Shown here: positions 1 through 64,000 of the stretch, piece by piece
Position numbering within the stretch: position 1 is the stretch's first letter
Layout of the letters: each line of letters opens with the position of its first letter
DNA from: Hemiscyllium ocellatum
Taxonomy: Eukaryota
Reading direction: 5' to 3'
Assembly: GCF_020745735.1 (NCBI RefSeq)
Contig: NW_026869102.1
Span: 128,367 to 192,366, forward strand
Length of the DNA stretch: 64,000 nucleotides
The notes under the pieces: generated by a model
Told to the model about the DNA's origin: nothing
Database searches by the model: none
What the model saw: the letters and a program-made list of their open reading frames with translations, nothing else
Program-made: the position numbers and the translations under genes

Positions 1-3000
1 GATACAGTGAGGGAGATAGGAGAATAATTGAGGGGGAGATACAGTGAGGGAGATGGGAAGATTATTGAGGGGGAGATACAGTGAGGGAGATAGGAGGATT
101 ATTGAGGGGGAGATACAGTGAGGGAGATAGGAGAATAATTGAGGGGGAGATACAGTGAGGGAGATAGGAGGATTATTGAGGGGGAGATACAGTGAGGGAG
201 ATAGGAGGATTATTGAGGGGGAGATACAGTGAGGGAGATGGGAGGATTATTGAGGGGGAGATACAGTGAGAGAGATAGGAAGATTATTGAGGGGGAGATA
301 CAGTGAGGGAGATAGGAGGATAATTGAGGGGGAGATACAGATGGGGAGATAGGAGGATTACTGAGGGGGAGATACAGATGGGGAGATAGGAGGATTATTG
401 AGGGGGAGATACAGTGAGGGAGATGGGAGGATTATTGAGGGGGAGATACAGTGAGGGAGATGGGAGGATTATTGAGGGGGAGATACAGTGAGGGAGATAG
501 GAGAATAATTGAGGGGGAGATACAGTGAGGGAGATGGGAAGATTATTGAGGGGGAGATACAGTGAGGGAGATAGGAGGATTATTGAGGGGGAGATACAGT
601 GAGGGAGATAGGAGAATAATTGAGGGGGAGATACAGTGAGGGAGATAGGAGGATTATTGAGGGGGAGATACAGTGAGGGAGATAGGAGGATTATTGAGGG
701 GGAGATACAGTGAGGGAGATGGGAGGATTATTGAGGGGGAGATACAGTGAGAGAGATAGGAAGATTATTGAGGGGGAGATACAGTGAGGGAGATAGGAGG
801 ATAATTGAGGGGGAGATACAGATGGGGAGATAGGAGGATTATTGAGGGGGAGATACAGATGGGGAGATAGGAGGATTATTGAGGGGGAGATACAGTGAGG
901 GAGATGGGAGGATTATTGAGGGGGAGATACAGTGAGGGAGATGGGAGGATTATTGAGGGGGAGATACAGATGGGGAGATAGGAGGATTATTGAGGGGGAG
1001 ATACAGATGGGGAGATGGGAGGATTATTGAGGGGGAGATACAGTGAGAGAGATAGGAAGATTATTGAGGGGGAGATACAGTGAGGGAGATAGGAGGATTA
1101 TTGAGGGGGAGATACAGATGGGGAGATAGGAAGATTATTGAGGGGGAGATACAGTGAGGGAGATAGGAGGATTATTGAGGGGGAGATACAGATGGGGAGA
1201 TAGGAGGATTATTGAGGGGGAGATACAGTGAGGGAGATAGGAAGATTATTGAGGGGGAGATACAGTGAGGGAGATAGGAAGATTATTGAGGGGGAGATAC
1301 AGTGAGGGAGATAGGAGGATTATTGAGGGGGAGATACAGATGGGGAGATAGGAGGATTATTGAGGGGGAGATACAGTGAGGGCGATAGGAGGATTATTGA
1401 GGGGGAGATACAGTGAGGGAGATAGGAGGATAATTGAGGGGGAGATACAGATGGGGAGATAGGAGGATTATTGAGGGGGAGATACAGTGTGGGAGATAGG
1501 AGGATTATTGAGGGGGAGATACAGTGAGGGAGATAGGAGGATAATTGAGGGGGAGATACAGTGAGGGCGATAGGAGGATTATTGAGGGGGAGATACAGTG
1601 AGGGAGATGGGAGGATTATTGAGGGGGAGATACAGTGAGGGAGATAGGAGGATAATTGAGGGGGAGATACAGTGAGGGAGATAGGAGGATTATTGAGGGG
1701 GTGATACAGTGAGGGAGATAGGAGGATTATTGAGGGGGTGATACAGTGAGGGAGATGGGAGGATTATTGAGGGGGAGATACAGATTGGGAGATAGGAGGA
1801 TTATTGAGGGGGAGATACAGTGAGGGAGATAGGAGGATAATTGAGGGGGAGATACAGATGGGGAGATAGGAGGATTATTGAGGGGGAGATACAGATGGGG
1901 AGGTAAGAGGATTATTGAGGGGGAGATACAGTGAGGGAGATAGGAGGATAATTGAGGGGGAGATACAGATGGGGAGATAGGAGGATTATTGAGGGGGAGA
2001 TACAGTGAGGGAGATAGGAGGATAATTGAGGGGGAGATACAGTGAGGGAGATAGGAGGATTATTGAGGGGGAGATACAGTGAGGGAGATGGGAGGATTAT
2101 TGAGGGGGAGATACAGTGAGGGAGATAGGAGGATAATTGAGGGGGAGATACAGTGAGGGAGATAGGAGGATTATTGAGGGGGTGATACAGTGAGGGAGAT
2201 GGGAGGATTATTGAGGGGGAGATACAGATGGGGAGATAGGAGGATTATTGAGGGGGAGATACAGTGAGGGAGATAGGAGAATAATTGAGGGGGAGATACA
2301 GTGAGGGAGATAGGAGGATAATTGAGGGGGAGATACAGATGGGGGAGATGGGAGGATTATTGAGGGGGAGATACAGATGGGGGAGATGGGAGGATTATTG
2401 AGGGGGAGATACAGATGGGGAGATAGGAGGATTATTGAGGGGGAGATACAGTGAGGGAGATAGGAGGATTATTGAGGGGGAGATACAGATGGGGAGATGG
2501 GAGGATTATTGAGGGGGAGATACAGATGGGGAGGTAAGAGGATTATTGAGGGGGAGATACAGTGAGGGAGATAGGAGGATTATTGAGGGGGAGATACAGA
2601 TGGGGAGATAGGAGGATTATTGAGGGGGAGATAGGAGGATTATTGAGGGGGAGATACAGATGGAGAGGTAAGAGGATTATTGAGGGGGAGATACAGTGAG
2701 GGAGATAGGAGGATTATTGAGGGAGAGATACAGATGGGGAGGTAAGAGGATTATTGAGGGGGAGATACAGTGAGGGAGATAGGAGGATTATTGAGGGGGA
2801 GATACAGATGGGGAGATAGGAGGATTATTGAGGGGGAGATAGGAGGATTATTGAGGGGGAGATACAGTGAGGGAGATAGGAGGATAATTGAGGGGGAGAT
2901 ACAGATGGGGAGATGGGAGGATTATTGAGGGGGAGATACAGTGAGGGAGATAGGATTATTGAGGGGGAGATACAGATGGGGAGATAGGAGGATTATTGAG

Positions 3001-6000
3001 GGGGAGATACAGATGGGGAGATAGGAGGATTATTGAGGGGGAGATACAGTGAGGGAGATGGGAGGATTATTGAGGGGGAGATACAGTGAGGGAGATAGGA
3101 AGATTATTGAGGGGGAGATACAGTGAGGGAGATAGGAGGATAATTGAGGGGGAGATACAGATGGGGAGATAGGAGGATTATTGAGGGGGAGATACAGTGA
3201 GGGAGATAGGAGGATTATTTAGGGAGAGATACAGATGGGGAGATAGGAGGATTATTGAGGGGGAGATACAGTGGGGGAGATGGGAGGATTATTGAGGGGG
3301 AGATACAGATGGGGAGATAGGAAGATTATTGAGGGGGAGATACAGTGAGGGAGATAGGAGGATTATTGAGGGGGAGATACAGATGGGGAGATAGGAGGAT
3401 TATTGAGGGGGAGATACAGTGAGGGAGATAGGAGGATTATTGAGGGGGAGATACAGATGGGGAGATAGGAAGATTATTGAGGGGGAGATACAGTGAGGGA
3501 GATAGGAGGATTATTGAGGGGGAGATACAGATGGGGAGATAGGAGGATTATTGAGGGGGAGATACAGATGGGGAGATAGGAGGATTATTGAGGGGGAGAT
3601 ACAGATGGGGAGGTAAGAGGATTATTGAGGGGGAGATACAGTGAGGGAGATAGGAGGATTATTGAGGGGGAGATACAGATGGGGAGGTAAGAGGATTATT
3701 GAGGGGAAGATACAGTGAGGGAGATAGGAGGATTATTGAGGGGGAGATACAGATGGGGAGATAGGAGGATTATTGAGGGAGAGGTAGGAGGATTATTGAG
3801 GGGGAGATACAGTGAGGGAGATAGGAGGATTATTGAGGGGAAGATACAGTGAGGGAGATAGGAGGATAATTGAGGGGGAGATACAGATGGGGAGATGGGA
3901 GGATTATTGTGGGGGAGATACAGTGAGGGAGATAGGAGGATTATTGAGGGGGAGATACAGTGAGGGAGATAGGAGGATAATTGAGGGGGAGATACAGATG
4001 GGGAGATGGGAGGATTACTGAGGGGGAGATACCGATGGGGAGATGGGAGGATTATTGAGGGGGAGATACAGATGGGGAGATAGGAGGATTATTGAGGGGG
4101 AGATACAGATGGGGAGATAGGAGGATTATTGAGGGGGAGATACAGTGAGGGAGATAGGAGGATTATTGAGGGGGAGATACAGATGGGGAGATAGGAAGAT
4201 TATTGAGGGGGAGATACAGTGAGGGAGATAGGAGGATTATTGAGGGGGAGATACAGATGGGGAGATAGGAGGATTATTGAGGGGGAGATACAGTGAGGGA
4301 GATGGGAGGATTATTGAGGGGGAGATACAGTGAGGGAGATGGGAGGATTATTGAGGGAGAGATACAGATGGGGAGATAGGAAGATTATTGAGGGGGAGAT
4401 ACAGTGAGGGAGATAGGAGGATTATTGAGGGGGAGATACAGTGAGGGAGATAGGAGGATAATTGAGGGGGAGATACAGATGGGGGAGATGGGAGGATTAT
4501 TGAGGGGGAGATACAGATGGGGGAGATGGGAGGATTATTGAGGGGGAGATACAGATGGGGAGATAGGAGGATTATTGAGGGGGAGATACAGATGGGGAGA
4601 TAGGAGGATTATTGAGGGGGAGATACAGTGAGGGAGATAGGAGGATTATTGAGGGGGAGATACAGATGGGGAGATGGGAGGATTATTGAGGGGGAGATAC
4701 AGATGGGGAGGTAAGAGGATTATTGAGGGGGAGATACAGTGAGGGAGATAGGAGGATTATTGAGGGGGAGATACAGATGGGGAGATAGGAGGATTATTGA
4801 GGGGGAGATAGGAGGATTATTGAGGGGGAGATACAGATGGAGAGGTAAGAGGATTATTGAGGGGGAGATACAGTGAGGGAGATAGGAGGATTATTGAGGG
4901 AGAGATACAGATGGGGAGGTAAGAGGATTATTGAGGGGGAGATACAGTGAGGGAGATAGGAGGATTATTGAGGGGGAGATACAGATGGGGAGATAGGAGG
5001 ATTATTGAGGGGGAGATAGGAGGATTATTGAGGGGGAGATACAGTGAGGGAGATAGGAGGATAATTGAGGGGGAGATACAGATGGGGAGATGGGAGGATT
5101 ATTGAGGGGGAGATACAGTGAGGGAGATAGGATTATTGAGGGGGAGATACAGATGGGGAGATAGGAGGATTATTGAGGGGGAGATACAGATGGGGAGATA
5201 GGAGGATTATTGAGGGGGAGATACAGTGAGGGAGATGGGAGGATTATTGAGGGGGAGATACAGTGAGGGAGATAGGAAGATTATTGAGGGGGAGATACAG
5301 TGAGGGAGATAGGAGGATAATTGAGGGGGAGATACAGATGGGGAGATAGGAGGATTATTGAGGGGGAGATACAGTGAGGGAGATAGGAGGATTATTTAGG
5401 GAGAGATACAGATGGGGAGATAGGAGGATTATTGAGGGGGAGATACAGTGGGGGAGATGGGAGGATTATTGAGGGGGAGATACAGATGGGGAGATAGGAA
5501 GATTATTGAGGGGGAGATACAGTGAGGGAGATAGGAGGATTATTGAGGGGGAGATACAGATGGGGAGATAGGAGGATTATTGAGGGGGAGATACAGTGAG
5601 GGAGATAGGAGGATTATTGAGGGGGAGATACAGATGGGGAGATAGGAAGATTATTGAGGGGGAGATACAGTGAGGGAGATAGGAGGATTATTGAGGGGGA
5701 GATACAGATGGGGAGATAGGAGGATTATTGAGGGGGAGATACAGATGGGGAGATAGGAGGATTATTGAGGGGGAGATACAGATGGGGAGGTAAGAGGATT
5801 ATTGAGGGGGAGATACAGTGAGGGAGATAGGAGGATTATTGAGGGGGAGATACAGATGGGGAGGTAAGAGGATTATTGAGGGGGAGATACAGTGAGGGAG
5901 ATAGGAGGATTATTGAGGGGGAGATACAGATGGGGAGATAGGAGGATTATTGAGGGAGAGGTAGGAGGATTATTGAGGGGGAGATACAGTGAGGGAGATA

Positions 6001-9000
6001 GGAGGATTATTGAGGGGAAGATACAGTGAGGGAGATAGGAGGATAATTGAGGGGGAGATACAGATGGGGAGATGGGAGGATTATTGTGGGGGAGATACAG
6101 TGAGGGAGATAGGAGGATTATTGAGGGGGAGATACAGTGAGGGAGATAGGAGGATAATTGAGGGGGAGATACAGATGGGGAGATGGGAGGATTACTGAGG
6201 GGGAGATACCGATGGGGAGATGGGAGGATTATTGAGGGGGAGATACAGATGGGGAGATAGGAGGATTATTGAGGGGGAGATACAGATGGGGAGATAGGAG
6301 GATTATTGAGGGGGAGATACAGTGAGGGAGATAGGAGGATTATTGAGGGGGAGATACAGATGGGGAGATAGGAAGATTATTGAGGGGGAGATACAGTGAG
6401 GGAGATAGGAGGATTATTGAGGGGGAGATACAGATGGGGAGATAGGAGGATTATTGAGGGGGAGATACAGTGAGGGAGATGGGAGGATTATTGAGGGGGA
6501 GATACAGTGAGGGAGATGGGAGGATTATTGAGGGAGAGATACAGATGGGGAGATAGGAAGATTATTGAGGGGGAGATACAGTGAGGGAGATAGGAGGATT
6601 ATTGAGGGGGAGATACAGATGGGGAGATAGGAGGATTATTGAGGGGGAGATACAGTGAGGGAGATAGGAGGATTATTGAGGGGGAGATACAGATGGGGAG
6701 ATAGGAAGATTATTGAGGGGGAGATACAGTGAGGGAGATAGGAGGATTATTGAGGGGGAGATACAGATGGGGAGATAGGAGGATTATTGAGGGGGAGATA
6801 CAGATGGGGAGAGTTAGGAGGATTATTGAGGGGGAGATACAGATGAGGAGATAGGAGGATTATTGAGGGGGAGATACAGATGGGGAGATAGGAAGATTAT
6901 TGAGGGGGAGATACAGTGAGGGAGATAGGAGGATTATTGAGGGGGAGATACAGATGGGGAGATAGGAGGATTATTGAGGGGGAGATACAGTGAGGGAGAT
7001 AGGAGGATTATTGAGGGGGAGATACAGATGGGGAGATAGGAGGATTACTGAGGGGGAGATACAGTGGGGGAGATGGGAGGATTACTGAGGGGGAGATACC
7101 GATGGGGAGATGGGAGGATTATTGAGGGGGAGATACCGATGGGGAGATGGGAGGATTATTGAGGGGGAGATACAGTGTGGGAGATAGGAAGATTATTGAG
7201 GGGGAGATACAGTGAGGGAGATGGGAGGATTATTGAGGGGGAGATACAGATGGGGAGATAGGAAGATTATTGAGGGGGAGATACAGTGAGGGAGATAGGA
7301 GGATTATTGAGGGGGAGATACAGATGGGGAGATAGGAGGATTATTGAGGGGGAGATACAGTGAGGGAGATAGGAGGATTATTGAGGGGGAGATACAGATG
7401 GGGAGATAGGAGGATTATTGAGGGGGAGATACAGATGGGGAGATAGGAGGATTATTGAGGGGGAGATACAGATGGGGAGATAGGAGGATTATTGAGGGGG
7501 AGATACAGATGGGGAGATAGGAGGATTATTGAGGGGGAGATACAGATGGGGAGGTAAGAGGATTATTGAGGGGGAGATACAGTGAGGGAGATAGGAGGAT
7601 TATTGAGGGGGAGATACAGATGGGGAGATAGGAGGATTATTGAGGGGGAGATAGGAGGATTATTGAGGGGGAGATACAGATGGGGAGGTAAGAGGATTAT
7701 TGAGGGGGAGATACAGTGAGGGAGATAGGAGGATTATTGAGGGGGAGATACAGATGGGGAGGTAAGAGGATTATTGAGGGGGAGATACAGTGAGGGAGAT
7801 AGGAGGATTATTGAGGGGGAGATACAGATGGGGAGATAGGAGGATTATTGAGGGGGAGATACAGTGAGGGAGATAGGAGGATTATTGAGGGGAAGATACA
7901 GTGAGGGAGATAGGAGGATAATTGAGGGGGATTTTCAGATGAGATGGGAGGATTATTGAGCGGGAGATACAGTGAGGGAGATAGGAGGATTATTGAAGGG
8001 GAGATACAGTGAGGGAGATAGGAGGATAATCGAGGGGGAGATACAGATGGGGAGATGGGAGGATTACTGAGGGGGAGATACCGATGGGGAGATGGGAGGA
8101 TTATTGAGGGGGAGATACAGATGGGGAGATAGGAGGATTATTGAGGGGGAGATACAGTGAGGGAGATGGGAGGATTATTGAGGGGGAGATACAGATGGGG
8201 AGATAGGAAGATTATTGAGGGGGAGATACAGTGAGGGAGATAGGAGGATAATTGAGGGGGAGATACAGTGAGGGAGATAGGAGGATTATTGAGGGGGAGA
8301 TACAGATGGGGAGATAGGAAGATTATTGAGGGGGAGATACAGTGAGGGAGATAGGAGGATTATTGAGGGGGAGATACAGATGGGGAGATAGGAGGATTAT
8401 TGAGGGGGAGATACAGTGAGGGAGATAGGAGGATTATTGAGGGGGAGATACAGATGGGAGATAGGAGGATTATTGAGGGGGAGATACAGATGGGGAGATA
8501 GGAGGATTATTGAGGGGGAGATACAGATGGGGAGATAGGAGGATTATTGAGGGGGAGATACAGTGAGGGAGATAGGACGATTATTTAGGGAGAGATACAG
8601 ATGGGGAGATAGGAGGATTATTGAGGGAGAGATACAGATGGGGAGGTAAGAGGATTATTGAGGGGGAGATACAGTGGGGGAGATGGGAGGATTACTGAGG
8701 GGGAGATACAGATGGGGAGATAGGAGGATTATTGAGGGGGAGATACAGTGGGGAGATGGGAGGATTACTGAGGGGGAGATACCGATGGGGAGATGGGAGG
8801 ATTATTGAGTCGGAGATACCGATGGGGAGATAGGAGGATTATTGAGGGGGAGATACAGTGTGGGAGATAGGAAGATTATTGAGGGGGAGATACAGTGAGG
8901 GAGATGGGAGGATTATTGAGGGGGAGATACAGATGGGGAGATAGGAAGATTATTGAGGGGGAGATACAGTGAGGGAGATAGGAGGATTATTGAGGGGGAG

Positions 9001-12000
9001 ATACAGTGAGGGAGATAGGAGGATTATTGAGGGGGAGATACAGATGGGGAGATAGGAGGATTATTGAGGGGGAGATACAGTGAGGGAGATAGGAGGATTA
9101 TTGAGGGGGAGATACAGATGGGGAGATAGGAAGATTATTGAGGGGGAGATACAGTGGGGGAGATAGGAGGATTATTGAGGGGGAGATACAGTGGGGGAGA
9201 TAGGAGGATTATTGAGGGGGAGATACAGTGAGGGCGATAGGAGGATTATTGAGGGGAAGATACAGTGAGGGAGATAGGAGGATTATTGAGGGGGAGATAC
9301 CGTGAGGGAGATAGGAGGATTATTGAGGGGAAGATACAGTGAGGGAGATAGGAGGATTATTGAGGGGAAGATACAGTGAGAGAGATAGGAGGATTATTGA
9401 GGGGGAGATACAGTGAGGGAGATAGGAGGATTATTGAGGGGGGGATACAGATGGGCAGATAGGAGGATTATTGAGGGGAAGATACAGTGAGGGAGATAGG
9501 AGGATTATTGAGGGGGAGATACAGTGAGGGAGATAGGAGGATTATTGAGGGGGAGATACAGTGAGGGAGATAGGAGGATTATTGAGGGGGAGATACAGTG
9601 AGGGAGATAGGAGGATTATTGAGGGGAAGATACAGTGAGAGAGATAGGAGGATTATTGAGGGGGAGATACAGTGAGGGAGATAGGAGGATTATTGAGGGG
9701 GAGATACAGATGGGGAGATAAGAGGATTATTGAGGGGGAGATACAGATGGGGAGATAGGAGGATTATTGAGGGGGAGATACAGATGGGGAGATAGGAGGA
9801 TTATTGAGGGGGGGATACAGATGGGCAGATGGGAGGATTATTGAGGGGGAGATACAGATGGGGAGATGGGAGGATTATTGAGGGGGAGATACAGTGAGGG
9901 AGATAGGATAATTGAGGGGGAGATACAGTGAGGGAGATAGGAGGATTATTGAGGGGGAGATACAGATGGGGAGATAGGAAGATTATTGAGGGGGAGATAC
10001 AGTGGGGGAGATGGGAGGATTACTGAGGGGGAGATACCGATGGGGAGATGGGAGGATTATTGAGGGGGAGATACCAATGGGGAGATAGGAGGATTATTGA
10101 GGGGGAGATACAGTGAGGGAGATGGGAGGATTATTGAGGGGGAGATACAGATGGGGAGATAGGAAGATTATTGAGGGGAGATACAGTGAGGGAGATAGGA
10201 GGATTATTGAGGGGGAGATACAGATGGGGAGATAGGAGGATTATTGAGGGGGAGATACAGTGAGGGAGATAGGAGGATTATTGAGGGGGAGATACAGATG
10301 GGGAGATAGGAAGATTATTGAGGGGGAGATACAGTGAGGGAGATAGGAGGATTATTGAGGGGGAGATACAGATGGGGAGATAGGAGGATTATTGAGGGGG
10401 AGATACAGATGGGGAGATAGGAGGATTATTGAGGGGGAGATACAGATGGGGAGATAGGAGGATTATTGAGGGGGAGATACAGTGGGGGAGATAGGAGGAT
10501 TATTGAGGGGGAGATACAGTGAGGGCGATAGGAGGATTATTGAGGGGAAGATACAGTGAGGGAGATAGGAGGATTATTGAGGGGGAGATACCGTGAGGGA
10601 GATAGGAGGATTATTGAGGGGATGATACAGTGAGGGAGATAGGAGGATTATTGAGGGGAAGATACAGTGAGAGAGATAGGAGGATTATTGAGGGGAAGAT
10701 ACAGTGAGAGAGATAGGAGGATTATTGAGGGGGAGATACAGTGAGGGAGATAGGAGGATTATTGAGGGGGAGATACAGATGGGGGAGATAGGAGGATTAT
10801 TGAGGGGGAGATACAGATGGGGGAGATAGGAGGATTATTGAGGGGGAGATACAGATGGGGGAGATAGGAGGATTATTGAGGGGAAGATACAGTGAGAGAG
10901 ATAGGAGGATTACTGAGGGGGAGATACAGTGAGGGAGATGGGAGGATTATTGAGGGGGAGATGGGGAGATACAGATGGGGAGATTGGAGGTTTCTTGCAG
11001 GTGGAGATAGGGGAGATACAGATGCGGAGATACGAGGATTATTGAGGGGGAGATGGGAGGATTATTGAGGGGGAGATACAGTGAGGGAGATAGGAGGATT
11101 ATTGAGGGGGAGATACAGATGGGGAGATAGGAGGATTATTGAGGGGGAGATACAGATGGGGAGATAGGAGGATTATTGAGGGGGGGATACAGATGGGCAG
11201 ATGGGAGGATTATTGAGGGGGAGATACAGATGGGGAGATGGGAGGATTATTGAGGGGGAGATACAGTGAGGGAGACAGGAGGATAATTGAGGGGGAGATA
11301 CAGTGAGGGAGATAGGAGGATTATTGAGGGGCAGATACAGATGGGGAGATAGGAAGATTATTGAGGGGGAGATACAGTGGGGGAGATGGGAGGATTACTG
11401 AGGGGGAGATACCGATGGGGAGATGGGAGGATTATTGAGGGGGAGATGCCGATGGGGAGATAGGAGGATTATTGAGGGGGAGATACAGTGTGGGAGATAG
11501 GAAGATTATTGAGGGGGAGATACAGTGAGGGAGATGGGAGGATTATTGAGGGGGAGATACAGATGGGGAGATAGGAAGATTATTGAGGGGGAGATACAGT
11601 GAGGGAGATAGGAGGATTATTGAGGGGGAGATACAGATGGGGAGATAGGAGGATTATTGAGGGGGAGATACAGATGGGGAGATAGGAGGATTATTGAGGG
11701 GGAGATACAGTGGGGGAGATAGGAGGATTATTGAGGGGGAGATACAGTGAGGGCGATAGGAGGATTATTGAGGGGAAGGTACAGTGAGGGAGATAGGAGG
11801 ATTATTGAGGGGGAGATACCGTGAGGGAGATAGGAGGATTATTGAGGGGAAGATACAGTGAGGGAGATAGGAGGATTATTGAGGTGAAGATACAGTGAGA
11901 GAGATAGGAGGATTATTGAGGGGGAGATACAGTGAGGGAGATAGGAGGATTATTGAGGGGGAGATACAGATGGGGAGATGGGAGGATTATTGAGGGGGAG

Positions 12001-12300
12001 ATGGGGAGATACAGATGGGGAGATTGGAGGTTTCTTGCAGGTGGAGATAGGGGAGATACAGATGCGGAGATACGAGGATTATTGAGGGGGAGATGGGAGG
12101 ATTATTGAGGGGGAGATACAGTGAGGGAGATTGGATGATTATTGAGGGGGAGATACAGATGCGGAGATTGGATGATTATTGAGGGGGAGATACAGATGCG
12201 GAGATGGGAGGATTATTGAGGGGGAGATAGGAGGATTATTGAGGGGGAGATAGGAGGATTATTGAGGGGGAGATAGGAGGATTATTGAGGGGGTGATGGG
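1..12300. repeat. Satellite array A: 37-bp tandem unit GAGGGGGAGATACAGTGAGGGAGATAGGAGGATTATT, ~330 copies. Variant subunits include CAGATGGGG, ATGGGAGG, ATAGGAAG, ATAATTG, ATTACTG and TACCGATGGGG. Higher-order repeats of ~2.14 kb, with ~1.05-1.7 kb blocks in the distal part.
   Basis: Direct reading: unit repeats head-to-tail across the whole interval. Lines 2341-2400 and 4481-4540 are identical; the identical 69-aa artefact ORFs at 3812 and 5989 are offset by 2177 bp. Marker variants ATTACTG/TACCGATG recur near 7080, 8760, 10020 and 11400. No cytosine on the + strand for most of the array. Confidence 0.95.
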
Positions 12301-13249
12301 GAGATACAATGAGTGAGATAGGAGGATTATCGTGGGTGAAATAGGAGGAATATCAAGGGGGAGATGTGGGAACAGAGGGACAGATAGCAGAATACTGGTG
12401 AGGAGATACAGAAGGGGAGATGGAGATCGGGGCAATATGGGGGGTTGGATTCCGAGGGAGAGTTAAGGGGATGCAGACTGGGGGATATAGAGAGGAGATA
12501 AGGGGAACGCAGTGGGAGAGGTACAGAGAGGGAGGTAGGGGAGATAGAGAGGGGGAGATGGGGGAAACACAGGGGTATTGAGAGATATTGTGAGACATAA
12601 GAGGAATACCGTGGTGGAGACAGGGGATTACAAAGGGGAGAATCAAAGGTGGATATAGGGAGAATATACTACAGAGATGGCGGGGGGAAGGGGGGCAGAT
12701 ACAAAGGGGATATGGGACAATACAGTGGAGGAGATATAACGTGCGGATATAGGGTTAATACAAGGGGAATTTGGGGGAATATAATGGGTCAGATAGAAAG
12801 AGGGCGATGGAGAGACGGGTGTGGGAGATAGAAAGTAGGGATACAGGGATACAGTGGGGGGGAGATACACAGGGGAATATTGGGAGAACATAGTGAGGGA
12901 GGTACAAAGGGGGAATATGTGGGTGATACAAAGGAGATATTGATGGAAATACAAAGGGGTTCGAGGGCCAATACAGAGTGGGAGACAGAGGGAGTACCGG
13001 GGGGAATACAAAATGGGAGATACAGAGGTACAGAGGGGCATACAGGGAGAATACAGAGGGAGAATACATGGGCATATAGGGAGAATACAGAGGGAGAATA
13101 CATGGGCATATAGGGAGAATACAGAGGGAGAATACATGGGCATATAGGGAGAATACAGAGGGAGAATTGGGGGGAATACTGAAGGAGAGATGGGGGAATA
13201 CTGAGGGGGAGGTACACAGGGCAGATGGGGATACTGATGGGGAATACAG
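12301..13249. repeat. Degenerate, diverged GA-rich satellite-like spacer between arrays A and B. Contains a 34-bp x3 sub-repeat GGGAGAATACAGAGGGAGAATACATGGGCATATA at ~13075-13160.
   Basis: Irregular copies of GAGATACA / GGGGAATAC motifs without strict period; purine-rich on + strand. Confidence 0.7.
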
Positions 13250-16200
13250 AGGGAGAGATACAAAGGGGAAGAGAGGGGGAATACTGTGGGGGAGATACAA
13301 AGGGGAAGAGAGGGGGAATACTGTGGGGGAGATACAAAGGGGAAGAGAGGGGGAATACTGTGGGGGAGATACAAAGGGGAAGAGAGGGGGAATACTGTGG
13401 GGGAGATACAAAGGGGAAGAGAGGGGGAATACTGTGGGGGAGATACAAAGGGGAAGAGAGGGGGAATTCTGTGGGGGAGATACAAAGGGGAAGAGAGGGG
13501 GAATACTGTGGGGGAGATACAAAGGGGAAGAGAGGGGGAATACTGTGGGAGAGATACAAAGGGGAAGAGAGGGGGAATACTGTGGGGGGATACAAAGGGG
13601 AAGAGAGGGGGAATACTGTCGGGGAGATACAAAGGGGAAGAGAGGGGGAATACTGTGGGAGATACAAAGGGGAAGAGAGAGGGAATACTGTGGTGGAGAT
13701 ACAAAGGGGAAGAGAGGGGGAATACTGTGGGGGAGATACAAAGGGGAAGAGAGGGGGAATACTGTGGGAGTGATACAAAGGGGAAGAGAGGGGGAATACT
13801 GTGGGGGAGATACAAAGGGGAAGAGAGGGGGAATACTGTGGGAGTGATACAAAGGGGAAGAGAGGGGGAATACTGTGGGGGAGATACAAAGGGGAAGAGA
13901 GGGGGAATACTGTGGGGGAGATACAAAGGGGAAGAGAGGGGGAATACGGTGGGAGTGATACAAAGGGGAAGAGAGGGGGAATACTGTGGGAGTGATACAA
14001 AGGGGAAGAGAGGGGGAATACTGTGGGGGAGATACAAAGGGGAAGAGAGGGGGAATACTGTGGGAGTGATACAAAGGGGAAGAGAGGGGGAATACTGTGG
14101 GGGAGATACAAAGGGGAAGAGAGGGGGAATACTGTGGGGGAGATACAAAGGGGAAGAGAGGGGGAATACTGTCGGGGAGATACAAAGGGGAAGAGAGGGG
14201 GAATACTGTGGGAGATACAAAGGGGAAGAGAGAGGGAATACTGTGGTGGAGATACAAAGGGGAAGAGAGGGGGAATACTGTGGGGGAGATACAAAGGGGA
14301 AGAGAGGGGGAATACTGTGGGAGTGATACAAAGGGGAAGAGAGGGGGAATACTGTGGGGGAGATACAAAGGGGAAGAGAGGGGGAATACTGTGGGAGTGA
14401 TACAAAGGGGAAGAGAGGGGGAATACTGTGGGGGAGATACAAAGGGGAAGAGAGGGGGAATACTGTGGGGGAGATACAAAGGGGAAGAGAGGGGGAATAC
14501 GGTGGGAGTGATACAAAGGGGAAGAGAGGGGGAATACTGTGGGAGTGATACAAAGGGGAAGAGAGGGGGAATACTGTGGGGGAGATACAAAGGGGAAGAG
14601 AGGGGGAATACTGTGGGAGTGATACAAAGGGGAAGAGAGGGGGAATACTGTGGGGGAGATACAAAGGGGAAGAGAGGGGGAATACTGTGGGGGAGATACA
14701 AAGGGGAAGAGAGGGGGAATACTGTGGGGGAGATACAAAGGGGAAGAGAGGGGGAATACTGTGGGGGAGATACAAAGGGGAAGAGAGGGGGAATACTGTG
14801 GTGGAGATACAAAGGGGAAGAGAGGGGGAATACTGTGGGAGAGATACAAAGGGGAAGAGAGGGGGAATACTGTGGGAGAGATACAAAGGGGAAGAGAGGG
14901 GGAATACTGTGGGGGAGATACAAAGGGGAAGAGAGGGGGAATACTGTGGGAGTGATACAAAGGGGAAGAGAGGGGGAATACTGTGGGGGAGATACAAAGG
15001 GGAAGAGAGGGGGAATACAGTGGGGGAGATACAAAGGGGAAGAGAGGGGGAATACTGTGGGGGAGATACAAAGGGGAAGAGAGGGGGAATACTGTGGGAG
15101 AGATACAAAGGGGAAGAGAGGGGGAATACTGTGGGGGAGATACAAAGGGGAAGAGAGGGGGAATACTGTGGGGGGATACAAAGGGGAAGAGAGGGGGAAT
15201 ACTGTGGGAGTGATACAAAGGGGAAGAGAGAGGGGGAATACTGTGGGGGAGATACAAAGGGGAAGAGAGGGGGAATACTGTGGGAGTGATACAAAGGGGA
15301 AGAGAGGGGGAATACTGTGGGGGAGAGATACAAAGGGGAAGAGAGGGGGAATACTGTGGGGGAGATACAAAGGGGAAGAGAGGGGGAATACTGTGGGAGT
15401 GATACAAAGGGGAAGAGAGGGGGAATACTGTGGGAGTGATACAAAGGGGAAGAGAGGGGGAATACTGTGGGGGAGATACAAAGGGGAAGAGAGGGGGAAT
15501 ACTGTGGGGGAGATACAAAGGGGAAGAGAGGGGGAATACTGTGGGGGAGAGATACAAAGGGGAAGAGAGGGGGAATACTGTGGGGGAGATACAAAGGGGA
15601 AGAGAGAGGGAATACTGTGGGAGTGATACAAAGGGGAAGAGAGGGGGAATACTGTGGGAGAGATACAAAGGGGAAGAGAGGGGGAATACTGTGGGGGAGA
15701 GATACAAAGGGGAAGAGAGAGGGAATACTGTGGGGGAGATACAAAGGGGAAGAGAGGGGGAATACTGTGGGAGAGATACAAAGGGGAAGAGAGGGGGAAT
15801 TCTGTGGGGGAGATACAAAGGGGAAGAGAGGGGGAATACTGTGGGAGAGATATAAAGGGGAAGAGAGGGGGAATACTGTGGGGGAGATACAAAGGGGAAG
15901 AGAGGGGGAATACTGTGGGGGAGATACAAAGGGGAAGAGAGGGGGAATACTGTGGGGGAGATACAAAGGGGAAGACAGGGGGAATACTGTGGGAGATATA
16001 CAAAGGGGAAGAGAGGGGGAATACTGTGGGGGAGATACAAAGGGGAAGAGAGAGGGAATACTGTGGGAGATATACAAAGGGGAAGAGAGGGGGAATACTG
16101 TGGGGGAGATACAAAGGGGAAGAGAGAGGGAATACTGTGGGAGAGATACAAAGGGGAAGAGAGGGGGAATACTGTGGGAGAGATACAAAGGGGAAGAGAG

Positions 16201-19200
16201 GGGGAATACTGTGGGAGAGATACAAAGGGGAAGAGAGGGGGAATACTGTGGGAGATACAAAGGGGAAGAGAGGGGGAATACTGTGGGGGAGATACAAAGG
16301 GGAAGAGAGAGGGAATACTGTGGGGGGATACAAAGGGGAAGAGAGGGGGAATACTGTGGGAGATATACAAAGGGGAAGAGAGGGGGAATACTGTGGGAGA
16401 GATACAAAGGGGAAGAGAGGGGGAATACTGTGGGAGAGATACAAAGGGGAAGAGAGGGGGAATACTGTGGGAGAGATACAAAGGGGAAGAGAGGGGGAAT
16501 ACTGTGGGGGAGATACAAAGGGGAAGAGAGGGGGAATACTGTGGGAGAGATACAAAGGGGAAGAGAGGGGGAATACTGTGGGGGAGATACAAAGGGGAAG
16601 AGAGGGGGAATACTGTGGGGGAGATACAAAGGGGAAGACAGGGGGAATACTGTGGGAGTGATACAAAGGGGAAGAGAGGGGGAATACTGTGGGGGAGATA
16701 CAAAGGGGAAGAGAGAGGGAATACTGTGGGGGAGATACAAAGGGGAAGAGAGGGGGAATACTGTGGGAGTGATACAAAGGGGAAGAGAGGGGGAATACTG
16801 TGGGAGATATACAAAGGGGAAGAGAGGGGGAATACTGTGGGGGAGATACAAAGGGGAAGAGAGGGGGAATACTGTGGGAGAGATACAAAGGGGAAGAGAG
16901 GGGGAATACTGTGGGGGAGATACAAAGGGGAAGAGAGGGGGAATACTGTGGGAGTGATACAAAGGGGAAGAGAGGGGGAATACTGTGGGAGATATACAAA
17001 GGGGAAGAGAGGGGGAATACTGTGGGAGAGATACAAAGGGGAAGACAGGGGGAATACTGTGGGGGAGATACAAAGGGGAAGAGAGGGGGAATACTGTGGG
17101 GGAGATACAAAGGGGAAGAGAGAGGGAATACTGTGGGGGAGATACAAAGGGGAAGAGAGGGGGAATACTGTGGGAGAGATACAAAGGGGAAGAGAGGGGG
17201 AATACTGTGGGGGAGATACAAAGGGGAAGAGAGAGGGAATACTGTGGGGGAGATACAAAGGGGAAGAGAGGGGGAATACTGTGGGGGAGATACAAAGGGG
17301 AAGAGAGGGGGAATACTGTGGGGGGATACAAAGGGGAAGAGAGGGGGAATACTGTGGGAGTGATACAAAGGGGAAGAGAGAGGGGGAATACTGTGGGGGA
17401 GATACAAAGGGGAAGAGAGGGGGAATACTGTGGGGGAGAGATACAAAGGGGAAGAGAGGGGGAATACTGTGGGGGAGATACAAAGGGGAAGAGAGGGGGA
17501 ATACTGTGGGGGAGATACAAAGGGGAAGAGAGAGGGAATACTGTGGGAGAGATACAAAGGGGAAGAGAGGGGGAATACTGTGGGGGGATACAAAGGGGAA
17601 GAGAGGGGGAATACTGTGGGGGGATACAAAGGGGAAGAGAGGGGGAATACTGTGGGAGAGATATAAAGGGGAAGAGAGGGGGAATACTGTGGGGGAGATA
17701 CAAAGGGGAAGAGAGGGGGAATACTGTGGGGGAGATACAAAGGGGAAGAGAGGGGGAATACTGTGGGGGAGATACAAAGGGGAAGAGAGGGGGAATACTG
17801 TGGGGGAGATACAAAGGGGAAGAGAGGGGGAATACTGTGGGGGAGATACAAAGGGGAAGAGAGGGGGAATACTGTGGGGGAGATACAAAGGGGAAGAGAG
17901 GGGGAATACTGTGGGGGAGATACAAAGGGGAAGAGAGGGGGAATACTGTGGGAGTGATACAAAGGGGAAGAGAGGGGGAATACTGTGGGGGAGATACAAA
18001 GGGGAAGAGAGGGGGAATACTGTGGGGGAGATACAAAGGGGAAGAGAGGGGGAATACTGTGGGAGATATACAAAGGGGAAGAGAGGGGGAATACTGTGGG
18101 GGAGAGATACAAAGGGGAAGAGAGAGGGAATACTGTGGGAGTGATACAAAGGGGAAGAGAGGGGGAATACTGTGGGAGAGATACAAAGGGGAAGAGAGGG
18201 GGAATACTGTGGGAGAGATACAAAGGGGAAGAGAGAGGGAATACTGTGGGAGATATACAAAGGGGAAGAGAGGGGGAATACTGTGGGGGAGATACAAAGG
18301 GGAAGAGAGGGGGAATACTGTGGGGGAGATACAAAGGGGAAGAGAGGGGGAATACTGTGGGGGAGATACAAAGGGGAAGAGAGGGGGAATACTGTGGGAG
18401 ATATACAAAGGGGAAGAGAGGGGGAATACTGTGCGGGAGATACAAAGGGGAAGAGAGGGGGAATACTGTGGGAGTGATACAAAGGGGAAGAGAGGGGGAA
18501 TACTGTGGGGGAGATACAAAGGGGAAGAGAGGGGGAATACTGTGGGGGAGATACAAAGGGGAAGAGAGGGGGAATACTGTGGGAGAGATACAAAGGGGAA
18601 GAGAGGGGGAATACTGTGGGAGAGATACAAAGGGGAAGAGAGGGGGAATACTGTGGGAGAGATACAAAGGGGAAGAGAGGGGGAATACTGTGGGGGAGAT
18701 ACAAAGGGGAAGAGAGGGGGAATACTGTGGGGGAGATACAAAGGGGAAGACAGGGGGAATACTGTGGGAGAGATACAAAGGGGAAGAGAGGGGGAATACT
18801 GTGGGGGAGATACAAAGGGGAAGAGAGGGGGAATACTGTGGGAGTGATACAAAGGGGAAGAGAGGGGGAATACTGTGGGAGAGATACAAAGGGGAAGAGA
18901 GGGGGAATACTGTGGGAGAGATACAAAGGGGAAGAGAGGGGGAATACTGTGGGGGAGATACAAAGGGGAAGAGAGGGGGAATACTGTGGGAGTGATACAA
19001 AGGGGAAGAGAGGGGGAATACTGTGGGGGATACAAAGGGGAAGAGAGAGGGAATACTGTGGGAGATATACAAAGGGGAAGAGAGGGGGAATACTGTGGGG
19101 GAGATACAAAGGGGAAGAGAGGGGGAATACTGTGGGGGAGATACAAAGGGGAAGACAGGGGGAATACTGTGGGGGAGATACAAAGGGGAAGAGAGGGGGA

Positions 19201-20460
19201 ATACTGTGGGGGAGATACAAAGGGGAAGAGAGAGGGAATACTGTGGGAGATATACAAAGGGGAAGAGAGGGGGAATACTGTGGGAGAGATACAAAGGGGA
19301 AGAGAGGGGGAATACTGTGGGGGAGATACAAAGGGGAAGAGAGGGGGAATACTGTGGGAGATACAAAGGGGAAGAGAGGGGGAATACTGTGGGGGATACA
19401 AAGGGGAAGAGAGGGGGAATACTGTGGGAGATACAAAGGGGAAGAGAGGGGGAATACTGTGGGAGATACAAAGGGGAAGAAAGGGGGAATACTGTGGGGG
19501 AGATACAAAGGGGAAGAGAGAGGGAATACTGTGGGGGATACAAAGGGGAAGAGAGGGGGAATACTGTGGGGGAGATACAAAGGGGAAGAGAGGGGGAATA
19601 CTGTGGGGGGAGATACAAAGGGGAAGAGAGGGGGAATACTGTGGGAGATACAAAGGGGAAGAGAGAGGGAATTCTGTGGGGGAGATACAAAGGGGAAGAG
19701 AGGGGGAATACTGTGGGGGAGATACAAAGGGGAAGAGAGAGGGAATTCTGTGGGGGAGATACAAAGGGGAAGAGAGGGGGAATACTGTGGGAGTGATACA
19801 AAGGGGAAGAGAGGGGGAATACTGTGGGAGAGATACAAAGGGGAAGAGAGGGGGAATACTGTGGGAGTGATACAAAGGGGAAGAGAGGGGGAATACTGTG
19901 GGGGAGATACAAAGGGGAAGAGAGAGGGAATACTGTGGGGGAGATACAAAGGGGAAGAGAGGGGGAATACTGTGGGAGAGATACAAAGGGGAAGAGAGGG
20001 GGAATACTGTGGGAGATACAAAGGGGAAGAGAGGGGGAATACTGTGGGAGATACAAAGGGGAAGAGAGAGGGAATACTGTGGGAGAGATACAAAGGGGAA
20101 GAGAGGGGGAATACTGTGGGAGATACAAAGGGGAAGAGAGGGGGAATACTGTGGGGGAGATACAAAGGGGAAGAGAGGGGGAATACTGTGGGAGATACAA
20201 AGGGGAAGAGAGGGGGAATACTGTGGGAGAGATACAAAGGGGAAGAGAGGGGGAATACTGTGGGGGAGATACAAAGGGGAAGAGAGGGGGAATACTGTGG
20301 GAGATACAAAGGGGAAGAGAGGGGGAATACTGTGGGAGAGATACAAAGGGGAAGAGAGGGGGAATACTGTGGGAGATACAAAGGGGAAGAGAGGGGGAAT
20401 ACTGTGGGAGAGATACAAAGGGGAAGAGAGGGGGAATACTGTGGGGGAGATACAAAGGGA
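13250..20460. repeat. Satellite array B: 37-bp tandem unit GGGGGAGATACAAAGGGGAAGAGAGGGGGAATACTGT, ~195 copies. Variants TGGGAGTGATACAAAGG, TGGGAGAGATACAAAGG and TGGGAGATATACAAAGG.
   Basis: Direct reading. Strict 37-bp register over 7.2 kb and essentially C-free on the + strand. Shares GGGGGAGATACA with array A. Confidence 0.95.
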
Positions 20461-20599
20461 GATATAGAGAGAACACAGTGAGAGAGATACAGAGGGGAAA
20501 TACAAAGTGGGAGATGCTGAGGTGGAGAATAAAGAGGGGAGATAGGGAGAATACGGAGGGGTAGATGGGGGAATACCGCGGGGAGATAGAGGGAATGCT

Positions 20600-21190
20600 T
20601 TAACAACACAGAGGTGGAACGATAGGAAGGTGTCGAGCTCCTGGGAGGGGGGTCATCCACAACGAGCTTTCTCGGTCTCTTCACGCGGCGGACGCTCTGG
20701 TCACAAAGACCCAGCAACGTCCATCCCCGCCCCTCCCCTCCACCCCACCCCCTCCCTCCCTCGGGCAGCTGAGGAAATTTGGCGTGACCCTCGCTAACTA
20801 TGAGAGGGTGTGCGGCCGAGAGGGCTCGGTCTGGGGCGTTACCGCTATCCGGCACGGTCACTGCACCATTCCAGATCAGAGACGGTGACAGGGAGGGTGG
20901 GGGGACGCGGCCTGGACAATCACAAAGGACAACCTCCCGTCTCCAGGCTCCGTCTCCCAGGCCCCACTGACCAGGAAAGGCCCCCAGCGTTCTCAAAGAC
21001 CCACCCCACCCTGGGGATGTTTCTGTACCACCTCTCCCCTCCTGTTGTTAGAATACCGAATGGTCTCACAAACCCCTAACATTGGCCTGTCCCTGTGGTT
21101 TTGTTTGTGCTGCTGTCTCCCTATTATTTATCTCAGTGACCTGTCTGTATCGCTCACAAGGCAAACCTTTTCACTGCGTCGCGGGACAAT
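20600..21190. other. ~600-bp unique, non-repetitive island between satellite arrays B and C. Moderately CpG-containing (cgagctc, cacgcggcggacgctc, tgcggccgagagggctcgg, ggcgttaccgctatccggcacgg) and ends in AATAAA at ~21187-21192.
   Basis: No tandem periodicity; base composition differs sharply from flanks. No convincing ORF: the minus-strand ORF 12789..20996 merely reads into it from the satellite. Confidence 0.5.
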
Positions 21191-21199
21191 AAACCCAAT

Positions 21200-24100
21200 T
21201 CAATACAACACAGAGGGGCAGGCGCGGGGGGCAGATACACAGAGGGGCAGGGGCAGATACAGGGGGGCAGGCGCAGAGGGTACAGATACACAGGAGCAGA
21301 TACAGAGGGGCAGAGGCAGGGGGGCAGAGGCAGAGGGGCAGATACAGAGGGGCAGATACACAGGAGCAGACACAGAGGGGCAGATACACAGAGGGGCAGA
21401 TACACAGAGGGGCAGATACACAGGAGCAGATACAGAGGGGCAGACACACAGAGGGGCAGACACACAGAGGGGCAGATACAGAGGGGCAGACCCAGAGGGG
21501 CAGATACACAGGAGCAGATACAGAGGGGCAGACACAGAGGGGCAGACACAGAGGGGCAGATACACAGAGGGGCAGATACACAGAGGGGCAGATACAGAGG
21601 GGCAGACACACAGAGGGGCAGACACACAGAGGGGCAGATACAGAGGGGCAGACCCAGAGGGGCAGACCCAGAGGGGCAGATACACAGGAGCAGATACAGA
21701 GGGGCAGACACACAGAGGGGCAGACACACAGAGGGGCAGACCCAGAGGGGCAGATACACAGGAGCAGATACAGAGGGGCAGACACACAGAGGGGCAGACC
21801 CAGAGGGGCAGACACAGAGGGGCAGATACAGAGAGGGGCAGATACACAGAGGGGCAGACACACAGAGGGGCAGACACACAGAGGGGGGCAGACACAGAGG
21901 GGGGCAGACACACAGAGGGGCAGACACACAGAGGGGGGCAGACACACAGAGGGGCAGACCCAGAGGGGCAGACCCAGAGGGGCAGATACAGAGAGGGGCA
22001 GATACAGAGAGGGGCAGACACACAGAGGGGCAGACACACAGAGGGGCAGATACAGAGAGGGGCAGACACACAGAGGGGCAGATACAGAGGGGCAGATACA
22101 GAGGGGCAGATACAGAGAGGGGCAGACACAGAGGGGCAGACACAGAGGGGCAGATACAGAGAGGGGCAGACACACAGAGGGGCAGATACACAGAGGGGCA
22201 GATACACAGAGGGGCAGACACACAGAGGGGCAGACACACAGAGGGGGGCAGACACAGAGGGGGGCAGACACACAGAGGGGCAGACACACAGAGGGGGGCA
22301 GACACACAGAGGGGCAGACCCAGAGGGGCAGACACAGAGGGGCAGACACACAGAGGGGCAGACACACAGAGGGGCAGACACACAGAGGGGCAGATACAGA
22401 GAGGGGCAGACACACAGAGGGGCAGATACAGAGGGGCAGATACAGAGAGGGGCAGACACACAGAGGGGCAGACCCAGAGAGGGGCAGATACAGAGAGGGG
22501 CAGACACACAGAGGGGCAGACACAGAGGGGCAGACCCAGAGAGGGGCAGACACAGAGGGGCAGATACAGAGGGGCAGACACACAGAGGGGCAGACCCAGA
22601 GAGGGGCAGACACAGAGGGGCAGACACACAGAGGGGCAGATACAGAGAGGGGCAGATACAGAGAGGGGCAGACACACAGAGGGGCAGACACACAGAGGGG
22701 CAGATACAGAGAGGGGCAGATACAGAGAGGGGCAGACACACAGAGGGGCAGATACAGAGAGGGGCAGATACAGAGAGGGGCAGATACAGAGAGGGGCAGA
22801 CACACAGAGGGGCAGATACAGAGAGGGGCAGACACACAGAGGGGCAGACACACAGAGGGGCAGATACAGAGGGGCAGACACAGAGAGGGGCAGATACAGA
22901 GAGGGGCAGATACAGAGAGGGGCAGACACACAGAGGGGCAGACACACAGAGGGGCAGACACAGAGAGGGGCAGACACAGAGAGGGGCAGATACAGAGAGG
23001 GGCAGACACACAGAGGGGCAGACACACAGAGGGGCAGATACAGAGGGGCAGACCCAGAGGGGCAGATACACAGGAGCAGATACAGAGGGGCAGACACAGA
23101 GGGGCAGACACAGAGGGGCAGATACACAGAGGGGCAGATACACAGAGGGGCAGATACACAGAGGGGCAGATACAGAGGGGCAGACACACAGAGGGGCAGA
23201 CACACAGAGGGGCAGATACAGAGGGGCAGACCCAGAGGGGCAGATACACAGGAGCAGATACAGAGGGGCAGACACACAGAGGGGCAGACACACAGAGGGG
23301 CAGACCCAGAGGGGCAGATACACAGGAGCAGATACAGAGGGGCAGACACACAGAGGGGCAGACCCAGAGGGGCAGACACAGAGGGGCAGATACAGAGAGG
23401 GGCAGACACACAGAGGGGCAGACACACAGAGGGGCAGACACAGAGGGGCAGATACACAGAGGGGCAGATACACAGAGGGGCAGACACACAGAGGGGCAGA
23501 CACACAGAGGGGGGCAGACACAGAGGGGGGCAGACACACAGAGGGGGGCAGACACACAGAGGGGGGCAGACACACAGAGGGGCAGACCCAGAGGGGCAGA
23601 CACAGAGGGGCAGATACAGAGAGGGGCAGACACACAGAGGGGCAGACCCAGAGAGGGGCAGATACAGAGAGGGGCTGACACACAGAGGGGCAGACACAGA
23701 GGGGCAGACCCAGAGGGGCAGACCCAGAGAGGGGCAGACACAGAGGGGCAGATACAGAGGGGCAGACACACAGAGGGGCAGACACAGAGGGGCAGACACA
23801 CAGAGGGGCAGATACAGAGAGGGGCAGATACAGAGAGGGGCAGACACACAGAGGGGCAGACACACAGAGGGGCAGATACAGAGAGGGGCAGATACAGAGA
23901 GGGGCAGACACACAGAGGGGCAGATACAGAGAGGGGCAGATACAGAGAGGGGCAGACACACAGAGGGGCAGATACAGAGAGGGGCAGATACAGAGAGGGG
24001 CAGACACACAGAGGGGCAGACACACAGAGGGGCAGATACAGAGGGGCAGACACAGAGAGGGGCAGATACAGAGAGGGGCAGATACAGAGAGGGGCAGACA

Positions 24101-27100
24101 CACAGAGGGGCAGACACACAGAGGGGCAGACACACAGAGGGGCAGACACACAGAGGGGCAGACACACAGAGGGGCAGATACAGAGAGGGGCAGACACACA
24201 GAGGGGCAGACACACAGAGGGGCAGACACAGAGAGGGGCAGACACACAGAGGGGCAGACACACAGAGGGGCAGATACAGAGGGGCAGACACAGAGAGGGG
24301 CAGATACAGAGAGGGGCAGATACAGAGAGGGGCAGACACACAGAGGGGCAGACACACAGAGGGGCAGACACACAGAGGGGCAGACACACAGAGGGGCAGA
24401 CACAGAGAGGGGCAGATACAGAGAGGGGCAGACACACAGAGGGGGGCAGACACACAGAGGGGCAGACCCAGAGGGGCAGACACAGAGGGGCAGACACACA
24501 GAGGGGCAGACACACAGAGGGGCAGACACACAGAGGGGCAGACACACAGAGGGGCAGATACAGAGAGGGGCAGACACACAGAGGGGCAGATACAGAGGGG
24601 CAGATACAGAGAGGGGCAGACACACAGAGGGGCAGACCCAGAGAGGGGCAGATACAGAGAGGGGCAGACACACAGAGGGGCAGACACAGAGGGGCAGACC
24701 CAGAGAGGGGCAGACACAGAGGGGCAGATACAGAGGGGCAGACACACAGAGGGGCAGACCCAGAGAGGGGCAGACACAGAGGGGCAGACACACAGAGGGG
24801 CAGATACAGAGAGGGGCAGATACAGAGAGGGGCAGACACACAGAGGGGCAGACACACAGAGGGGCAGATACAGAGAGGGGCAGATACAGAGAGGGGCAGA
24901 CACACAGAGGGGCAGATACAGAGAGGGGCAGATACAGAGAGGGGCAGATACAGAGAGGGGCAGACACACAGAGGGGCAGATACAGAGAGGGGCAGACACA
25001 CAGAGGGGCAGACACACAGAGGGGCAGATACAGAGGGGCAGACACAGAGAGGGGCAGATACAGAGAGGGGCAGATACAGAGAGGGGCAGACACACAGAGG
25101 GGCAGACACACAGAGGGGCAGACACAGAGGGGCAGACACAGAGAGGGGCAGACACAGAGAGGGGCAGATACAGAGAGGGGCAGACACACAGAGGGGCAGA
25201 CACACAGAGGGGCAGATACAGAGGGGCAGACCCAGAGGGGCAGATACACAGGAGCAGATACAGAGGGGCAGACACAGAGGGGCAGACACAGAGGGGCAGA
25301 TACACAGAGGGGCAGATACACAGAGGGGCAGATACACAGAGGGGCAGATACAGAGGGGCAGACACACAGAGGGGCAGACACACAGAGGGGCAGATACAGA
25401 GGGGCAGACCCAGAGGGGCAGATACACAGGAGCAGATACAGAGGGGCAGACACACAGAGGGGCAGACACACAGAGGGGCAGACCCAGAGGGGCAGATACA
25501 CAGGAGCAGATACAGAGGGGCAGACACACAGAGGGGCAGACCCAGAGGGGCAGACACAGAGGGGCAGATACAGAGAGGGGCAGACACACAGAGGGGCAGA
25601 CACACAGAGGGGCAGACACAGAGGGGCAGATACACAGAGGGGCAGATACACAGAGGGGCAGATACACAGAGGGGCAGACACACAGAGGGGCAGACACACA
25701 GAGGGGGGCAGACACAGAGGGGGGCAGACACACAGAGGGGCAGACACACAGAGGGGGGCAGACACACAGAGGGGCAGACCCAGAGGGGCAGACACAGAGG
25801 GGCAGATACAGAGAGGGGCAGACACACAGAGGGGCAGACCCAGAGAGGGGCAGATACAGACAGGGGCTGACACACAGAGGGGCAGACACAGAGGGGCAGA
25901 CCCAGAGGGGCAGACCCAGAGAGGGGCAGACACAGAGGGGCAGATACAGAGGGGCAGACACACAGAGGGGCAGACACAGAGGGGCAGACACACAGAGGGG
26001 CAGATACAGAGAGGGGCAGATACAGAGAGGGGCAGACACACAGAGGGGCAGACACACAGAGGGGCAGATACAGAGAGGGGCAGATACAGAGAGGGGCAGA
26101 CACACAGAGGGGCAGATACAGAGAGGGGCAGATACAGAGAGGGGCAGACACACAGAGGGGCAGATACAGAGAGGGGCAGATACAGAGAGGGGCAGACACA
26201 CAGAGGGGCAGACACACAGAGGGGCAGATACAGAGGGGCAGACACAGAGAGGGGCAGATACAGAGAGGGGCAGATACAGAGAGGGGCAGACACACAGAGG
26301 GGCAGACACACAGAGGGGCAGACACACAGAGGGGCAGACACACAGAGGGGCAGACACAGAGAGGGGCAGATACAGAGAGGGGCAGACACACAGAGGGGCA
26401 GACACACAGAGGGGCAGACACAGAGAGGGGCAGACACACAGAGGGGCAGACACAGAGGGGCAGACACAGAGGGGCAGACACAGAGAGGGGCAGACACAGA
26501 GAGGGGCAGACACAGAGAGGGGCAGACACACAGAGGGGCAGATACAGAGAGGGGCAGACACAGAGAGGGGCAGACACACAGAGGGGCAGATACAGAGAGG
26601 GGCAGACACAGAGAGGGGCAGACACAGAGAGGGGCAGACACAGAGAGGGGCAGACACAGAGGGGCAGACACAGAGGGGCAGATACAGAGAGGAGCAGACA
26701 CAGAGGGGCAGACACAGAGGGGCAGATACAGAGGGGCAGATACAGAGGGGCAGACACAGAGGGGCAGATACAGAGAGGGGCAGATACAGAGAGGGGCAGA
26801 CACACAGAGGGGCAGACACACAGAGGGGCAGACACAGAGGGGCAGACACAGAGGGGCAGACACACAGAGGGGCAGACACACAGAGGGGCAGACACACAGA
26901 GGGGCAGATACAGAGAGGGGCAGACACACAGAGGGGCAGACACACAGAGGGGCAGACACAGAGGGGCAGACACAGAGGGGCAGATACAGAGAGGGGCAGA
27001 TACAGAGAGGGGCAGATACAGAGAGGGGCAGACACACAGAGGGGGGCAGATACAGAGAGGGGCAGACACAGAGGGGCAGACACAGAGGGGCAGATACAGA

Positions 27101-27838
27101 GAGGAGCAGACACAGAGGGGCAGACACAGAGGGGCAGATACAGAGAGGAGCAGACACAGAGGGGCAGACACACAGAGGGGCAGACACAGAGGGGCAGACA
27201 CAGAGGGACAGATACAGAGAGGGGCAGATACAGAGAGGGGCAGACACACAGAGGGGCAGACACACAGAGGGGCAGACACAGAGGGGCAGACACAGAGGGG
27301 CAGACACACAGAGGGGCAGACACACAGAGGGGCAGATACAGAGAGGGGCAGACACACAGAGGGGCAGACACAGAGGGGCAGACACAGAGGGGCAGACACA
27401 GAGAGGGGCAGATACAGAGAGGGGCAGATACAGAGAGGGGCAGATACAGAGAGGGGCAGACACACAGAGGGGCAGACACAGAGGGGCAGACACAGAGAGG
27501 GGCAGATACAGAGAGGGGCAGATACAGAGAGGGGCAGATACAGAGAGGGGCAGACACACAGAGGGGCAGACACAGAGGGGCAGACACAGAGAGGGGCAGA
27601 TACAGAGAGGGGCAGATACAGAGAGGGGCAGACACAGAGAGGGGCAGATACAGAGAGGGGCAGACACAGAGAGGGGCAGATACAGAGAGGGGCAGATACA
27701 GAGAGGGGCAGACACACAGAGGGGCAGATACAGAGAGGGGCAGATACAGAGAGGGGCAGATACAGAGAGGGGCAGACACAGAGAGGGGCAGATACAGAGA
27801 GGGGCAGACACACAGAGGGGCAGACACAGAGGGGCAGA
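21200..27838. repeat. Minisatellite array C: 16-bp unit CAGAGGGGCAGAYACA with 18-bp variants (CAGAGAGGGGCAGACACA, CAGAGGGGCAGACACACA), ~390 copies. Local sub-periodic motifs (e.g. CAGGAGCAGATACAGAGGGGCAGAC) mark higher-order blocks.
   Basis: Direct reading; the + strand is essentially T-free over 6.6 kb. Near-identical stretches recur, e.g. 21430-21800 vs 23040-23400 and 25200-25560. Confidence 0.95.
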
Positions 27839-27934
27839 TAGTGGAATACAGAAGGGGAGAGACGGGCAGAAAGGGAGAACATGGAGGGGGAGATGGGGAT
27901 GATGGAGGAATCCTGTGGGGGAGGCACAGGGGAA

Positions 27935-28205
27935 TACTGAGGGGGAGATGGGGGGGAAATACTGAGGGGGAGATGGGAAATACTGAGGGGGAGATGGGGG
28001 AAATAGTGAGGGGGAGATGGGGGAAATAGTGAGGGAGAGATGGGGAATACTGAGGGGGAGATGGGGGGAATACTGAGGGAGAGATGGGGAATACTGAGGG
28101 GGAGATGGGGGAAATACTGAGGGGGAGATGGGGGAAATACTGAGGGAGAGATGGGGAATACTGAGGGGGAGATGGGGAAATACTGAGGGGGAGATGGGGG
28201 AAATA
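27935..28205. repeat. Minisatellite D: ~23-bp unit TACTGAGGGGGAGATGGGGGAAA, ~11 copies.
   Basis: Direct reading; shares the GAGGGGGAGAT core with arrays A and B. Confidence 0.9.
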
Positions 28206-28400
28206 ATGCAGAAGTGGAGGAGGCTGGTACAACTGCAACATTTAAGGGGCGTTTGGGTGGGTATAGGAATAGGAAGGGTTTGGAGGGATAGAGGCCGGGG
28301 GCTGGCAGGTGGGAATGGATTGGGTTGGGATAACTGGGTCAGCACGGACGGGTTGGACCGAAGGGTCTGTTTCCGTGCTGTACATCTCTATGACTCGATG
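28205..28400 (+). mobile_element. 3'-terminal fragment of a CR1-like LINE: ORF2 C-terminal remnant (WRRLVQLQHLRG-type) plus 3' UTR tail ...GGCAGGTGGGAATGGATTGGGTTGGGATAACTGGGTCAGCACGGACGGGTTGGACCGAAGGGTCTGTTTCCGTGCTGTACATCTCTATGA.
   Basis: The same tail recurs at 38830-39075, 40140-40262, 41410-41590 and 47150-47390, adjacent to RT-bearing fragments. Confidence 0.75.
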
Positions 28401-28565
28401 GGCTGAATGGCCTGTGTGTGTGTGAGAGAGACCAGCAGGCAATGGGATGGGCTGAATGGCCTATGTGTGTGAGAGAGAGAGACCAGCAGGCAATGGGATG
28501 GGCTGAATGGCCTATGTGTGTGAGAGAGAGAGACCAGCAGGCAATGGGATGGGCTGAATGGCCAC
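28400..28565. repeat. Tandem triplication of a 51-bp unit GGGCTGAATGGCCTATGTGTGTGAGAGAGAGAGACCAGCAGGCAATGGGAT, derived from the LINE 3' end.
   Basis: Three consecutive near-identical copies; a single-copy homologue follows the LINE tail at 41521-41585. Confidence 0.85.
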
Positions 28566-28919
28566 TCCCTTTCAGGCTGTGGTCTGAGGGGACACCCCTC
28601 TTCCTGGAGCCGATGGTACGTTCCGGGCGATACACGGAACTGGCAGGTTCCATTGTGCCTGGTCCTGGGGGGGGGGAGTAGGTTGTGGTTGTTTTTCTAA
28701 AATGGCCGTATAAGCTGCTCTGTCTCCCCGCTGCTCTCCAGCATTGCTGTTCCAGAGCTAATGGTCAAAGGCCTAGCCCCCGACACCGGAATAGTGGTCC
28801 CTGGCCGGGGCAGGAGGGAGACCCTGAGCTTCCTGATCCCCACCCACCCCCAGCCTGCTGCAGTGGTAGAGCCCGCACCCTCAGTGCTTCCTGTCTCTGG
28901 GAGAGTTTAAAGGCAGCAA

Positions 28920-29640
28920 GGGGGGGGGGGGGGATTAGTGTCACAGGGAGAGGGAGAGTGGGACAGGCACACAGGGAGGATCAGTGTCACAGGGAGAGGG
29001 AGAGGGAGAGGGAGAGGGTTACAGGGACACAGAGTGAGAGAGTGAGAGAGTGAGAGAGAGAGAGAGAGAGGGGGACAGGGGTCTGTACACAGGGAGTGAG
29101 TGAGTGAGTGAGTGAGTGAGTGAGTGAGTGAGTGAGTGAGTGAGTGAGTGAGAGAGAGGGACAGGGGTCTGTACACAGGGAGTGAGAGAGAGAGAGAGAG
29201 AGGGACAGGGGTCTGTACACAGGGAGTGAGAGAGAGAGAGAGAGAGGGACAGGGGTCTGTACACAGGGAGTGAGAGAGAGAGAGAGAGAGGGACAGGGGT
29301 CTGTACACAGGGAGTGAGAGAGAGAGAGAGAGGGACAGGGGTCTGTACACAGGGAGTGAGAGAGAGAGAGGGACAGGGGTCTGTACACAGGGAGTGAGAG
29401 AGAGAGAGGGACAGGGGTCTGTACACAGGGAGTGAGAGAGAGAGAGAGGGACAGGGGTCTGTACACAGGGAGTGAGAGAGAGAGAGGGACAGGGGTCTGT
29501 ACACAGGGAGTGAGAGAGAGAGAGGGACAGGGGTCTGTACACAGGGAGTGAGAGAGAGAGAGGGACAGGGGTCTGTACACAGGGAGTGAGAGAGAGAGAG
29601 GGACAGGGGTCTGTACACAGGGAGTGAGTGAGAGGGTCAG
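28920..29640. repeat. Compound minisatellite ~350-1070 bp upstream of the CDIPT ATG: GGGAGAGGGAGAG blocks, then (GTGA)14 at ~29094-29150, then ~12 copies of a 37-45-bp unit GGGACAGGGGTCTGTACACAGGGAGTGAGAGAGAGAG with variable (GA)n.
   Basis: Direct reading; unit starts at about 29158, 29203, 29246, 29291, 29330, 29369, 29408, 29450, 29487, 29524, 29561 and 29598. Confidence 0.9.
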
Positions 29641-29993
29641 AGATTCAGAGAGAGACACATAGATAGACAGAGACACACACAAACATAAGGGACTCTGTCA
29701 TTAAGAGAGAGAGACAGACAGGCACACGCATACAGGGACTCTGACATTGAGAGGAGGTGTGACTCCGAGAGAGAGAGAGACACGTGCACAGATACAGAAA
29801 GAGACTGTCCTTGAAAGGAGGAGAGGCAGAGGCAGACACCAGAGGGACTCTGATATTGAGAGGAGGAACCATCGGAGAGAGGAGGAGAGGCAGAGACTAA
29901 GCCACTGAGCCTTGTGCTCTGAGAAATTCGGTCTCTTGTGAGCCTTGCACTGAGACGGTGACAGAGGGGCTGAGGCTGAGAGAACCCGCCAAC
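29641..29993 (+). promoter_or_regulatory. Putative proximal promoter / 5' UTR of CDIPT. Contains three degenerate copies of GGGACTCTGWYATTRAGAG(A/G)GAG at ~29688, 29733 and 29842, and an in-frame TAA at 29898-29900 upstream of the ATG.
   Basis: Position immediately 5' of the first coding exon; Kozak-like gccaacATGg. No TATA box and no CpG island recognised, so the TSS is not determined. Confidence 0.35.
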
Positions 29994-30030
29994 ATGGTCA
30001 GCGTTTTCCTGTTCGTGCCGAACCTCATTG
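29994..30030 (+). CDS. CDIPT: CDIPT exon 1 (MVSVFLFVPNLIG, phase-1 end); donor GTCAGT at 30031.
   Basis: Matches human CDIPT N-terminus (MPDENIFLFVPNLIGYARIV...). ATG preceded by an in-frame stop; GT donor. Confidence 0.8.
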
Positions 30031-30149
30031 GTCAGTATCCTCCTGTGGATGTATCTGGGGTGGAGAGAGAGGGTGGCTCTAATGGGGGTTTCTAGGTGGA
30101 CGAGTCTCAGACGGTGAGGGATAATGGGGCGGACTTGGCAGTGGGTCTA

Positions 30150-31125
30150 ATTTGATCGGATTTAAGGATTGCCTGGTGTGCGTCGAGCTGAAAAAAACTG
30201 GACTACACCTCCTCCCACCCTGGCCCCACCATCCCATATTCCCAATTCCTTCGTCTCCGCCGCATCTGCTCCCAGGAGGACCAGTTCCAACACCACACAG
30301 CCCAGATGGCCTCCTTCTTCAAAGACTGAGATTCCCCCAGACGTGATCGATGATGCCCTCCACCGCATCTCCTCCACTTCCCGCTCCTCCGCCCTTGAGC
30401 CCCGCTCCTCCAATCGCCACGAGGACAGAACCCCACTGGTTCTCACCTACCACCCCACCAACCTCCGCATACAACGTATCATCCGCCGCCATTTCCGCCA
30501 ACTCCAAACGGACCCCACCACCAGGGATATATTTCCCTCCCCTCCCCTATCAGCGTTCTGAAAAGACCACTCCCTCCGTGACTCCCTCGTCAGGTCCACA
30601 CCCCCCACCAACCCAACCTCCACCCCCGGCACCTTCCCCTGCAACCACAGGAAATGCAAAACTTGCGCCCACACCTCCACACTCACTTCCCTCCAAGGCC
30701 CCAAGGGATCCTTCCATATCCGCCACAAGTTCACCTGTACCTCCACACACATCATCTATTGCATCCGCTGCACCCGATGTGGCCTCCTCTATATTGGGGA
30801 GACAGGCCGCTTACTTGCGGGACGCTTCAGGGAACACCTCTGGGACGCCCGAACCAACCAACCCAACCACCCCGTGGCTCAAAACTTTAACTCTCCCTCC
30901 CACTCCACCGAGGACATGCAGGTCCTTGGACTCCTCCACCGGCAGAACATAACAACACGACGGTTGGAGGAGGAGCGCCTCATCTTCCGCCTGGGAACCC
31001 TCCAACCACAAGGAATGAACTCAGATTTCTCCTGTTTCCTCATTTCCCCTCCCCCCACCTTGTCTCAGTCGGTTCCCTCAACTCAGCACCGCCCTCCTAA
31101 CCTGCAATCCTCTTCCTGACCTCTC
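30150..31125 (+). mobile_element. Penelope-like-element-type retroelement 3' fragment carrying a GIY-YIG endonuclease-like domain (...KCKTCAHTS...FTCTSTHIIYCIRCTRCGLLYIGETGRLLAGRFREHLWD...HSTEDMQVLGLLHRQN...), in CDIPT intron 1. Contains at least one internal stop (SAF*KDHSLRD...).
   Basis: Conceptual translation across ORFs 30169..30561, 30654..30890 and 30874..31119. The IIY...YIGET...R..EH arrangement after a Cys/His-rich linker is characteristic of PLE endonuclease domains. A proline-rich ORF (30350..30952) is the wrong frame of the same element. Confidence 0.5.
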
Positions 31126-31261
31126 CGCCCCCACCCCACTCCGGCCTATCACCCTCACCTTGACCTCCTTCCACCTATCCCATCTCCATCGCCCCTCCCC
31201 CAAGTCCCTCCTCCCTACCTTTTATCTTAGCCTGCTGGACACCCTCTCCTCATTCCTGATG

Positions 31262-31380
31262 AAGGGCTCTGGCCCGAAATGTCGAATTTCCTGTTCCTTG
31301 GATGCTGCCTGACCTGCTGTGCTTTAACCAACAACACATTTTCTGCTCTGATCTCCAGCATCTGCAGACCTCACTTTTTA
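31262..31380 (-). mobile_element. SINE-like element, reverse orientation of the GCTGGAAAAGCACAGCAGGTCAGGCAGCATCCAAGGAACAGGAAATTCGACATTTCGGGC core.
   Basis: Reverse complement of the copy at 31650-31780; the two form an inverted pair ~270 bp apart. Confidence 0.7.
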
Positions 31381-31649
31381 CTCTTTTTTTTTGCTTTAGA
31401 ACAGTCTATTGAGGAGGTTGTCCTGGACTGTGTACTGTGTGCAATGAAAAGGACACATTAACTGGCCCAAAGTTCAGAATGCAGGCAGAGAGGATGATAA
31501 CTGGTCGAGTGGTGAGAGTTAATGCGGTGGGCAGCGTGAAAAGTGACTGTAAAAGTCTCTGTAAATATGGGAAGTGCAAAGTTACTGAAGATGCAAGTGT
31601 TTACGTCCCTTACGTTCAGAAGCTGGGGAAACAAGACTGGGGAGAAAGG

Positions 31650-31780
31650 TGAGGTCTGCAGATGCTGGAGATCAGAGCTGAAAGTGTGTCGCTGGAAAAG
31701 CGCAGCAGGTCAGATCCAAGGAACAGGAAATTCGACGTTTCGGGCATAAGCCCTTCTTCAGGAATGAGGAAATGATATGG
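31650..31780 (+). mobile_element. SINE-like element, forward copy (GAGGTCTGCAGATGCTGGAGATCAGAGCTGAAAGTGTGTCGCTGGAAAAGCGCAGCAGGTCAGATCCAAGGAACAGGAAATTCGACGTTTCGGGCATAAGCCCTTCTTCAGGAATGAGG).
   Basis: Direct reading; shared with five other copies in the window. Confidence 0.7.
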
Positions 31781-31989
31781 GGAACAAAGAGCTGTCAGGA
31801 AAATTACCACAGATTTTCCATTCTGTCTTCACTAATGATGTACACCACTTCCAAGAAATGAGAGGGAGCCCACTGTGTAGGGAGGGGACAGAATACTGGA
31901 ATTCCTTCTGGATGTAGGTTCAGTCACTGAGCTGGGAGGTTCATTTCCAGACGTTTCGTCACCGTACTAGGTAACCTCTTCAGTGACAA

Positions 31990-32160
31990 GATCAGAGTGG
32001 TGCTGGAAAAGCACAGCAGGTCAGGCAGCATCCGAAAAGCAGGAGCATCCACGTTTTGGGCAAAAGCCCTTCGTCAGGAATGGCCCGAAACGTTGATTTT
32101 CCTGCTCCTCGGATGCTGCCTGACCTGCTGTGCTTTTCCAGCACCACTCTAATCTGAAGA
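31990..32160. mobile_element. Foldback (MITE-like) copy of the SINE core: ~65-bp arms in inverted orientation separated by a ~20-bp loop (GTGGTGCTGGAAAAGCACAGCAGGTCAGGCAGCATCCG...//...CGGATGCTGCCTGACCTGCTGTGCTTTTCCAGCACCAC).
   Basis: Right arm is the reverse complement of the left arm, including a perfect 33-bp core. Confidence 0.8.
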
Positions 32161-32429
32161 TGTTACCTGATGGGGTGACGCAATGTCTGGAAATGAACCT
32201 TCCACCTCCGTGAGCGAACCTCTGTCCATAACCTCAACCTGAGTTACAAATCTTCTCCAAACTCGCGAATGGGATTCCTCGTTAGTGGGGGAGATTAAGG
32301 GGCTGAGAGAATGCTTGGCTGAGCCTCTAATGCGACCCAGACAAAACCTGCAGTGGTTTGGGAAAGAATTATACCTAACAAACCTACCAGAGTCTTTTGT
32401 CTGAGGGCATAGCAAGTAGGTAAGGGACA

Positions 32430-33060
32430 ATCGGTCCCTGGTGAGACCACACTTGGAATATTGTGTCCAGTTCTGGTCGCCCTACTATAGGAAAGATACA
32501 GGGGCTTTGGAGAGGATGCAAAGGAGGTTTACCAGGATGCTGCCTGGACTGGAGGGCTTGCCTAATGAAGAAAGGTTGAATAAGCTTGGAGTTTTCTTCC
32601 TGGAGAGAAGGAGGAAGAGAGGGAGACCTGATCGAGGTTTACAAGGGAGTGAGAGGAATAGATAGTCAATAGCCAGAGCCTTTTCCCCAGGGCAGGATTG
32701 ACTGGGACGGGGGGTCATAGTTTTGAAGGTATATAGGAGACGTCAGAGGTAGGTTCTATATGCAGAGAGTTGCGTGCGTGGAATGTATTACCACGGCTGG
32801 AAGCAGAGTCACTGGGGACACTGAAGTGACTGCTGGACATGCAGATGGAGAGCAGGGAGATGAGGGACAGACCAGAAACTGAGTGGGAATAACTGCGGAT
32901 TCACACACGCGCCCAAGGTGACCTGGTGGGGTACTGCAGGGATCGGTGCCAGCATCCTGGCTATTGACAACATTTGGGAGTGACCCAGCTGTGAGAAGGC
33001 TCGACTTGCCAGAGAGAGGGGATGCATCAGATGTTGACCCAGGGGAGGGCAGGGTTAACC
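32430..33060 (+). mobile_element. CR1-like LINE 3' fragment (ORF2 C-terminus [58 protein letters not shown]...), degenerate.
   Basis: Conserved [10 protein letters not shown]...VQRRFTRM...[21 protein letters not shown] block typical of the CR1/L2 clade ORF2 C-terminus. Confidence 0.7.
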
Positions 33061-33364
33061 CCTGAGGTTAGATGGTTCGACTGGCCATGTATCGATCACA
33101 CGTTTCGAGTGATGCGATGGGGAAACTGATCGAAGTGAGTAAAGTCCCAACAGGATGCAGCGAGGATATTTTCCCCTCGAACCAGGGGAAGAAGTCTTGG
33201 GATACAGAATACATCATTCAGGAACACCCACTCGGGAGGGTGGCTGAAGGCTGTGGAGAAAGAGACGCTGAATACTGTCAAGACAAAAAGAAATGTTCAA
33301 ATTTTCAAGGCATCAGGGGTTGGGGGGGAAATAAATATAAAAACATTAAAGCATTGAGATGTGA

Positions 33365-34255
33365 TCTGTGACCAGTGGAGTGCCACAAGGATCGGTGCTG
33401 GGCCCTCTACTTTTCATCATTTATATAAATGACTTGGATGTGAACTTAGAGATAATTAGTAAGTTTGCAGATGACACCAGAATTGGAGGTGTAGGGGACA
33501 GCGAAGAGGGTTACCTCAGATCACAACAGGATCTGGACCAGATGGGCCAAGGAATGGCAGATGGAGTTTATTTTAGATAAATGCGAGGTGTTGCATTTTG
33601 GAAAGGCAGATCAGGGTGGGATTTATCCACTTAATGGTAAGGTCCTAGGGAGTGTTGCTGAACACAGAGACCTTGGAGTGCAGGTTCATAGCTCCTTGAA
33701 AGTGGAGTCTCAGGTAGATAGGATAATGAAGGCGTTTGTAATGCTTTCCTTTATTGGTCAGAGTATTGAGTGGAGGTCATGTTGCGGCTGTACAGGACAT
33801 TGGTTAGGCCACTGTTGGAATATTGTGTGCAATTCTGGTCTCCTCCCTGTCAGAAAGACATTGTGAAATTTGAAAGGGTTCAGAAAAGATTTACAAGGAT
33901 GTTCCCAGGATTGGAGGATCTGAGCTGCAGGGAGAGGCTGAACAGGCTGGGGCTGTTTTCCCTGGAGCGTCGGAGGCTGAGGGGTGACCTTATAGAGGGT
34001 TACAAAATCATGAGGGACGTGGATAGGTCTTTGGGATGGGTGAGTCCAGAACTAGAGGGGCATAGGTCTAAGGTGGGAGGGTAAAGGGACCCAAGGGGCA
34101 ACAGTTTCACCCAGAGGGTGGTACGTGTGTGGAACGAGTTGCCAGAGGAAGTGGAGGAGGCTGGATTTAAAAGGCATCTGGATGGGTATATGAATAGGAA
34201 AGGTTTAGAGTGCCACGTGCTGGTGAATGAGACCGGATTAATTTAGGATATCCTT
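33365..34255 (+). mobile_element. 5'-truncated CR1-like LINE (reverse-transcriptase domains through the ORF2 C-terminus and tail), 100-1000 bp upstream of CDIPT exon 2.
   Basis: Frameshifted across ORFs 33368, 33561 and 33770. Contains [22 protein letters not shown]...[11 protein letters not shown]...KCEVLHFGK...[10 protein letters not shown]...RFTRMFPGLE...LGLFSLERRRLRGDLIEGYKIM...FTQRVVRVWNELPEEVEEAGFKRHLDGYMNRKGLE. Confidence 0.85.
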
Positions 34256-34345
34256 CTGACTCTGTCTCTGTCTCTGTGTCTCTCTGGTTGTCTCTGACGC
34301 TCACACACACGCTGTGTGTGTCTCTCTCTCTCTCTCTGTGTGTTG
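34256..34345 (+). repeat. Pyrimidine microsatellite (CTGTCTCT / TCTC)n at the LINE 3' end, running directly into the exon-2 acceptor TGTGTTGTAG.
   Basis: Direct reading; contiguous with the LINE tail and the splice acceptor. Confidence 0.85.
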
Positions 34346-34348
34346 TAG

Positions 34349-34483
34349 GTTACAGCCGCATCATCCTGGCCCTGATTGCATTTTACTTCATGCCGAGTGA
34401 CCCAGTGTTGGCCACTTGTTTGTACCTGCTCAGCTCCTTCCTGGATTCACTGGACGGACATGCTGCCCGGTTGCTGAACCAAT
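34349..34483 (+). CDS. CDIPT: CDIPT exon 2 (-YSRIILALIAFYFMPSDPVLATCLYLLSSFLDSLDGHAARLLNQ-); acceptor TTGTAG at 34343-34348, donor GTAAGA at 34484.
   Basis: Aligns to human YARIVFAIISFYFMPCCPLTASSFYLLSGLLDAFDGHAARALNQ. The DG..AR start of the CDP-alcohol phosphotransferase motif is present; phases are consistent. Confidence 0.9.
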
Positions 34484-34765
34484 GTAAGACTTTCAGAGCG
34501 ATGTTTCAGAGTGGGGCTGGGGGGGGGGGCACGTGGGGCAACATTTGGTTTAGACCCGCTCCCTGTGTCATGTGTCCCTGAGTGCAGTGAAAAGTTGTGT
34601 TTTCTGAGCAGTACAGGCAGACCATGACAAACAAGGAGATACAGAGGAGCTAGGCGTTCAGCGTACACTGCGCAGGAGATGTGCAGAACAAGATGAGCTT
34701 TGAAATTAGAGCGATCCGTTCAGCAGTTTGATAACAGCAGGGGAAGGAGCTGTTCTTGAACCTGC

Positions 34766-34768
<3 letters not shown>

Positions 34769-34807
<39 letters not shown>
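34769..34807. repeat. (TG)19 microsatellite in CDIPT intron 2.
   Basis: Direct reading. Confidence 0.95.
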
Positions 34808-34809
<2 letters not shown>

Positions 34810-35267
34810 AAGCTTCTGTATCCTCTCCCTGGTGGAACTGTTTGGAAGAGAGGGGTGGGAGATGTCTTTGAGGACACTGTCTGCCTTCCCGTGGAAGTGG
34901 AGTCTGTGGTTAGCTCATGTGATGGTCTGAGCTGTGCTCACCACCTTCTGTAATTTCTCACGGTCCTGGGGCAGATCCGTCGCTGTCCCAGACTGTGATA
35001 CATCCGGACAGCGGGTTTTCCGTGGTGCCTCTGTGGAAAGCTGGTGAGGATCTTGGTGGACGTGCGGGATTTGCTGAGCCTCCTGAGGTGTTATTGTGCC
35101 GTCTTCAGCATCACATCTACGTGGGGAGACGAGGACGGGTGCCGGAGGGAGACCAGGGGGCTGAGGCCCTTTAGATGCAAGCTAATTGCTGCTGTTTTAG
35201 TGTGTTGTTCTCTCTCTCTCCCACTCCCACTCCCACTCCCACTTTTCCACCCCCCATCTCTGCACAG

Positions 35268-35421
35268 GCAGCAAGTTTGGAATGATGTTGGATATGTTGA
35301 CTGACCGATGTGCCACCATGTGTTTGCTGGTGAATCTCTCCCTCCTGTACCCTCGTTACGTCTTCCTATTTCAGCTCAGTATGATCCTGGACATCAGCAG
35401 TCACTGGTTACACTTACACAG
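35268..35421 (+). CDS. CDIPT: CDIPT exon 3 (CSKFGMMLDMLTDRCATMCLLVNLSLLYPRYVFLFQLSMILDISSHWLHLH-); acceptor CACAG at 35267, donor GTCAGT at 35422.
   Basis: Aligns to human GTRFGAMLDMLTDRCSTMCLLVNLALLYPGATLFFQISMSLDVASHWLHLH. Completes motif G...D...D; reading frame verified codon by codon. Confidence 0.9.
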
Positions 35422-35544
35422 GTCAGTGACATTGAACCGAATCCCTACACACCTCCCTGGACACCAGCTCCGACCCCTCCCGGCACGGCATGGGTCCCCT
35501 GGATATCGTCTCTCCCCTTGGGGTATGGGTCCCACAAAATACCA

Positions 35545-35720
35545 GCCCTGCTCCCCACGGGAAACAGGCCAAAGACACCACCTGGGGAGCGGTTTGAGGG
35601 GAGGACCAGGGGAAACAGGCCAAAGACACCACCTGGGGAGCGGTTTGAGGGGAGGACCAGGGGAAACAGGCCAAAGACACAACCTGGGGAGTGGTTTGAG
35701 GGGAGGACCAGGGGAAACAG
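35545..35720. repeat. 51-bp tandem repeat x3 (GAAACAGGCCAAAGACACCACCTGGGGAGCGGTTTGAGGGGAGGACCAGGG), ~120 bp into CDIPT intron 3.
   Basis: Unit starts at 35561, 35612 and 35663. Confidence 0.9.
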
Positions 35721-35789
35721 GCAGAGAATGGAGCCCGAGGGGAAGACCATGGAGATGCAGCACAAGAATGGGGCCTGGGGGTCGGTTCC

Positions 35790-36700
35790 TGGAGTGGACC
35801 AGGAGGAAAACAGGCCGAGAGTGGGGCCTGAGGGGAGAGGACCGGGGGAGGAACAGGCCGAGAGTGGGGCCTGAGGGGAGAGGACCGGGGGAGGAACAGG
35901 CTGAGAGTGGGGCCTGAGGGGAGAGGACCGGGGGGGGGGGCGGGGGAGAGAACAGGCCGAGAGTGGGGCCTGAGGGGAGAGGACCGGGGGAGGAACAGGC
36001 CGAGAGTGGGGCCTGAGGGGAGAGGACCGGGGGAGGAACAGGCCGAGAGTGGGGCCTGAGGGGAGAGGACCGGGGGAGGAACAGGCCGAGAGTGGGGCCT
36101 GAGGGGAGAGGACCGGGGGAGGAACAGGCCGAGAGTGGGGCCTGAGGGGAGAGGACCGGGGGAGGAACAGGCCGAGAGTGGGACCTGAGGGGAGAGGACC
36201 GGGGGAGGAACAGGCCGAGAGTGGGGCCTGAGGGGAGAGGACCGGGGGGGGGGGCGGGGGAGAGAACAGGCCGAGAGTGGGGCCTGAGGGGAGAGGACCG
36301 GGGGGGGGGCGGGGGAGAGAACAGGCCGAGAGTGGGGCCTGAGGGGAGAGGACCGGGGGGAGAACAGGCCGAGAGTGGGGCCTGAGGGGAGAGGACCGGG
36401 GGGAGAACAGGCCGAGAGTGGGGCCTGAGGGGAGAACAGGCCGAGAGTGGGGCCTGAGGGGAGAGGACCGGGGGGGGGGGGCGGGGGAGAGAACAGGCCG
36501 AGAGTGGGGCCTGAGGGGAGAGGACCGGGGGGGGGCGGGGGAGAGAACAGGCCGAGAGTGGGGCCTGAGGGGAGAGGACCGGGGAGAGAACAGGCCGAGA
36601 GTGGGGCCTGAGGGGAGAGGACCGGGGGGAGAACAGGCCGAGAGTGGGGCCTGAGGGGAGAACAGGCTGAGAGTGGGGCCTGAGGGGTCAGGTTGAGCGG
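35790..36700. repeat. GC-rich 43-bp minisatellite (GAACAGGCCGAGAGTGGGGCCTGAGGGGAGAGGACCGGGGGAG), ~18 copies. Some copies are expanded by G10-G11 runs (GGGGGGGGGGGCGGGGGAGA).
   Basis: Direct reading: period 43 between 35821 and 35864, with longer units where poly-G is inserted. The minus-strand proline-rich 469-aa ORF is an artefact. Confidence 0.9.
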
Positions 36701-36740
36701 AGGACCCTTGCTAATCCCAGTTTCCTGGTCTCCTCTCCAG

Positions 36741-36822
36741 CACCATGATGACGGGGAGCAGCAGCCATAAGAAGATTGACCTGAGTGGAAATCCCATCCT
36801 CCGTGTTTACTACACCAATGTG
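36741..36822 (+). CDS. CDIPT: CDIPT exon 4 (STMMTGSSSHKKIDLSGNPILRVYYTNV); acceptor CTCCAG, donor GTAAGG at 36823.
   Basis: Aligns to human SSVVRGSESHKMIDLSGNPVLRIYYTS; phase 2 in, phase 0 out. Confidence 0.85.
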
Positions 36823-37214
36823 GTAAGGTCACTGTCTGTCAGCGAGGGGGTGGGCTGTGGGGGGGAGAGCCACCTTCTCACACCACAATAAATAGGAGCA
36901 GGAATAGACCATTCGGCCCCTCGAGCACCCTGTTGTGCCTGATCCGACATTCCTCGTGTCCGTGGTCCTGCCCTTTCTGCCTCTAGCCCTTTGTTCCCGA
37001 CTGGTCAGGAATCTCTCTATCTCAGCCAGAAACGTACACGAGGACTCTGACACACACGCACACGCGCGCACACACGCGAAGAAATTCCTCCCCATCTCAG
37101 TCCAACATTGGAGCCTCTCTGTCCTGAGGCTGTTCCCTCTGGTCATACCGACTCCCGTGAGAGGAGAAATGTTTCAATGAGATCCCCTCTCACTCCTCCA
37201 AACCCAGGGAGCAG

Positions 37215-37450
37215 GGTCCCACACCGTTAACTGTGTGAAGTTTAAGGGGGATACCGAGGGTGGTGGGTGTCTGGAACGTGTTACCGACAGAAGTAGGCAC
37301 AGTAGATTCATTTAAGGTAGATCTGGACAGATGCGTGAGTAGGTGGGAGCAGAGGGACACAGATCCTTAGGAATTGGGTTTAGACGGTGAATTCGGATCG
37401 ACTCCGGTTGGAGGGCCGAAGGGCCTGTTCCTGGGCTGTAGGTTTTTCTT
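37215..37450 (+). mobile_element. CR1-like LINE 3' end fragment (ORF2 C-terminus ...FKGDTEGGGCLERVTDRSRHSRFI... plus tail ...GGAGGGCCGAAGGGCCTGTTCCTGGGCTGTAGG).
   Basis: Homology to the tail family seen at 28205, 38830 and 41410. Confidence 0.55.
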
Positions 37451-37599
37451 TGTACTTTGCCCATTAAAACAGTCCCTCCATCCTGGGGGCTAATCCTAGT
37501 GAACCCTGTCTAGGCTGCTTCCCGTGAAATGTTATCTCCCCTCGAGTAAGGAGGGGAACCCAAACTGCTCGCGGTACTCCAGGTCTCACCAGCACCTGG

Positions 37600-37760
37600 G
37601 AGAAAGTGAAGACTGCAGATGCTGGAGGGCAGAGACGGGAGTGGGCGGTGCTGGAAAAGCGCAGCAGGTCAGGCAGCATCTGGGCAGCAGGAGAGGTGGC
37701 ACTTCATCCCCAAACCCTTCCTCAGCTGCTGCCTGACCTGCTGTGCTTTTCCAGCACTTT
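37600..37760. mobile_element. Foldback SINE-core hairpin (GTGCTGGAAAAGCGCAGCAGGTCAGGCAGCATCTG...CAGCTGCTGCCTGACCTGCTGTGCTTTTCCAGCAC) in CDIPT intron 4.
   Basis: Inverted arms read directly. Confidence 0.8.
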
Positions 37761-37849
37761 GTCCCCTTGCCAACCTAATCTGTGTGGAGTTTGCACATTC
37801 TCCCCGCGTCTGCGTGGGTTTCCTCCATAACCCTCCGCTTCCTCCCACA

Positions 37850-38190
37850 CTCCAAAGATGTACAGGTTAGGGTGGGATTGGCTGTGGGGAAATTGTCCCG
37901 TAGTGCCCTGGGATGTGCAGGTTAGGGTGGGATCGGCCATGGGGAAATTGTCCCGTAGTGCCCAGGGATGTACAGGTTAGGGTGGGATTGGCCGTGGGGA
38001 AATTGTCCCGTAGTGCCCTGGGATGTGCAGGTTAGGGTGGGATTGGTCGTGGGGAAATTGTCCCGTAGTGCCCAGGGATGTGCAGGTTAGGGTGGGATTG
38101 GCCGTGGGGAAATTGTCCCGTAGTGCCCAGGGATGTACAGGTTAGGGTGGGATTGGCCGTGGGGAAATTGTCCCCTGGTGCCCAGGGATG
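37850..38190. repeat. 55-bp tandem repeat x6 (TGCAGGTTAGGGTGGGATTGGCCGTGGGGAAATTGTCCCGTAGTGCCCAGGGATG).
   Basis: Unit starts at 37861 and 37916 and continues. Resembles an internally expanded retroelement 3' tail; followed by a tail terminus ...GGGCGAAGGGCCTCTTTCCACGCTGTAGGGAATCTGA at 38190-38330. Confidence 0.85.
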
Positions 38191-38469
38191 TGCGGGTCAG
38201 GTGCGTTAGTCAGGGGGTAAACGTGGGAATGGGTCTAGGCGGGATACTCTTCGGAGGGTAAGTGTGGACTTGTTGGGGCGAAGGGCCTCTTTCCACGCTG
38301 TAGGGAATCTGACTTCACCCCCTCAGTCTGTCACTTCCCTCTGTAATCTGCAGCGTTCCTGTCTGGTCTCACCCATCCTTTACCCCTTCCCCACCATCCC
38401 AGTAACCTGAGCACATCCCAAACACTGCAGCCTCCTGCCCCTTTCTCCCCCTTTCCTGTTACTGACTTC

Positions 38470-38640
38470 AGAATGAAAGTCTCTGTCTCTCTCTCTCTGT
38501 CTCTCTCTCTCTCTGTCTCTCTCTCTCTCTGTCTCTCTCTCTCTCTGTCTCTCTCTCTCTCTGTCTCTCTCTCTCTCTGTCTCTCTCTCTCTCTGTCTCT
38601 CTCTCTCTCTGTCTCCCCCTGTTTCTCTTGTGTTGTGAAA
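38470..38640. repeat. (GTCTCTCTCTCT)n pyrimidine-rich 12-bp simple repeat, ~12 copies.
   Basis: Direct reading. Confidence 0.95.
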
Positions 38641-39075
38641 CTTTTTCCGACGATGTCGGAGGGTTTGAGCTCGGAGGAGAGGCTGAGGCTGTTTTCCATG
38701 GGGTTTCGGAGACTGAGGGGTGACGAGGGGCATGGATAGGGTGAATAGAGAAGGTCTTTTCCCCCTGCGATGGGGGAGTCCTGAACTAGAGGAATATAGG
38801 TTTAAGATAAGAGGGGGAAAGATATAAAAGGGACCTAAGGGGTAACTTTTTCACCCAGAGGGTTGTACGTGTATGGAATGAGCTGCCAGAGGGAGTGGTG
38901 GAGGCTGGTACGACTGCAACATTTAAGGGGCGTTTGGGTGGGTATAGGAATAGGAAGGGTTTGGTGGGATAGAGGCCGGGTGCTGGCAGGTGGGAATGGA
39001 TTGGGTTGGGATAACTGGGTCAGCACGGACAGGTTGGACCGAAGGGTCTGTTTCCGTGCTGTACATCTCTATGAA
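38640..39075 (+). mobile_element. CR1-like LINE 3' fragment (..ERLRLFSMGFRRLRGD.. then GNFFTQRVVRVWNELPEGVVEAGTTATFKGRLGGYRNRKGL, then full 3' tail).
   Basis: Translation plus tail identity with 28205-28400. Confidence 0.75.
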
Positions 39076-39149
39076 TGTGTGACAGGGACAGCACGGGGTT
39101 AGATACAGAGTAAAGCTCCCTATAATGAGGGATATAGAGGGTCTCCTCC

Positions 39150-39250
39150 ATTAAACACTCATAGGCCAGATGGGTTTAGTGGGATATGGGACTAGATTAG
39201 GTTCGGATATCTGGGTCAGCATGGACGGGTTGGGCCGAAGGGTCTGTGAC
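39150..39250 (+). mobile_element. Additional LINE 3' tail fragment (GGGTTTAGTGGGATATGGGACTAGATTAGGTTCGGATATCTGGGTCAGCATGGACGGGTTGGGCCGAAGGGTCTGTGACTGTG).
   Basis: Tail homology. Confidence 0.55.
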
Positions 39251-39439
39251 TGTGAGATCCTAAAGCTGGAGAAGCAGCTGTTTAAATCCTGGGTTAAAAT
39301 GTAGACATAGGATTCAGAGTAGGCTATTCTGGTCTTGCTGTGATATTCCGTTTGATCACGGCCTATCCTTTATCCTGTTGTTACATGGAGATTTTTACCA
39401 GGTGTCTGATATTTTCCCTGTGTTTCTGTTCTTCCTCAG

Positions 39440-39521
39440 AAAGTCCTATTTGTGATGTGTGCCGGTAATGAGCTCTTTTACGCGATGCTTTACCTCTTGA
39501 GTTTCATGGAGGGTCCTGTAG
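39440..39521 (+). CDS. CDIPT: CDIPT exon 5 (KVLFVMCAGNELFYAMLYLLSFMEGPV-); acceptor CCTCAG, donor GTAGGT at 39522.
   Basis: Aligns to human ALFTLCAGNELFYCLLYLFHFSEGPLV. Confidence 0.85.
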
Positions 39522-39669
39522 GTAGGTATTCACTTCCTGAGCAGCGATGGAACCCAAGTCGTCTGTGTTGCGCGTCTGTGTTGCGCGTGTGCGATTGGCT
39601 TGAAGCAGGTCTGGAATCTGAAACCACTCTGCTTCCCCACCCCACCCCATCCCCTTTTGTGGGGTCCTG

Positions 39670-40262
39670 GGGAAATGTCTGAACAAAGAGACCTTGGAGT
39701 GCAAGTTCATAGCTCCTTGAAAGTAGATAGGATAGTGAAGGCGTTTGTAATGCTTTTCTTTATTGGTCAGATATTGAGTACAGGAGTTGGGAGGGTCATG
39801 TTGCGGCTGTACAAGACATTGGTTAGGCCACTGTTGGAATATTGCGTGCATTTCTGGTGTCCCTCCTATCGGAAAGATGTTGTGAAACTTGAAAAGGTTC
39901 AGAAAAGATTTACAAGGATGTTGCCAGGGTTGGAGGGTGTGAGCTATAGGGATTGGCTGAACAGGCTGGGGCTGTTTTCCCTGGAGCGTCGGAGGCTGAG
40001 GGGTGACCTTATAGAGGTTTACAAAATTATGAGGGGGATGGATAGGGGAAATAGGCAAAGTCTGTTCCCTAGGGTCAGGGAGCCCAGAACTAGCGGGGCA
40101 TAGGTCCCTTTTATATCTTTCCCCTCTCACCCTAAACCTAAGGGGTAACTTTTTCACCCAGAGGGTGGTACGTGTATGGAATGAGCTGCCAGAGGAAGTG
40201 GTGGAGGCTGGTACGACTGCAACATTTTAAGGGGGGTTTGGATGGGTATAGGAATAGGAAAG
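39670..40262 (+). mobile_element. CR1-like LINE 3' portion immediately downstream of CDIPT exon 5 (RDLGVQVHSSLKV...[73 protein letters not shown]...FSPRGWYVYGMSCQRKWWRLV...).
   Basis: ORF 39600..40103 plus tail. Confidence 0.85.
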
Positions 40263-41410
40263 GTTTGTAGTGTACATGGATTTTAGTAAGGCATTTGATA
40301 AGGTTCCCCATGGTAGGCTTATGCGGAAAGTCAGGAGGCATGGGATAGTGGGAAATTTGGCCAATTGGATAGAAAACTGGCTAACCGGTCGAAGTCAGAG
40401 AGTGGTGGTAGATGGTAAATATTCAGCCTGGAGCCCAGTTACAAGTGGAGTTCCGCAGGGATCAGTTCTGGGTCCTCTGCTGTTTGTAATTTTTATTAAT
40501 GACTTGGATGAGGGAGTCGAAGGGTGGGTCAGTAAATTTGCAGATGATACGAAGATTGGTGGAGTTGTGGATAGTGAGGAGGGCTGTTGTCAGCTGCAAA
40601 GGGACTTAGATATGATGCAGAGCTGGGCTGAGGAGTGGCAGATGGAGTTCAACCCTGCCAAGTGTGAGGTTGTCCATTTTGGAAGAACAAATAAGAATGC
40701 GGAATACAGGGTTAACGGTGGGTTCTTAGTCAGGTGGAGGAACAGAGGGATCTTGGGGTCTATGTACATAGATCTTTGAAAGTTGCCACTCAGGTGGATA
40801 GAGCTTGTAAGAAGGCCTATGGTGTATTAGCGTTCATTAGCAGAGGGATTGAATTCAAGAGTCGTGAAGTGATGTTGCAGCTGTACAGGACTTTGGTTAG
40901 GCCACATTTGGAGTACTGTGTGCAGTTCTGGTTGCCTCACTTTAGGAGAGATGTGGAAGCTTTGGAGAGGGTGCAGAGAAGATTTACCAGGATGTTGCCT
41001 GGAATGGAGAATAGGTCATACGAGGATAGGTTGAGAGTTCTCGGCCTTTTCTTGTTGGAACGGCGAAGGATGAGGAGTGACTTGATAGAGGTTTATAAGA
41101 TGATCAGAGGAATAGATAGAGTTGACAGTCAGAAACTTTTTCCCCGGGTACAACAGAGTGTTACAAGGGGACATAAATTTAAGGTGAAGGGTGGAAGGTA
41201 TAGGGGAGATGTCAGGGGTGGGTTCTTTACCCAGAGAGTGGTGGGGGCATGGAATGCGCTGCCCGTGGCAGTGGTAGAGTCAGAATCATTGACTACCTTT
41301 AAGCGGCAATTGGATAGGTACATGGATGGGTGCTTAATCTAGGATAGATGTTCGGCACAACATCGTGGGCCGAAGGGCCTGTTCTGTGCTGTATTGTTCT
41401 ATGTTCTATG
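40263..41410 (+). mobile_element. 5'-truncated CR1-like LINE with a nearly complete RT domain (FSKAFDKVPH...[22 protein letters not shown]...SKFADDTKIGG...KCEVVHFGR...[72 protein letters not shown]...FFTQRVVGAWNALP...FKRQLDRYMDG). Ends in (TTCTATG)2.
   Basis: ORFs 40270..40779 and 40734..41342 (one frameshift). Inserted head-to-tail directly after the previous LINE fragment. Confidence 0.9.
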
Positions 41411-41590
41411 TTTGGAGGGATAGAGGCCAGGTGCTGGCAGGTGGGAATGGATTGGGTTGGGATAACTGGGTCAGCACGGACAGGTTGGACCGAAGGGTCT
41501 GTTTCCGTGCTGTACATCTCTATGACTTGATGGGACGAATGGCCTGTGCGTGAGAGACCAGCAGGCAATGCAATGGGCTGAACAGCCACA
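41410..41590 (+). mobile_element. LINE 3' tail fragment plus downstream tail-associated sequence (…CTCTATGACTTGATGGGACGAATGGCCTGTGCGTGAGAGACCAGCAGGCAATGCAATGGGCTGAACAGCC).
   Basis: Identity with 28270-28440. Confidence 0.7.
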
Positions 41591-42889
41591 GCACCCCACT
41601 CTCTGAGCTCCTCACCGACCTGGTGAATATATCGGCCATTCCTTCCTGGGTCAGAATCCCAGGATTCCCTCCCTCCCTTGGGGTCTACCCACAACAAGGG
41701 GACTGCAGTGGTTCGATGGGGCAGCTCAGACCCACCTTCTCAGGGGGGCAACTAGGGATGGGGGGCAACTAGGGACGGGGCGATAAATACTGCACCCAGT
41801 ATTTATTCATTTATTTTAAATGATTCTGGTTCAGTCCCTGAACCACTAAACCCTGCAAGACCACAGGCTGGGATGGGTGGCTAGTTTATTCAGGCAATCC
41901 AGAGCCAATGGGCTGAGTGGCCTCTCTCCGCTGTCTCGCTGGGGGTAACAGCCCAAGAATTGAACCGCACTGATCCTAGTGTCCTCACGGCTGTGAGGGT
42001 TTTGTAAATAGTCCCCGATATACCTGACTTTCCGAGACAGACTGCCAGGAAAACACACATCCGGACTCTGTGTTCTGAACAGGAAATTTCAATTCGTTGC
42101 AAATAATTAATTTGCCCATCGCTGAATCCTATCTTCACCCATCGGAAGTTAAAGCTCTTTTTAACCCCCGATAAAATTCCTGCTCCACAATCCTATGACC
42201 ATACAACAGAAACGTTGGTGTCATGGACAGAGGGAAGACCGGGAGGGAAGCTCAATAGGACCTGACCAATGAGATTCACTGAAATAACTGTCAGGAACTC
42301 CTGCTGCACCGTCCCCTTCCTTCAGAACGTCTTCTCACTTCCCTCCAGGGTGTGGAGGTGTCGGCGTTGGACGGGGGTGGACAAAGTTTAAAAATCACAC
42401 AACACCAGGTTATAATCCAACAGGTTTATTTGGAAGCACTAGCTTTCGGATCGCTGCTCCTTCATCAGGTGGTTGTGAAGGTATAAGATTGTAAGACACA
42501 GAATTTATAGCAACAGTTTACAGTGTGCAGTAGCTGAAATTATACCCTGAAAAAGACCTGGATTGTTTTAGTCTCCCATCATTTCAAATGACCATGTTGG
42601 TTTCAGTTCTTTCATATGTAAATGCCAGAGCTTTTTAAAAAAAAAATCTACATTCTCAAGTGAACTTGTAACAGTTGGTGTCATGTCGGCCCAGAGAATG
42701 TATTGAAGGTGTGAGCTTCCCTGTGTGAGGCTGTCTGTACCACAACGGTCAGACTGATTCTAATCGATAAAAATGGATTTTCAGAATTTTACATGGATTC
42801 ATGCAGTTTTTGAGCAAAGTAAAATGTAATTCTGTAAGTACAAATTCACCCGTGTGTGTGAGTGTGTGTGTGTGAAGGAGGTGGCACAG

Positions 42890-43880
42890 TGTGACTGGTT
42901 CACAACTTGTGAAGTCTCTCATTTATTGGATGAAAGCAACCAGATACAGTAATGGACAGGGGGTGGGGTGGGACAAACGGGTTTATTTTCCAGCAGAATT
43001 TCCCCCCCACCGCAGAAATGGTTTCTTCCCTTGGCTTCTGGATGTCCTTTTCACTCCCAGTTACCTGGGAATTAATCTCATGGTGATCGGAAGGCAGATG
43101 GAACTTTATCCTTTGTTGCTAAAGGGGATTATGGAGTTTAAAAGTGGGGAGGTTATGTTGCAGCCCTACAACATCCTGGTAAGGGCACACCTGGAATACT
43201 GCGTGCACTTTTGATCTCCAGAATTAAAAATGGATGTACTTGGAGTGGAGTGGAGTGGATGCAGAGGAGGTTCACTGAGTTGATTCCTGGAGTTGGAGAC
43301 AGTGAGGTTGGCAGACGTTGGAGATCAGTGTTGTGTGTATTGCTGGAAAAGCACAGCAGGTCAGGGAGCATCCTTTCCTGATGAAGGGTCGTGTCTGAAA
43401 CGTTGGCTCTGATGCTCCTCGGATGCTGCCTGACCTGCTGTGCTTTTCCAGCAAGACACTCTCGACTCTGATTCCAGAGTTGGCTGAGTAGACTGGGATT
43501 ACATTCATTTGAGTTTAGAATGAGGGGACCTTTATAGAAACATATGAAATGATGAAGGGAATCGAGAAGATAAGAAGCAGGGAGGTTATTTCCACTGGAG
43601 GGTGAAACTAGAACTAGGGGCGTAGCCTCCAAATAAGGGGGAGCAGAGTTCGGACTGAGCGGAGGAGGAACCCAGAGGGTTATGAGGTGGTGGGATTCCC
43701 TGGCCAGTGAAGAGCTACAGGGAGAGGCTGGGGCTGTTTTCCCTGGAACATCGGGGGCTGAGGCATGACCTTATAGAGGTTTATAAAATCATGAGGGGGC
43801 ATGGATAGGGTTAATGGCAGCCCTTTTTCCCCTGGGTGGGGGGGGATTTGAAGTCTAGGGGAGCAGTCTTAAGGTGAGAG
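42890..43880 (+). mobile_element. Old, degenerate CR1-like LINE 3' fragment (..EVMLQPYNILVRAHLEYCVHF.. then, beyond the inserted foldback, ..ETYEMMKGIEKIRSREV.. and ..GLFSLEHRGLRHDLIEVYKIMRGHG..). Interrupted by the foldback element at 43300-43465.
   Basis: Weak but recognisable ORF2 C-terminal motifs in translation. Confidence 0.5.
43300..43465. mobile_element. Foldback SINE-core hairpin (TTGCTGGAAAAGCACAGCAGGTCAGGGAGCATCC...GGATGCTGCCTGACCTGCTGTGCTTTTCCAGCAA), inserted into a degenerate LINE in CDIPT intron 5.
   Basis: Inverted arms read directly. Confidence 0.8.
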
Positions 43881-43934
43881 GGGAGAGATTTAATAAAGAC
43901 GGGGGGGGGGGCAGCTTTGACAAAGGGTTAGTTA

Positions 43935-44040
43935 GACTCAACGTCAGCTCTTTTCTCTGACGTTGCTGCCAGACCTGCTGAGTTTTTCCAGCATTTTCTC
44001 TTTTTTTTTGGTTTCAGATTCCAGCATCTGCAGTAATTTG
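43935..44040 (-). mobile_element. Partial SINE-like copy, reverse orientation (GCTGCCAGACCTGCTGAGTTTTTCCAGCA...CAGATTCCAGCATCTGCAG).
   Basis: Similarity to the other copies; degraded. Confidence 0.5.
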
Positions 44041-44069
44041 TTTTTACCTTTTTTTTTAATGAACAGGAA

Positions 44070-44165
44070 AGGGTTTGGAGGGATACGGGTCAGGAGCTGG
44101 GGCAGGTGTGGGACTAGGGAGCAGTTTGGCCGAAAGATCTGTTTCTGTGCTGTGCGACTCTGAGA
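44070..44165 (+). mobile_element. LINE 3' tail remnant (…GGAGCAGTTTGGCCGAAAGATCTGTTTCTGTGCTGTGCGACTCTGAG) ~170 bp upstream of the last CDIPT exon.
   Basis: Tail homology. Confidence 0.5.
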
Positions 44166-44333
44166 GAGCCACAGTTCAGAGTCCAAAAAAAGGCAGAATA
44201 TTTCAAAGCTGGGGTTGTTTGATACAGTGCTGCGGGTGTCTCCTGGTTCAGGCTGGAAGGTTGGGTGTAGTTCTCGAGATGGACTCCCGGCTCTCTGCTG
44301 CTCGATTGTAATCCCGGTTCTGTCTGTCCACAG

Positions 44334-44503
44334 TACCTCTCCTGAATATAGGCCTGTTCCAACTCCTGCTGTACAGTTCCTTCCCGATCTGCCTCATCAA
44401 AACAGCCATCAGCATCGTCCACCTGATCACAGCATCTCGCAACATGGCGGCCATAGACCAAGCAGAGGGTGAGAGGGGCCTTACAACCTGTAAGCTGGAC
44501 TGA
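44334..44503 (+). CDS. CDIPT: CDIPT terminal coding exon (-VPLLNIGLFQLLLYSSFPICLIKTAISIVHLITASRNMAAIDQAEGERGLTTCKLD*); acceptor TGTCCACAG, stop TGA at 44501-44503.
   Basis: Aligns to human VGLFRMGLWVTAPIALLKSLISVIHLITAARNMAALDAADRAKKK. The last ~14 aa diverge; an alternative GTGAGA donor at 44469 could splice to a further exon. Confidence 0.75.
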
Positions 44504-44698
44504 ACGCCAACAGGAACGTGTATCTCCCCCCCCCACCACCTCACCAACCTCAACAGTGTGTCCCAGTCCAAGGAAACTATCCCAGTGCTATTCTGCACCC
44601 TCTGTGTGTCCGTGTGAGAAATGACAGGCACCTTCCCCCCTATTCCTGCTGCCAAGTGCAGCCACTTACTGAAGGAAATGTTTTACCGGAGATGTGTT

Positions 44699-44704
44699 AA
44701 TAAA
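44699..44704 (+). promoter_or_regulatory. AATAAA candidate polyadenylation signal ~195 nt after the CDIPT stop.
   Basis: Hexamer read directly (gtgttAATAAAcctgtcc); first canonical signal downstream of the stop. Confidence 0.45.
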
Positions 44705-46019
44705 CCTGTCCAGCATTGAGAGTCGTCTCAATGTCTTTGCGATGATAAAGTGGAGTGGGCCGCAGTGGGACAGACAGAGAGAGGGTGTGGGTGCGGGTGG
44801 AGAGGCTGTGTGGCCGTGTGAAAGGAGAGGAAACCGATCTCTGTCCAAAGGAATGTTTGTTCCTCACCCTCCCACCGCCTCTGGCTATAATCTCAGCCTC
44901 TGTTCGCGACTCCGCTTGGGAGGGGAATCGGCAGGAACGTTGGTGACGGATAATACCAATGTCCGAGTTACCTCTGCCTCAGTGCACAGAGAAGGGAGGG
45001 AATTAACCTCTTCCCACTCTCTTTATATCTCCCTCGTTCCCCATCTCACGCTCTCTCTCTCGCGTGTTTTCTCTCTTGTATTCTCTCTCACGCTCTCTTT
45101 CCCCCCCCTCCAATTCCTCTCTCGATGTGACTGTGACAGGTGGAAAGTGCTGACAATCCAGCCACCCCCTCCCTCCCACCCCCTTCCTCAAGTCACACTA
45201 TTGATGGGTTTACTGTCAAACAGTGAAGCAGCCCATTGCTTTCCTCTGGGTCTCCTATCCAGAGAGAAAGGAATGTAGGTCTGGCTTCTCGCGTGAGGAC
45301 CCATTTGTCTGTTCGCTGTAATCGGAGCTTATTCTGAAATTAACGTTGTGTAGACTGGTTAGGTTCTGAGCTGTGTATCTCCTCCATCTCACAACAGAAA
45401 CAGTCGTGATGCAATAAGGCAAGAGGTGATTGTTAAAGTGCAAAAGGGGAATAAGATCCTAGCCCACATGAATAGAATATGATGTTTCCTCACATCTACT
45501 GTTTCTCGTGTTGATGATGTCGAATAGCTGGTAAATGGGGCCAGTTCTGATCACAATGACCTTGGGTCCGAGTCTATTCCAGTCTTACCAAGTTGACAGA
45601 AATATTGATCTTTGAAAACTCTTACCAGGTTCCTCAGTAACTTGTACTGGGAACAGGGTTTCAGGAGTAAAACTTGCAGCTTCTATCTCCCATATTGGAC
45701 TGTAAATGGGGTCTGAAATGCCAAATTCTCAAGCCAGGCTGGGTTTCTAGGCAACAGTTACCAAAGGTAACAAGCCCTACCTAAGGTGGGGTTTCCCAAG
45801 GCAGAGGGTTATCCGAAGGGCATGCATGGGAAGTATTTCAGTTAATCAAATACCGGTTAACACAGTTGGCCACGCACCGGGACATGGCGATCTTGTTCAG
45901 ATTGTCCGAAGATAATCGAGGTTCCTCTGTACTCAAAACATTAAGCCATGTCTGTTATCTCTTCGAAAGTTCTTTGCTTGGCTGTTTCTTCAAAGTTATT
46001 TTTTTTTCAAATTCACTGC

Positions 46020-46295
46020 GAGGGTTGGGACATCACTGGGTAGGCCAGCATACATTACACATCCCTAATTGCCCCCTGCCCCGGGCAGCTGAGCATCAAC
46101 TGCCTTGGTGTAGGTCTGGAGTCAGTTGGGTTCTCATGATCAATCCACAATGCTTTTGTGGTTATCGCTAGATTGACTGAATTCAGATCCCAACATTTGC
46201 TGTGGTCGGTTTCGAAACCCAGCTCCCTGGCACACAGCGTGGTTTTCCTGGATTCAGAGTTTAATGATAATGTTACTAGGCCGTAGCTTCCCCTT
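46020..46295 (+). mobile_element. Fragment of an abundant elasmobranch SINE-like interspersed repeat (GTTGGGACATCACTGGGTAGGCCAGCAT...CCCTAATTGCCC...GATTGACTGAATTCAGATCCCAACATTTGCTGTGGTCGGTTTCGAAACCCAGCTCCC).
   Basis: Recognised as a recurrent shark-genome repeat; an inverse copy lies at 49080-49450. Confidence 0.55.
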
Positions 46296-46399
46296 GCCCC
46301 TTAATTAGAAATGGCTGTTGGCTTATAGCTCAGATTAAACTGCTGCACTCAAGGGGAAAAGGTACCGGTTTTAAATCAAGGAAGGTAGAAGACAGAGGG

Positions 46400-47390
46400 T
46401 GATGGTGGAGAGTTGTTTTTCAGACTGGAGGCCTGTGACCAGTGGAGTGCCACAAGGATCGGTGCTGGGTCCACTACTTTTCGGCATTTATATAAATGAT
46501 TTGGATGTGAACGTAGGAGGTATAGTTGGATGGTGACACCATAATTGGAGGTGTAGTGGACAGTGAAGTAGGTTACCTCAGATTACAATGGGATCTTGAT
46601 CAGCTGGGCCAATGGGCTGAGGAGTGGCAGATGGAGTTTAACTTGGGTAAACGTGAGGTGCTGCATTTTGGGGAAAGCAAATCTTAGCAGGACCTGTACG
46701 CTTAATGGTAAGGTCCAAGAGTGTTGTAGAACAAAAGTGCAGGTTTATAGCTCCTTGAAAGTGGAGTCGCAGGTAGATAGGGTAGTGAAGAAGGTGTTTG
46801 GTATGCTTTGCTTTGGTCAGAGTATTGAGTACAGGAGTTGGGAGGTCATGTTGTGGCTGGACAGGACATTGGTTAGGCCACTGTTGGAATATCGTGTGCA
46901 ATTCTGGTCTCCTTCCTATTGGAAAGGGGTTGTGAAACTTGAAAGGATTCAGAAAAGATTTACAAGGATGTTCCAAGGAGAGGCTGAACAGGCTGGGGCT
47001 GTTTTCCCTGGAGCGTCAGAGGCTGAGGGGTGACCTTATAGAGGTTTATAAAATCATGAGGGGGACATGGATAGGGTTAATAGACAAGGGGTGAGGGAGT
47101 TCAGAACTAGAGGGGCAGAGGTTTAGGGTGAGAGGGGAAGGATGTAAAAGGGACCTAAGGGGTAATTTTTTCAGCCAGAGGGTGGTGTGTGTGTGGAATG
47201 AGCTGCCAGAGGAAGTGGTGGAGGATGGTACGATTCCATTTAAAAAGTACGCGGATGGGTATATGAAAAGGAAGGTTTCAGAGGGATATGGGCCAAGTGC
47301 TGGCAAATGGGACGAGATTAATTTCAGATATCGGTGTGGACGAGTTGGGCTGAAGGGTCTGTGTCCGTGCTGTGCAGCTTCTCTGACTCG
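46400..47390 (+). mobile_element. Degenerate CR1-like LINE ([22 protein letters not shown]...VQVYSSLKVESQVDRVVKKVFGMLCFGQSIEYRSWEVMLWLDRTLVRPLLEYRVQFWSPSYWKGVVKLERIQKRFTRMF... plus 3' tail to ~47390).
   Basis: ORF 46596..47033 and tail homology; multiple stops and frameshifts. Confidence 0.75.
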
Positions 47391-47989
47391 AAGTTGTATA
47401 AAAAGGTTCAAAACCATATAACTGAAGCCCCTGGCAGATTGTAGCCCCGATGTTAGTGGGTGAGAGCAGGGAGGGGGCGAGTCCAGGTACTCTGTGTGCA
47501 TGTGTGCACTCCAGCACAGTAGCTATGTGTGCGCTGGATCCTCAGCAGAGCTTACTACAGCCTAGTACAGGCAATCCAGCAGAAACCTCCTTTCCTGTGA
47601 AGGAAAGTGACCCATTTCTGCCTGGGTAGAAAAGGACACGAAAATCTCTAGCTGCTACCTCTGCTGCCTCGTGTTGTTTAGAAAGAGCCAGCAGCAACAG
47701 AAATAAAACCATTCATTGCCGTCTGTGATCAGAACTGGTGCTATTGAACTGTGCTTCTCTTTTATTTCCCCAATCCCTTTACAGTATTCACGTGGTCTTT
47801 GTTCATGTGCGACTCTGTGGAAATGTTGTGAATGGGGGTAGAGTTCAAGTCACACAGTTATAGATCAGTAAAGTCCACTTATTTACTTCTCACCTTAAGC
47901 TGCAAGGTTATTTCCAATAAATAATGGTTTTTGTCAATGATGAGAAAAGCTCGTGTGTGTGTTCTTTCGGTAGCATTGGGACTTTCCAT

Positions 47990-48135
47990 GAGTTTCATCA
48001 AATGCTTCTTTGTAACTACTCTGGGAATAGAGTGGATTCCCTACAGTGTGGAAACAGGCCCTTTGGCCCAACAAGTCCACACTGACCCTCCGAAGAGTGA
48101 CCCACCTAGACCCATTTCCCTCTGACTAATGCACC
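47990..48135. mobile_element. Fragment of another interspersed repeat (CTACAGTGTGGAAACAGGCCCTTTGGCCCAACAAGTCCACACTGACCCTCCGAAGAGTGACCCACCTAGACCCATTTCCCTCTGACTAATGCACCTAACACTATGAGCAATTTAGCACAGCC).
   Basis: Recognised as a recurrent shark-genome repeat family; orientation not assigned. Confidence 0.5.
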
Positions 48136-48229
48136 TAACACTATGAGCAATTTAGCACAGCCCATGCCCCCACTCCCCCGTGAGAAACCACAAAGTCTTT
48201 TATCTGTAGCAACGTGAATACAGCCTTAG

Positions 48230-49070
48230 CTGACTGCTGGGGCGAAGGAGGCAGGGAGGCTGCAGAGGCAGGTTCGGAGACTGGGCAAAGAGTACAATGT
48301 GGGGAAGTGCGAGGGTCATGGACTTTGGGAAGAGGGATAGAGGTAAGGATATTTTCCAAACTTGGAGAAAGCACAGAAATCTGGAGTGCCAAGGGACCTG
48401 GGAGTTCTAGTCCAGGATTCTCTCAAAGTAAAGGTGCAGGTTGGGTCAGTCATTAGGAAGGCAAACACAACGATGGCATGAATTGAGAGAATACCAGGAT
48501 ATAAAAGCAGGGATGTACCTCTCAGGCTCCTTCAGGCTCTGGTCAGACCACGTTTGGAGTATTGTGTGCACGGTTTTGGGCCCAGTATCCCAGGAAGGAT
48601 GTACTGGCCCCTGGAGCGTTCACCGGAATGGTCCCAGGAACCTAAGGTTTAACGCGTGAGGAACGTTTGAGGACTCTGGGCCTGTACTCGATGGAGTTGA
48701 GAGGGATGAGGGGGGGACTTACAAAATACCGACCGGCCTGGACAGAGTGGGTGTCGGGGAGATGTTCCCATTGGGAGGAGAGACTGGGACTCACGGGCAC
48801 AGCCTGAGAGTAAAGGGAAGAGCCTTTAGAACAGAGAGAAGGAGGAACCTCTCCAGCCAGGGAGTAGGGAATCTGTGGAAGTCACTGCGACCAGGAAGCT
48901 GTGGGGGCTAGGACATTCCGTCCGTGTAAGATGGAGATAGACAGCTTCTTGTGGATCGAGGGTTACCGGGAGACAGCGGGAGAATGGGCTGGAGAAAGTT
49001 AATAACTATGATTGGATGGCAGAGCAGACAGGATGGGTTGAATGGCCTCATTTCTGCTCCTGGTGGTCTT
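48230..49070 (+). mobile_element. Degenerate CR1-like LINE 3' half (..KCEVMDFGKRDRGKD...RLWSDHVWSIVCTVLGP...LRFNA*GTFEDSGPVLDGVERDEG...FRTERRRNLSSQGVGNLWKSL...), with tail.
   Basis: ORFs 48214 and 48441 plus downstream frames; a diverged family member. Confidence 0.6.
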
Positions 49071-49079
49071 TTCAGAAGT

Positions 49080-49450
49080 GACGGTCAGTGGATATTTTTT
49101 GAGGCTGGAGAGAGGTTTCTCACCAAGTTCCTCAGAGGGGGAAGGGTCAGTATCAGGAACTCGCTATGCCCGATTCTTTTTAAATTCATTCATTCACGGG
49201 ATGAGGGTGTCGCTGGCTGAGGCGGTGTCTATTCCCCATCCCGAACTGCCCAGAGGAGGGTTAAAAATCAGCCACGTAGATGTGGGTCTGGAGTCACTTG
49301 TAGGCCGGGCCAGGTAAGGACGACAGTTCCCTTCCCTCAGTGACCAGGTGGGGGGTTTATTTTTGACAGTGGATTCATGGTCACCATTAGACTCCTCATT
49401 TCCTGATTTTTAAAAATTATTTGCTTTTATTGAATTTAAATTCTACCGTT
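49080..49450 (-). mobile_element. Inverse copy of the SINE-like repeat seen at 46020-46295 (…AAATTCAATAAAAGCAAATAATTTTTAAAAATCAGGAAATGAGGAGTCTAATGGTGACCATGAATCCACTGTCAAAAATAAACCCCCCACCTGGTCACTGAGG on the minus strand).
   Basis: Reverse-complement similarity to 46020-46295 and to the typical terminal region of this repeat. Confidence 0.5.
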
Positions 49451-49584
49451 ACCTGGGTTACCCAGGCAGTGCGACCAGGACATCACCTCCCGAGCTGGAC
49501 TCTGGAGAAGGGCGCTGAGGGAGCTTTGGAGTTAGGATGAGGAGGAGGGACATGGGATGGTCATTCGGACAGACACAGAGTGCG

Positions 49585-49745
49585 CAGGAAAGTCAGGGGT
49601 AGTGCTGGAAAAGCACAGCAAGTCAGGAGTGAAGGGCTTTTGCCCGGAATGTCGACTTTCCTGCTCCTCGGATGCTGCCTGACCTGCTGTGTTTTTCCAG
49701 CACCTCTCTAATCTCCAGCGTCTGCGGGACCCACTGCGGCCAGGG
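49585..49745. mobile_element. Foldback SINE-core hairpin (GTGCTGGAAAAGCACAGCAAGTCAGGAGTGAAGGGCTTTTGCCCGGAATGTCGACTTTCCTGCTCCTCGGATGCTGCCTGACCTGCTGTGTTTTTCCAGCAC) downstream of the gene.
   Basis: Inverted arms read directly. Confidence 0.75.
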
Positions 49746-50007
49746 AGGTCAGTGCCAGGCAATGGTGCTCACCTTGCAGAGCTAGTACCAGCAGAGTGGG
49801 CCGAATAGCCTGTGCTAGAACACGTCAGTAAAGGCCAGGCACTGGGATCCATGTCTAATACCAGGAGGAGAGATCAACCCCTCACTGTTACCCGGTTACT
49901 CCTGGTTTTGCTCTGTCTCGTTCTTCCCTTTTACAGGAGACATTCCCACCACAGGCAAGGAATTCCTGCCGAGGGGAACACGTCTCCTAACAGGGAGGTG
50001 GGGGGAG

Positions 50008-51150
50008 GACACTGACTCTCCCCGGGGTCCAGGGAGACACACTGACTCTCCCCAGGGTCCAGGGAGACACACTGACTCTCCTCGGGGTACAGGGGAACAC
50101 ACTGACTCTCCCCGGGGTACAGGGGAGACACACTGACTCTCCCCAGGGTACAGGGGAGACACACTGACTCTCCCCGGGGTACAGGGGAGACACACTGACT
50201 CTCCCCAGGGTACAGGGGAGACACACTGACTCTCCCCAGGGTACAGGGGAGACACACTGACTCTCCCCAGGGTACAGGGGAGACACACTGACTCTCCCCA
50301 GGGTACAGGGGAGACACACTGACTCTCCTCGGGGTACAGGGAAACACACTGACTCTCCCCGGGGTACAGGGGAGACACACTGACCCACCCCGGGGTACAG
50401 GGGAGACACACTGACCCTCCCCAGGGTACAGGGGAGACACACTGACTCTCCCCAGGGTACAGGGGAGACACACTGACTCTCCCCGGGGTACAGGGGAGAC
50501 ACACTGACTCTCCCCAGGGTACAGGGGAGACACACTGACTCTCCCCAGGGTACAGGGGAGACACACTGACTCTCCTCGGGGTACAGGGAAACACACTGAC
50601 TCTCCCCGGGGTACAGGGGAGACACACTGACTCTCCCCGGGGTACAGGGGAGACACACTGACTCTCCCCAGGGTACAGGGGAGACACACTGACCCACCCC
50701 GGGGTACAGGGGAGACACACTGACTCTCCTCGGGGTACAGGGAAACACACTGACTCTCCCCGGGGTACAGGGGAGACACACTGACTCTCCCCGGGGTACA
50801 GGGGAGACACACTGACTCTCCCCAGGGTACAGGGGAGACACACTGACCCACCCCGGGGTACAGGGGAACACACTGACCCTCCCCGGGGTACAGGGAGACA
50901 CACTGACTCTCCCCGGGTTACGGGGGAGACACTGACTCTCCCCGGGGTACGGGGAGACACTGACTCTCCCCGGGGTACGGGGGAGACACTGACTCTCCCC
51001 GGGGTACAGAGGGAGACACTGACTCTCCCCGGGATACAGGGGAGACACTGACTCTGCCCGGGGTATGGGGAGACACTGACTCTCCCTGGGGTACAGGGGG
51101 AGACACTGACTCTCCCTGGGATACGGGGGAGACACTGACTCTCCCCGGGA
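50008..51150. repeat. 31-bp minisatellite CACTGACTCTCCCCRGGGTACAGGGGAGACA, ~37 copies; the distal third has 30-bp ACTGACTCTCCCCGGGGTACGGGGGAGAC variants.
   Basis: Direct reading. Minus-strand ORFs of 521, 504 and 306 aa are stop-free artefacts. Confidence 0.95.
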
Positions 51151-51519
51151 GTGCACCTGCAGACAGTGAGACTGTTTTGTCTCGGCGCTGAGTGAATGCG
51201 AGTGTGGCATTTGAGAACGAAAGAGGGGGAACTGAGAGATGGAGAGAGAGAGAGAGAGATGGTGATTTGGAGGAGAAATAGATTTGGAGAGAAAGAAATG
51301 ACAAGGCCAAAGGTAATTAACTTCAGGCCTAAAATAAACAGGAGAGAAATGTGAATGAGGTGGAGGCTGAGAGAGAGTGAGATGGTGAAAGGTACAGAGA
51401 GATACACAGAGGTACAGAGAGATAGAGAGAACGAGGAGTAGATAGAAATGAAGAGATACACAGATGAAAAGCAGAGGGAGAGCAGTTGGAGAACAAGACA
51501 AGACCTGGCAGTTCAGGTC

Positions 51520-52210
51520 TTAATATTAATGAGAGAGGGAGTGTGTGAGAGGGAGAGAGAGAGAGATGGCTCTGTGATGCAGAAATCAGTGAAGAGATAT
51601 TAATGAGAGAGGGAGTGTGTGAGAGGGAGGGAGAGAGAGATGGCTCTGTGATGCAGAAATCAGTGAAGGGATATTAATGAGAGAGGGAGTGTGTGAGAGG
51701 GAGGGAGGGAGAGAGAGAGATGGCTCTGTGATGCAGAAATCAGTGAAGAGATATTAATGAGAGAGGGAGTGTGTGAGAGGGAGAGAGAGAGAGATGGCTC
51801 TGTGATGCAGAAATCAGTGAAGGATATTAATGAGAGAGAGAGTGTGAGAGAGGGAGGGAGGGAGAGATGGCTCTGTGATGGAGAAATCACTGAAGAGATA
51901 TTAATGAGAGAGAGAGTGTGAGAGAGGGAGGGAGAGAGAGATGGCTCTGTGATGGAGAAACCAGTGAAGAGATATTAATGAGAGAGGGAGTGTGTGAGAG
52001 GGAGGGAGGGAGGGAGAGATGGCTCTGTGATGCAGAAATCAGTGAAGAGATATTAATGAGAGAGGGAGTGTGAGAGAGGGAGGGAGAGATGGCTCTGTGA
52101 TGCAGAAACCAGTGAAGAGATATTAATGAGAGAGGGAGTGTGTGAGAGGGAGGGAGAGAGAGATGGCTCTGTGATGCAGAAACCAGTGAAGAGATATTAA
52201 TGAGAGGGGA
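51520..52210. repeat. 70-85-bp tandem repeat x~9 (GATATTAATGAGAGAGGGAGTGTGTGAGAGGGAGGGAGAGAGAGATGGCTCTGTGATGCAGAAATCAGTGAAGA), with variable (GA)/(GGGA) tracts.
   Basis: ATATTAATGAG anchors at 51524, 51598, 51671, 51751, 51824, 51908 and onward. Confidence 0.9.
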
Positions 52211-52254
52211 CTTGGCCACGTGACCTGTGTGTGTGAGCTCTTTGTTATGAGGAG

Positions 52255-52258
52255 GGAG

Positions 52259-52292
<34 letters not shown>

Positions 52293-52300
52293 CATTTACA
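52255..52300. repeat. (GT)11(GA)8 compound microsatellite.
   Basis: Direct reading. Confidence 0.9.
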
Positions 52301-52994
52301 CACCCTGCAATCTCCCCCCTGCTCCGCTTGGCTGGGCTGGGTGTTTAGGTTTGTCTTCTCCTTGGCAGGGTAGTGGTTCTCACCGCTCCTCTCCTCCCTG
52401 CTGTCTGCTCGTTGTGAGAATATGAATTATTGACTGGCGGATCTTGCCAAAGCTGCTGTTCCTTCCAGCCCTTTTCTGACGAGACATAACGGTGAGTATC
52501 TGGCTCACTCTGTACTGAATTCTGCCTTGTCCTCCCATTTATTCCCAGGGTAAACAGCTAGATGCAGATGATGTCTCTCGGAGATACTGAGGGAAATCGC
52601 AGGGTTCCGCTGGTAGAGAGGCCACTGTGTTAGTGATTGATGGCAGTGTTGACATTTCCCGGGGTTCCAAGACCTGCCTTAGACAGTGAATGCAGCAGCA
52701 ACACCACCCCCACCCCTCGCCCCAACTACAGATCTGGCCCGATAATGGCCACCCCCTCCACACTATCAGCATCCCCCAAACTGCCTGCTAATCTTCACAG
52801 CAAACACAGTCTCAATTTACACTCAGCGCTGTTCACTCATTCTCCACATCCACGCTGTCTCAATGGACCCATCGCACTCAGAACCTGCTCACTGCCTTGT
52901 AACCGGCCCCAGCCGCCCTCCCAGGGACCAGCCAACAAGAATTGGCCAGAGCAGCTCCTCAGGACCAAAAGCAAAACCTGCTTTTAATTCAGAA

Positions 52995-55900
52995 GAGTAA
53001 GGGTCACCAATGTTCATTCAGCAGGGTAAGGGTCACTCACTGTGTAACCGTACAGAGTCAGTGTTTATACAGCAGGGTAAGGGTCACTCACTGTGTAACC
53101 GTACTGTGTCAGTGTTTATACAGCAGGGTAAGGGTCACTCACTGTGTAACCGTGCAGAGTCATGGTTTATACAGTAGGGTAAGGGTCACTCACTGTGTAA
53201 CTGTACAGAGTCAGGAAGGGTCACTCACTGTATAGCTGTACAGAGTCAGGAAGGGTCACTCCCTGTATAACTGTACAGAGTCAGTGTTTATTCAGCAGGG
53301 TAAGGGTCACTCATTGTGTAACCATACAGAGTCAGTGTTTATACAGCAGGGTAAGGGTCACTCACTGTGTAACCGTACAGAGTCAGTGTTTATACAGCAG
53401 GGTAAGGGTCACTGTGTAACCGTACAGAGTCAGTGTTTATACAGCAGGGTAAGGGTCACTCACTGCGTAACCGTACGGAGTCAGTGTTTATTCAGCAGGG
53501 TAAGGGTCACTCACTGTGTAACCGTACAGAGTCAGTGTTTATACAGCAGGGTAAGGGTAACTCACTGTGTAACCGTACGGAGTCAGTGTTTATTCAGCAG
53601 AGTAAGGGTCACTCACTGTGTAACCGTACAGAGTCAGTGTTTATACAGCAGGGTAAGGGTCACTCACTGTGTAACCGTACAGAGTCAGTGTTTATACAGC
53701 AGGGTAAGGGTCACTCACAGTGTAACCGTACAGAGTCAGTGTTTATTCAGCAGGGTAAGGGTCACTCACTGTGTAACTGTACAGTGTCAGGAAGGGTCAC
53801 TCGCTGTATATCTGTACAGACTCAGTGTTTATACAGCAGGGTAAGGGTCACTCATTGTGTAACCATACAGAGTCAGCGTTTATACAGCAGGGTAAGGGTC
53901 ACTCACTGTGTAACCGTACAGAGTCAGTGTTTATTCAGCAGGGTAAGGGTCACTCACTGTGTAACCATACAGAATCAGTGTTTATTCAGTAGGGTAAGGG
54001 TCACTCACTGTGTAACCGTACAGAGTCAGGGTTTATACAGCAGGGTAAGGGTCACTCACTGTGTAACCGTACAGAGTCAGTGTTTATTCAGCAGGGTAAG
54101 GGTCACTCACTGTGTAACTGTACAGAGTCAGTGTTTATTCAACAGGGTAAGGGTCACTGTGTAACCGTACAGAGTCAGTGTTTATTCAGCAGGGTAAGGG
54201 TCACTCACTGTGTAACCGTACAGAGTCAGTGTTTATACAGCAGGGTAAGGGTCACTCACTGTGTAACCGTACAGAGTCAGTGTTTATACAGCAGGGTAAG
54301 GGTCACTCACTGTGTAACCGTACAGAGTCAGTGTTAATACAGCAGGGTAAGGATCACTCACTGTGTAACCATACAGAATCAGTGTTTATTCAGCAGGGTA
54401 AGGGTCACTCACTGTGTCACCGTACTGTGTCAGTGTTTATTCAGCAGGGTAAGGGTCACTCACTGTGTAACCGTACTGTGTCAGTGTTTATACAGCAGGG
54501 TAAGGGTCACTCACTGTGTAACCGTACAGAGTCAGTGTTTATACAGCAGGGTAAGGGTCACTCACTGTGTAACCGTACAGAGTCAGTGTTTATACAGCAG
54601 GGTAAGGGTCACTCACTGTGTAACCGTACAGAGTCAGTGTTTATACAGCAGGGTAAGGGTCACTCACTGTGTAACTGTACAGAGTCAGTGTTTATACAGC
54701 AGGGTAAGGGTCACTGTGTAACCGTACAGAGTCAATGTTTATACAGCAGGGTAAGGGTCACTCACTGTGTAACCGTACAGAGTCAGGGTTTATACAGCAG
54801 GGTAAGGGTCACTCACTGTGTAACCGTACAGAGTCAGTGTTCATTCAGCAGGGTAAGGGTCACTCACTGTGTAACTGTACAGAGTCAGGAAGGGTCACTC
54901 ACTGTATAACTGTACAGAGTCAGGGTTTATTCACCACGGTGAGGGTCACTCACTGTGTAACCGTACAGAGTCAGTGTTTATACAGCAGGGTAAGGGTCAC
55001 TCACTGTGTAACCGTACAGAGTCAGTGTTTATCCAGCAGGGTAAGGGTCACTCACTGTATAACCGTACAGAGTCAGTGTTTATACAGCAGGGTAAGGGTC
55101 ACTCACTGTGTAACCGTACAGAGTCAGTGTTTATACAGCAGGGTAAGGGTCACTCACTGTGTAACTGTACAGAGTCAGTGTTTATTCAGCAGAGTAAGGG
55201 TCACTGTGTAACCGTACAGAGTCAGTGTTTATTCAGCAGGGTAAGGCTCACTCACTATATAACTGTAGAGTGTCAGGAAGGGTCACTCACTGTATAACTG
55301 TACAGAGTCAGGGTTTATTCAGCAGGGTAAGGGTCACTCACTGTGTAACTGTACAGTGTCAGGAAGGGTCACTCACTGTGTAACTGTACAGAGTCAGGGT
55401 TTATTCAGCAGGGTAAGGGTCACTCACTGTGTAACCGTACAGAGTCAGGGTTTATACAGCAGGGTAAGGGTCACTCACTGTGTCACCGTACAGAGTCAGG
55501 GTTCATTCAGCAGGGTAATGGTCACTCACTGTGTAACTGTACAGAGTCAGTGTTCATACAGCAGGGTAATGGTACACGTTTATACAGCAGGGTAAGGGTC
55601 ACTGTGTAACCGTACTGAGTCAGTGTTTATACAGCAGGGTAAGGGTCACTCACTGTTTAACCGTACAGAGTCAGTGTTTATTCAGCAGGGTAAGGGTCAC
55701 TCACTGTGTAACCGTACAGAGTCAGTGTTTATTCAACAGGGTAAGGGTCACTGTGTAACCGTACAGAGTCAGTGTTTATTCAGCAGGGTAAGGGTCACTC
55801 ACTGTGTAACCGTACAGAGTCAGTGTTTATTCAGCAGGGTAAGGGTCACTCACTGTGTAACTGTACAGAGTCAGTGTTTATACAGCAGGGTAAGGGTCAC

Positions 55901-58900
55901 TCACTGTGTAACCGTACAGAGTCAGTGTTTATTCAGCAGGGTAAGGGTCACTCACTGTGTAACCGTACAGAGTCAGTGTTTATACAGCAGAGTAAGGGTC
56001 ACTCACTGTGTAACCGTACAGAGTCAGTGTTTATACAGCAGGGTAAGGGTCACTCACTGTGTAACCGTACAGAGTCAGTGTTTATACAGCAGGGTAAGGG
56101 TCACTCACTGTGTAACCGTACAGAGTCAGTGTTTATACAGCAAGGTAAGGGTCACTCACTGTGTAACCGTACAGAGTCAGTGTTTATACAGCAGGGTAAG
56201 GGTCACTCACTGTGTAACCGTACGGAGTCAGTGTTTATACAGCAGGGTAAGGGTCACTCACTGTGTAACCGTACGGAGTCAGTGTTTATTCAGCAGGGTA
56301 AGGGTCACTCACTGTGTAACCGTACAGAGTCAGTGTTTATACAGCGGGGTAAGGGTCACTCACTGTGTAACCGTACAGAGTCAGTGTTTATACAGCAGGG
56401 TAAAGGTCACTGTGTAACCGTACAGAGTCAGGGTTTATACAGCAGGGTAAGGGTCACTCACTGTGTAACCGTACAGAGTCAGTGTTTATACAGCAGGGTA
56501 AGGGTCACTGTGTAACCGTACAGAGTCAGGGTTTATTCAGCAGGGTAAGGGTCAGTCACTGTGTAACTGTACAGAGTCAGTGTTTATTCAACAGGGTAAG
56601 GGTCACTGTGTAACCGTACAGAGTCAGTGTTTATACAGCAGGATAAGGGTCACTGTGTAACCGTACAGAGTCAGTGTTTATTCAGCATGGTAAGGGTCAC
56701 TCACTGTATAACTGTAGAGTGTCAGGAAGGGTCACTCACTGTATAACTGTACAGAGTCAGGGTTTATTCAGCAGGGTAAGGGTCACTCACTGTGTAACTG
56801 TACAGTGTCAGGAAGGGTCACTCACTGTATAACTGTACAGAGTCAGGGTTTATTCAGCAGGGTAAGGGTCACTCACTGTGTAACCGTACAGAGTCAGGGT
56901 TTATACAGCAGGGTAATGGTCACTCACTGTGTAACCGTACAGAGTCAGTGTTTATTCAGCATGGTAAGGGTCACTCACTGTATAACTGTAGAGTGTCAGG
57001 AAGGGTCACTCACTGTATAACTGTACAGAGTCAGGATTTATTTAGCAGGGTATGGGTCACTCACTGTGTAACTGTACAGTGTCAGGAAGGGTCACTCACT
57101 GTGTAACTGTACAGAGTCAGGGTTTATTCAGCAGGGTAAGGGTCACTCACTGTGTCACCGTACAGAGTCAGTGTTCATTCAGCAGGGTAATGGTCACTCA
57201 CTGTGTAACTGTACAGAGTCAGTGTTTATACAGCAGGGTAATGGTACACGTTTATACAGCAGGGTAAGGGTCACTGTGTAACCGTACAGAGTCAGTGTTT
57301 ATACAGCAGGGTAAGGGTCACTCACTGTGTAACCGTACAGAGTCAGTGTTTATTCAGCAGGGTAAGGGTCACTCACTGTGTAACCGTACAGAGTCAGTGT
57401 TTATTCAACAGGGTAAGGGTCACTGTGTAACCGTACAGAGTCAGTGTTTATTCAGCAGGGTAAGGGTCACTCACTGTGTAACCGTACTGAGTCAGTGTTT
57501 ATTCAGCAGGGTAAGGGTCACTCACTGTGTAACCGTACGGAGTCAGTGTTTATACAGCAGGGTAAGGGTCACTGTGTAACCGTACAGAGTCAGGGTTTAT
57601 ACAGCAGGGTAAGGGTCACTCACTGTGTAACCGTACAGAGTCAGTGTTTATACAGCAGGGTAAGGGTCACTGTGTAACCGTACAGAGTCAGGGTTTATTC
57701 AGCAGGGTTATGGTACACGTTTATTCAGCAGGGTAAGGGTCACTGTGTAACCGTACAGAGTCAGTGTTTATTCAGCAGGGTAATGGTACACGTTTATACA
57801 GCAGGGTAAGTGTCACTGTGTAACCGTACTGAGTCAGTGTTTATTCAGCAGGGTAAGGGTCACTCACTGTGTAACCGTACAGAGTCAGTGTTTATACAGC
57901 AGGGTAAGGGTCACTCACTGCGTAACCGTACGGAGTCAGTCTTTATTCAGCAGGGTAAGGGTCACTCACTGTGTAACTGTACAGAGTCAGTGTCTATACA
58001 GCAGGGTAAGGGTCACTCACTGTGTAACCGTACAGAGTCAGTGTTTATTCAGCAGGGTAAGGGTCACTCACTGTGTAACTGTACAGTGTCAGGGTTTATT
58101 CAGCAGGGTAAGGGTCACTGTGTAACCGTACAGAGTCAGTGTTTATACAGCAGGGTAAGGGTCACTCACTGTGTAACTGTACAGAGTCAGTGTTTATACA
58201 GCAGGGTAAGGGTCACTCACTGTGTAACCGTACAGAGTCAGTGTTTATTCAGCAGGGTAAGGGTCACTCACTGTGTAACTGTACAGTGTCAGGGTTTATT
58301 CAGCAGGGTAAGGGTCACTGTGTAACCGTACAGAGTCAGTGTTTATACAGCAGGGTAAGGGTCACTCACTGTGTAACCGTACAGAGTCAGTGTTTATACA
58401 GCAGGGTAAGGGTCACTGTGTAACCGTACAGAGTCAGGGTTTATACAGCAGGGTAAGGGTCACTCACTGTGTAACCGTACAGAGTCAGTGTTTATACAGC
58501 AGGGTAAGGGTCACTGTGTAACCGTACAGAGTCAGGGTTTATTCAGCAGGGTTATGGTACACGTTTATTCAGCAGGGTAATGGTACACGTTTATACAGCA
58601 GGGCAAAGGTCACTGTGTAACCGTACAGAGTCAATGTTTATTCAGCAGGGTAAGGGTCACTCACTGTGTAACCGTACAGAGTCAGGGTTTATTCAGCAGG
58701 GTAAGGGTCACTCACTGTGTAACTGTACAGAGTCAGTGTTTATTCAACAGGGTAAGGGTCACTGTGTAACCGTACAGAGTCAGTGTTTATACAGCAGGGT
58801 AAGGGTCACTCACTGTGTAACCGTACGGAGTCAGTCTTTATTCAGCAGGGTAAGGGTCACTCACTGTGTAACCGTACAGAGTCAGTGTTTATTCAGCAGG

Positions 58901-61900
58901 GTAAGGGTCACTCACTGTGTAACCGTACAGAGTCAGGGTTTATACAGCAGGGTAATGGTCACTCACTGTGTAACCGTACAGAGTCAGTGTTTATTCAGCA
59001 TGGTAAGGGTCACTCACTGTATAACTGTAGAGTGACAGGAAGGGTCACTCACTGTATAACTGTACAGAGTCAGGGTTTATTTAGCAGGGTATGGGTCACT
59101 CACTGTGTAACTGTACAGTGTCAGGAAGGGTCACTCACTGTGTAACTGTACAGAGTCAGGGTTTATTCAGCAGGGTAAGGGTCACTCACTGTGTCACCGT
59201 ACAGAGTCAGTGTTCATTCAGCAGGGTAATGGTCACTCACTGTGTAACTGTACAGAGTCAGTGTTTATACAGCAGGGTAATGGTACACGTTTATACAGCA
59301 GGGTAAGGGTCACTGTGTAACCGTACAGAGTCAGTGTTTATACAGCAGGGTAAGGGTCACTCACTGTGTAACCGTACAGAGTCAGTGTTTATTCAGCAGG
59401 GTAAGGGTCACTCACTGTGTAACCGTACAGAGTCAGTGTTTATTCAACAGGGTAAGGGTCACTGTGTAACCGTACAGAGTCAGTGTTTATTCAGCAGGGT
59501 AAGGGTCACTCACTGTGTAACCGTACAGAGTCAGTGTTTATACAGCAGGGTAAGGGTCACTCACTGTGTAACCGTACAGAGTCAGTGTTTATTCAGCAGG
59601 GTAAGGGTCACTCACTGTGTAACCGTACAGAGTCAGTGTTTATACAGCAGGGTAAGGGTCACTCACTGTGTAACCGTACAGAGTCAGGGTTTATGCAGCA
59701 GGGTAAGGGTCACTCACTGTGTAACCGTACAGAGTCAGTGTTTATACAGCAGGGTAAGGGTCACTCACTGTGTAACCGTACGGAGTCAGTGTTTATACAG
59801 CAGGGTAAGGGTCACTGTGTAACCGTACAGAGTCAGGGTTTATACAGCAGGGTAAGGGTCACTCACTGTGTAACCGTACAGAGTCAGTGTTTATACAGCA
59901 GGGTAAGGGTCACTGTGTAACCGTACAGAGTCAGGGTTTATTCAGCAGGGTTATGGTACACGTTTATTCAGCAGGGTAAGGGTCACTGTGTAACCGTACA
60001 GAGTCAGTGTTTATTCAGCAGGGTAATGGTACACGTTTTTCAGCAGGGTAAGTGTCACTGTGTAACCGTACTGAGTCAGTGTTTATTCAGCAGGGTAAGG
60101 GTCACTCACTGTGTAACCGTACAGAGTCAGTGTTTATACAGCAGGGTAAGGGTCACTCACTGCGTAACCGTACGGAGTCAGTCTTTATTCAGCAGGGTAA
60201 GGGTCACTCACTGTGTAACTGTACAGAGTCAGTGTTTATACAGCAGGGTAAGGGTCACTCACTGTGTAACCGTACAGAGTCAGTGTTTATTCAGCAGGGT
60301 AAGGGTCACTCACTGTGTAACCGTACAGAGTCAGTGTTTATTCAGCAGGGTAAGGGTCACTCACTGTGTAACTGTACAGTGTCAGGGTTTATTCAGCAGG
60401 GTAAGGGTCACTGTGTAACCGTACAGAGTCAGTGTTTATACAGCAGGGTAAGGGTCACTCACTGTGTAACTGTACAGAGTCAGTGTTTATACAGCAGGGT
60501 AAGGGTCACTCACTGTGTAACCGTACAGAGTCAGTGTTTATTCAGCAGGGTAAGGGTCACTCACTGTGTAACAGTACAGTGTCAGGGTTTATTCAGCAGG
60601 GTAAGGGTCACTGTGTAACCGTACAGAGTCAGTGTTTATACAGCAGGGTAAGGGTCACTCACTGTGTAACCGTACAGAGTCAGTGTTTATACAGCAGGGT
60701 AAGGGTCACTGTGTAACCGTACAGAGTCAGGGTTTATTCAGCAGGGTTATGGTACACGTTTATTCAGCAGGGTAATGGTACACGTTTATACAGCAGGGCA
60801 AAGGTCACTGTGTAACCGTACAGAGTCAATGTTTATTCAGCAGGGTAAGGGTCACTCACTGTGTAACCGTACGGAGTCAGTCTTTATTCAGCAGGGTAAG
60901 GGTCACTCACTGTGTAACCGTACAGAGTCAGTGTTTATTCAGCAGGGTAAGGGTCACTCACTGTGTAACTGTACAGAGTCAGTGTTTATTCAGCAGGGTA
61001 AGGGTCACTGTGTAACCGTACAGAGTCAGTGTTTATTCAGCATGGTAAGGGTCACTCACTGTATAACTGTAGAGTGTCAGGAAGGGTCACTCACTGTATA
61101 ACTGTACAGAGTCAGGGTTTATTCAGCAGGGTAAGGGTCACTCACTGTGTAACTGTACAGTGTCAGGAAGGGTCACTCACTGTATAACTGTACAGAGTCA
61201 GGGTTTATACAGCAGGGTAAGGGTCACTCACTGTGTAACTGTACAGAGTCAGGGTTTATTTAGCAGGGTATGGGTCACTCACTGTGTCACCGTACAGAGT
61301 CAGTGTTCATTCAGCAGGGTAATGGTCACTCACTGTGTAACTGTACAGAGTCAGTGTTTATACAGCAGGGTAATGGTACACGTTTATACAGCAGGGTAAG
61401 GGTCACTGTGTAACCGTACAGAGTCAGTGTTTATACAGCAGGGTATGGGTCACTCACTGTTTAACCGTACAGAGTCAGTGTTTATTCAGCAGGGTAAGGG
61501 TCACTCACTGTGTAACCGTACAGAGTCAGTGTTTATTCAGCAGGGTAAGGGTCACTCACTGTGTAACTGTACAGTGTCAGGGTTTATTCAGCAGGGTAAG
61601 GGTCACTGTGTAACCGTACAGAGTCAGTGTTTATACAGCAGGGTAAGGGTCACTCACTGTGTAACCGTACAGAGTCAGTGTTTATACAGCAGGGTAAGGG
61701 TCACTGTGTAACCGTACAGAGTCAGGGTTTATACAGCAGGGTAAGGGTCACTCACTGTGTAACCGTACAGAGTCAGTGTTTATACAGCAGGGTAAGGGTC
61801 ACTGTGTAACCGTACAGAGTCAGGGTTTATTCAGCAGGGTAAGGGTCACTCACTGTGTAACTGTACAGTGTCAGGAAGGGTCACTCACTGTATAACTGTA

Positions 61901-64000
61901 CAGAGTCAGGGTTTATACAGCAGGGTAAGGGTCACTCACTGTGTAACTGTACAGAGTCAGGGTTTATTTAGCAGGGTATGGGTCACTCACTGTGTCACCG
62001 TACAGAGTCAGTGTTCATTCAGCAGGGTAATGGTCACTCACTGTGTAACTGTACAGAGTCAGTGTTTATACAGCAGGGTAATGGTACACGTTTATACAGC
62101 AGGGTAAGGGTCACTGTGTAACCGTACAGAGTCAGTGTTTATACAGCAGGGTATGGGTCACTCACTGTTTAACCGTACAGAGTCAGTGTTTATTCAGCAG
62201 GGTAAGGGTCACTCACTGTGTAACTGTACAGTGTCAGGGTTTATTCAGCAGGGTAAGGGTCACTGTGTAACCGTACAGAGTCAGTGTTTATACAGCAGGG
62301 TAAGGGTCACTCACTGTGTAACCGTACAGAGTCAGTGTTTATACAGCAGGGTAAGGGTCACTGTGTAACCGTACAGAGTCAGGGTTTATACAGCAGGGTA
62401 AGGGTCACTCACTGTGTAACCGTACAGAGTCAGTGTTTATACAGCAGGGTAAGGGTCACTGTGTAACCGTACAGAGTCAGGGTTTATTCAGCAGGGTTAT
62501 GGTACACGTTTATTCAGCAGGGTAATGGTACACGTTTATACAGCAGGGCAAAGGTCACTGTGTAACCGTACAGAGTCAATGTTTATTCAGCAGGGTAAGG
62601 GTCACTCACTGTGTAACCGTACGGAGTCAGTCTTTATTCAGCAGGGTAAGGGTCACTCACTGTGTAACCGTACAGAGTCAGTGTTTATTCAGCAGGGTAA
62701 GGGTCACTCACTGTGTAACTGTACAGAGTCAGTGTTTATTCAGCAGGGTAAGGGTCACTGTGTAACCGTACAGAGTCAGTGTTTATTCAGCATGGTAAGG
62801 GTCACTCACTGTATAACTGTAGAGTGTCAGGAAGGGTCACTCACTGTATAACTGTACAGAGTCAGGGTTTATTCAGCAGGGTAAGGGTCACTCACTGTGT
62901 AACTGTACAGTGTCAGGAAGGGTCACTCACTGTATAACTGTACAGAGTCAGGGTTTATACAGCAGGGTAAGGGTCACTCACTGTGTAACTGTACAGAGTC
63001 AGGGTTTATTTAGCAGGGTATGGGTCACTCACTGTGTCACCGTACAGAGTCAGTGTTCATTCAGCAGGGTAATGGTCACTCACTGTGTAACTGTACAGAG
63101 TCAGTGTTTATACAGCAGGGTAATGGTACACGTTTATACAGCAGGGTAAGGGTCACTGTGTAACCGTACAGAGTCAGTGTTTATACAGCAGGGTATGGGT
63201 CACTCACTGTTTAACCGTACAGAGTCAGTGTTTATTCAGCAGGGTAAGGGTCACTCACTGTGTAACCGTACAGAGTCAGTGTTTATTCAACAGGGTAAGG
63301 GTCACTGTGTAACCGTACAGAGTCAGTGTTTATTCAGCAGGGTAAGGGTCACTCACTGTGTAACCGTACAGAGTCAGTGTTTATTCAGCAGGGTAAGGGT
63401 CACTCACTGTGTAACTGTACAGAGTCAGTGTTTATACAGCAGGGTAAGGGTCACTCACTGTGTAACCGTACAGAGTCAGTGTTTATACAGCAGGATAAGG
63501 GTCACTCACTGTGTAACCGTACAGAGTCAGTGTTTATTCAGCAGGGTAAGGGTCACTCACTGTGTAACCGTACAGAGTCAGTGTTTATACAGCAGGGTAA
63601 GGGTCACTCACTGTGTAACCGTACAGAGTCAGGGTCTATTCAGCAGGGTAAGGGTCACTGTGTAACCGTACAGAGTCAGGGTTTATACAGCAGGGTAAGG
63701 GTCACTCACTGTGTAACTGTACAGAGTCAGTGTTTATTCAACAGGGTAAGGGTCACTCACTGTGTAACCGTACAGAGTCAGTGTTTATACAGCAGGGTAA
63801 GGGTCACTCACTGTGTAACCGTACAGAGTCAGTGTTTATACAGCAGGGTAAGGGTCACTCACTGAGTAACTGTACAGTGTCAGGGTTTATTCAGCCGGGT
63901 AAGGGTCACTGTGTCACCGTACAGAGTCAGTGTTTATACAGCAGGGTAAGGGTCACTCACTGTGTAACAGTACAGTGTCAGGGTTTATACAGCAGGGTAA
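52995..64000. repeat. Satellite array E: ~50-bp unit CAGCAGGGTAAGGGTCACTCACTGTGTAACCGTACAGAGTCAGTGTTTATA (51 bp), ~220 copies. Sub-variants: 47-bp units lacking CACT; TCAGGAAGGGTCACTCACTGTATAACTGTACAGAG units; GGTAATGGTACACGTTTAT junction units. Higher-order periodicity ~1.75-2.2 kb; the array continues beyond the window end.
   Basis: Direct reading: unit starts at 53342 and 53392, and so on. The GGTTATGGTACACG marker recurs at ~57700, 58545, 59935, 60740 and 62490. Identical artefact ORFs recur at 61160, 61868 and 62910, and at 60775 and 62525. Confidence 0.95.

Follow-up and report, generated by a model that had tools for sequence, protein, structure and literature searches.

Three kinds of described tandem repeat come closest to the locus reported here. 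Satellitome-type families, characterized in the grasshopper and in characid fish, comprise variants that descend from one ancestor under concerted evolution and library dynamics, and they form megabase heterochromatic blocks on different chromosomes (PMC7093836, PMC8822648, PMC5557728). The human minisatellite CEB1 is G-rich, with a 39-nt unit that contains 23 G and 7 C, and is destabilized through G-quadruplexes (G4s) (PMC2673046). Primate alpha satellite, with monomers of ~171 nt, is organized in higher-order repeats. Shark satellites, by comparison, are hardly described: we found no satellite description in the genome paper of Hemiscyllium ocellatum (PMC10587355), the family described below was absent from the shark satellite and H. 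ocellatum genome papers searched, and its kernel motif, GAGGGG(G)AGATACA, did not appear in a relevant context in that literature. In the window analyzed, a 64,000-nt stretch of H. ocellatum contig NW_026869102.1, positions 1–28205 very probably constitute a compound tandem-repeat locus formed by a single G-rich repeat family.

Layout of the repeat complex upstream of CDIPT

Four family arrays fill ~28 kb upstream of CDIPT in H. ocellatum (Table 1); the spliced CDIPT product is an exact match to XP_060679280.1. Tandem Repeats Finder (TRF) reported head-to-tail copies of 37 nt (×324), 37 nt (×197), 16 nt (×421), and 23 nt (×13), in agreement with the spacing histograms. The first-pass annotation had assigned all arrays the same strand polarity, and this holds: the G-rich strand is the plus strand in A, B, C, and D alike, every kernel match within the arrays lies on that strand, and GC skew is positive over all of 1–30000 (0.75–0.89 in A and B, 0.31–0.46 in C). 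The purine fraction is 0.77–0.83 in the repeat region versus 0.545 in the remaining window, and the GC content of the family is 49–61%.

Table 1. Features of the repeat complex and its gene-proximal flank (positions within the window).
Feature	Positions	Strand	Units and character	Evidence
Array A core	1–11916	+	37-nt units, ~320	TRF (87% matches), monomer spacing and types, block duplication
Array A 3′ transition zone	11917–12365	+		TRF rows 11917–12252, 11972–12117, and 12200–12365; identity profile
Spacer 1	12366–13238	+	Degenerate family units	TRF, kernel enrichment, autocorrelation
Array B	13239–20499	+	37-nt units, ~196; 7.3 kb	TRF (95% matches), monomer types, edge profile
Spacer 2	20500–20602	+	Degenerate D-like 22-nt units at 20524–20596	TRF, kernel enrichment
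Non-repetitive island	20603–21216		590 nt with a 12-nt direct repeat on both sides; outside the family	
Array C	21217–27838	+	16/14-nt units; 6.5 kb	TRF (16-nt call at 21331–27838), unit lengths, alignment
C–D junction	27839–27894	+	Short, irregular, G/A-rich; zero kernel matches	Direct sequence reading
Array D	27895–28205	+	21–25-nt units, ~13; 0.3 kb	TRF (23-nt), shuffle z, alignment
LINE 3′ fragment	28212–28456	+	Non-family; gene-proximal limit of the satellite complex	blastn
CDIPT-proximal 38–44-nt minisatellite	29054–29634	+	Non-family; CDIPT ATG at 29994	

Array A extends over at least 12 kb and continues past the left edge of the window. Its two main subtypes are A1, GAGGGGGAGATACAGTGAGGGAGATAGGAGGATTATT, and A2, which contains ACAGATGGGGAGAT; occasional 23-nt units are visible as 60-nt (37 + 23) spacings. 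A 2.05-kb tandem block at 2389–4441 recurs at 4566–6618 (lag 2177), the two copies differing at a single position in 2053 nt, and a second block duplication was detected at a lag of 481. In the 3′ transition zone, variants of 37, 23, 45, and 97 nt are mixed and identity to the A consensus drops from 0.91 to 0.71 and then to 0.37. Array B, with the unit GTGGGGGAGATACAAAGGGGAAGAGAGGGGGAATACT, has sharp edges at which the identity profile passes from 0.34 to 0.98, and it contains one local block duplication of 553 nt, or 15 units (lag 553). Array C begins with ~110 nt of irregular 20-nt variants, consists of CAGAGGGGCAGAYA(CA) units, and includes three tandem blocks of ~2.17–2.19 kb (lags 2164, 2178, and 2192). 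Array D, with the unit GAGGGGGAGATGGGGGAAATACT, adjoins a 5′-truncated LINE fragment.

These data bear out the 37-bp length of A and B with a shared core, for which TRF returned a 37-nt period twice, and the 23-bp length of D. Two further statements of the first-pass annotation required revision. A unit of 16/18 bp had been given for array C; 16 nt was recovered, the other main length is 14 nt, and 18 nt is a minor form. The shared core GGGGGAGATACA had been given for array B, which is indeed a 37-nt array, with the exact core in only 91 of its ~196 units.

The two spacers carry degenerate family sequence, as had been suggested. Between 12301 and 13035, five kernel matches were observed versus 0.33 expected, and none of 500 shuffles reached the observed count, as was also the case for 20460–20600 in and around spacer 2. 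Autocorrelation of spacer 1 gave weak peaks at 12, 35, and 37 nt. Spacer 1 also holds a small, young 34-nt array at 13036–13167 (3.9 copies, 98% matches) and, immediately before array B, 22–23-nt units of the D type at 13147–13211; D-like units thus occur in three places, there, at 20524–20596, and at 27895–28205. The arrays had been described as sharply separated by short diverged spacers and a unique island of ~600 nt. The edges of B are sharp, the spacers are decayed family sequence, and the island is unique within the window, absent from the Chiloscyllium locus sequence L001, and free of kernel matches. It is flanked by an exact 12-nt direct repeat, ACAACACAGAGG, at 20603–20614 and 21205–21216, the sole two copies in the window. 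The 590-nt island is therefore probably a later insertion with a target-site duplication, rather than an original separator.

Relatedness of the units within and between species

Aligned without gaps in one circular register, the consensus units of A and B agree at 28 of the 37 positions; none of 20000 shuffles reached 28, and the best matched at 26. Pairwise z-scores, computed against dinucleotide-preserving shuffles of the consensus units, were 8.6 for A–B, 5.6 for A–D, and 4.5 for B–D, and the 14-nt unit of array C (C14) scored 4.5 against A, 5.2 against B, and 5.8 against D. When C and D were compared with the 14-nt and 23-nt modules of the 37-mer, z ranged from 4.2 to 5.8 overall. Negative controls from the same window (E38, G43, K55, L74, and H51), of which E38, L74, and G43 are themselves purine-rich, scored at chance. 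The shuffle tests place the shared core far above chance (z 4.5–8.6).

The MAFFT alignment resolves the 37-mer into two modules, the first of 14 nt, GAGGGGGAGATACA, and the second of 23 nt, composed of GAGGGGGAGAT and GGGGGAATACT. A1, A2, B, the Chiloscyllium punctatum 36-mer, and the 34-nt unit of spacer 1 can be aligned end to end with no more than 1–3 gap columns; C falls on the first 14 columns and D on the last 23. The unit of array C differs from the 14-nt module by a G-to-C change at one position. Read from this alignment, the full 37-mer is present in A and B in two diverged forms, array C is the 14/16-nt module amplified by itself, and array D, the units at array borders, and the scattered short units of A are the 23-nt module by itself. 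The data are compatible with both directions of change, that is, with either the 23-mer or the 37-mer as the ancestral form. Circular autocorrelation of the consensus units gave no significance for an internal 11–14-nt sub-repeat relative to dinucleotide shuffles; the alignment nevertheless suggests that a primordial sub-repeat of that length may underlie the 37-mer.

Monomer identity is 0.945–0.960 within arrays (A 0.945, B 0.960) and 0.686–0.756 between arrays. The arrays descend from one ancestral motif, and each was homogenized separately on a uniform polarity, as the first-pass annotation had proposed. Array autocorrelation declines monotonically with lag, without a regular higher-order period and with local blocks of only 2–3 copies, and a regular higher-order repeat was accordingly rejected.

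The orthologous locus of C. punctatum provides a comparison of one locus in two species, with ~7 kb of the Chiloscyllium array seen. There, the same LINE fragment and CDIPT are preceded by a 36-nt family array of at least 7 kb, with 0.9 kb of other sequence between the array and the LINE. The LINE fragment is orthologous to L001 8440–8681 (blastn, 89.8% identity), and the unique flanks, LINE fragment, and CDIPT are collinear in the two genera, with flank identity of 85–90%. No contig on record was found to encode exactly the CDIPT product of H. ocellatum. The Chiloscyllium unit scored z of 4.8–6.5 against A, A2, D, C14, and the 34-nt unit J34 (6.1 against D), and its 25-nt core, at 3 mismatches, matched 115 A2-type units, with 117 cross-species 25-mer matches observed, versus 0.01 expected. 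The sister genus carries a different homogenized variant at the orthologous site. Since the family occupies this site in a 36-nt version, a length of 36/37 nt is a matter of inheritance and not of "preference": the ~37-bp periodicity goes back to one unit by shared descent, and the arrays did not converge on a length.

The minisatellite nearest to CDIPT, which stops 360 nt before the CDIPT ATG, had been counted with the family at a unit length of 37–45 bp. It is purine-rich, as described, but the family link failed: by dinucleotide shuffles it resembled neither the units of A, B, C, and D (z −0.1 to −0.8) nor the Chiloscyllium 36-mer (z −0.3), and it contains zero kernel matches. On these grounds it was rejected as a family member, and the family consequently ends at 28205 and not at 29640. 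Its unit comprises a 27-nt core, GGGACAGGGGTCTGTACACAGGGAGTG, and a variable (GA)n run, and its length comes near 37 nt, as that of no other non-family array does, because GA microsatellite is added to that core. The Chiloscyllium orthologue has a 28-nt unit.

Alternative explanations and proposed evolution

Raw similarity is inflated by the purine-rich composition and the G runs of all the arrays (a typical shuffle of A against B still matches at ~19/37), so the arrays could in principle be unrelated GA-rich low-complexity repeats that share the GGGGGAGATACA core by chance. The probability of this is practically nil and the reading was refuted: units are collinear over their full length, purine-rich controls remain at chance level, and the A–B match, z-scores, Chiloscyllium unit, and cross-species 25-mer all exceed what composition yields. 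Just as little credit can be given to the arrays coding for repetitive proteins. Minus-strand ORFs of 2257–2735 aa do span arrays B and C. All three minus-strand frames are open, however, simply for want of stop trinucleotides in the units, and with units of 37, 16, and 14 nt the reading frame changes from one unit to the next. The translation is of low complexity, and a search of 5.8 billion protein clusters with that of array B, which could also have revealed related arrays miscalled as genes in other assemblies, gave no hits. Frame shifts, stop-free units, and the missing homologue effectively refute the coding reading. An artefact of collapsed, expanded, or chimeric long-read contigs, affecting either the arrays as such or their size and internal structure, is a more serious concern and still very improbable. 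Trio-binned, noisy long reads underlie the reference assembly (PMC10587355), which makes the exact copy numbers, homopolymer-length variants, and near-perfect 2-kb duplications provisional; CDIPT sits on a 430-kb minor scaffold; and the single mismatch across the duplicated block of A, together with blocks of nearly equal length (~2.17 kb) in C, is an odd coincidence. Against this, an independent assembly of another genus places an array of this family, at least 7 kb long, at the corresponding position, both species keep the unique flanks, LINE fragment, and CDIPT in collinear order, and the order of variant units is structured and non-random.

An origin from a transposable element, either a LINE 3′ tail or the shark SINE-like element with GGGGTTAGATACAGAG, is unlikely and would concern only how the family was seeded, which is compatible with the explanation that we favor. 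Array D directly adjoins the LINE fragment, and a SINE-like motif, GGGGTTAGATACAGAG, at 39096 resembles C units, with weak z of 3.0–3.4 for C14 and C48. A, B, D, and the 36-mer of Chiloscyllium do not resemble that element (z −0.4 to 1.6), the array lies on the truncated 5′ side of the LINE and not at its 3′ tail, and array and LINE are 0.9 kb apart in Chiloscyllium. The SINE-like element, matched weakly and by C units alone, is an unlikely source. No Rfam families, tRNAs, or tRNA-derived SINEs were found.

Retention of the G-rich arrays through non-B DNA, with G-quadruplexes or R-loops acting as a recombination hotspot, replication barrier, or chromatin boundary upstream of CDIPT, is quite improbable. 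It draws on the strong G/C strand asymmetry, mean G4Hunter scores of 1.2–1.6 for A, B, D, and the Chiloscyllium array, the persistence of the array at one site in two genera, and the precedent of CEB1. The predicted G4 folding of B was equalled by 9 of 100 shuffles and that of D by 2 of 100. Array A, the largest, is nevertheless predicted to lack G4s (0 kcal/mol versus −12.7 for shuffles; ViennaRNA), the Chiloscyllium array folds worse than its shuffles (−11.9 versus −29.2; ViennaRNA G4 model), and no array of the window contains a canonical G4 motif with loops of ≤7 nt. Only B and D are predicted to exceed shuffles, and G4 formation was rejected as a family-wide property. Minimum free energies of 0 to −0.2 kcal/mol for A–D gave no Watson-Crick structure, whether hairpin or cruciform. 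The units, at 69–76% identity, evolve faster than the unique flanks at 85–90%, which indicates turnover rather than constraint. We regard as very unlikely, too, that the complex is kept at this site upstream of CDIPT across hemiscylliid sharks for an activity of its own, for instance as a strand-asymmetric recombination or replication hotspot or a chromatin boundary that depends on G-run density and not on the precise sequence; if it were, the unit might turn over while the array persists, and the ~2.17-kb blocks in two arrays would mark a physical spacing rule for unequal exchange. Most likely, the family is DNA without sequence-specific function, although a function could also explain why two genera have kept a G-rich array at this site.

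The best reading is a compound minisatellite/satellite locus evolving through slippage and unequal exchange. Replication slippage between internal GAGGGGGAGAT direct repeats would add or remove the 14-nt module, so that arrays grow, shrink, and homogenize, and unequal exchange between sister chromatids or homologues, together with gene conversion, would give rise to the duplicated blocks and to concerted evolution. The degenerate borders may represent material that escaped homogenization, and an older D-like array of 22–23-nt units might have been the birthplace of B and C and the site that received the 590-nt insertion.

Significance and comparison with known systems

The locus is an ordinary case of satellite DNA evolution and leaves knowledge of tandem-repeat evolution unchanged. 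Within 28 kb it displays an ancestral unit, modules amplified apart, decayed borders, recent kilobase-scale exchange products, and a datable insertion, and the sister-genus orthologue supplies a comparison for the evolution of a satellite family. Since shark satellites are hardly described and the motif is unreported in the papers searched, the units could be of use for annotation and as markers in FISH or population work.

With CEB1 and CEB25 (PMC2673046, PMC3486850), the shark arrays share units in the 20–50-nt range, a strong bias of G versus C between strands, kilobase-sized arrays with internal unit variation, and, in B and D, a G-run spacing compatible with G4s. They differ in a GC content of 49–61% versus 72% in CEB1, in their greater length than CEB1, and in the predicted lack of G4 propensity of array A and the Chiloscyllium array. 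Multi-monomer blocks in tandem (2.2 kb in A and C; 481–553 nt in A and B) recall the higher-order repeats of alpha satellite and are a signature of unequal exchange; unlike alpha satellite, the locus has local blocks of 2–3 copies in place of a regular higher-order period, and monomers of 14–37 nt. Unlike satellitome families, its variants lie adjacent to one another in a 28-kb, euchromatic-looking locus beside a housekeeping gene, and units of 14–37 nt in arrays of 0.3–12 kb are of minisatellite scale. Like those families, it combines variants from one ancestor, 94–96% identity within arrays versus 69–76% between them, and decayed borders, and a related species, C. punctatum, amplifies a different variant, as in the library model of Fry and Salser.

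Layout, relatedness, and modular structure of the arrays

Tandem Repeats Finder called four large arrays, A to D, within positions 1–28205 (table below). From anchor to anchor, unit spacing was 37 nt in 270/307 intervals of array A, where 60-nt (37 + 23) intervals recur, and in 142/183 intervals of array B. The intervals in array C were 16 nt (n = 101), 14 nt (n = 88), and 18 nt (n = 10); the 16-bp unit assigned to it in the first-pass annotation is thus retained, with 14 nt replacing 18 nt as the second form. The same annotation proposed one strand polarity for all arrays, which is borne out by matches to the GAGGGG(G)AGATACA kernel, found inside arrays exclusively on the + strand, and by a strongly positive GC skew across 1–28205 (0.75–0.89 in A and B; 0.31–0.46 in C). 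Purine content is 77–83% in the arrays versus 54.5% in the rest of the window.

Features of the window
Feature	Positions	Strand	Description
Array A	1–~12000	+	37-nt units, 87% matches; starts mid-unit at window edge
Array B	13239–20499	+	37-nt units, 95% matches
Island	20603–21216		590 nt, non-repetitive, unique in window
Array C	21331–27838	+	16-nt unit
Array D	27895–28205	+	23-nt unit
LINE 3′ end copies	28212–28563, 38725–39102, 41365–41589		...GGTCTGTTTCCGTGCTGTACATCTCTATGA...
CDIPT-proximal minisatellite	29054–29634		38–44-nt unit
CDIPT	29994–44503	+	complete, six exons (tblastn); ATG at 29994
CDIPT coding exon starts	~29994, 34347, 35267, 36741, 39440, 44333	+	
Intronic 16-nt repeat	38486–38615		×8.1, 100% match, TCTCTCTCTCTCTGTC
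Arrays mirrored in Chiloscyllium punctatum	35555–64000		intronic 43-nt G-rich (34 nt in Chiloscyllium), 55-nt, 31-nt, 74-nt, 51-nt satellite
31-nt array	50002–51149		GGGGAGACACACTGACTCTCCCCGGGGTACA

The consensus units of A and B are identical at 28/37 positions, ungapped and in one circular register, while 20000 composition-preserving shuffles gave a mean of 19.2 (standard deviation 1.4) and a maximum of 26. Under a stricter null, with local alignment of doubled units scored against 1000 circular, dinucleotide-preserving shuffles of both units, the z-scores were 8.6 for A–B, 5.6 for A–D, 4.5 for B–D, 5.6 for the 23-nt variant of A against D, and 4.5, 5.2, and 5.8 for the 14-nt C unit against A, B, and D, respectively; the observed score was reached by 1/1000 shuffles for C against A and by 0/1000 for every other pair. 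Real arrays elsewhere in the window were used as negative controls. Scores against the family were at chance level (z −1.0 to 1.5) for the 38-nt array at 29054 and for four arrays to its right (43, 55, 74, and 51 nt), and the 31-nt array at 50002 was marginal (z of about 3 with A and the 16-nt C unit). The shared core suggested earlier therefore exceeds the expectation for random GA-rich sequence, and the degenerate spacers carry the kernel as claimed, with 5 matches in 12301–13035 (0.33 expected) and 2–3 in 20460–20600 (0.04 expected), counts attained by 0/500 shuffles in each case.

Alignment of the consensus units by MAFFT placed the two main 37-nt subtypes of A (A1 and A2), the B unit, two Chiloscyllium 36-mers, and the 34-nt unit of the A–B spacer collinearly over 37 columns, with one gap column needed for the 36-mers and three for the 34-mer. 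The C units occupy columns 1–14/16 (GAGGGGCAGAYACA), and columns 15–37 (GAGGGGGAGAT + GGGGGAATACT) correspond to D, the 23-nt variant of A, and the 22-nt unit of the second spacer, so that 37 = 14 + 23. In this alignment, arrays A and B carry the complete unit, array C only module 1, and array D only module 2. Since GAGGGGGAGAT starts both modules of the 37-mer, slippage between these direct repeats, adding or removing 14 nt, would be a simple route between 37-nt and 23-nt units; lone 23-nt units are scattered within array A. An internal sub-repeat of the 37-mer was not significant in a global circular autocorrelation test. The occurrence of D-like 22–23-nt units at three sites (13147–13211, directly left of B; 20524–20596, in the second spacer; and array D) points to an older D-like array within which B, C, and the island may have arisen.

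Homogenization of the arrays and the Chiloscyllium orthologue

The Chiloscyllium punctatum CDIPT locus (L001) was taken from GCA_047496795.1, giving a comparison of one locus in two species. Upstream of CDIPT, at least 7 kb of it is a G-rich array of 36-nt units (AGATGGGAGAATATAGAGGGGGAGGTACTGAGGGGG) that continues past the locus end; this array is followed by unique sequence with a LINE 3′ fragment, a 28-nt array, and CDIPT exon 1. The LINE fragment is common to both species (window 28212–28456, L001 8440–8681; 89.8% identity), and the 28-nt array is the orthologue of the 38-nt array at 29054. Against the family, the 36-mer gave z-scores of 4.8 (A), 5.5 (A2), 6.1 (D), 6.5 (34-nt unit), 5.5 (14-nt C unit), and 2.9 (B), and against unrelated arrays it scored at chance level. 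At 3 mismatches, its 25-nt core found 115 A2-type units in array A, every one on the + strand, versus 0.01 expected. The 36-mer is, by sequence comparison, a family member and lies upstream of CDIPT in the second genus as well, which indicates that both genera inherited the family, the place it occupies, and a unit of 36/37 nt from before they diverged.

Averaged over randomly paired monomers, identity was 94.5% within A, 96.0% within B, and 94.5% within the Chiloscyllium array, versus 73.2% for A–B, 75.6% for A–Chiloscyllium, and 68.6% for B–Chiloscyllium, in accord with the proposal that the arrays were homogenized separately. Between species the repeat units retain 69–76% identity versus ~85–90% for the surrounding unique DNA, as expected for turnover by concerted evolution. 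The array boundary also differs, with ~1.4 kb between array and LINE breakpoint in Chiloscyllium that is missing in Hemiscyllium.

The first-pass description of sharply separated blocks holds for B, whose edges rise from 0.34 to 0.98 in consensus score within one 370-nt step; A fades over its final ~1.5 kb through 23-, 45-, and 97-nt variants. A regular higher-order repeat was ruled out because autocorrelation declines monotonically with lag. As assembled, positions 2389–4441 of array A recur at 4566–6618 (lag 2177) with 1 mismatch in 2053 nt, and array C contains three tandem blocks (22332–26400) with lags of 2164, 2178, and 2192; further local duplications have lags of 553 in B and 481 in A. 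Such local tandem block duplications are the expected product of unequal exchange. Arrays A and C, with different unit lengths, have nearly the same block size of ~2.17 kb, which might be due to chance, to a rule of physical spacing, or to an error of assembly.

Sequences outside the family

The CDIPT-proximal minisatellite ends 360 nt upstream of the CDIPT start codon. It is promoter-proximal and purine-rich as first annotated, yet unrelated to A–D and to the Chiloscyllium 36-mer. Each of its units combines a 27-nt core with a (GA)n run of varying length, and the Chiloscyllium orthologue of the array has a 28-nt unit without the GA run; the near-37-nt length is thus accidental. The island, also confirmed as unique, was not found in L001. 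An exact 12-nt direct repeat (ACAACACAGAGG) brackets it (20603, 21205), these being the sole two copies in the window, and a shared word of that length arose in about 0.8% of control trials; AATAAA lies near its 3′ end. A later insertion into the array, with the 12-nt repeat as putative target-site duplication, is the simplest interpretation, and the inserted sequence looks like a retroposed copy or a transposable element.

CDIPT exons were found by tblastn with a CDIPT protein and spliced by hand. The 219-aa product matches XP_060679280.1 (Hemiscyllium ocellatum CDIPT, on a 430-kb contig) exactly, which identifies the window as epaulette-shark DNA; the top hit of a homology search was Chiloscyllium punctatum CDIPT at 93% identity. 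LINE reverse-transcriptase fragments occupy much of the CDIPT introns, and the intronic 16-nt repeat is a pyrimidine-strand repeat, with a strand composition opposite to that of the upstream arrays. A 51-nt ×3.3 tandem repeat starts at the 3′ terminus of the LINE copy adjoining array D. The mirrored arrays lie at 14678–34808 of L001. Among them, the 51-nt satellite spans at least 11 kb and continues past the right window edge; the two genera have 55-nt consensus units that are one base apart, closer than the intron DNA around them; and the 31-nt unit contains an inverted repeat (GGGGAGA...TCTCCCC) with a predicted fold of −17.1 kcal/mol, no better than its own shuffles.

Maintenance of the family and comparison with known systems

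The arrays matched no Rfam family and contained no tRNA-like sequence, and the G-rich strand had no predicted Watson–Crick structure (minimum free energy 0 to −0.2 kcal/mol). Minus-strand ORFs of 2257–2735 aa, open in all three frames, span B and C (12643–20996 and 21154–28345). A protein-coding reading was rejected: they lack homologues and are open only because the repeat units have no stop triplets. They are artefacts of the repeats that automated gene prediction could mistake for genes.

G-quadruplex (G4) formation could in principle maintain the family. G4Hunter means are 1.17 (A), 1.42 (B), 0.95 (C), 1.64 (D), and 1.43 (Chiloscyllium), and the ViennaRNA G4 model with DNA parameters predicted energies of −33.4 kcal/mol for B and −56.1 for D, both better than most shuffles. 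No G4 motif with loops ≤7 nt was found in any window array, no G4 was predicted for array A, whose shuffles average −12.7 kcal/mol, and the Chiloscyllium array (−11.9) was worse than its shuffles (−29.2). Since neither the largest array nor the one at the orthologous site shows a G4 advantage in these predictions, the family is probably not maintained by G4, and a G-run-dependent role is a minority possibility. The lack of any product signal together with the uneven G4 potential favors neutral tandem-repeat dynamics, which we consider the likely explanation; array turnover would then be driven by slippage, unequal exchange, and gene conversion.

The Hemiscyllium ocellatum assembly rests on trio-binned long reads, and its genome paper contains no description of satellites (PMC10587355). 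The family motif was not found in the searchable literature, to which it is new; the phenomenon itself is familiar. In size and composition the closer parallel is with G-rich minisatellites, among them human CEB1, whose 39-nt unit has 23 G and 7 C (PMC2673046), but the G4 capacity that defines CEB1 is, by prediction, not common to the whole shark family. In behavior the family is a textbook case of satellite DNA under concerted evolution and, on the evidence of this single locus in two species, is in line with the library model (PMC7093836, PMC8822648, PMC5557728).

Follow-up and report, generated by a model that had tools for sequence, protein, structure and literature searches.

A compound G-rich minisatellite cluster upstream of CDIPT in the shark Hemiscyllium ocellatum

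Short tandem repeats of a single family, detected with TRF and built from a G- and purine-rich unit, occupy the first 28 kb of a 64-kb stretch of epaulette shark (Hemiscyllium ocellatum) DNA (hereafter, the window). This tract (1-28205) is nothing out of the ordinary for a G-rich minisatellite cluster: its potential for G-quadruplex (G4) formation with long loops is moderate, and triplex motifs are absent. It is very probably a compound minisatellite or small-satellite cluster of G-/purine-rich units, most likely without a dedicated function. Its strand asymmetry follows from the base composition of a few related units copied ~950 times, and is not an independent regional property. The units of arrays A and B align, all unit types share one core, and what was effectively sampled is that handful of units rather than 28 kb of sequence.

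Anatomy, composition and origin of the arrays

Table 1. Features of the repeat tract and the adjoining CDIPT locus (window coordinates)
Feature	Position	Strand	Description
Array A	1-12002	+	37-bp unit GATACAGTGAGGGAGATAGGAGGATTATTGAGGGGGA; ~324 copies; 66 unit variants; begins before window start
A/B degenerate transition	12003-13238	+	Eroded, variable-length copies of the core
Array B	13239-20499	+	37-bp unit GATACAAAGGGGAAGAGAGGGGGAATACTGTGGGGGA; ~197 copies; 33 unit variants
B/C interruption	20500-21330	.	Degenerate units around ~600 bp of unique, non-repeat sequence (~20600-21200)
Array C	21331-27838	+	16-bp (AGGGGCAGACACACAG or AGGGGCAGATACAGAG) or 14-bp (AGGGGCAGACACAG) units; ~420 copies
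Array D with degenerate lead-in	27839-28205	+	D proper, 27895-28205; 23-bp unit GGGGAAATACTGAGGGGGAGATG; ~13 copies
Promoter-proximal segment	28206-29993	+	Between arrays and CDIPT ATG; orthologous to comparison locus L001, 8440-10187 (76% identity)
CDIPT first coding exon	29994-30030	+	MVSVFLFVPNLIG, then GT donor

The arrays consist of head-to-tail units in the 10-100-bp range extending over at least hundreds of bp (85-95% matches by TRF), and A-D all carry a strong excess of G over C and of purines on one strand. Array lengths are those of one haplotype sequence in a single 430-kb assembly record. The original prediction had described extreme asymmetry over ~28 kb, with the + strand almost devoid of C for ~20 kb and then of T. 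As percentages these statements hold: + strand C is 3.0% in A (G, 45.8%; GC skew, +0.88) and 5.5% in B (G, 46.9%; GC skew, +0.79), and T is 2.5% in C (GC skew, +0.34), while D has a skew of +0.84. Over 1-20 kb, GC skew stays between +0.74 and +0.89; purines make up 78.5% of 1-28205 and 77-83% of the arrays, which are nearly CpG-free. Array GC content runs from 49% (A) and 52% (B) to 56% (D) and 61% (C), "GC-rich" in the sense of PMC3486850 being >50%. However, C bases recur at fixed unit positions (one per A unit, two per B unit), and no C-free run exceeds 107 nt; the longest T-free run is 191 nt, with 61% of array C units being T-free. Nor do the arrays form one continuous 28-kb signal. They are broken by the A/B transition, where C rises to 6.9%, purines account for 76% and a short 34-bp sub-array lies at 13036-13167, and again by the B/C interruption, which is near balanced in composition and whose unique insert includes a C-rich tract (~20720-20770).

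The near-absence of T from the + strand of array C leaves its minus strand almost without A, and hence without stop codons; the minus-strand ORFs of 2356 and 2381 aa over this array are therefore artefacts rather than coding sequences.

A single short core, GGGG(G/C)AGATACAG, is ancestral to all four arrays. The A and B units are identical at 28 of 37 positions in an ungapped alignment, and every pairwise comparison of unit types exceeds shuffled sequences (z = 3.3 to 12.9). With up to one mismatch, the three spellings of the core occur 528, 208 and 763 times inside 1-28205, and the core is nearly missing from the other 36 kb of the window (one minus-strand site); at zero mismatches, none was found in comparison loci L001 and L002. 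An origin from a dispersed element was rejected, the core being essentially restricted to the arrays and the ~600-bp B/C insert having no second copy in the window or in L001.

The core diversified into the 37-, 16/14- and 23-bp units, which then multiplied, probably through unequal exchange or slippage during replication and in many cases as multi-unit blocks. The asymmetry was inherited once and amplified along with the units, and regularly spaced G-runs on the + strand are a side effect. Unequal exchange is suggested by the degenerate array edges together with tandem multi-unit block duplications at 99.8-100% identity (lags of 481, 2177 and 553 bp); in array A, for instance, block 1-480 has a 99.8% identical copy at +481 bp, and block 2400-4300 recurs at +2177 bp (100% and 99.9%). 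Within-array variation gave no sign of selection on the G-runs, which are less variable than other positions in A and more variable in B, and the whole window had no Rfam match at gathering thresholds. Tandem arrays make up 64% of the window, nearly all of the others are also G-rich on the + strand, and even the non-array remainder has a + strand G excess (GC skew, +0.16), a wider bias that amplification of a single unit does not explain.

An alternative, which is unlikely, is that assembly errors such as over-expansion or a false join within a repeat-rich minor scaffold created the arrays or a large part of their length. The CDIPT-bearing record is only 430 kb long, the H. ocellatum assembly has 1937 minor scaffolds (PMC10587355), and read-overlap errors could produce the near-identical internal blocks of 0.5-2.2 kb. 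On the other hand, the unit variants (66, 33 and 18 in A, B and C) fall into ordered, non-random patterns and the array edges are degenerate, as in real arrays. Comparison with a second species, described below, bears on the same question.

Predicted G-quadruplex, triplex and R-loop formation

Dense G4 potential had been proposed on the grounds that each 37-bp unit holds three or four runs of at least three Gs. For array A this was wrong: two such runs are present in 227 of 281 units (81%), three in 41 and one in 13. In array B, 168 of 171 units have three, and four-run units occur in neither array. The B unit combines its three runs with one 20-nt purine tract, and array C has one GGGG run per unit, with runs spaced 10-12 nt apart. 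Intramolecular G4 potential on the + strand is indeed present and confined to that strand, but is weaker and more uneven than had been claimed. The canonical motif (G3+N1-7) is absent from arrays A, B, C and D, with a single instance in the A/B transition; mononucleotide shuffles yield ~28 in A, ~20 in B and ~6 in C (about 53 overall). Spacers of ≤3 nt between G3+ runs do not occur in the arrays, where all loops are at least 4 nt and mostly 8-18 nt.

Under a relaxed definition (G3+N1-12), array A has 57 motifs, equal to its shuffles (58.5), whereas motifs outnumber those of shuffles in B (146 versus 41) and in C (95 versus 15), those in C having loops of 10-12 nt only. Mean G4Hunter scores (25-nt windows; pass mark, 1.5) are 1.18 in A, 1.42 in B, 0.95 in C and 1.57, the highest, in D. 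The proposed G4Hunter check thus gives a divided answer: 42% of windows in B and 66% in D reach 1.5, compared with 14% in A and barely any (1.5%) in C. B and D pass by both measures and C by the relaxed motif alone, with B scoring best among the large arrays. The ViennaRNA G-quadruplex model folds G4s in B, C and D and none in A, and the G strand offers no competing Watson-Crick structure (MFE, 0.0 kcal/mol when G4s are disallowed). The + strand G-runs may accordingly permit long-loop G4s, best in B and D, in C only with 10-12-nt loops, and poorly in A.

The prediction of triplex (H-DNA) potential was not borne out. By the criteria of PMC11879447 (perfect mirror arms of ≥10 nt, spacer <8 nt, ≥90% purine or pyrimidine, AT <80%), 1-28205 contains no H-DNA motif, with nine in 28206-30000 and 129 in 30001-64000. 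Array C has 112 mirror repeats, but these are only 74-76% purine; purine runs extend to no more than 10 nt in A and 9 nt in C, and the 20-nt purine tract of B is not mirror-symmetric.

These results bear on the suggestion that a dense G4, i-motif and triplex tract stalls polymerases and forms a barrier protecting or regulating the CDIPT promoter. The arrays do adjoin CDIPT, as originally noted: the ATG at 29994 lies 1788 bp beyond the array end. The first coding exon is followed by an exon with a Pfam PF01066 match, and the exons correspond to H. ocellatum XP_060679280.1, with mismatches only at hand-made exon joins. Proximity of 1.8 kb, the restriction of all array G-runs to a + strand free of Watson-Crick competitors, the modelled folds in B, C and D and the G4Hunter fractions in B and D would all suit a barrier, as would the retention at this site, in C. 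punctatum, of an array that does hold canonical G4 motifs. Against this stand the canonical motif count of zero in ~26 kb, below composition-matched shuffles; the largest array, A, which has no modelled G4 and long-loop motifs only at shuffle level; the lack of any loop of ≤3 nt, given that in yeast minisatellite assays instability came from short-loop G4s only (PMC5491262); and the absence of H-DNA motifs. The nine H-DNA motifs of the promoter-proximal segment, which also holds a 51-bp array (28397-28563), a (GGGAGA)n tract and a 38-bp, (GA)n-rich array (29054-29634), are the sole motifs of this type near the promoter. On balance, such a barrier seems very improbable, and an ordinary minisatellite cluster remains the preferred reading.

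R-loop potential was scored with a re-implementation of QmRLFS-type rules (a G-cluster initiation zone with, no more than 50 nt further on, ≥100 nt at ≥40% G). By this version, A-D all contain predicted R-loop-forming sequences on the + strand, with 447 initiation zones, 437 of them followed by a zone at ≥40% G (m1/m2 counts with elongation zone: A, 35/136; B, 78/95; C, 34/63; D, 1/4), and no R-loop-type motif was found on the minus strand of these arrays. If the arrays were transcribed rightward, the + strand G-runs would favor R-loops.

The CDIPT locus in other sharks

In Chiloscyllium punctatum, a related array of 36-bp units, at least 7 kb long, occupies the same site in the same orientation upstream of CDIPT, and its flanking sequences align colinearly with the window (76-87% identity). 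This array is 51% G and 4% C (GC skew, +0.85) and contains 53 canonical G4 motifs in 7 kb. The closest relative of its unit is the 23-bp unit of array D (z = 8.2), and the arrays have turned over between the species (36 bp versus 37, 16 and 23 bp), such that no specific structure is conserved, which is a further point against a structural barrier at CDIPT. Given this orthologous array in an independently assembled genome, with colinear flanks, gross misassembly is unlikely as regards the existence of the arrays. As regards a dispersed origin, a repeat bearing GGGTTAGATACAG was also seen in a C. punctatum intron; it shares only 11 of 13 bases and stands as a lead.

The H. ocellatum locus is known from its 430-kb record; the whale-shark orthologue is located at 4.02-4.04 Mb on a 4.16-Mb chromosome (~116 kb from the end). 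In the whale shark, the ~7 kb of intergenic DNA, outside a 500-N gap that lies 0.7 kb upstream of CDIPT, has no array belonging to this family. Matches to the core are at chance level in this gap-containing sequence (3 versus 0.75 expected, with 4 of 100 shuffles reaching 3). The gap shows that the region is difficult to assemble, which lends something to the artefact explanation, and the lack of a family array outside it indicates that a large array is dispensable for CDIPT.

A directional, R-loop-prone tract could serve as a pause-type terminator or insulator between a co-oriented upstream gene and CDIPT, operating through G-richness of the non-template strand and not through any particular unit sequence. 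The strictly one-sided initiation zones (447 versus 0 in A-D), the skew of +0.8 to +0.9, the scarcity of CpG, the whale-shark upstream zinc-finger gene on the same strand as CDIPT, and the preservation of orientation and G-richness in C. punctatum despite a changed unit would fit such a function. However, 28 kb far exceeds the length any terminator needs, the H. ocellatum gene upstream of the arrays falls outside the window, and the whale shark has no family array in its ~7 kb of intergenic DNA, bar the gap; a terminator role is rated a slim prospect. The persistence of the array position in two hemiscylliid genera could reflect selection instead of inertia. More specifically, an array that is G-rich, free of CpG and prone to R-loops and G4s might have been kept in one orientation since before the Hemiscyllium/Chiloscyllium split, with its unit turned over, by selection on strand composition (for example, as a directional terminator, an insulator or a replication-polarity element on a chromosome that is small and dense in repeats), although the odds of this are judged to be very low. 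Should the arrays prove to affect CDIPT or replication, they would provide a natural case in which composition, but not sequence, is conserved; none of the present results suggests this, and a cluster without dedicated function remains the favored interpretation.

Comparison with known repeat systems

The practical value of these results lies in annotation and assembly. Arrays of this kind yield spurious giant ORFs, assembly gaps (as in the whale shark) and inflated non-B motif counts; a single 37-bp unit, once amplified, can account for a large compositional anomaly, and a G-rich sequence with G-runs is not necessarily prone to G4 or triplex formation.

Mammalian immunoglobulin switch regions are kilobase tandem arrays of short units with one strongly G-rich strand, and are R-loop- and G4-prone when that strand is the non-template. 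The resemblance of the shark arrays is physical only. They have no known promoter driving transcription through them, and assignment as a switch region was rejected: the locus is not intronic to an immunoglobulin gene, its neighbor is CDIPT, and AGCT/GAGCT motifs are absent from arrays A-D (three AGCT in the whole of 1-28205).

In the primate LSAU, MSR1, GSAT and TAR1 repeats, as in the shark arrays, a G4-type motif lies within the unit and kilobase blocks score as non-B DNA, the array multiplying any motif that its unit carries (PMC11661062); in sequence, the primate and shark repeats bear no relation to each other. CD spectroscopy gave support for G4 formation at three LSAU motifs, and for most G4-enriched primate repeats, BG4 peaks and methylation profiles suggested the same (PMC11661062), whereas in the shark arrays G4 formation is a prediction and the canonical motif is absent.

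Human minisatellites are a further close parallel. GC-rich minisatellites bearing G4 motifs are a known class clustered near human chromosome ends (PMC3486850), and the whale-shark orthologue lies ~116 kb from one such end in its own genome; a search of the available literature on strand asymmetry in minisatellites found nothing, and the class is described from PMC3486850 and general background. In CEB1 and CEB25, G4s are destabilizing only with loops of ≤3 nt (PMC5491262), compared with at least 4 nt, mostly 8-18 nt, here. The cluster is also far longer: it spans at least 28 kb, whereas the yeast-assayed alleles of CEB1, CEB25 and HRAS1 measured 0.7-1.7 kb (PMC3486850). Arrays A and B, at 49-52% GC, are at best borderline GC-rich. 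In other respects the two are alike: CEB1, CEB25 and the HRAS1 VNTR have units of 39, 52 and 28 bp, beside 37, 16 and 23 bp here, and the two groups share a single G-rich strand with at least one G-run per unit multiplied by the array, intergenic or promoter-proximal locations, interspersed unit variants and fast turnover between species.

Organization of the repeat tract upstream of CDIPT

Analysis with Tandem Repeats Finder resolved positions 1-28205 of the window into four tandem arrays, A to D, that fill this tract (see table), and tandem arrays together make up 64% of the window. The measured base content bore out the original prediction that the + strand is poor in C in arrays A and B and poor in T in array C: C residues occupy fixed positions, one per unit in array A and two per unit in array B, 61% of array C units are devoid of T, and purines account for 78.5% of the whole tract. 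All pairs of unit types aligned better than shuffled controls (z = 3.3 to 12.9), with A and B units identical at 28 of 37 positions in an ungapped alignment. Every unit type carries a short G-rich core, GGGG(G/C)AGATACAG or GGGGAATACTG, which occurs hundreds of times in 1-28205 and is practically absent from the rest of the window. Arrays A to D are one family. With ~950 copies of related units, the skew over 28 kb therefore restates the composition of a few short units and does not amount to 28 kb of independent evidence.

Features of the window (composition refers to the + strand; motif counts are G3+N1-12, with shuffle means in parentheses)
Feature	Position	Unit or content	Copies or extent	Composition	Motifs	Mean G4Hunter	Windows ≥1.5
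Array A	1-12002	37 bp, GATACAGTGAGGGAGATAGGAGGATTATTGAGGGGGA	~324; extends past window start	C 3.0%, G 45.8%, GC skew +0.88	57 (58.5)	1.18	14%
A/B transition	12003-13238	degenerate
Array B	13239-20499	37 bp, GATACAAAGGGGAAGAGAGGGGGAATACTGTGGGGGA	~197	C 5.5%, G 46.9%, GC skew +0.79	146 (41)	1.42	42%
B/C interruption	20500-21330	includes ~600 bp unique sequence
Array C	21331-27838	16/14 bp, AGGGGCAGA(C/T)ACA(CA)G; one spelling AGGGGCAGACACACAG	~420	T 2.5%, G 40.9%, GC skew +0.34	95 (15)	0.95	1.5%
Array D	27895-28205	23 bp, GGGGAAATACTGAGGGGGAGATG			7 (3)	1.57	66%
Purine-rich repeats	28940-29634	(GGGAGA)n and 38-bp (GA)n-rich array	directly upstream of CDIPT ATG
CDIPT (+ strand)	29994-44480	coding exon matches ~29994-30030, 34342-34476, 35267-35420, 36766-36819, 39437-39520, 44318-44480
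Second large array	53011-64000	51 bp, AAGGGTCACTCACTGTGTAACCGTACAGAGTCAGTGTTTATACAGCAGGGT; sub-periodicities of 86 and 73 bp	at least 11 kb; runs past window end

Across the locus, G is in excess on the + strand (the sense strand of CDIPT): GC skew is positive in 11 of 13 arrays and amounts to +0.16 in the 22.8-kb non-array remainder of the window, and cumulative skew climbs along the Chiloscyllium punctatum CDIPT locus too. This locus-wide excess is not explained by a single amplified unit. The unique ~600 bp separating arrays B and C (20600-21200) contains a C-rich tract (~20720-20770) that is the source of the region's only minus-strand G4-type motifs; this segment may be an ancestral spacer or an inserted element.

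Array A units include a major variant and a 'GATGGGG' variant among their types, and unit variants, each coded as a letter, are ordered in patterns. Block 1-480 is duplicated in tandem at +481 bp (99.8% identity), block 13600-14100 at +553 bp (100% identity), and a ~2-kb array A block, 2400-4300, at +2177 bp (4577-6477; 100% and 99.9% identity); array edges are degenerate. Ordered variants, tandem block duplications and degenerate edges are the usual marks of unequal exchange or slippage, by which the arrays presumably grew. The 2400-4300/4577-6477 repeat would have arisen by very recent unequal exchange or, alternatively, by duplication during assembly. Two minus-strand ORFs of 2356 and 2381 aa across array C (21171-28345) were rejected as genes; they are artefacts of absent stop codons, because the + strand is nearly T-free and the minus strand thus nearly A-free, and they could mislead a gene caller.

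The arrays lie next to the CDIPT promoter, as originally proposed, with the ATG at 29994, 1788 bp beyond the last array. A tblastn search with an approximate human CDIPT query gave six exon matches carrying a CDP-alcohol phosphatidyltransferase domain (Pfam); the protein assembled from them shares 90% identity with C. punctatum CDIPT and equals H. ocellatum XP_060679280.1 except at hand-made exon joins, which identifies the window as epaulette shark. CDIPT introns also hold LINE reverse-transcriptase fragments (Pfam RVT_1; + strand, 33368-34084, 40270-41342 and 46596-47033, among others), which have a recurrent common tail and related copies at several sites of the C. punctatum locus.

Conservation in Chiloscyllium punctatum

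The C. punctatum locus is colinear with the window, its non-coding DNA being 76-87% identical, and carries in the same position and orientation an array that spans at least 7 kb before the locus edge truncates it. Its 36-bp unit, AGATGGGAGAATATAGAGGGGGAGGTACTGAGGGGG (G 51%, C 4%, GC skew +0.85), is closest to that of array D, and a GGGGGAGGGACTGAGGGGGAGATGGG variant gives rise to 53 canonical G4 motifs. The array therefore already existed before the two genera diverged, and has undergone unit turnover. Arrays with 55-, 74-, 51-, 43/34- and 31-bp units are likewise syntenic. Misassembly of the arrays, an outcome that would have undercut the original prediction, is unlikely given the matching array at the same site, and it is quite improbable that assembly error has made array length substantially wrong.

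The second large array of the window is syntenic with a 51-bp array at positions 33307-34808 of the C. punctatum locus, and no G4 motifs were found in it. An intronic tandem repeat at 21089-22009 of the same locus bears GGGGTTAGATACAGAG between long C-runs, identical to the array core at 11 of 13 bases; this repeat could be a source element or a coincidental match.

Predicted G-quadruplex, triplex and i-motif formation

The original prediction of three to four runs of three or more G per unit held for array B, with three; it failed for array A, where 81% of units have two, and no unit has four. No canonical G3+N1-7 motif occurs in arrays A to D, as compared to ~28, 20 and 6 in composition-matched shuffles of A, B and C. 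Spacer lengths separating G3+ runs fall mostly at 18, 11 and 10 nt for array A, at 6-11 nt for array B, and at 12 or 10 nt for array C; all of the ~1,700 spacers exceed 3 nt. G4Hunter scoring favored arrays B and D, and gave little for A and C. The ViennaRNA G-quadruplex model, a heuristic that combines DNA stacking parameters with an RNA-derived G4 term, predicted four-layer G4s for arrays B, C and D and none in any array A variant; the G strand is without competing hairpins (MFE 0.0). In yeast, CEB1 and CEB25 arrays are destabilized in vivo only by short-loop G4s (loops of 3 nt or less), and motifs in which several loops exceed 4 nt are treated as false positives (PMC5491262). Taken together, motif counts, loop lengths, scores, model folds and the yeast results point to a predicted G4 potential that is real but moderate, residing mainly in the 7.6 kb of arrays B and D; it is weak in array A, the largest.

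The proposed triplex potential was not borne out, with no H-DNA motif, as defined in PMC11879447, found in 1-28205. Purine runs reach no more than 10 nt in array A and 9 nt in array C, and the 20-nt purine tract of each array B unit (190 copies) lacks mirror symmetry, making it at most a predicted intermolecular triplex target. Candidates for H-DNA lie outside the arrays, namely an intronic TC array and the (GGGAGA)n and (GA)n repeats at ~28940-29634, whose nine motifs are the sole mirror repeats of H-DNA type close to the CDIPT promoter. In C. punctatum, the orthologue of these purine-rich repeats (9157-9645 of that locus) is a 28-bp array that lacks the (GA)n portion. Predicted i-motif potential parallels that of the G4 motifs and involves equally long loops.

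Possible functions and relation to known minisatellites

Using a re-implementation of QmRLFS-type rules, 447 G-cluster initiation zones were found on the + strand of arrays A to D, 437 of them leading into a zone with a G content of 40% or more, and none on the minus strand; CpG is scarce (30 in 26 kb). Were transcription to run rightward through the tract, R-loops would be the likeliest structural consequence. An R-loop terminator or insulator would fit these zones, and a G4/triplex barrier, as originally suggested, would draw on the moderate G4 potential and the promoter-side location, with position and orientation kept in two genera. This conservation is compatible with inertia. G-run positions are less variable than others in array A and more variable in array B, there is no Rfam match, and neither these results nor the ORFs support a function for the tract. 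Either role is judged highly improbable. Overall, the original observation is partly confirmed and its interpretation partly supported.

In whale shark (NC_063380.1), no array of this family was found in the ~7 kb that separates CDIPT from a co-oriented zinc-finger gene, where core matches are at chance; a 500-N assembly gap within it (8821-9320 of the extracted locus), which lies 0.7 kb upstream of the ATG and is flanked by CA-rich and purine-rich repeats, could hide one. The H. ocellatum tract belongs to a well-known class, the G-rich strand-asymmetric minisatellites or small satellites. GC-rich minisatellites in human cluster near chromosome ends (PMC3486850), and the location of the whale-shark locus, on a 4.16-Mb chromosome whose end is ~116 kb away, would fit this terminal clustering by analogy.

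Follow-up and report, generated by a model that had tools for sequence, protein, structure and literature searches.

Near-identical block copies and what looks like incipient, irregular higher-order structure in a G-rich 37-bp satellite of Hemiscyllium ocellatum

The window, by which we mean the whole 64,000-nucleotide stretch of Hemiscyllium ocellatum DNA analysed here (NCBI RefSeq assembly GCF_020745735.1, contig NW_026869102.1, positions 128,367 to 192,366 of the forward strand), opens within a long tandem array that we call satellite A. Tandem arrays make up 66% of the window, with CR1-like LINE fragments interspersed, and telomere repeats were sought in it and not found. Satellite A and its edge comprise the following features.

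1 to 12300, plus strand: satellite A, about 320 units of 37 bp, G-rich strand, with the array cut by the window start
12301 to 13238, plus strand: degenerate transition from satellite A to the next 37-bp satellite, made up of decayed GGGAGATACAG-like units
12353 to 12646, minus strand: open reading frame (ORF) of 97 aa at the array edge

TRF reported a 37-bp tandem array from position 1 to about 12000-12365, with the consensus GATACAGTGAGGGAGATAGGAGGATTATTGAGGGGGA and 87% matches, and in the transition zone it found short and low-scoring arrays only. The 37-bp unit is itself made up of a 14-bp and a 23-bp sub-repeat, both starting with GGGGAGATA, and of 319 anchor-to-anchor intervals, 285 measure 37 bp. 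The plus strand of satellite A is 32% A, 46% G, 19% T and 3% C (48.5% G+C), with purines at 78% on one strand and a GC skew of +0.86 to +0.89 across 1-12 kb. The variant map resolves 308 units into 70 distinct variants, with the two most frequent accounting for 119 of 319 units, and mean pairwise identity is 93.3% among the 285 monomers of exactly 37 bp (minimum 75.7%), as it is among the monomers within the block described below as U1. Monomer types are weakly autocorrelated at lag 2 (0.21), and a 3-monomer (111-bp) higher-order repeat (HOR), hinted at by a TRF row of period 111, was rejected on a type autocorrelation of -0.01 at lag 3. Homology of satellite A with satellite B, a neighbouring array that also has a 37-bp unit, was considered as well and is not demonstrable, because the two share 28 of 37 ungapped matches, with a common GGGGGAGATACA core, and composition-matched shuffles (mean 24.8) reach a maximum of 29.

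In class, satellite A fits a G-rich minisatellite or short-unit satellite, which we defined by a unit of ~10-100 bp, an array of 0.5-30 kb, G-rich strand asymmetry, and a variant order showing single- or multi-unit duplications. It combines a 37-bp unit, strand asymmetry and interspersed variants with a length of at least 12.3 kb in the window, a lower bound for an array cut at position 1, and its variant order records multi-unit block duplications together with a one-unit indel (U1 versus U2). A scan of metagenome contigs with the satellite patterns yielded no further copies of satellite A, and a literature search for its monomer sequence gave no match.

In satellite A and its edge, the only ORFs of at least 60 aa are two duplicated 69-aa artefacts and the 97-aa ORF listed above, and an exact-product look-up of two ORFs of the window returned no match. 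Neither Rfam families nor tRNAs were found in satellite A, no stable base-paired fold was found on either strand, and canonical G-quadruplex motifs (loops of 7 or fewer) number 0, with long-loop candidates only. Functional readings of satellite A were rejected on these results, together with the lack of telomere repeats. Satellite A thus appears to be non-coding and probably without function.

The strongest duplication in satellite A is a pair of abutting blocks, with these features.

2284 to 4423, plus strand: U1, first copy of the super-unit, with 56 units in 22 distinct variants over 2140 bp
4424 to 6600, plus strand: U2, second copy, abutting U1, 2177 bp, 57 units
4548 to 4584, plus strand: extra B-type monomer of U2 (CMMBB versus CMMB), with 4585 to 4621 an equally possible placement
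4424 to 4441, plus strand: duplication junction interval, with the 18-mer ATTGAGGGGGAGATACAG

In the assembly, on which the pair rests, U1 and U2 align with 2139 matches in 2140 positions (99.95%), one 37-bp gap and one substitution (A at 3707, G at 5884), and the order of the 56 variants is identical in both. An earlier sequence-only reading had noted that lines 2341-2400 equal lines 4481-4540 at an offset of 2140, and that two artefact ORFs, 3812-4021 and 5989-6198, are identical at an offset of 2177, one monomer more; both recurrences are exact (60 of 60 and 210 of 210 positions), and it is the extra monomer in U2 that shifts the offset from 2140 to 2177. Both offsets belong to a single head-to-tail duplication, of which there are two full copies. 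The longest exact run in satellite A measures 1318 bp and another reaches 734 bp, compared with longest runs of 167-231 bp in 20 monomer shuffles, and exact runs of at least 200 bp number 18, versus 0-3 in the shuffles. The 18-mer ATTGAGGGGGAGATACAG is common to the boundary of the left flank with U1, the U1/U2 junction, and the boundary of U2 with the right flank, and because the junction falls within it, we regard the exchange as in register and homology-mediated.

Further block duplications lie on either side of this pair.

1 to 481, plus strand: 13-monomer block, copy 1, first unit cut by the window start, (K)UAKAAEQCVBEE
482 to 962, plus strand: 13-monomer block, copy 2, KUAKAAEQCBBEE
7216 to 8115 (approximately), plus strand: partial third copy of the super-unit's 3' part, older, shortened and rearranged, recognised by rare variants and exact runs
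8742 to 9995, plus strand: distal block D3, 1254 bp, from variant maps and rare-38-mer diagonals to D4 and D5
9996 to 11370, plus strand: distal block D4, 1375 bp, 96.0% identical to D3
11371 to 12300, plus strand: distal block D5, degenerate and cut short where the array ends, with D4 diagonals at +1228 and +1040, 98.0% identical to D4
10980 to 11037 and 12020 to 12077, plus strand: divergent 58-mer, copies 1 and 2

These were delimited by exact runs, monomer maps and rare k-mers, used in place of ungapped identity by offset (1-12300), in which phase drift from length-variant units masked the structure. Semi-global alignment with cheap gap extension returned 96-99% for any block pair and was repeated with costly gap opening. 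The 13-monomer pair is 99.8% identical over 481 bp, with a 360-bp exact run at offset 481. For the third super-unit copy, rare variants reappear 2177 bp on and once more after another 1872/1875 bp (3806/5983/7858, 3991/6168/8040 and 4028/6205/8077), exact runs of 190-210 bp occur at offsets of 1764-1898, and 6601-8200 is 96.9% identical to U2, with unrelated blocks at 93-95.4%. Distally, at 8.7-12.3 kb, there are about three diverged blocks of variable length at offsets of 1040-1375 bp, rare 38-mers linking D3 along diagonals with D4 (+1291, +1372 and +1375) and with D5 (+2519 and +2630). Collinear distal diagonals of rare 38-mers (offsets 1683, 1291, 1372, 1375, 1228 and 1040) number seven, where 200 shuffles give 1.35 on average and 5 at most, and the shorter distal blocks of ~1.05-1.7 kb suggested earlier are borne out by these offsets of 1040-1683. 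The marker block GGATTACTGAGGGGGAGATACCGATGGGG, described as recurring near 7080, 8760, 10020 and 11400, does so at 7079, 8762, 10017 and 11392 and is found additionally at 4012, 6189 and 8061, while the divergent block reported at ~10990 and ~12030 is the 58-mer, with exact matches at exactly two sites (10980 and 12020). Ranked by identity, the block pairs run from U1/U2 (99.95%) and the 481-bp pair (99.8%) through D4/D5 (98.0%) and U2/third copy (96.9%) to D3/D4 (96.0%), the distal blocks lying only slightly above unrelated ones. This is a graded age series, in which each block has 2-3 copies of different ages.

Higher-order lines off the diagonal, beyond monomer periodicity, are therefore present and above chance, by exact runs and by rare-38-mer diagonals. 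Do they amount to an alpha-satellite-type HOR, as the sequence-only reading had it? Abutting copies share the same variant order across an in-register junction, and block identity is far above that of the monomers (99.95% versus 93.3%; HOR block copies are expected at 97-100%). The same array, however, has no division into diverged monomer types of about 70% identity, its monomers being 93.3% identical, and its visible part holds two full super-unit copies and one degraded partial copy, not many reiterations at a constant period. In the array-wide analysis of monomer lags, lag 57 alone stands out, because of the single U1/U2 pair, and the blocks vary irregularly in length (481, 1040-1375, about 1683, about 1870 and 2140/2177 bp). 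Nor does the unit belong to the alpha satellite sequence family, with its AT-rich monomer of ~171 bp, being 37 bp long with 48.5% G+C. Of the proposed ~2.14-kb super-unit, what stands is a real duplicated block and what falls is a fixed array-wide period. The alpha-satellite-type reading is only partly supported, because there is no constant period and the monomers are 93% alike: blocks of several monomers were copied whole, by a process of the kind from which alpha-satellite HORs arise, but the features of a mature HOR are mostly absent.

A mature HOR of this type would be a fixed ~2.14-kb unit homogenised over a long, possibly centromeric array, of which the window holds the edge. The excess of block over monomer identity would agree with this, as would a degraded third copy lying next in line with the same variant order, an array that extends past the window start, and an edge that is more diverged, as in known HOR arrays. 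We nevertheless consider it highly improbable, given that full copies number only two, that the sequence directly upstream of U1 (963-2283) is no super-unit copy and has background identity (94.6%), that a different, 481-bp block lies further upstream, and that the window holds no indication of a centromere, in addition to the irregular block lengths, the sole outstanding lag and the undivided monomers already described. It is possible that a regular HOR, such as one with a 481-bp unit, lies beyond the window start. The long-range structure of satellite A itself looks like a higher-order structure still incipient and irregular, and not like an HOR array already established.

Here, we propose that satellite A is a G-rich, non-coding satellite or large minisatellite with a 37-bp unit, and that its structure probably results from nested multi-monomer tandem duplications through out-of-register pairing. 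The duplicated blocks span 13 monomers (481 bp), ~28-37 (1.0-1.4 kb), ~45-50 (1.7-1.9 kb) and 56-57 (2.14-2.18 kb). In the proposed sequence of events, satellite A would pair homologously but shifted by whole units, and an unequal exchange between sister chromatids or homologues would then duplicate a block in one step; alternatively, repair or replication synthesis of the SDSA or BIR type might re-initiate out of register. The copies would afterwards be eroded by one-monomer slippage and point mutation, U1/U2 being presumably the youngest event, with one monomer indel and one substitution since. For arrays of this kind the standard model is duplication of several units at once, whether by slippage, unequal exchange or SDSA (PMC2897807, PMC8122249). 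The mechanism is read here from its end products, which unequal crossover, sister-chromatid exchange, SDSA and BIR would all fit alike.

Singleton variants rise toward the end of satellite A, from 0-7% through 14-29% to 67% in the last 0.4 kb. Homogenisation is weaker at this edge, where private variants accumulate and diversity is higher. Such polarity, with variant diversity greater toward 12.3 kb, is also what might be seen if double-strand breaks at or near the array, as in minisatellites at meiotic hotspots, were followed by gene-conversion-like repair synthesis that duplicates blocks with a bias to one end. The 37-bp unit, G-richness, strand asymmetry and array of at least 12 kb resemble vertebrate minisatellite clusters, several other G-rich short-unit arrays cluster nearby, and multi-unit duplications belong to the evolution of minisatellite maps (PMC2897807). 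However, a passive array-edge effect accounts for the polarity equally well, and a hotspot process, which we regard as doubtful though worth keeping in view, would be a variant of out-of-register block duplication and not a true alternative to it.

Two neighbouring arrays behave as satellite A does, with near-identical internal block pairs above background: the pair in the 16-bp array is 99.35% identical (background 93.3%) and that in the 51-bp array, which has three collinear copies, is 98.2% identical (background 94.0%). For the 37-bp array the strongest duplication is 2140/2177 bp long, for the 16-bp array 2164-2192 bp and for the 51-bp array 2039-2293 bp, and no primary offset exceeds ~2.3 kb in any array examined. 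In satellite B, a signal at offset 2150 was rejected as not above background (97.5% versus 97.25% for the array). The common length of ~2.0-2.3 kb in three arrays is not expected from a simple model of exchange at random offsets, and one reading, which we put forward as quite unlikely, is that block duplication in tandem arrays of this genome has a preferred length of ~2.0-2.3 kb regardless of monomer length or sequence. Were this true, it would suggest that out-of-register repair or the restart of replication is measured against some physical ruler, candidates being the tract length of conversion or synthesis and a chromatin unit roughly 11 nucleosomes long, and such a ruler could help to account for the frequent occurrence of HOR units near 2 kb in unrelated satellites. 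If found genome-wide and validated by reads, the shared length would point to a step of the mechanism that sets it.

A near-equal duplication length in three arrays of unrelated monomers could also be a length scale of assembly software, with U1/U2 and the similar 16-bp and 51-bp pairs being false tandem duplications, produced either by laying the alleles of a length-variable array end to end or by consensus error within the repeat; the difference between U1 and U2, one unit and one base, is what two alleles might show. We judge this improbable. There is no N and no gap anywhere in the 64-kb window, the divergences differ (99.95%, 99.35% and 98.2%) and fall within a graded series with older partial copies, the 51-bp array has its three collinear copies, junctions are cleanly in register, and a 2-kb duplication is below typical long-read length and hence normally resolved.

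Taken as out-of-register block duplication, satellite A is a clean example of the onset of higher-order periodicity in a short-unit satellite, presenting a series of in-register block duplications from the near-pristine U1/U2 to the almost erased, plus the edge heterogeneity to be expected. It is of use in annotating the repeats of the host genome, cautions that an HOR array needs more than two copies, and leaves the general understanding of satellites unchanged.

How does satellite A compare with known systems? In complete plant and animal centromere assemblies, such as those of Arabidopsis CEN178, HORs are loosely defined as any recurring run of consecutive monomers that differs at few variants, and they are often low-copy, variable in length and nested. 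The blocks of satellite A share these three properties, but CEN178-type arrays are megabase-scale and centromeric with nucleosome-sized units, whereas satellite A has ~12 kb visible and a 37-bp unit. With primate alpha-satellite HORs, satellite A shares the copying of adjacent monomers as a block whose copies resemble one another more closely than its monomers do, as well as edges more diverged than the interior; those HORs, however, run to hundreds to thousands of copies, against two full copies and fragments of irregular length here, and a 171-bp AT-rich unit with ~70% monomer identity stands against a 37-bp purine-rich one with 93%, with no sequence similarity between them. The figure of roughly 70% is the one cited for alpha-satellite HOR monomers, and the mechanism presumed for these HORs is out-of-register homologous exchange or BIR (PMC8122249). 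Satellite A also resembles the G-rich hypervariable minisatellites, which have a unit of tens of bases, an array of kb to tens of kb, one G-rich strand, and variant maps in which unit order records how one or several units were duplicated, be it through slippage, through unequal exchange or through SDSA (PMC2897807, PMC8122249); satellite A, at 12.3 kb or more and cut by the window start, may exceed their typical size. Smith-type unequal-crossover models give nested, transient longer periods and poor edge homogenisation without selection (PMC8122249), which matches the nesting and edge of satellite A, although the common ~2.0-2.3 kb length in three arrays is not predicted. Block duplication in satellites is a well-known phenomenon, an ordinary footprint of misaligned recombination.

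Here, we confirm the observation of the sequence-only reading that satellite A, the 37-bp tandem array at the start of the window, is repeated in blocks larger than its monomer. TRF reports a single array from 1 to ~12300 (consensus unit GATACAGTGAGGGAGATAGGAGGATTATTGAGGGGGA), with the window start falling within it. The unit is a composite of a 14-bp piece (GGGGAGATACAGAT) and a 23-bp piece (GGGGAGATAGGAGGATTATTGAG) with a common opening (GGGGAGATA), and the 60-bp length variants are a unit plus an additional 23-bp piece. On the + strand, G accounts for 46% of bases, A for 32%, T for 19% and C for 3% (GC skew +0.86 to +0.89). Of the 319 units obtained by cutting the array at a fuzzy GGAGATACAG anchor, 285 measure exactly 37 bp; with an exact GATACAG anchor the count is 308, representing 70 distinct variants. 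Two variants, told apart by TGAGGG versus ATGGGG, account for 119 of the 319 units. Mean pairwise identity among 37-bp units is 93.3%, and adjacent units are no closer to each other (93.1%) than far-apart ones. The two main types alternate weakly (type autocorrelation 0.21 at lag 2) and are unevenly spread (1-2200 versus 2200-8000): TGAGGG predominates in the proximal 2 kb, and mid-array (2200-8000) the types tend to alternate as a weak 74-bp dimer. The 111-bp TRF period was ruled out as a real trimer by a type autocorrelation of -0.01 at lag 3.

Blocks of satellite A
2284-4423: U1, first copy of the ~2.1-kb super-unit, 2140 bp, 56 units
4424-6600: U2, second copy, 2177 bp, 57 units, directly adjoining U1
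8742-9995: D3, distal block defined by rare 38-mers
9996-11370: D4, distal block defined by rare 38-mers
11371-12300: D5, distal block defined by rare 38-mers

U1 and U2 match at 2139 aligned positions and differ by a single substitution (3707 A / 5884 G) and a single 37-bp gap; their variant maps (letters coding for monomer variants) read CMMBAGFAH... and CMMBBAGFAH..., the 56 variants otherwise following in identical order. Offsets 2140 and 2177 are the products of one duplication event. An 18-mer (ATTGAGGGGGAGATACAG) is common to the left flank/U1, U1/U2 and U2/right flank boundaries, and the U1/U2 junction is flanked on its left by the context of the U2 end and on its right by that of the U1 start; the junction matches the trace expected of in-register, homology-guided exchange between misaligned array copies. 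Because the copies differ by one substitution in 2140 bp, the event is very recent relative to the other block duplications. The stretch 5' of U1 (963-2283) is no further copy, matching U1 at 94.6%, a background level. A partial copy, older and shortened, follows U2: three rare variants appear at 3806/3991/4028, 5983/6168/6205 and 7858/8040/8077 (steps of +2177, then +1872 to +1875), exact runs of 190-210 bp occur at offsets 1764-1898, and 6601-8200 is 96.9% identical to U2. The earlier ~2.14-kb super-unit is thus real as the U1/U2 duplication but not as a constant period, since 57 is the sole monomer lag standing out array-wide and its source is this pair.

Direct comparison bore out the identities quoted earlier (2341-2400 with 4481-4540, 3812-4021 with 5989-6198). 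In a diagonal scan, offset 2177 gave exact runs of 1318 bp (starting at 2389 and 4566) and 734 bp (at 3708 and 5885), and offset 2140 one of 168 bp; when the order of the monomers was shuffled (20 arrays), the longest exact run reached 167-231 bp. The array has 18 exact runs of 200 bp or more, the shuffled arrays 0-3 each. Across 10-unit sliding windows, the median best match elsewhere had 10 differences versus 18 in shuffles, and about one third, nearly all inside U1/U2, had at most 3. The marker GGATTACTGAGGGGGAGATACCGATGGGG recurs where previously placed (7079, 8762, 10017, 11392) and additionally at 4012, 6189 and 8061, and a 58-base divergent block recurs exactly at 10980 and 12020. With these recurrences and exact runs above shuffles, the array therefore shows off-diagonal higher-order lines, and not the monomer-only dot-plot set beforehand as the refuting outcome.

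Other blocks are shorter. A 13-unit (481-bp) block stands twice at the window start (1-481 and 482-962, one mismatch), in a series that could continue upstream. The shorter distal recurrence described earlier is also present: D3, D4 and D5 are collinear within 8.7-12.3 kb (overall offsets 1040-1375), at offsets of 1291, 1372 and 1375 (D3-D4) and 1228 and 1040 (D4-D5), and their head motif is also at 7049-7227 (offsets 1683 and 4313). The distal copies are old and vary in length. D3 and D4 share 96.0% identity and D4 and D5 98.0%, compared with 93-95.4% between unrelated blocks. Their collinearity is above chance, with 7 diagonals observed (mean 1.35, maximum 5 in 200 shuffles) and a best support of 123 (shuffle maximum 93).

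Across most of 1-8 kb, 0-7% of units are singleton variants (scored per kb); their share climbs to 14-29% in 8-12 kb and reaches 67% in the final 0.4 kb, with length variants increasing alongside. Between 12300 and the start of the next array, the repeat degrades to irregular GGGAGATACAG-like sequence. Such an edge gradient is expected if exchange homogenises array ends less effectively.

Other features of the window
12353-12646: minus strand, 97-aa ORF at the edge of satellite A
13036-13167: 34-bp array with GGGAGATACAG-like core
13239-20499: second 37-bp satellite, consensus GGGGAATACTGTGGGGGAGATACAAAGGGGAAGAGAG, 95% matches
21331-27838: 16-bp array, unit CAGAGGGGCAGACACA
27895-28205: 23-bp array with GGGAGATACAG-like core
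39600-40103 and 46596-47033: CR1-like LINE C-terminal-like fragments
40270-40779: CR1-like LINE RVT_1 domain
40734-41342: CR1-like LINE C-terminal part, frameshifted
53011-64000: 51-bp array, cut by the window end

The satellite A region is without meaningful coding capacity: its ORFs of at least 60 aa are solely two duplicated 69-aa artefacts and the 97-aa ORF. Rfam and tRNA searches of the region gave no match, telomere repeats were looked for and not found, and neither strand of satellite A showed base-paired structure. Canonical G-quadruplex motifs (loops of at most 7) number 0, with long-loop candidates only. The sequence was not found in the metagenome contigs scanned, nor did a literature search with it give a match.

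Tandem arrays make up ~66% of the window, including several shorter minisatellites (TRF). Between them lie CR1-like LINE fragments (RVT_1 match, E 1.9e-25), the C-terminal part having its best named homologues in skates, rays, sharks and a chimaera (Leucoraja, Chiloscyllium, Mobula, Pristis, Hypanus, Callorhinchus); CpG is depleted in 30-50 kb (observed/expected 0.39). These features point to a cartilaginous fish as the probable source. The otherwise unique mid-window holds more short minisatellites (35555-36687, 37857-38201, 50002-51149, 51523-52210) with units of 51 and 43 bp (GC-rich, poly-G tracts), 55, 31 and 74 bp, some with multi-unit TRF periods (129/226, 154, 301 bp). On the minus strand at 21171-28345, the 16-bp array is traversed by two overlapping artefact ORFs (2356 and 2381 aa; low-complexity Pro/Leu/Ser/Cys/Val translations), and further long ORFs cross a 31-bp array (49896-51501). 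A look-up of such products found no record in the assembly collection; array-spanning ORFs could mislead automatic gene calling.

Throughout 1-29634 every array has its G-rich, purine-rich strand on the + strand, and a GGGAGATACAG-like core of ~11-14 bp is common to several. The arrays of this interval suggest one family diversified in place. Satellite A and the second 37-bp satellite have the same unit length and a common GGGGGAGATACA core; their similarity, 28/37, is within the range of composition-matched shuffles.

Kilobase-scale duplications also occur outside satellite A. The 16-bp array carries a ~2.17-kb tandem pair (22332-24495 / 24496-26690; 99.35% identity versus 93.3% background; offsets 2164, 2178, 2192; exact runs up to 634 bp), and the 51-bp array a pair at 56848-58886 and 58887-61100 (98.2% versus 94.0% background; offsets 2039-2293) and a 1750-bp pair (60634 versus 62384, exact run 906 bp). 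Smaller repeats are also seen: a 553-bp block duplication in the second 37-bp satellite (13589 versus 14142, 584-bp exact run), an earlier partial copy at offset 1564 in the 16-bp array, and 708-bp and 1042-bp repeats in the 51-bp array. The strongest duplication is ~2.0-2.3 kb in each of three arrays with different monomers (37, 16 and 51 bp), none of which has a primary offset above ~2.3 kb, a post hoc observation on three loci. This shared length could be chance, or it could reflect a genuine length scale inherent in the mechanism. It could also be an assembly effect, against which the differing divergences of the pairs favour real events of different ages, and the window is free of gaps and Ns.

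What process might have left the duplications observed in satellite A, with their copy numbers, identities and in-register junction? The best reading of its block structure, drawn from established models (Smith-type unequal crossover, sister-chromatid exchange, SDSA and BIR; PMC8122249, PMC2897807), is that out-of-register homologous exchange, or re-initiated repair/replication synthesis, recurred inside the array. Every such event would duplicate one block of units, with one-unit slippage and point mutation acting afterwards.

The process held to create alpha-satellite HORs (higher-order repeats) is the one proposed here, and the earlier alpha-satellite-type interpretation is partly supported. 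A classical HOR is a block of diverged monomers (~70% identity) present in many copies that match each other at 97-100% identity (PMC8122249). Satellite A has the block repetition, and its blocks are closer to each other than its monomers are, but its monomers do not fall into diverged types, nor do its blocks recur many times at a constant period; under the loose definition of complete centromere assemblies, its blocks would count as HORs. Large G-rich minisatellites or short-unit satellites are closer to it in unit size, G-richness, strand asymmetry and variant-map behaviour. Satellite A is a previously undescribed satellite with a well-known kind of organisation.

Follow-up and report, generated by a model that had tools for sequence, protein, structure and literature searches.

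A CDIPT gene of the epaulette shark Hemiscyllium ocellatum flanked by large tandem-repeat arrays

Positions 29994 to 44704 of the 64-kb stretch of DNA analysed here (the window) almost certainly hold the single-copy, functional CDIPT gene of a hemiscylliid shark, Hemiscyllium ocellatum. Its product is a member of the CDP-alcohol phosphotransferase family and a CDIPT ortholog under purifying selection, and by analogy with the family it is expected to be expressed, located in the ER and catalytically active. Judged by homology, it would be a multi-pass ER membrane enzyme that moves the phosphatidyl group from CDP-diacylglycerol to myo-inositol, yielding phosphatidylinositol and CMP, with the aspartates of its motif probably holding a divalent metal. 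The 219-amino acid product is identical at all 219 residues to the RefSeq CDIPT of this species (XP_060679280.1; P0122), so the gene has already been annotated; it is the known epaulette shark CDIPT, with standard vertebrate structure, and in itself adds nothing new. What modest value there is comes from the context, in which tandem arrays enclose a gene that is essential for lipid synthesis and under strong purifying selection. The arrays occupy corresponding positions in two shark genera, which fits published genome-wide observations on tandem repeats.

The features of the window are collected in Table 1. The six exons lie on the plus strand with AG...GT borders and splice to a 660-nucleotide open reading frame that runs from ATG to TGA with no internal stop; the exons, GT/AG splice sites and phases of the original prediction thus proved exact to the base. 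The TBLASTN check that it had proposed against vertebrate CDIPT was carried out with a bat CDIPT, which recovered exactly the six exon segments and no second CDIPT-like segment in the 64-kb window. The gene had also been described as the only convincing one in 64 kb, and this description stands, as the other long open reading frames are satellite read-through or transposon fragments. When ten non-satellite open reading frames were scanned, the sole match was the reverse-transcriptase fragment of a LINE in intron 5, and scans of the whole window with Rfam (gathering thresholds) and for tRNAs gave no matches.

Table 1. Coordinates of the CDIPT gene, the transposon remnants and the tandem arrays in the 64-kb window (L001, the 34.8-kb CDIPT locus of Chiloscyllium punctatum).
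Feature	Position	Strand	Remarks
37-bp satellite variant A (GATACAGTGAGGGAGATAGGAGGATTATTGAGGGGGA)	1..12002		78% purine on + strand
37-bp satellite variant B (GGGGAATACTGTGGGGGAGATACAAAGGGGAAGAGAG)	13239..20499		95% matches between copies; 83% purine
16-bp satellite (CAGAGGGGCAGACACA)	21331..27838		~420 copies; 6.5 kb
23-bp array (GGGGAGATGGGGGAATACTGAG)	27895..28205		modules common to the 37-bp satellites and the C. punctatum 36-bp satellite
38-bp minisatellite	29054..29634		360 bp upstream of ATG; orthologous 28-bp array in C. punctatum
Putative promoter-proximal / 5'UTR interval	29634..29993	+	92% identity to C. punctatum at aligned positions
CDIPT coding exon 1	29994..30030	+	37 nt, ends phase 1; start gccaacATGG; GT donor; 97% identity to C. 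punctatum exon
Penelope-like retroelement tail (GIY-YIG endonuclease remnant)	30184..31388	+	in intron 1; PF01541 23.1 bits, cut-off 22.6
CDIPT exon 2	34349..34483	+	135 nt; AG/GT borders; length and phase of bat exon 2; motif part D45 to Q57
CDIPT exon 3	35268..35421	+	154 nt; motif remainder C58 to D70; bat CDIPT tblastn 78% identity, E=3e-25
CDIPT exon 4	36741..36822	+	82 nt; splice borders, C. punctatum and bat comparisons, tblastn
CDIPT exon 5	39440..39521	+	82 nt; splice borders, C. punctatum and bat comparisons, tblastn
LINE reverse-transcriptase fragment	40270..41342	+	in intron 5; RVT_1, E=2e-25
CDIPT exon 6, coding part	44334..44503	+	170 nt; TGA at 44501-44503
Proximal 3'UTR	44504..44704	+	ends in conserved AATAAA
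Possible alternative terminal mini-exon	45398..45417	+	…DQAE/ETVVMQ-stop, 214-aa isoform; ortholog of the final exon in C. punctatum isoform X2
31-bp array	50002..51149		syntenic with L001 29622-30193
74-bp array	51523..52210		syntenic with L001 31250-32531; units 90-96% identical
51-bp satellite	53011..64000		>200 copies, at least 11 kb, past window end; 51-bp unit also at L001 33307-34808+

The assignment to CDIPT made in the original prediction was borne out by the identical RefSeq protein, by the Pfam domain and motif described below and by an exon structure of mammalian type; the closest relatives are CDIPTs and not some other protein. The product shares 93% identity with CDIPT of the bamboo shark C. 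punctatum and 64-75% with the CDIPTs of chimaera, sturgeon, coelacanth, amphibian, mammal and teleost (93-100% coverage). PF01066 is present in all 120 homologs listed, and wherever a source name states a function, it is CDP-diacylglycerol--inositol 3-phosphatidyltransferase. The product itself matches PF01066 over residues 7-96 (59.2 bits, E=8e-16; cut-off 22 bits), while the prokaryotic NCBIfam equivalogs all score under their own cut-offs against it. The predicted motif DG..AR........G...D...D is present and, in its longer form DxxDGxxAR-x8-G-x3-D-x3-D, was found complete by regular expression at residues 45-70 (DSLDGHAARLLNQCSKFGMMLDMLTD), the defining residues being D45, D48, G49, A52, R53, G62, D66 and D70. 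An AF2 model of the product is all-helical, with seven helices (pLDDT 76, pTM 0.74), and its best Foldseek matches in the PDB are all CDP-alcohol phosphotransferases (7drk, 4mnd, 7b1k, 4o6m, 6h5a, 5d92). For 7drk/7drj the TM-scores are 0.55/0.63 with a probability of 1.00, although the E-values are only about 2e-3. PDB searches by sequence (single protein and profile) and by fold returned distant family members only and no eukaryotic CDIPT structure.

The CDIPT of C. punctatum (XP_072423574.1; isoform X2, XP_072423575.1) has six exons whose lengths and splice sites are identical to those of the window, and its locus is colinear with the window in introns and flanks, with related flanking arrays. 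The two products differ at 16 amino acids, dS is approximately 0.3 and the divergence at four-fold sites approximately 0.2. Across the locus the identity averages 84% as measured by a BLAST chain, which we used instead of global pairwise alignment of the introns, as the latter gapped out the divergent parts and so inflated identity to 88-90%. Two introns differ considerably in length, intron 4 measuring 2.6 kb in the window and 6.9 kb in C. punctatum, whereas intron 5 measures 4.8 kb and 1.2 kb, respectively, and C. punctatum lacks the Penelope-like insertion of intron 1.

The promoter is likely to be the conserved interval of approximately 360 bp directly upstream of the ATG, judging from its sequence, which includes an island at 29656-29805 of 97% identity to C. 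punctatum as compared with the locus average. The 5' end of CDIPT lacks a clear CpG island; near the ATG the observed/expected CpG ratio is 0.35-0.5, and the sole CpG peak lies inside a transposon insertion. At the other end of the gene, position 44704, given as its last base in the original prediction, turns out to be the final base of an AATAAA (44699-44704) that, together with its surroundings, aligns to L001 position 24050; the signal is conserved at the corresponding site of the bamboo shark gene. Exon 6 contains an internal donor (G/GTGAGA) after base 44468, and the downstream mini-exon retains an acceptor CAG and an intact reading frame. A 100-bp block with at least 95% identity to C. 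punctatum (45306-45405) spans this acceptor together with the sequence preceding it, and the mini-exon would, from its sequence, be used in H. ocellatum also.

Tandem arrays occupy 27,318 of the first 28,205 bases (96.9%) and 12,826 bases of 50002-64000 (91.6%), where the last array runs past the end of the window; the earlier estimate of about 28 kb of satellite upstream and at least 14 kb of repeats downstream was therefore sound. The upstream block consists of at least four arrays, two 37-bp variants that together span approximately 20 kb and then the 16-bp and 23-bp arrays, and the downstream block of three, with units of 31, 74 and 51 bp. The 37-bp, 16-bp and 51-bp arrays are satellites in the sense of long arrays in which a short unit is repeated head to tail. 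The gene lies 1.8 kb from the upstream and 5.5 kb from the downstream arrays, and forms an isolated island of ordinary sequence of approximately 22 kb (28.2-50.0 kb) between them. A unique island of 831 bp (20500-21330) within the upstream block finds no match in the 34.8-kb locus of C. punctatum and so gives no sign of being an upstream exon or promoter of CDIPT. Neither the window nor L001 contains telomeric repeats (TTAGGG)n, and the satellites, although G-rich, are free of canonical G-quadruplex motifs (loops of 7 or fewer).

Given such flanks, a small contig and a 5' end without a CpG island, this copy could be taken for a decaying or silenced CDIPT duplicate stranded in satellite heterochromatin, with the working copy elsewhere in the genome. 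However, two species have retained an intact open reading frame with all ten splice sites, the promoter-proximal block and polyA signal are conserved, and the presence of all five introns rules out a processed copy or pseudogene. The 56 coding differences from C. punctatum, which fall 6/12/38 on the three codon positions, include 20 that are nonsynonymous where 43.5 would be expected (dN/dS = 0.13; binomial p=2e-11), and the best matches listed contain one CDIPT for H. ocellatum and one locus, with two isoforms, for C. punctatum. We therefore give a silenced duplicate next to no chance. It is also highly improbable that the gene, instead of being the housekeeping ortholog, is a CDIPT paralog peculiar to sharks whose substrate or activity has changed. 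That idea draws on three substitutions in the spacer of the catalytic motif, G58C and T59S, common to three sharks, and A63M, found in the hemiscylliids, all at positions that do not vary among ten orthologs from outside the chondrichthyans, and on an identity to the shark Pristiophorus (74%) that is no higher than that to chimaera (73-75%). None of the three is a motif-defining residue, and those that are have all been kept; moreover, the product conforms at all 71 columns that are invariant in a 14-sequence alignment, the exon structure is identical to that of mammalian CDIPT, and a second, more canonical elasmobranch CDIPT cluster was not found among the best 120 matches.

With the gene taken as the functional CDIPT ortholog, its satellite context might still be an assembly artefact in which repeats were mis-joined to, or collapsed around, the gene-bearing contig, since the contig is small in both assemblies and long arrays are difficult to assemble. 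The independent C. punctatum assembly nevertheless has the same order: upstream there is a 36-bp satellite rich in purines and, immediately ahead of the ATG, a minisatellite, and downstream there are 31-, 74- and 51-bp arrays at colinear positions. As related arrays stand at syntenic positions in the two species, we consider such an artefact very unlikely, although the exact array lengths may be wrong in the assembly.

The satellite context is taken here as genuine and shared, and its arrays predate the divergence of Hemiscyllium from Chiloscyllium. The contigs that carry CDIPT in these sharks are small (430 kb, or 430,011 bp, in H. ocellatum and 317 kb in C. punctatum). Small chromosomes and chromosome ends have been found to be enriched in simple tandem repeats in sharks (PMC10620051; bioRxiv 10.1101/2025.06.08.657570), and regions dominated by tandem repeats are known from published work on the genomes of the epaulette shark and other elasmobranchs. 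The setting put forward in the original prediction, heterochromatin of a pericentromeric, subtelomeric or microchromosomal kind, is compatible with the small contigs, the lack of telomeric repeats in the window and this published enrichment. A bolder proposal, which we put forward tentatively and think rather unlikely, is that hemiscylliid CDIPT is an expressed housekeeping island in a satellite domain that extends over hundreds of kb, whose array positions have been kept since before the Hemiscyllium-Chiloscyllium split and in which the SEZ6L2-CDIPT-MVP neighbourhood was broken or greatly stretched. If true, this would explain why CDIPT is found on small contigs and might account for the presence of just three elasmobranch species among the best 120 CDIPT matches, and the locus would offer a natural test of promoter activity 1.8 kb from a 28-kb purine-rich satellite. 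At loci with tandem arrays assemblies break and genes drop out of annotations, so caution is needed with claims of gene absence in sharks.

Mammalian CDIPT, represented here by a bat protein (P0027, from a 231-member cluster), has the same motif and 64-65% identity to the shark product over 95% of its length. The exon lengths are 37/135/154/82/82/170 in the shark and 43/135/154/82/82/146 in the bat, with phases 1,1,2,0,1 in both, whereas the coding span is 14.5 kb in the shark and 2.3 kb in the bat, and the shark C-terminus ends in ...GERGLTTCKLD where that of mammals ends in ...ERAKKK. Bat CDIPT is tightly flanked, within 10 kb, by MVP and a gene with Sushi/CUB domains, which from its position we take to be SEZ6L2, as in human 16p11.2. 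In the shark, by contrast, the 30 kb upstream of CDIPT and the 20 kb downstream contain nothing but repeats, and neither SEZ6L2 nor MVP lies within the 64-kb window, which may be too short for them in a 4-Gb genome. More distantly, the prokaryotic CDP-alcohol phosphotransferases (PgsA, 7drj/7drk; IPCT-DIPPS, 4mnd; PIP synthases, 5d92/6h5a) show only 14-19% identity to the shark product and use other alcohol acceptors, but they share its family and motif and, as far as the model indicates, a similar helical membrane fold.

The six-exon CDIPT model proposed for the window is intact: AG and GT border all six exons, the canonical splicing that had been claimed, and the joined exons make 660 nt from ATG to TGA with zero internal stops, giving the predicted 219 aa. 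When the window was searched by tblastn with bat CDIPT, as a check against vertebrate CDIPT, the same six segments and nothing further were returned. The sequence has no Ns, and its + strand is strongly G- and A-rich. It also holds that this is the only convincing gene in the 64 kb, as ORFs of at least 130 aa yield no further gene, being satellite read-through, CDIPT-exon overlaps, transposon remnants or frames without a family match, and Rfam and tRNA scans of the window gave zero matches.

Using the product in a large protein search, we obtained 708 matches at E ≤ 1e-20, led by a Chiloscyllium punctatum protein of 219 aa (93% identity). The cluster of this top match includes XP_060679280.1, the RefSeq CDIPT of Hemiscyllium ocellatum, which is identical to the window product at 219/219 residues; the original prediction is thus the coding model already in RefSeq, and the CDIPT of this species is already known and annotated. 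Among the best 120 of the 708 matches, those listed, all 120 carry PF01066, and every function-specifying name is CDP-diacylglycerol--inositol 3-phosphatidyltransferase, which bears out the proposed identity. CDIPTs of chimaera, sturgeon, newt, coelacanth, frog, mammal, turtle and carp are 64-75% identical to the product.

PF01066 (CDP-alcohol phosphatidyltransferase) is the only Pfam match of the product (59.2 bits, cut-off 22), and the family motif was rightly read as retained, with DxxDGxxAR-x8-G-x3-D-x3-D at residues 45-70. Prokaryotic NCBIfam equivalogs (PgsA, PssA, PIP synthase and others) score far under their cut-offs, as a eukaryotic CDIPT should. An AlphaFold model built from a 14-sequence alignment is entirely helical (pLDDT 76), and every one of its top matches in the PDB is a CDP-alcohol phosphotransferase; no CDIPT structure from a eukaryote came up when the PDB copy was searched by sequence and by fold. 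By family membership, the enzyme would convert CDP-diacylglycerol and myo-inositol to phosphatidylinositol and CMP, the motif aspartates presumably holding metal in catalysis, and it would likewise reside in the ER. Residues 58, 59 and 63, all within the catalytic-motif spacer, are invariant in ten non-chondrichthyan CDIPTs and replaced here (window 35268-35285, exon 3); G58C and T59S are common to three sharks and A63M is confined to hemiscylliids, while chimaera CDIPT keeps the ancestral residues.

Window 28.2-53.5 kb is colinear with the C. punctatum locus (317-kb contig), whose CDIPT agrees with the window gene in all six exon lengths and in its splice dinucleotides. Bat CDIPT has coding exons of 43/135/154/82/82/146 nt against 37/135/154/82/82/170 nt in the shark, with intron phases 1,1,2,0,1 in both. 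Between the two sharks dN is 0.040 and dS 0.30 (dN/dS = 0.13), with 20 of 56 differences nonsynonymous against 43.5 expected (p = 2e-11), differences at codon positions 1/2/3 of 6/12/38, and a four-fold-site divergence of 0.21. Colinearity, the exon structure shared with bat and this dN/dS show the window gene to be, as judged from sequence comparison, a functional CDIPT ortholog. Taken together, the same results rule out a processed copy, and they speak against a duplicate in decay.

Over the 360 bp that precede the ATG, the two sharks are 92% identical, against a locus-wide average of 84%, with a 97%-identity island at 29656-29805; this stretch is probably the promoter and 5'UTR. No CpG island was found at the 5' end; the sole CpG peak (30251-30500) is due to the intron 1 insertion, within which it falls. 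This insertion, lacking in the C. punctatum ortholog, looks like a 5'-truncated Penelope-like retroelement; its GIY-YIG frame reads through …IIYCIRCTRCGLLYIGETG… with one in-frame stop. Several copies of one LINE family, a reverse-transcriptase fragment together with ~0.9-kb 3' tails, occupy parts of introns 1 and 5 and of the sequence downstream of CDIPT (33366-34252, 39659-40270, 40270-41342 and 46435-47330), and six or more copies lie in the 35-kb C. punctatum locus. Of the G-quadruplex-type motifs within 29994-44503, 9 are on the coding strand and 5 on its complement.

At the 3' end, the coordinate originally given, 44704, is the last base of an AATAAA; both this signal and the sequence around it are conserved in C. 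punctatum. The parts of an alternative 3' end, annotated in C. punctatum as isoform X2, are intact in the window too; the candidate isoform would be 214 aa, ending ...DQAEETVVMQ. A 100-bp block of ≥95% identity (45306-45405) spans the mini-exon acceptor and bases 5' of it.

Features of the CDIPT region and its flanking arrays (window coordinates)
Feature	Position	Strand	Remark
37-bp satellite, first variant	1-12002		upstream of CDIPT
37-bp satellite, second variant (B)	13239-20499		upstream of CDIPT
16-bp satellite	21331-27838		upstream of CDIPT
23-bp array	27895-28205		upstream of CDIPT
38-bp minisatellite	29054-29634		360 bp before ATG
1.2-kb insertion	30184-31388 (intron 1)	+ (frame)	ends in GIY-YIG endonuclease remnant, PF01541 just over threshold
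G-rich 43-bp and 55-bp minisatellites	35555-36687 (intron 3), 37857-38201 (intron 4)		position conserved in C. punctatum
LINE reverse-transcriptase fragment	40270-41342 (intron 5)		RVT_1, E = 2e-25
Internal GT donor, exon 6	44468/44469	+	would serve the X2-type 3' end
Candidate terminal mini-exon, 20 nt	45398-45417	+	~0.9 kb downstream of internal donor
31-bp array	50002-51149		downstream of CDIPT
74-bp array	51523-52210		downstream of CDIPT
51-bp satellite	53011 to window end		downstream of CDIPT

The satellite setting was also correctly described: the 37-, 16- and 23-bp arrays make up 96.9% of the first 28.2 kb, where about 28 kb of satellite had been claimed, and the 31-, 74- and 51-bp arrays 91.6% of the last 14 kb, where at least 14 kb of tandem repeats had been. 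The upstream arrays (1-28205) are 78-83% purine on the CDIPT coding strand, which is the purine-rich strand of every one of them, with GC skew up to 0.89. Variant B has 7.7 kb free of stop codons in each of the three minus-strand frames, a trivial consequence of array composition. Between the 37-bp and 16-bp satellites lie 831 bp (20500-21330) of non-repetitive, GC-rich sequence with CpG o/e up to 0.88, which is matched nowhere in the C. punctatum locus and occurs only once in the window. No telomeric repeats were found.

In the C. punctatum locus the arrays match those of the window in unchanged order, with a minisatellite ahead of the ATG and downstream arrays of 31/30, 74 and 51 bp. Since two independent assemblies agree, the arrangement is real and older than the split of the two genera. 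The 36-bp purine-rich satellite of C. punctatum is made of GGGGGAGAT- and GGGGAATACTGAG-type modules, as in the window arrays; modules shared by the 37-, 23- and 36-bp units therefore indicate one satellite family remodelled into different periods.

Elasmobranchs among the best 120 of 708 matches are only H. ocellatum, C. punctatum and Pristiophorus japonicus (partial), and no bird is listed there; the locus may often be missed in assemblies or annotations of these groups. What remains novel is the possible consequence of an island-in-satellite layout for expression, for assembly or for how few elasmobranch CDIPT records there appear to be. The flanking satellites are a real and conserved setting, yet one consistent with known properties of this genome. 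The shark genes lie on small contigs (430 kb in H. ocellatum, 317 kb in C. punctatum), and besides its large scaffolds the assembly of H. ocellatum contains 1937 minor ones (PMC10587355). According to published analyses, short shark chromosomes and the ends of chromosomes are enriched in simple tandem repeats (PMC10620051), and in the epaulette shark tandem repeats make up 50-100% of many regions (bioRxiv 10.1101/2025.06.08.657570), so the repeat context of CDIPT is an instance of a trend already described.

Follow-up and report, generated by a model that had tools for sequence, protein, structure and literature searches.

The foldback sequences in and beside the CDIPT gene of Hemiscyllium ocellatum are, with a probability of about 72%, relics of retrotransposition by the machinery of Penelope-like elements (PLEs): head-to-head double copies of a short PLE-type 3′ end that bears a minimal hammerhead motif. 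The repeat unit, here termed V, is probably a short, non-autonomous PLE-type template, and the foldbacks are most likely a known by-product of PLE insertion rather than a novel MITE or a microRNA gene. All inferences about V draw on 11 arms from the window, the 64,000-nt stretch of contig NW_026869102.1 that was analysed.

Unit V is about 134 nt long. A 31-nt, highly conserved core (V55–85) was matched seven times at no more than one mismatch, against an expectation of 0 from 100 shuffles; together with more degenerate copies this gives the 11 arms, spread over some 23 kb of non-satellite DNA, and agrees with a sequence-only reading of the same DNA that had counted at least eight cores. The 5′ end is discrete and lies directly at the hammerhead motif (V1–42, cut site after V37), and the 3′ end lies at one of two positions, about V106 (short) or V134 (long), separated by 28 nt. 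Eight of the 11 arms form four abutting inverted pairs (hairpins H1–H4) and two more a tail-to-tail pair (Table 1), matching the five places at which inverted arms had been described; every strong inverted repeat in 21 kb is V-related. CDIPT exons lie on the plus strand at about 30003–44476. H1, H2, H3 and the separated pair are intronic and H4 lies downstream, which upholds the earlier placement of three hairpins in CDIPT introns; the "transcript-sense" context ascribed to them is meaningless for a palindrome.

Table 1. Positions of V copies, hairpins and associated hammerhead modules in the window
Feature	Position	Strand	Description
Separated pair	31247–31378/31641–31770		Distant inverted pair
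Left pair copy	31247–31380	+	Full-length V1–134, long 3′ end; minimal hammerhead 31256–31283
Spacer	31381–31640	.	Between tail-to-tail copies, about 260–266 bp; no second copy in the window
Right pair copy	31641–31770	−	Full-length V1–134, 5-nt core deletion; minimal hammerhead 31734–31761 (−)
Composite palindrome	31906–32231		326 bp, contains H1
X′, left outer arm of the H1 composite palindrome	31904–31988	−	Second, different minimal hammerhead 31950–31983 (−)
H1 inverted pair	31989–32061/32083–32155		73 nt, 90% complementary, gap 21 nt; predicted RNA fold −133 kcal/mol, z −21
H1 left arm	31989–32082	−	V5–106, short 3′ end, running on into X′
H1 right arm	32083–32153	+	V26–106
X′, right outer arm	32154–32233	+	Decayed hammerhead 32154–32187 (GAAA mutated to GCAA)
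H2 inverted pair	37648–37682/37723–37757		35 nt, 94% complementary, gap 40 nt; predicted RNA fold z −6.4
H2 left arm	37599–37725	−	V10–134, long 3′ end with 28-nt tail; hammerhead region decayed
H2 right arm	37726–37781	+	About V44/52 to about V106, short 3′ end without tail, abutting Deu-type SINE (presumed)
W	42440–42468	−	Third, unrelated minimal hammerhead, in a single-copy repeat of a different family
H3 inverted pair	43335–43373/43421–43459		39 nt, 95% complementary, gap 47 nt; predicted RNA fold z −7.5
H3 left arm	43295–43373	−	V54–134, long 3′ end with tail
H3 right arm	43374–43477	+	V1 to about V111, short 3′ end; hammerhead boxes present, helix II weakened
Solitary V fragment	43940–44033	+	Diverged, V32–120, about 68% identity
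H4 inverted pair	49602–49627/49678–49703		26 nt, 92% complementary, gap 50 nt; predicted RNA fold z −5.2
H4 left arm	49588–49627	−	V62 to about V90–96 only; outer end uncertain
H4 right arm	49630–49740	+	V14–134, long 3′ end with tail

All four hairpins are predicted to fold far more stably than dinucleotide shuffles (z from −5 to −24 overall), which bears out the earlier view of them as repeated, transposon-derived foldbacks able to form long stem-loops; their loops span 21–50 nt, not the 15–25 bp given before. Because the hammerhead motif is directional, the polarity of the hairpins is fixed: the hammerhead strand is directed outward in all of them, with the 5′ ends meeting centrally and the 3′ ends outermost. 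The inner arm ends are variable and all different (V1, 5, 10, 14, 26, about 44, 54 and 62), and the outer ends lie mostly at about V106 or V134. The short arm of H4 is the exception, ending nearer V90–96, and its want of a clear canonical 3′ end counts against a PLE origin. H2, H3 and H4 each have the 28-nt tail (V107–134) on a single arm; H1 lacks it altogether, and in the separated pair both copies carry it. At all four hairpin loci the arms abut with zero spacer, at junctions that are all different. Private variants common to the arms of one locus are consistent with a single event per locus: the H1 arms (0.91 identical) both carry a 9-nt deletion (V88–96) and the same V/X′ junction, and the right copy of the separated pair has private variants in common with the left, to which it is 86% identical, compared with 71–78% for arms at other loci, the short H4 arm excepted (83% over 35 columns).

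On the opposite strand, V begins with what is, judged by its sequence, a complete minimal hammerhead ribozyme motif of the metazoan PLE variant, in the order CUGAUGA, one bulged nucleotide, a G…C helix II, GAAA, palindromic CG and UC. The descriptor used (CUGANGA, one bulged nucleotide, a G10.1…C11.1 helix II of at least 3 bp, GAAA, 15.2/16.2 pairing, U16.1 and H17) comprises the features diagnostic of metazoan PLE hammerheads (Cervera & de la Pena 2014, PMC4209133). Applied strictly, it gave four matches in the 34 kb from 30 to 64 kb and none in 300 dinucleotide shuffles. These intact motifs fall in three unrelated repeats, V (both copies of the separated pair), X′ (left arm) and W; other copies are point-mutated. 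They read CUGAUGA-A-GGGC-UCUG-GCCC-GAAA-UG-UC in the left pair copy, CUGAAGA-G-GUUACC-UAGUAC-GGUGAC-GAAA-CG-UC in X′ and CUGAUGA-A-GGA-GCAGCGA-UCC-GAAA-GC-UA in W. Helix II covaries (GGGC/GCCC in V, GUUACC/GGUGAC in X′, GGA/UCC in W and GCC/GGC in anole PAc), with G10.1–C11.1 in all three repeats and a nucleotide bulged between A9 and 10.1 that is A in V and W and G in X′. Positions 15.2–16.2 are CG in V and X′ and GC in W, within the palindromes ACGU (the right pair copy and consensus of V, and X′) and AGCU (W), a symmetry that would let two motifs dimerise; the left pair copy has AUGU, a wobble, at this site. There is no helix III, and helix I is short (GAAU/AUUC, 4 bp, in V; paired at 5/6 positions in X′ and in W). 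Rfam hammerhead models, which include the helix III absent from the minimal variant, gave no match at E ≤ 1 over 30–52 kb or at E ≤ 10 on 31230–31400; this result was expected because the motif lacks helix III, and is still counted as a failed test. The sequence-only reading was right about the foldbacks and missed the hammerhead on their opposite strand, and with it their polarity and the link to PLEs.

Turning to how such loci could form, we propose that each insertion would have placed two oppositely oriented cDNA copies, 5′-truncated at different points and joined head-to-head via short microhomology; the product would be an inverted repeat with the truncated 5′ ends central, the element 3′ termini outermost and the 28-nt tail usually one-sided. 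The two copies may result from a PLE GIY-YIG endonuclease/RT cleaving and extending both target strands, or alternatively from self-priming, and the two V 3′ ends may correspond to a pair of neighbouring internal positions at which RT starts. In vitro, the protein of the anole element PAc cuts both strands and extends them, and its reverse transcription begins at two adjacent internal sites, the tail being the sequence between them; these starts lie 85–92 nt past the hammerhead cut in PAc, against 69 and 97 nt for the 3′ ends of V.

The combination of 5′ truncation, an adjacent inverted copy and a one-sided tail is the published signature of PLE insertion. PLEs have an adjacent inverted 5′-truncated copy, head-to-head being the commonest arrangement, and one of their inverted pLTRs may end 3′ in a tail of 30–40 bp or 31 bp (PMC3846280; PMC8557442). 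The V loci share with the inverted pLTRs of endonuclease-containing PLEs (Penelope, Poseidon and Neptune; Arkhipova et al. 2013, PMC3846280; Craig et al. 2021, PMC8557442) the heavy 5′ truncation, the head-to-head inverted 5′-truncated copy, an inverted junction with a short overlap or microhomology, an optional tail of about 30 nt at one 3′ end and a hammerhead motif near the repeat 3′ end. TSDs of PLE insertions vary in length and are frequent without being universal. Pairs of PLE hammerhead motifs 100–700 bp apart on opposite strands have been reported (PMC4209133), and the motifs of the separated pair, at 31256 (+) and 31761 (−), match them. Helix II is 4 bp in V and 6 bp in X′, compared with 6–8 bp in flatworm and fly PLE hammerheads, and published PLE minimal hammerheads cleave weakly (PMC4209133). 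Each transcript strand of a V locus carries a single sense copy, which makes a dimer in cis impossible there. Unlike PLE pLTRs, the V repeats neither enclose nor adjoin an ORF, and the unit is only about 134 nt, with a 28-nt tail; its discrete 5′ end at the hammerhead, set against a typical pLTR of several hundred bp, counts against a PLE origin. Among the 10 longest ORFs of 30–64 kb, none yielded an RT or GIY-YIG domain; the non-satellite DNA of the window amounts to only about 23 kb. Homology to a described PLE was not demonstrated in a comparison that covered one reference sequence, anole PAc: V, X′ and W gave local z values of 0.9–2.2 against the PAc pLTR-ORF RNA, 14–68 of 300 shuffles scoring as well, and beyond the catalytic boxes the likeness was not significant (z about 2; 14–20 of 300 shuffles equal).

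Two further retroelement systems bear comparison. Animal non-LTR retrozymes, which consist of hammerhead repeats in tandem, have been proposed as non-autonomous derivatives of PLEs, and both PLEs and hammerhead repeats are reported in Chondrichthyes (PMC7229834; bioRxiv 10.64898/2026.07.22.740005). V resembles retrozymes as a short, non-coding, hammerhead-bearing, presumably PLE-dependent unit with dispersed monomers in this same class, and the H1 arms carry two different hammerhead modules, V then X′, in direct order about 112 nt apart. Direct tandem arrays and circular RNA intermediates, however, are the defining traits of retrozymes, which reportedly are depleted from introns, whereas V copies are inverted and mostly intronic, with no junction at the ribozyme cut site. 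In L1 5′ inversion (twin priming), as proposed here, two primings per event yield an inverted segment and a microhomology junction, but what is inverted is another segment, from farther upstream in the element, and no hairpin results; in V both arms represent the same 3′-terminal segment.

Among other explanations, a MITE-like or foldback DNA transposon, as the sequence-only reading had suggested, would require a master hairpin with long TIRs, spread by transposase, whose centres were later altered by deletion at the unstable palindrome. Near-perfect inverted arms and small size fit this, as does one nearly full-length arm per hairpin, as if central deletions had trimmed a perfect 2 × 134-nt palindrome, and V hairpins share with MITEs and Drosophila FB foldbacks their small, non-coding, long-hairpin form. 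Those elements, however, have equivalent termini and fixed TSDs and amplify as a hairpin unit, whereas the outer termini in H2, H3 and H4 are 28 nt apart, each locus has its own inner junction, and the loci fall into different subfamilies, with private variants common to the arms. Single units of full length also occur in the opposite, tail-to-tail arrangement, and the unit contains a polar RNA motif, with the variable end always its 5′ end. Nor was a convincing TSD found. H3 interrupts a 3′ fragment of LINE ORF2, its rejoined flanks aligning in a single frame with further copies elsewhere in the window, as expected from the earlier description of 43300–43465 as inserted into an older LINE; they offer a candidate TSD (AGTTGG), but against other LINE copies a target deletion of about 18 bp fits better, and no TSD was seen at the other hairpin loci, nor any of fixed length. 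We therefore regard such a transposon as quite unlikely. Host-generated inverted duplication of single V insertions, by replication template switching or palindrome formation independent of the element's own mechanism, is very unlikely: the H1 palindrome does run past V into X′, with one junction in both arms, but X′ bears its own hammerhead module and the simplest view is that it belonged to the inserted template, and the 4–5 loci are always centred in V, on the unit's 5′ side, with no other repeat family so affected in 21 kb.

That the hairpins are functional small-RNA genes, miRNA or hairpin-RNA precursors kept by selection in CDIPT introns, we judge highly improbable despite their very stable stems of 26–73 bp inside a transcribed gene and a weak Rfam similarity to miRNA precursor models. 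The Rfam matches fall 25–125 bits under the gathering score (best 45.7 bits against a threshold of 70), occur on both strands and involve many unrelated plant and animal families, indicating generic hairpin similarity and no membership of a microRNA family, contrary to the miRNA-like structures first envisaged; arm mismatches of 5–10% (21% in the outer X′ arms of H1) are uncompensated, and stem lengths and loops differ from locus to locus. Least probable, and extremely so, are pairs of independent SINE insertions in chance opposite orientation. Repeats are dense here (11 arms in the non-satellite sequence), but eight arms abut without spacer at four loci, which excludes independent insertions there, and private indels and junctions are common to the arms of a locus; the 266-bp-spaced pair alone may represent two insertion events. 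No tRNA, 5S or 7SL head was found, ARAGORN reported 0 tRNA-like sequences and Rfam no pol III-type match, and an HE1-, Deu- or tRNA-type SINE core in V is not supported; the sequence from about 37781 onward, which we take to be a Deu-type SINE, is a separate element adjoining H2.

With a PLE origin preferred, the "MITE/miRNA-like hairpin" label is replaced by a specific, testable one. The hairpins are probably neutral intronic relics, and annotation of the CDIPT locus should treat them as intronic repeats without evidence of function in CDIPT. A broader extension, which we consider unlikely, is that V is a discrete, hammerhead-headed non-autonomous retroposon of about 134 nt for which a foldback is the preferred form of insertion by PLE machinery, seeding the genes of cartilaginous fish with long intronic hairpins that feed small-RNA or RNA-editing pathways; the 31-nt core would then be the minimal PLE RT recognition signal, and the V and X′ hammerheads could pair through ACGU as a heterodimeric ribozyme. 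Scars of PLE insertion will go on turning up in raw hairpin scans of the genomes of fish and sharks. In these loci the PLE signature can be seen in compact natural form, with two alternative 3′ ends, arms joined head-to-head and a tail on one side; its mechanism was reconstituted in vitro only recently. A unit so short, comprising the hammerhead, the conserved core and the RT start site, would be well suited as a minimal template for studies of PLE RT recognition.

The 31-nt core was matched seven times with ≤1 mismatch in the window, against none in 100 dinucleotide shuffles, and sensitive searches with the unit consensus yielded a total of 11 arms of the repeated unit V between 31.2 and 49.8 kb. 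An inverted-repeat scan covering 30–51 kb returned four abutting pairs (hairpins H1–H4) and one separated pair; V is involved in all inverted repeats in this interval, bar two weak ones with complementarities of 73% and 80%. Folded as RNA, the hairpin loci were far stabler than dinucleotide shuffles (z −5 to −21; −24 for the extended H1 palindrome). The recurrent hairpins described in the sequence-only reading are thereby borne out. H1, H2, H3 and the pair are intronic, since CDIPT exons span ~30003–44476 (+); H4 lies downstream. Exact-pattern scans of metagenome and viral contigs gave no further V copies, a protein-space probe with the open frame across V gave no matches, and no paper was found on the core sequence itself.

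Positions in the window of V hairpins, hammerhead W and neighbouring repeats, with arm end-points in V coordinates
Feature	Position	Strand	V end-points (arm 1; arm 2)	Details
Separated V pair	31247-31378 / 31641-31770		1-134; 1-134	
H1	31989-32061 / 32083-32155		5-106; 26-106	arms 73 nt, 90% complementary, gap 21 nt
H2	37648-37682 / 37723-37757		10-134; ~44/52 to ~106	arms 35 nt, 94% complementary, gap 40 nt
H3	43335-43373 / 43421-43459		54-134; 1 to ~111	arms 39 nt, 95% complementary, gap 47 nt
H4	49602-49627 / 49678-49703		62 to ~90-96; 14-134	arms 26 nt, 92% complementary, gap 50 nt
Core V55-85, example	32052-32022	-		
Core V55-85, example	32112-32142			
W hammerhead	42440-42468	-		CUGAUGA-A-GGA-GCAGCGA-UCC-GAAA-GC-UA, intact third minimal hammerhead
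W repeat	42330-42560	-		single copy
37-bp minisatellite	1-20454			two variants
16-bp minisatellite	21331-27838			CAGAGGGGCAGACACA
23- and 38-bp minisatellites	up to 29634			
GC-rich 43-bp + 51-bp tandem repeats	35555-36687			higher-order copies up to 98% identical
Presumed Deu-type SINE fragment	37781-38201			CTGTGTGGAGTTTGCACATTCTCCCC...
55-bp array in its 3' part	37857-38201			6.3 copies
LINE ORF2 fragments	32438, 33772, 39772, 40848, 43100-43700, 46820, 48482			RFTRMLPG...LGLFSLE
31-bp array	50002-51149			38 copies
74-bp array	51523-52210			9 copies
51-bp satellite	53011-64000			AAGGGTCACTCACTGTGTAACCGTACAGAGTCAGTGTTTATACAGCAGGGT, ~200 copies

Satellites fill 1–29.6 kb and 53–64 kb, and all V loci therefore lie within ~23 kb of ordinary sequence. 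The upstream block, which directly precedes the putative first exon of CDIPT, comprises ~30 kb of G-rich, strongly strand-asymmetric minisatellites (GC skew up to +0.89), whose GGGG runs suggest G-quadruplex potential; the downstream satellite includes 86-bp and 73-bp higher-order variants and continues past the window end. The GC-rich tandem repeats occupy the CDIPT intron between exons 35267–35431 and 36766–36819 and give rise to a spurious 469-aa ORF, and the two arrays downstream of H4 are the source of minus-strand 500-aa 'ORFs'. Adjoining the right arm of H2 is a fragment that we take, on the Deu consensus, to be a Deu-type SINE. At least seven fragments of the ORF2 C-terminal region of one LINE family, which looks CR1/L2-like to us, are scattered in CDIPT introns and downstream, and one of them encloses H3.

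The V unit (~134 nt) was defined by aligning all arms and is read on the strand opposite to the core as originally described: TCCTCATTC-CTGATGA-A-GGGC-TTTT-GCCC-GAAA-CG-TC | GATTTTCC...GGATGCTGCCTGACCTGCTGTGCTTTTCCAGC...CTCTGATC-TCCAGCATCTGCAGACCTCACTTTCTCC. In every hairpin the variable arm ends are central, and the outer ends fall mostly at ~V106 or V134, the exception being the short arm of H4; the 28-nt extension V107–134 is present in a single arm only in H2, H3 and H4. In the pair the orientation is reversed: its copies stand tail-to-tail, with a unique ~266-bp spacer between them, and both begin exactly at V1. Six arms end within V1–14 and none reaches beyond, which argues for a genuine 5′ end of the template at this point. 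Conservation across arms is 96% in the core V55–85, compared with 70–89% elsewhere in V; CpG content is not the cause, because V86–134 likewise lacks CpG. The core holds a 5-bp stem-loop (GUGCU-UUUCC-AGCAC) and might be what the mobilising reverse transcriptase recognises. The pair arms share private variants (identity 0.86, versus 0.71–0.78 to arms at other loci), with an identity of 0.83 to the short H4 arm over 35 shared columns.

V1–42 can be read as a type I hammerhead that lacks helix III. A descriptor specifying the boxes CUGANGA and GAAA, 0–1 bulged nucleotide, a helix II of ≥3 bp that opens with G and closes with C, pairing at 15.2/16.2, U16.1 and any nucleotide but G at position 17 gave four matches in 30–64 kb, against none in 300 dinucleotide shuffles: two full V copies, the outer-arm module of H1 (X′), and W. 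The sequence of helix II is wholly different among V (GGGC/GCCC), X′ (GUUACC/GGUGAC), W (GGA/UCC) and PAc, the anole Poseidon Penelope-like element (PLE; GCC/GGC), yet it is paired in each; positions 15.2–16.2 are GC in W and CG in the other three. In V, X′ and W alike, one nucleotide is bulged after A9 and helix I has 4–6 bp. The genuineness of metazoan PLE minimal hammerheads has been argued from the same features, including G10.1–C11.1, a palindromic 15.2–16.2 and a short helix I, and opposite-strand motif pairs 100–700 bp apart have been mentioned for them (Cervera & de la Pena, PMC4209133), a spacing that the V pair motifs at 31256(+) and 31761(−) fit. The W repeat is unrelated to V in sequence, does not form part of a foldback here, and probably represents a further family of PLEs or retrozymes. 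Rfam hammerhead models (run over 30–52 kb and on one V unit) detected none of V, X′ and W, which we attribute to the absent helix III but still count as a failed test.

Both arms of H1 pass from V(...106) directly into X′ through an identical junction and share a private 9-nt deletion; the 326-bp H1 palindrome therefore derives from one template, on which two distinct hammerhead modules followed each other in the same orientation, ~112 nt apart. Such a composite is similar to a dimeric form of retrozyme-like units, which is again consistent with a repeat that bears a hammerhead and depends on PLEs.

The hammerhead sets the sense strand independently of repeat geometry, so that the hairpins are head-to-head, 5′-truncated copies with their 3′ ends outward, an arrangement given in the PLE literature (PMC3846280; PMC8557442). 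In anole PAc, reverse transcription begins at two adjacent internal sites, 85–92 nt past the hammerhead cut, with the sequence in between forming the tail, and the main template is unprocessed RNA (PMC11167929). For V, the distances from the cut to its two 3′ ends are 69 and 97 nt. None of the inner junctions falls at the cut site V37/38, in agreement with an unprocessed main template; a ribozyme-processed template is unsupported for the same reason. We propose, as the best-supported explanation (probability about 0.7), that the hairpins are Penelope-type insertion scars that would have been left by a short hammerhead-bearing unit.

Other origins account less well for these features. Two independent insertions in opposite orientation, the case named in advance as fatal to the foldback reading, cannot explain four abutments with zero spacer, and host-driven inverted duplication leaves unaccounted for both the restriction to the V family and the constantly 5′-sided centre of V. 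L1-style twin priming was dropped, as the two arms are the identical segment. The sequence-only reading was right that these are transposon-derived foldbacks and wrong as to their class: unequal termini, junctions unique to each locus, a polar V motif and the lack of any established target-site duplication (TSD) at the V hairpin loci all speak against a MITE or foldback DNA transposon. The insertion of H3 into a LINE was confirmed, with the joined flanks aligning in frame with other LINE copies. A 15-bp TSD candidate there (TGATTCC..GAGTTGG) was dropped, part of it being better read as the V arm itself; the joined flanks are also ~18 nt short relative to other LINE copies, which is another point against it and suggests a small target deletion. 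The alternative miRNA-like interpretation, taken as miRNA-family membership, fails Rfam thresholds: the same Rfam searches gave only sub-threshold, generic miRNA-like matches, on both strands and to many unrelated families. ARAGORN found no tRNA-like head.

Pfam searches of the 10 longest ORFs in 30–64 kb returned no reverse transcriptase or GIY-YIG domain, only spurious sub-threshold matches from satellite-derived ORFs. Beyond the catalytic boxes, the similarity of V, X′ and W to anole Poseidon RNA, the one PLE sequence compared, was not significant; a striking match upstream of the W hammerhead (ATACC-TCACAACC-TCTGAGGA) failed a shuffle test. Read as Penelope-type scars, the V hairpins would represent a novel instance of an already known insertion type.

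Follow-up and report, generated by a model that had tools for sequence, protein, structure and literature searches.

A long-lived 51-bp tandem array downstream of CDIPT in the shark Hemiscyllium ocellatum

Satellites are usually seen as fast-evolving and species-specific filler. The array studied here, called E, can nevertheless be traced at one orthologous junction in three shark genera, with hardly any change in its unit, against a divergence of 13-33% in the unique DNA beside it and of 22-26% in other local arrays. E thus offers a clean test case for a general question: are long-lived satellites kept by selection or by slow turnover? We consider (i) how the array is built, (ii) where it lies and in which species, and (iii) which forces may have preserved its unit. 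All coordinates refer to the window, i.e. the whole stretch of 64,000 nucleotides that was analyzed.

Units and duplicated blocks of the array

E is one head-to-tail array in a single orientation (+ strand) that begins at about 52,988 and continues up to the window end. Cutting at the AGGGTCAC anchor gives about 217 units. Tandem Repeats Finder (TRF), the check proposed by an earlier sequence-only reading that had described a satellite with its own unit, agrees with this description: it reports a period of 51 bp at 53,011-53,790 and 53,792-64,000, with about 218 copies and 81-86% matches. The final unit is cut by the window end, as expected if the array extends further, which that reading had also claimed. 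Splitting at the anchor yields 145 units of 51 bp, 40 of 47 bp and 17 of 35 bp. The 47-bp units, predicted as CACT-deletion variants, are indeed 51-bp units that lack one TCAC of the TCACTCAC doublet. Furthermore, 16 truncated 26-bp units (ATGGTACACGTTTATWCAGCAGGGTA), which lack the central dyad segment of the full unit, are carried at 13 sites by composite units of 72-99 bp. Pairwise identity among the 51-bp units averages 94.3%, and the 51-mer first proposed as the unit has 32 exact occurrences.

The array can be divided into a boundary and two zones, all read on the + strand. At the proximal boundary (52988..53010), reading of the sequence reveals a degenerate short (~29-bp) partial unit, TTCAGAAGAGTAAGGGTCACCAATGTTCA, that is found only in H. 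ocellatum and is missing from Chiloscyllium punctatum and the whale shark (Rhincodon typus) in the three-species alignment. It is followed by a zone of plain units (53011..55517, delimited by TRF and the string of unit lengths), mostly of 51 bp with scattered 47- and 35-bp units and no 26-bp unit. The distal zone (55518..64000) is one of block duplication: it combines 51- and 47-bp units, 35-bp units that recur in 'c-A-c' groups and all 16 of the truncated units at their 13 sites.

These truncated units account for the specialized junction units that had been listed at five positions. Exact matches to the 64-nt junction string lie at 58,550, 60,745 and 62,495 (initially placed at 58,545, 60,740 and 62,490), within a 99-bp composite (47 + 26 + 26 bp; 58507..58605, + strand) that has identical copies at 60,702-60,800 and 62,452-62,550. 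The two other sites, near 57,700 and 59,935, do not carry this string but a related type, paired 73-bp composites (47 + 26 bp; 57663..57808 and 59,906-60,050, + strand). A third type of site had been missed: a 77-bp composite (51 + 26 bp; 55518..55594, + strand) that starts at 55,518 and recurs at 57,190, 59,229, 61,322, 62,030 and 63,072. The junction units are truncated 26-bp units travelling as passengers in duplicated blocks. The proposed spacing of 1.75-2.2 kb applies when sites of one type are compared (2,243, 2,195, 1,750, 2,039 and 2,093 bp), but not to the five positions taken in order.

The identical multi-unit blocks announced by the same reading could all be located. The longest exact duplicate covers 906 bp (60634..61539 and 62384..63289, + strand, lag 1,750 bp), and a 413-bp block is present in three exact copies (61104..61516 and two others starting at 61,812 and 62,854, + strand). 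When the order of the units was shuffled 100 times, the longest exact repeat had a mean length of 179 bp (sd 19) and never exceeded 229 bp; the identity of the 906-bp blocks is therefore beyond chance. Blocks are repeated at many lags (708, 1,042, 1,750, 2,039, 2,293, 3,288, 3,945 and 7,554 bp), and identity of 98-100% is confined to patches of 250-906 bp at these many differing lags. Hence, the suggestion of higher-order repeats (HORs) stands as far as recurring identical blocks are concerned, but not for a regular period, since the segments between landmarks measure 1,672, 2,039, 2,093 and 1,750 bp. Aligned with one another, these segments are 94-97% identical, with 178-429 gap columns among the complete ones, barely above the unit-to-unit mean. 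With no fixed period and a segment identity close to unit identity, a regular HOR is ruled out for E. The distal 8.5 kb of E is a mosaic of recent multi-unit block copies with no fixed-period HOR.

The near-identical blocks found at many lags suggest that unequal exchange or gene conversion duplicates 5-40 units at a time. Runs of adjacent units with the same variant would reflect short-range spread to adjoining units, and slippage-type deletions may have generated the 47-, 35- and 26-bp units. Could assembly errors have produced the array or its exact duplicates? Perfect repeats of 413-906 bp inside a satellite are possible mis-join spots and the whale-shark reference assembly breaks at E, a point that is also of practical importance for users of that reference. 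However, three independent assemblies from three species carry E units at the same junction, the duplicated blocks have differing flanks, and diverged copies (97-99%) lie beside the exact ones. An artefact is therefore very improbable.

Does the array encode anything? The 51-bp unit, of 17 codons, is divisible by three and leaves two stop-free frames on the + strand, with ORFs of up to 264 amino acids on this strand only. However, two open frames out of three is about what chance gives for 17 codons, 57 of the 217 units, with lengths of 47 or 35 bp, would shift the frame every few units, and the variable positions lack any 3-base periodicity. Moreover, a search of 5.8 billion proteins found no homolog of the translated unit, and Pfam scores on E are inflated by summing over repeats, no single stretch passing. 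A repetitive protein is ruled out as a candidate by the frame-breaking units and the lack of codon-position bias, relatives and qualifying Pfam stretch; the coding reading, whose probability we regard as next to nil, thus appears already effectively refuted. Concerning RNA, E has no Rfam match at the gathering threshold or at E <=1, and ARAGORN finds no tRNA or tRNA-derived element in it. A strong hairpin was also rejected: the central dyad reaches -6 kcal/mol (z = -1.8), and 11 of 200 shuffles fold equally well. The folding of the dimer and of the 35- and 26-bp variants is unremarkable. Neither half of the unit has a match in JGI metagenome contigs, one half has none in GTDB genomes or IMG/VR, and no occurrence of the 32-mer core of the unit was found in the literature searched. 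In the databases searched, there is no evidence for a prokaryotic or viral origin of E. E is a real, non-coding 51-bp tandem array, ordinary in kind.

Genomic context and orthologs in other sharks

E neighbors the CDIPT gene, as had been proposed. Six coding exons were found by tblastn on the + strand (29994..44503), starting near 29,994, 34,342, 35,270, 36,766, 39,440 and 44,330, with the stop codon at about 44,501-44,503; these exons match the CDIPT protein of H. ocellatum (P0122) at 100% identity. E starts about 8.5 kb downstream. The gap of about 24 kb said to hold CDIPT between two satellite domains corresponds to a non-satellite interval of 23.4 kb (29,635-52,987) that separates E from the upstream arrays and in which TRF detects six smaller arrays. 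Together, E and CDIPT bear on how genes coexist with flanking arrays on repeat-dense microchromosomes. A human MVP query (MVP being the presumed downstream neighbor) returned only mammalian, reptilian and amphibian proteins among the matches listed. More generally, the window is rich in other arrays and LINE fragments.

The view that E is unrelated to the other satellites is accurate for the upstream arrays A-D, with which its longest common words are at chance level. It needs qualifying for a 31-bp minisatellite located 2 kb upstream of E (50002..51149, + strand), which carries the 11-mer AGAGTCAGTGT in inverted orientation relative to E. Such sharing was reached in none of 300 shuffles and is found in C. 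punctatum too. Apart from this 11-mer, the search for E-like copies was negative, both in the 53 kb that precede E in the window and in the rest of the two fetched orthologous loci (C. punctatum and whale shark).

The junction between the flank and E aligns in H. ocellatum, C. punctatum and the whale shark. The C. punctatum locus displays the same order, i.e. a 30-bp array, a 74-bp array, the unique flank and a 51-bp array that extends from position 33,307 of the retrieved sequence (L001) to its end. In the whale shark, this unique flank leads into a single E unit, which is followed by an assembly gap. The consensus units of H. ocellatum and C. punctatum are identical at 50 of 51 positions, compared with 86-87.5% identity in the flanks; the whale-shark unit, a single one beside the gap, matches the H. 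ocellatum consensus at 44 of 45 positions, compared with 67-69% in the flanks. Between the consensus sequences of H. ocellatum and C. punctatum, E reaches 98% identity, the upstream 37/36-bp arrays 74-78% and the 31-bp array 87.5%, while a small 55-bp intronic array is conserved at 54 of 55 positions. The divergence of orectolobiform families predates the K-Pg boundary (PMC8529718). Sharks have very low substitution rates, which rise near the ends of small chromosomes (PMC13100897). As judged from these alignments, E has conserved orthologs in other genera and another family of sharks, and the common ancestor of Hemiscylliidae and Rhincodontidae already carried it at this junction. The orthologous junction implies that E was inherited in place and not independently inserted.

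This inheritance in place bears on another explanation, according to which E is a single member of a repeat family with dispersed loci and owes its conservation to family-level dynamics rather than to the locus. Such a family could have arisen as a tandem module of a transposable element, or it could be a satellite of subtelomeres or centromeres common to several microchromosomes. On a whale-shark chromosome of 4.16 Mb, the ortholog occupies 4.02-4.04 Mb, with about 116 kb left to the chromosome end; the chromosomal position of E is known by this proxy alone. The density of other arrays and LINE fragments also fits a dispersed family, and the 11-mer common with the 31-bp minisatellite hints at local motif reuse. 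In addition, the E unit contains GGGTAAGGGT, which, read by eye, differs by one mismatch from the telomeric GGGTTAGGGT (an estimated chance of about 2%). However, E-like copies are lacking in the rest of the window and in the two fetched loci, (TTAGGG)n telomere repeats are absent from all three shark loci, and centromeric satellites usually evolve rapidly. With the orthologous junction added to these points, a dispersed family is quite improbable.

Slow turnover or constraint on the unit

Variation within the array shows how its units evolve. Two variants are specific to H. ocellatum: A at position 41 (44% of units) and T at position 21 (27%), both found in 0 of 28 C. punctatum units. In C. 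punctatum, neighboring units form runs with a common 14C or 24G, and positions 2-33 are almost invariant over the 28 units. Mean divergence is 5.7% within H. ocellatum and 4.3% within C. punctatum, compared with 6.5% between them, a slight excess only, the C. punctatum values resting on these 28 units. The commonest variant in H. ocellatum is a C to T change at the sole CpG of the unit, as expected for methylated, unconstrained DNA.

We consider that E is probably an ancient, non-coding satellite (or a minisatellite of very large size) anchored at its locus, which unequal exchange and slippage maintain and slow turnover conserves. Its near-unchanged consensus would result mainly from the slow and incomplete turnover of a large pool of ancestral-type units in a slowly mutating lineage. 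Since the consensus stays ancestral when turnover is incomplete, only the whale-shark comparison weighs on constraint; a naive binomial test applied to the consensus sequences of H. ocellatum and C. punctatum overstates the case for it. The whale-shark unit differs at 1 of 45 positions, against 31-33% of the aligned sites in the flanks. A rough neutral expectation, based on within-array coalescence and a diversity of 5.7%, would be about 9-12 differences (P of about 1e-3 to 1e-4), so that a purely neutral account is strained. The 37/36-bp and 31-bp arrays, which diverged far more than E at the same locus, also argue against it. Some constraint or conversion bias also acting on the unit is a real but unproven possibility; possible constraint on its sequence draws mainly on one whale-shark unit.

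A stronger proposal would be that E is a functionally constrained cis-element, selection on the unit itself explaining the conservation. It might then provide some 200 or more identical factor-binding sites, or act as a chromatin boundary or organizer by CDIPT, near a microchromosome end. Several observations are in its favor: the unit is kept far beyond its flanks in both other species, the position of E is kept in all three, the other large arrays at the locus differ by 22-26% in consensus, and unit positions 2-33 are nearly invariant in C. punctatum. Furthermore, candidate motifs can be read by eye in the unit: GGGTCA, presumably of the nuclear-receptor half-site type, TGTTTAT, which we take to be forkhead-like, and CAGCAGGG, which would be the first half of a CTCF-like core. 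However, the whale-shark support is a single unit beside an assembly gap, an ancestral consensus is possible without selection under incomplete turnover, and the 55-bp intronic array is conserved to a similar degree (54/55). The sole CpG decays freely in H. ocellatum, variants missing 4, 16 or 25 bp are tolerated and even amplified, and the hairpin potential is not significant (z = -1.8; 11/200 shuffles). We therefore hold a cis-element to be unlikely as the main explanation. A more specific form, in which E would be a locus-specific constrained array kept 3' of CDIPT on a shark microchromosome for more than 66 million years, from a time before bamboo and epaulette sharks separated from whale sharks, and hence a short-unit analogue of DXZ4, is decidedly doubtful.

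Comparison with known tandem repeats

The preferred reading, an ancient array conserved by slow turnover, would place E close to classical satellites or large minisatellites, in which concerted evolution proceeds by unequal crossing-over, gene conversion and slippage. Like these, it is head-to-tail, in one orientation, non-coding and longer than 11 kb, with units that are 94% alike; its variants have spread within each species, and its interior shows more recent block duplications than its edge. E may also be a minisatellite (VNTR), a type with units of about 10-100 bp at one locus amid unique DNA: its 51-bp unit and its unique proximal flank agree with this, and its array is at least 11 kb long. 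However, most satellites turn over quickly between related species, whereas E keeps to one single-copy junction, orthologous in different families, with an almost unchanged consensus. E also resembles alpha-satellite HOR arrays in that its blocks repeat at 98-100% identity and its landmark variants recur every 1.75-2.2 kb or so. It differs from them since the period is not constant, the landmark segments are only 94-97% identical with many gaps, and divergence between the units of one block does not markedly exceed that between blocks.

Macrosatellites such as DXZ4 and D4Z4 are single-locus arrays of kilobase-long units with promoters, ORFs or CTCF sites. E is similar to them in lying beside genes, at a position kept between species; a chromatin role for E, by analogy, would be possible only. 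E was not retained in this class (unit of at least 1 kb with internal elements), its unit being of 51 bp and its blocks of about 2 kb being irregular. PO41 and CNM are subtelomeric and microchromosomal tandem repeats of birds. E recalls them by the size class of its unit (about 40-50 bp), a location on or near the end of a very small chromosome and the presence of genes between arrays, but has no sequence similarity to them, and its position is known only by the whale-shark proxy. Chicken dot chromosomes are also described as repeat-rich (PMC9974502).

A further parallel is found in long-lived 'frozen' satellites. E shows a near-identical unit across a family split older than the K-Pg boundary, the whale shark being represented by one unit. 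Sturgeon PstI and HindIII satellites are examples of such frozen satellites. Others are the ancient satellites of crocodilians (PMC10900743) and FA-SAT (PMC5714208). Such satellites, with a unit retained over tens to hundreds of millions of years, are described as genome-wide families detected by hybridization or read clustering. Like frozen satellites, E has retained its unit sequence over long times in a slow-evolving lineage; unlike them, its conservation is established at one orthologous junction.

Array E and its orthologs in other sharks

The main new finding is that array E, a satellite of 51-bp units downstream of CDIPT, is present at the same orthologous locus in other sharks. From 53,011 up to the end of the window, Tandem Repeats Finder gives a period of 51 bp and about 218 copies; in the raw sequence, the array begins cleanly near 52,988, directly after unique DNA. 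The CDIPT locus of Chiloscyllium punctatum, taken with 10-kb flanks (L001), has a layout that matches that of the window, in order, up to the 51-bp array: a purine-rich 36-bp array, CDIPT, a 30-bp GACACTGACTCTCCCC minisatellite, an array of 74-bp units, a unique stretch of about 775 bp and the 51-bp array, which extends from L001 33,307 to the fetch limit. At the whale-shark (Rhincodon typus) locus (L002), the 74-bp array is represented by a homolog that has diverged; the same unique flank comes next, and then a sole E unit (AAGGGTCACTCACTGTGTAACCGTACAGGGTCAGTGTTTATTCAGC) that abuts a run of N. The whale-shark reference assembly thus breaks inside the E array. In a three-species alignment, E starts at one orthologous point, after ...AAACCTGCyyTTArT, H. 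ocellatum having one additional 29-bp partial unit there compared with the other two species. Given this shared start, E is older than the divergence between Hemiscylliidae and Rhincodontidae. The families of Orectolobiformes diverged before the K-Pg boundary (PMC8529718).

In the whale-shark reference (GCF_021869965.1, NC_063380.1), assembly gaps lie exactly at the E array (L002 ~27,045-27,545) and a 10-N gap interrupts the 74-bp-array homolog (L002 ~26,184); the tandem arrays of the CDIPT locus break this assembly. The whale-shark ortholog of the locus maps to a chromosome of 4.16 Mb, about 116 kb short of its end, and E therefore probably lies in the distal part of a microchromosome.

CDIPT and the neighbouring arrays

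The window is vertebrate DNA, with six coding exons of CDIPT on the + strand (29,994-44,503). The top database match of this gene is CDIPT from C. punctatum, whose 90% cluster includes the Hemiscyllium ocellatum protein; identity to the latter is 100% in each exon, mismatches being confined to alignment ends that overrun splice sites. The window thus comes from H. ocellatum or from a shark almost identical to it. Within the 23.4 kb of non-satellite DNA between the end of the upstream arrays (29,634) and the start of E (52,988) lie CDIPT, six smaller arrays and fragments of LINE reverse transcriptase. The LINE fragments (32,441-34,084, 39,600-41,342 and 46,526-47,094) are found in CDIPT introns and downstream of the gene, and like copies occur at the C. 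punctatum and whale-shark loci. A CDIPT intron also carries a perfect 16-bp repeat, TCTCTCTCTCTCTGTC (38,486-38,615; 8.1 copies, 100% identity). Furthermore, two opposite-strand ORFs at 31,992-32,152, both starting with MVLEKHSRSGSIR and sharing their last 15 residues, point to a putative palindromic element (an inverted repeat) some 150 bp long; C. punctatum L001 17,447-17,625 matches it in either orientation.

Positions 1-29,634 hold a series of at least five consecutive purine-rich arrays, with units of 37 bp (1-12,000), again 37 bp (13,239-20,499), 16 bp (21,331-27,838), 23 bp (27,895-28,205) and 38 bp (29,054-29,634). Strand asymmetry is extreme in both 37-bp arrays, where up to 20 kb the GC skew is +0.75 to +0.89; the AT skew of the 16-bp array is +0.84 to +0.88, and the CpG observed/expected ratio is 0.00-0.14 in the three upstream arrays measured. 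The consensus of the orthologous 36-bp array of C. punctatum (L001 1-7,048) is just 74-78% identical. The CDIPT start codon is located 360 bp past the end of the 38-bp array, and the distance from a related array of 28-bp units to the annotated start of the gene is 356 bp in C. punctatum (L001 9,157-10,001 region). Therefore, in both species, the promoter must occupy the edge of a tandem array.

E is unrelated to arrays A-D, the tandem arrays upstream of CDIPT. The one connection between E and the DNA nearby is the 11-mer AGAGTCAGTGT, which also occurs, inverted, in a 31-bp minisatellite 2 kb upstream; none of 300 shuffles reaches this sharing, and C. punctatum likewise has it. This minisatellite (GGGGAGACACACTGACTCTCCCCGGGGTACA; window 50,002-51,149, L001 29,622-30,193) carries the 11-mer inverted relative to E in both species, which could reflect shared ancestry or a reused motif. 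That E comes from a dispersed family or a transposable element is unlikely in our view. Prokaryotic or viral contamination was ruled out as its origin, and no published description of the unit was found in the literature searched.

Units and block structure of array E

When E is cut at its conserved anchor, AGGGTCAC, 217 units result. Most of them (145) are 51 bp long; 40 are 47-bp units in which one TCAC of the TCACTCAC doublet is missing, 17 are 35-bp units without a 16-bp segment (TGTTTATWCAGCAGGG-type) and with the TGTATAACTGTACAG variant, and 13 are composites of 72-99 bp that hold 16 truncated 26-bp units (ATGGTACACGTTTATWCAGCAGGGTA) devoid of the central portion. The 51-bp units (consensus AGGGTCACTCACTGTGTAACCGTACAGAGTCAGTGTTTATTCAGCAGGGTA) exist in 54 distinct versions, with a mean identity of 94.3% pairwise and 96.4% to the consensus. 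Position 41 is highly variable (T in 79 units, A in 64), position 34 (T or G) is also among the most variable, and position 21, in the sole CpG of the unit, is changed from C to T in 39 of the 145 units.

A coding repeat was rejected, the frame being shifted by 57 of the 217 units and the variable sites showing no 3-base pattern; two frames of the + strand are stop-free, with ORFs of up to 264 aa. The translation has no relatives among 5.8 billion proteins, and Pfam scores on E are only the sum of many sub-threshold repeats. No known RNA family matched E, and its hairpin is not significant.

The sequence-only reading had described E as a satellite with a unit of about 50 bp, junction units and higher-order repeats. 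All its specific strings and coordinates were reproduced within a few bases and the observation stands, but the interpretation is only partly supported. E has no single long period. Autocorrelation gives only weak peaks beyond multiples of ~51 bp, and local comparison detects blocks of 250-906 bp, 98-100% identical, at many lags (708, 1,042, 1,750, 2,039, 2,243, 2,293, 3,288, 3,945 and 7,554 bp). The truncated units provide landmarks, namely 77-bp composites (55,518, 57,190, 59,229, 61,322, 62,030 and 63,072), 73-bp pairs (57,663 and 59,906) and 99-bp composites (58,507, 60,702 and 62,452). Equivalent 77-bp landmarks are separated by 1,672, 2,039, 2,093 and 1,750 bp, and the segments that they bound align with each other at just 94-97%, with gap columns in the hundreds. 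Since these segments are unequal and gappy, E is a patchwork of recently duplicated segments, loosely organised into a supra-unit of ~2 kb, and not a regular higher-order repeat. Such blocks go far beyond what chance would give: the longest exact repeat reaches 906 bp, versus a mean of 179 and a maximum of 229 bp after shuffling of unit order (n=100). The first 2.5 kb of the array (53,011-55,517) are free of truncated units, and all of these, as well as every long (>=250 bp) exact duplicate, lie beyond 55,517.

Conservation and turnover of the E unit

Between H. ocellatum and C. punctatum, the E consensus is identical at 50/51 positions, versus 86-87.5% for the unique flank; between H. ocellatum and R. 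typus, the single E unit is identical at 44/45, versus 67-69% (flank identities on gap-free columns). Units differ from one another by an average of 5.7% in H. ocellatum and 4.3% in C. punctatum; across the two species, the average is 6.5%. The other arrays of the locus provide an internal control: when the two hemiscylliids are compared, E and a small 55-bp intronic array (54/55) each have a consensus identity of 98%, the 74-bp array has 95%, the 31-bp array 87.5% and the large upstream arrays 74-78%. Hence, among the large arrays, E clearly stands out as the best conserved.

The 55-bp array, conserved as well as E, lies in a CDIPT intron (window 37,857-38,201, 6.3 copies; L001 20,039-20,273, 4.3 copies) and may derive from a transposable element. 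The 74-bp array, just upstream of E (window 51,523-52,210; L001 31,250-32,531; L002 25,809-26,184), is bigger in C. punctatum (17 copies versus 9 in the window) and its whale-shark homolog has diverged to 57-69-bp units, offering a graded contrast to E at one locus.

A binomial test on the E consensus identity is too generous because the consensus stays ancestral while turnover is incomplete. Moreover, diversity within the H. ocellatum array is about 0.4 times the flank divergence, which leaves little time for fixed hemiscylliid differences; conservation between these two species is therefore compatible with neutrality. The whale-shark unit shows 1 difference in 45, versus ~9-12 expected at equal mutation rates (expectation and P of ~1e-3 to 1e-4 being our own rough estimates, for a single unit beside an assembly gap), and this conservation, in one unit at an assembly gap, is not easily compatible with neutrality. 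Conservation exceeding that of both flanks and sister arrays favours the main rival explanation, a constraint on the E unit as a multi-copy binding platform or chromatin element. This seems unlikely, since deletion variants and CpG decay are tolerated and the whale-shark sample is thin.

Some variants are confined to H. ocellatum (41A at 44%, 21T at 27%), and C. punctatum has runs of four adjacent units with a common 24G or 14C. The array edge also differs, the first 1.5 kb containing 35- and 47-bp units in H. ocellatum and none in C. punctatum. The CpG decay in H. ocellatum suggests germline methylation of an unprotected site. Species-confined variants, edge differences and CpG decay are signs of ordinary tandem-repeat dynamics.

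The best-supported reading, which we consider moderately probable, is that E is a non-coding satellite of ancient origin that is anchored at this locus. It would be kept going by slippage, conversion and unequal exchange, and the very slow sequence evolution of the lineage would be the backdrop to its persistence. Whale shark and zebra shark differ by a dS of 0.06-0.11 over ~50 million years, and shark rates are higher towards the tips of small chromosomes (PMC13100897). E can be viewed as an otherwise ordinary satellite whose conservation in position and sequence is unusually well documented.
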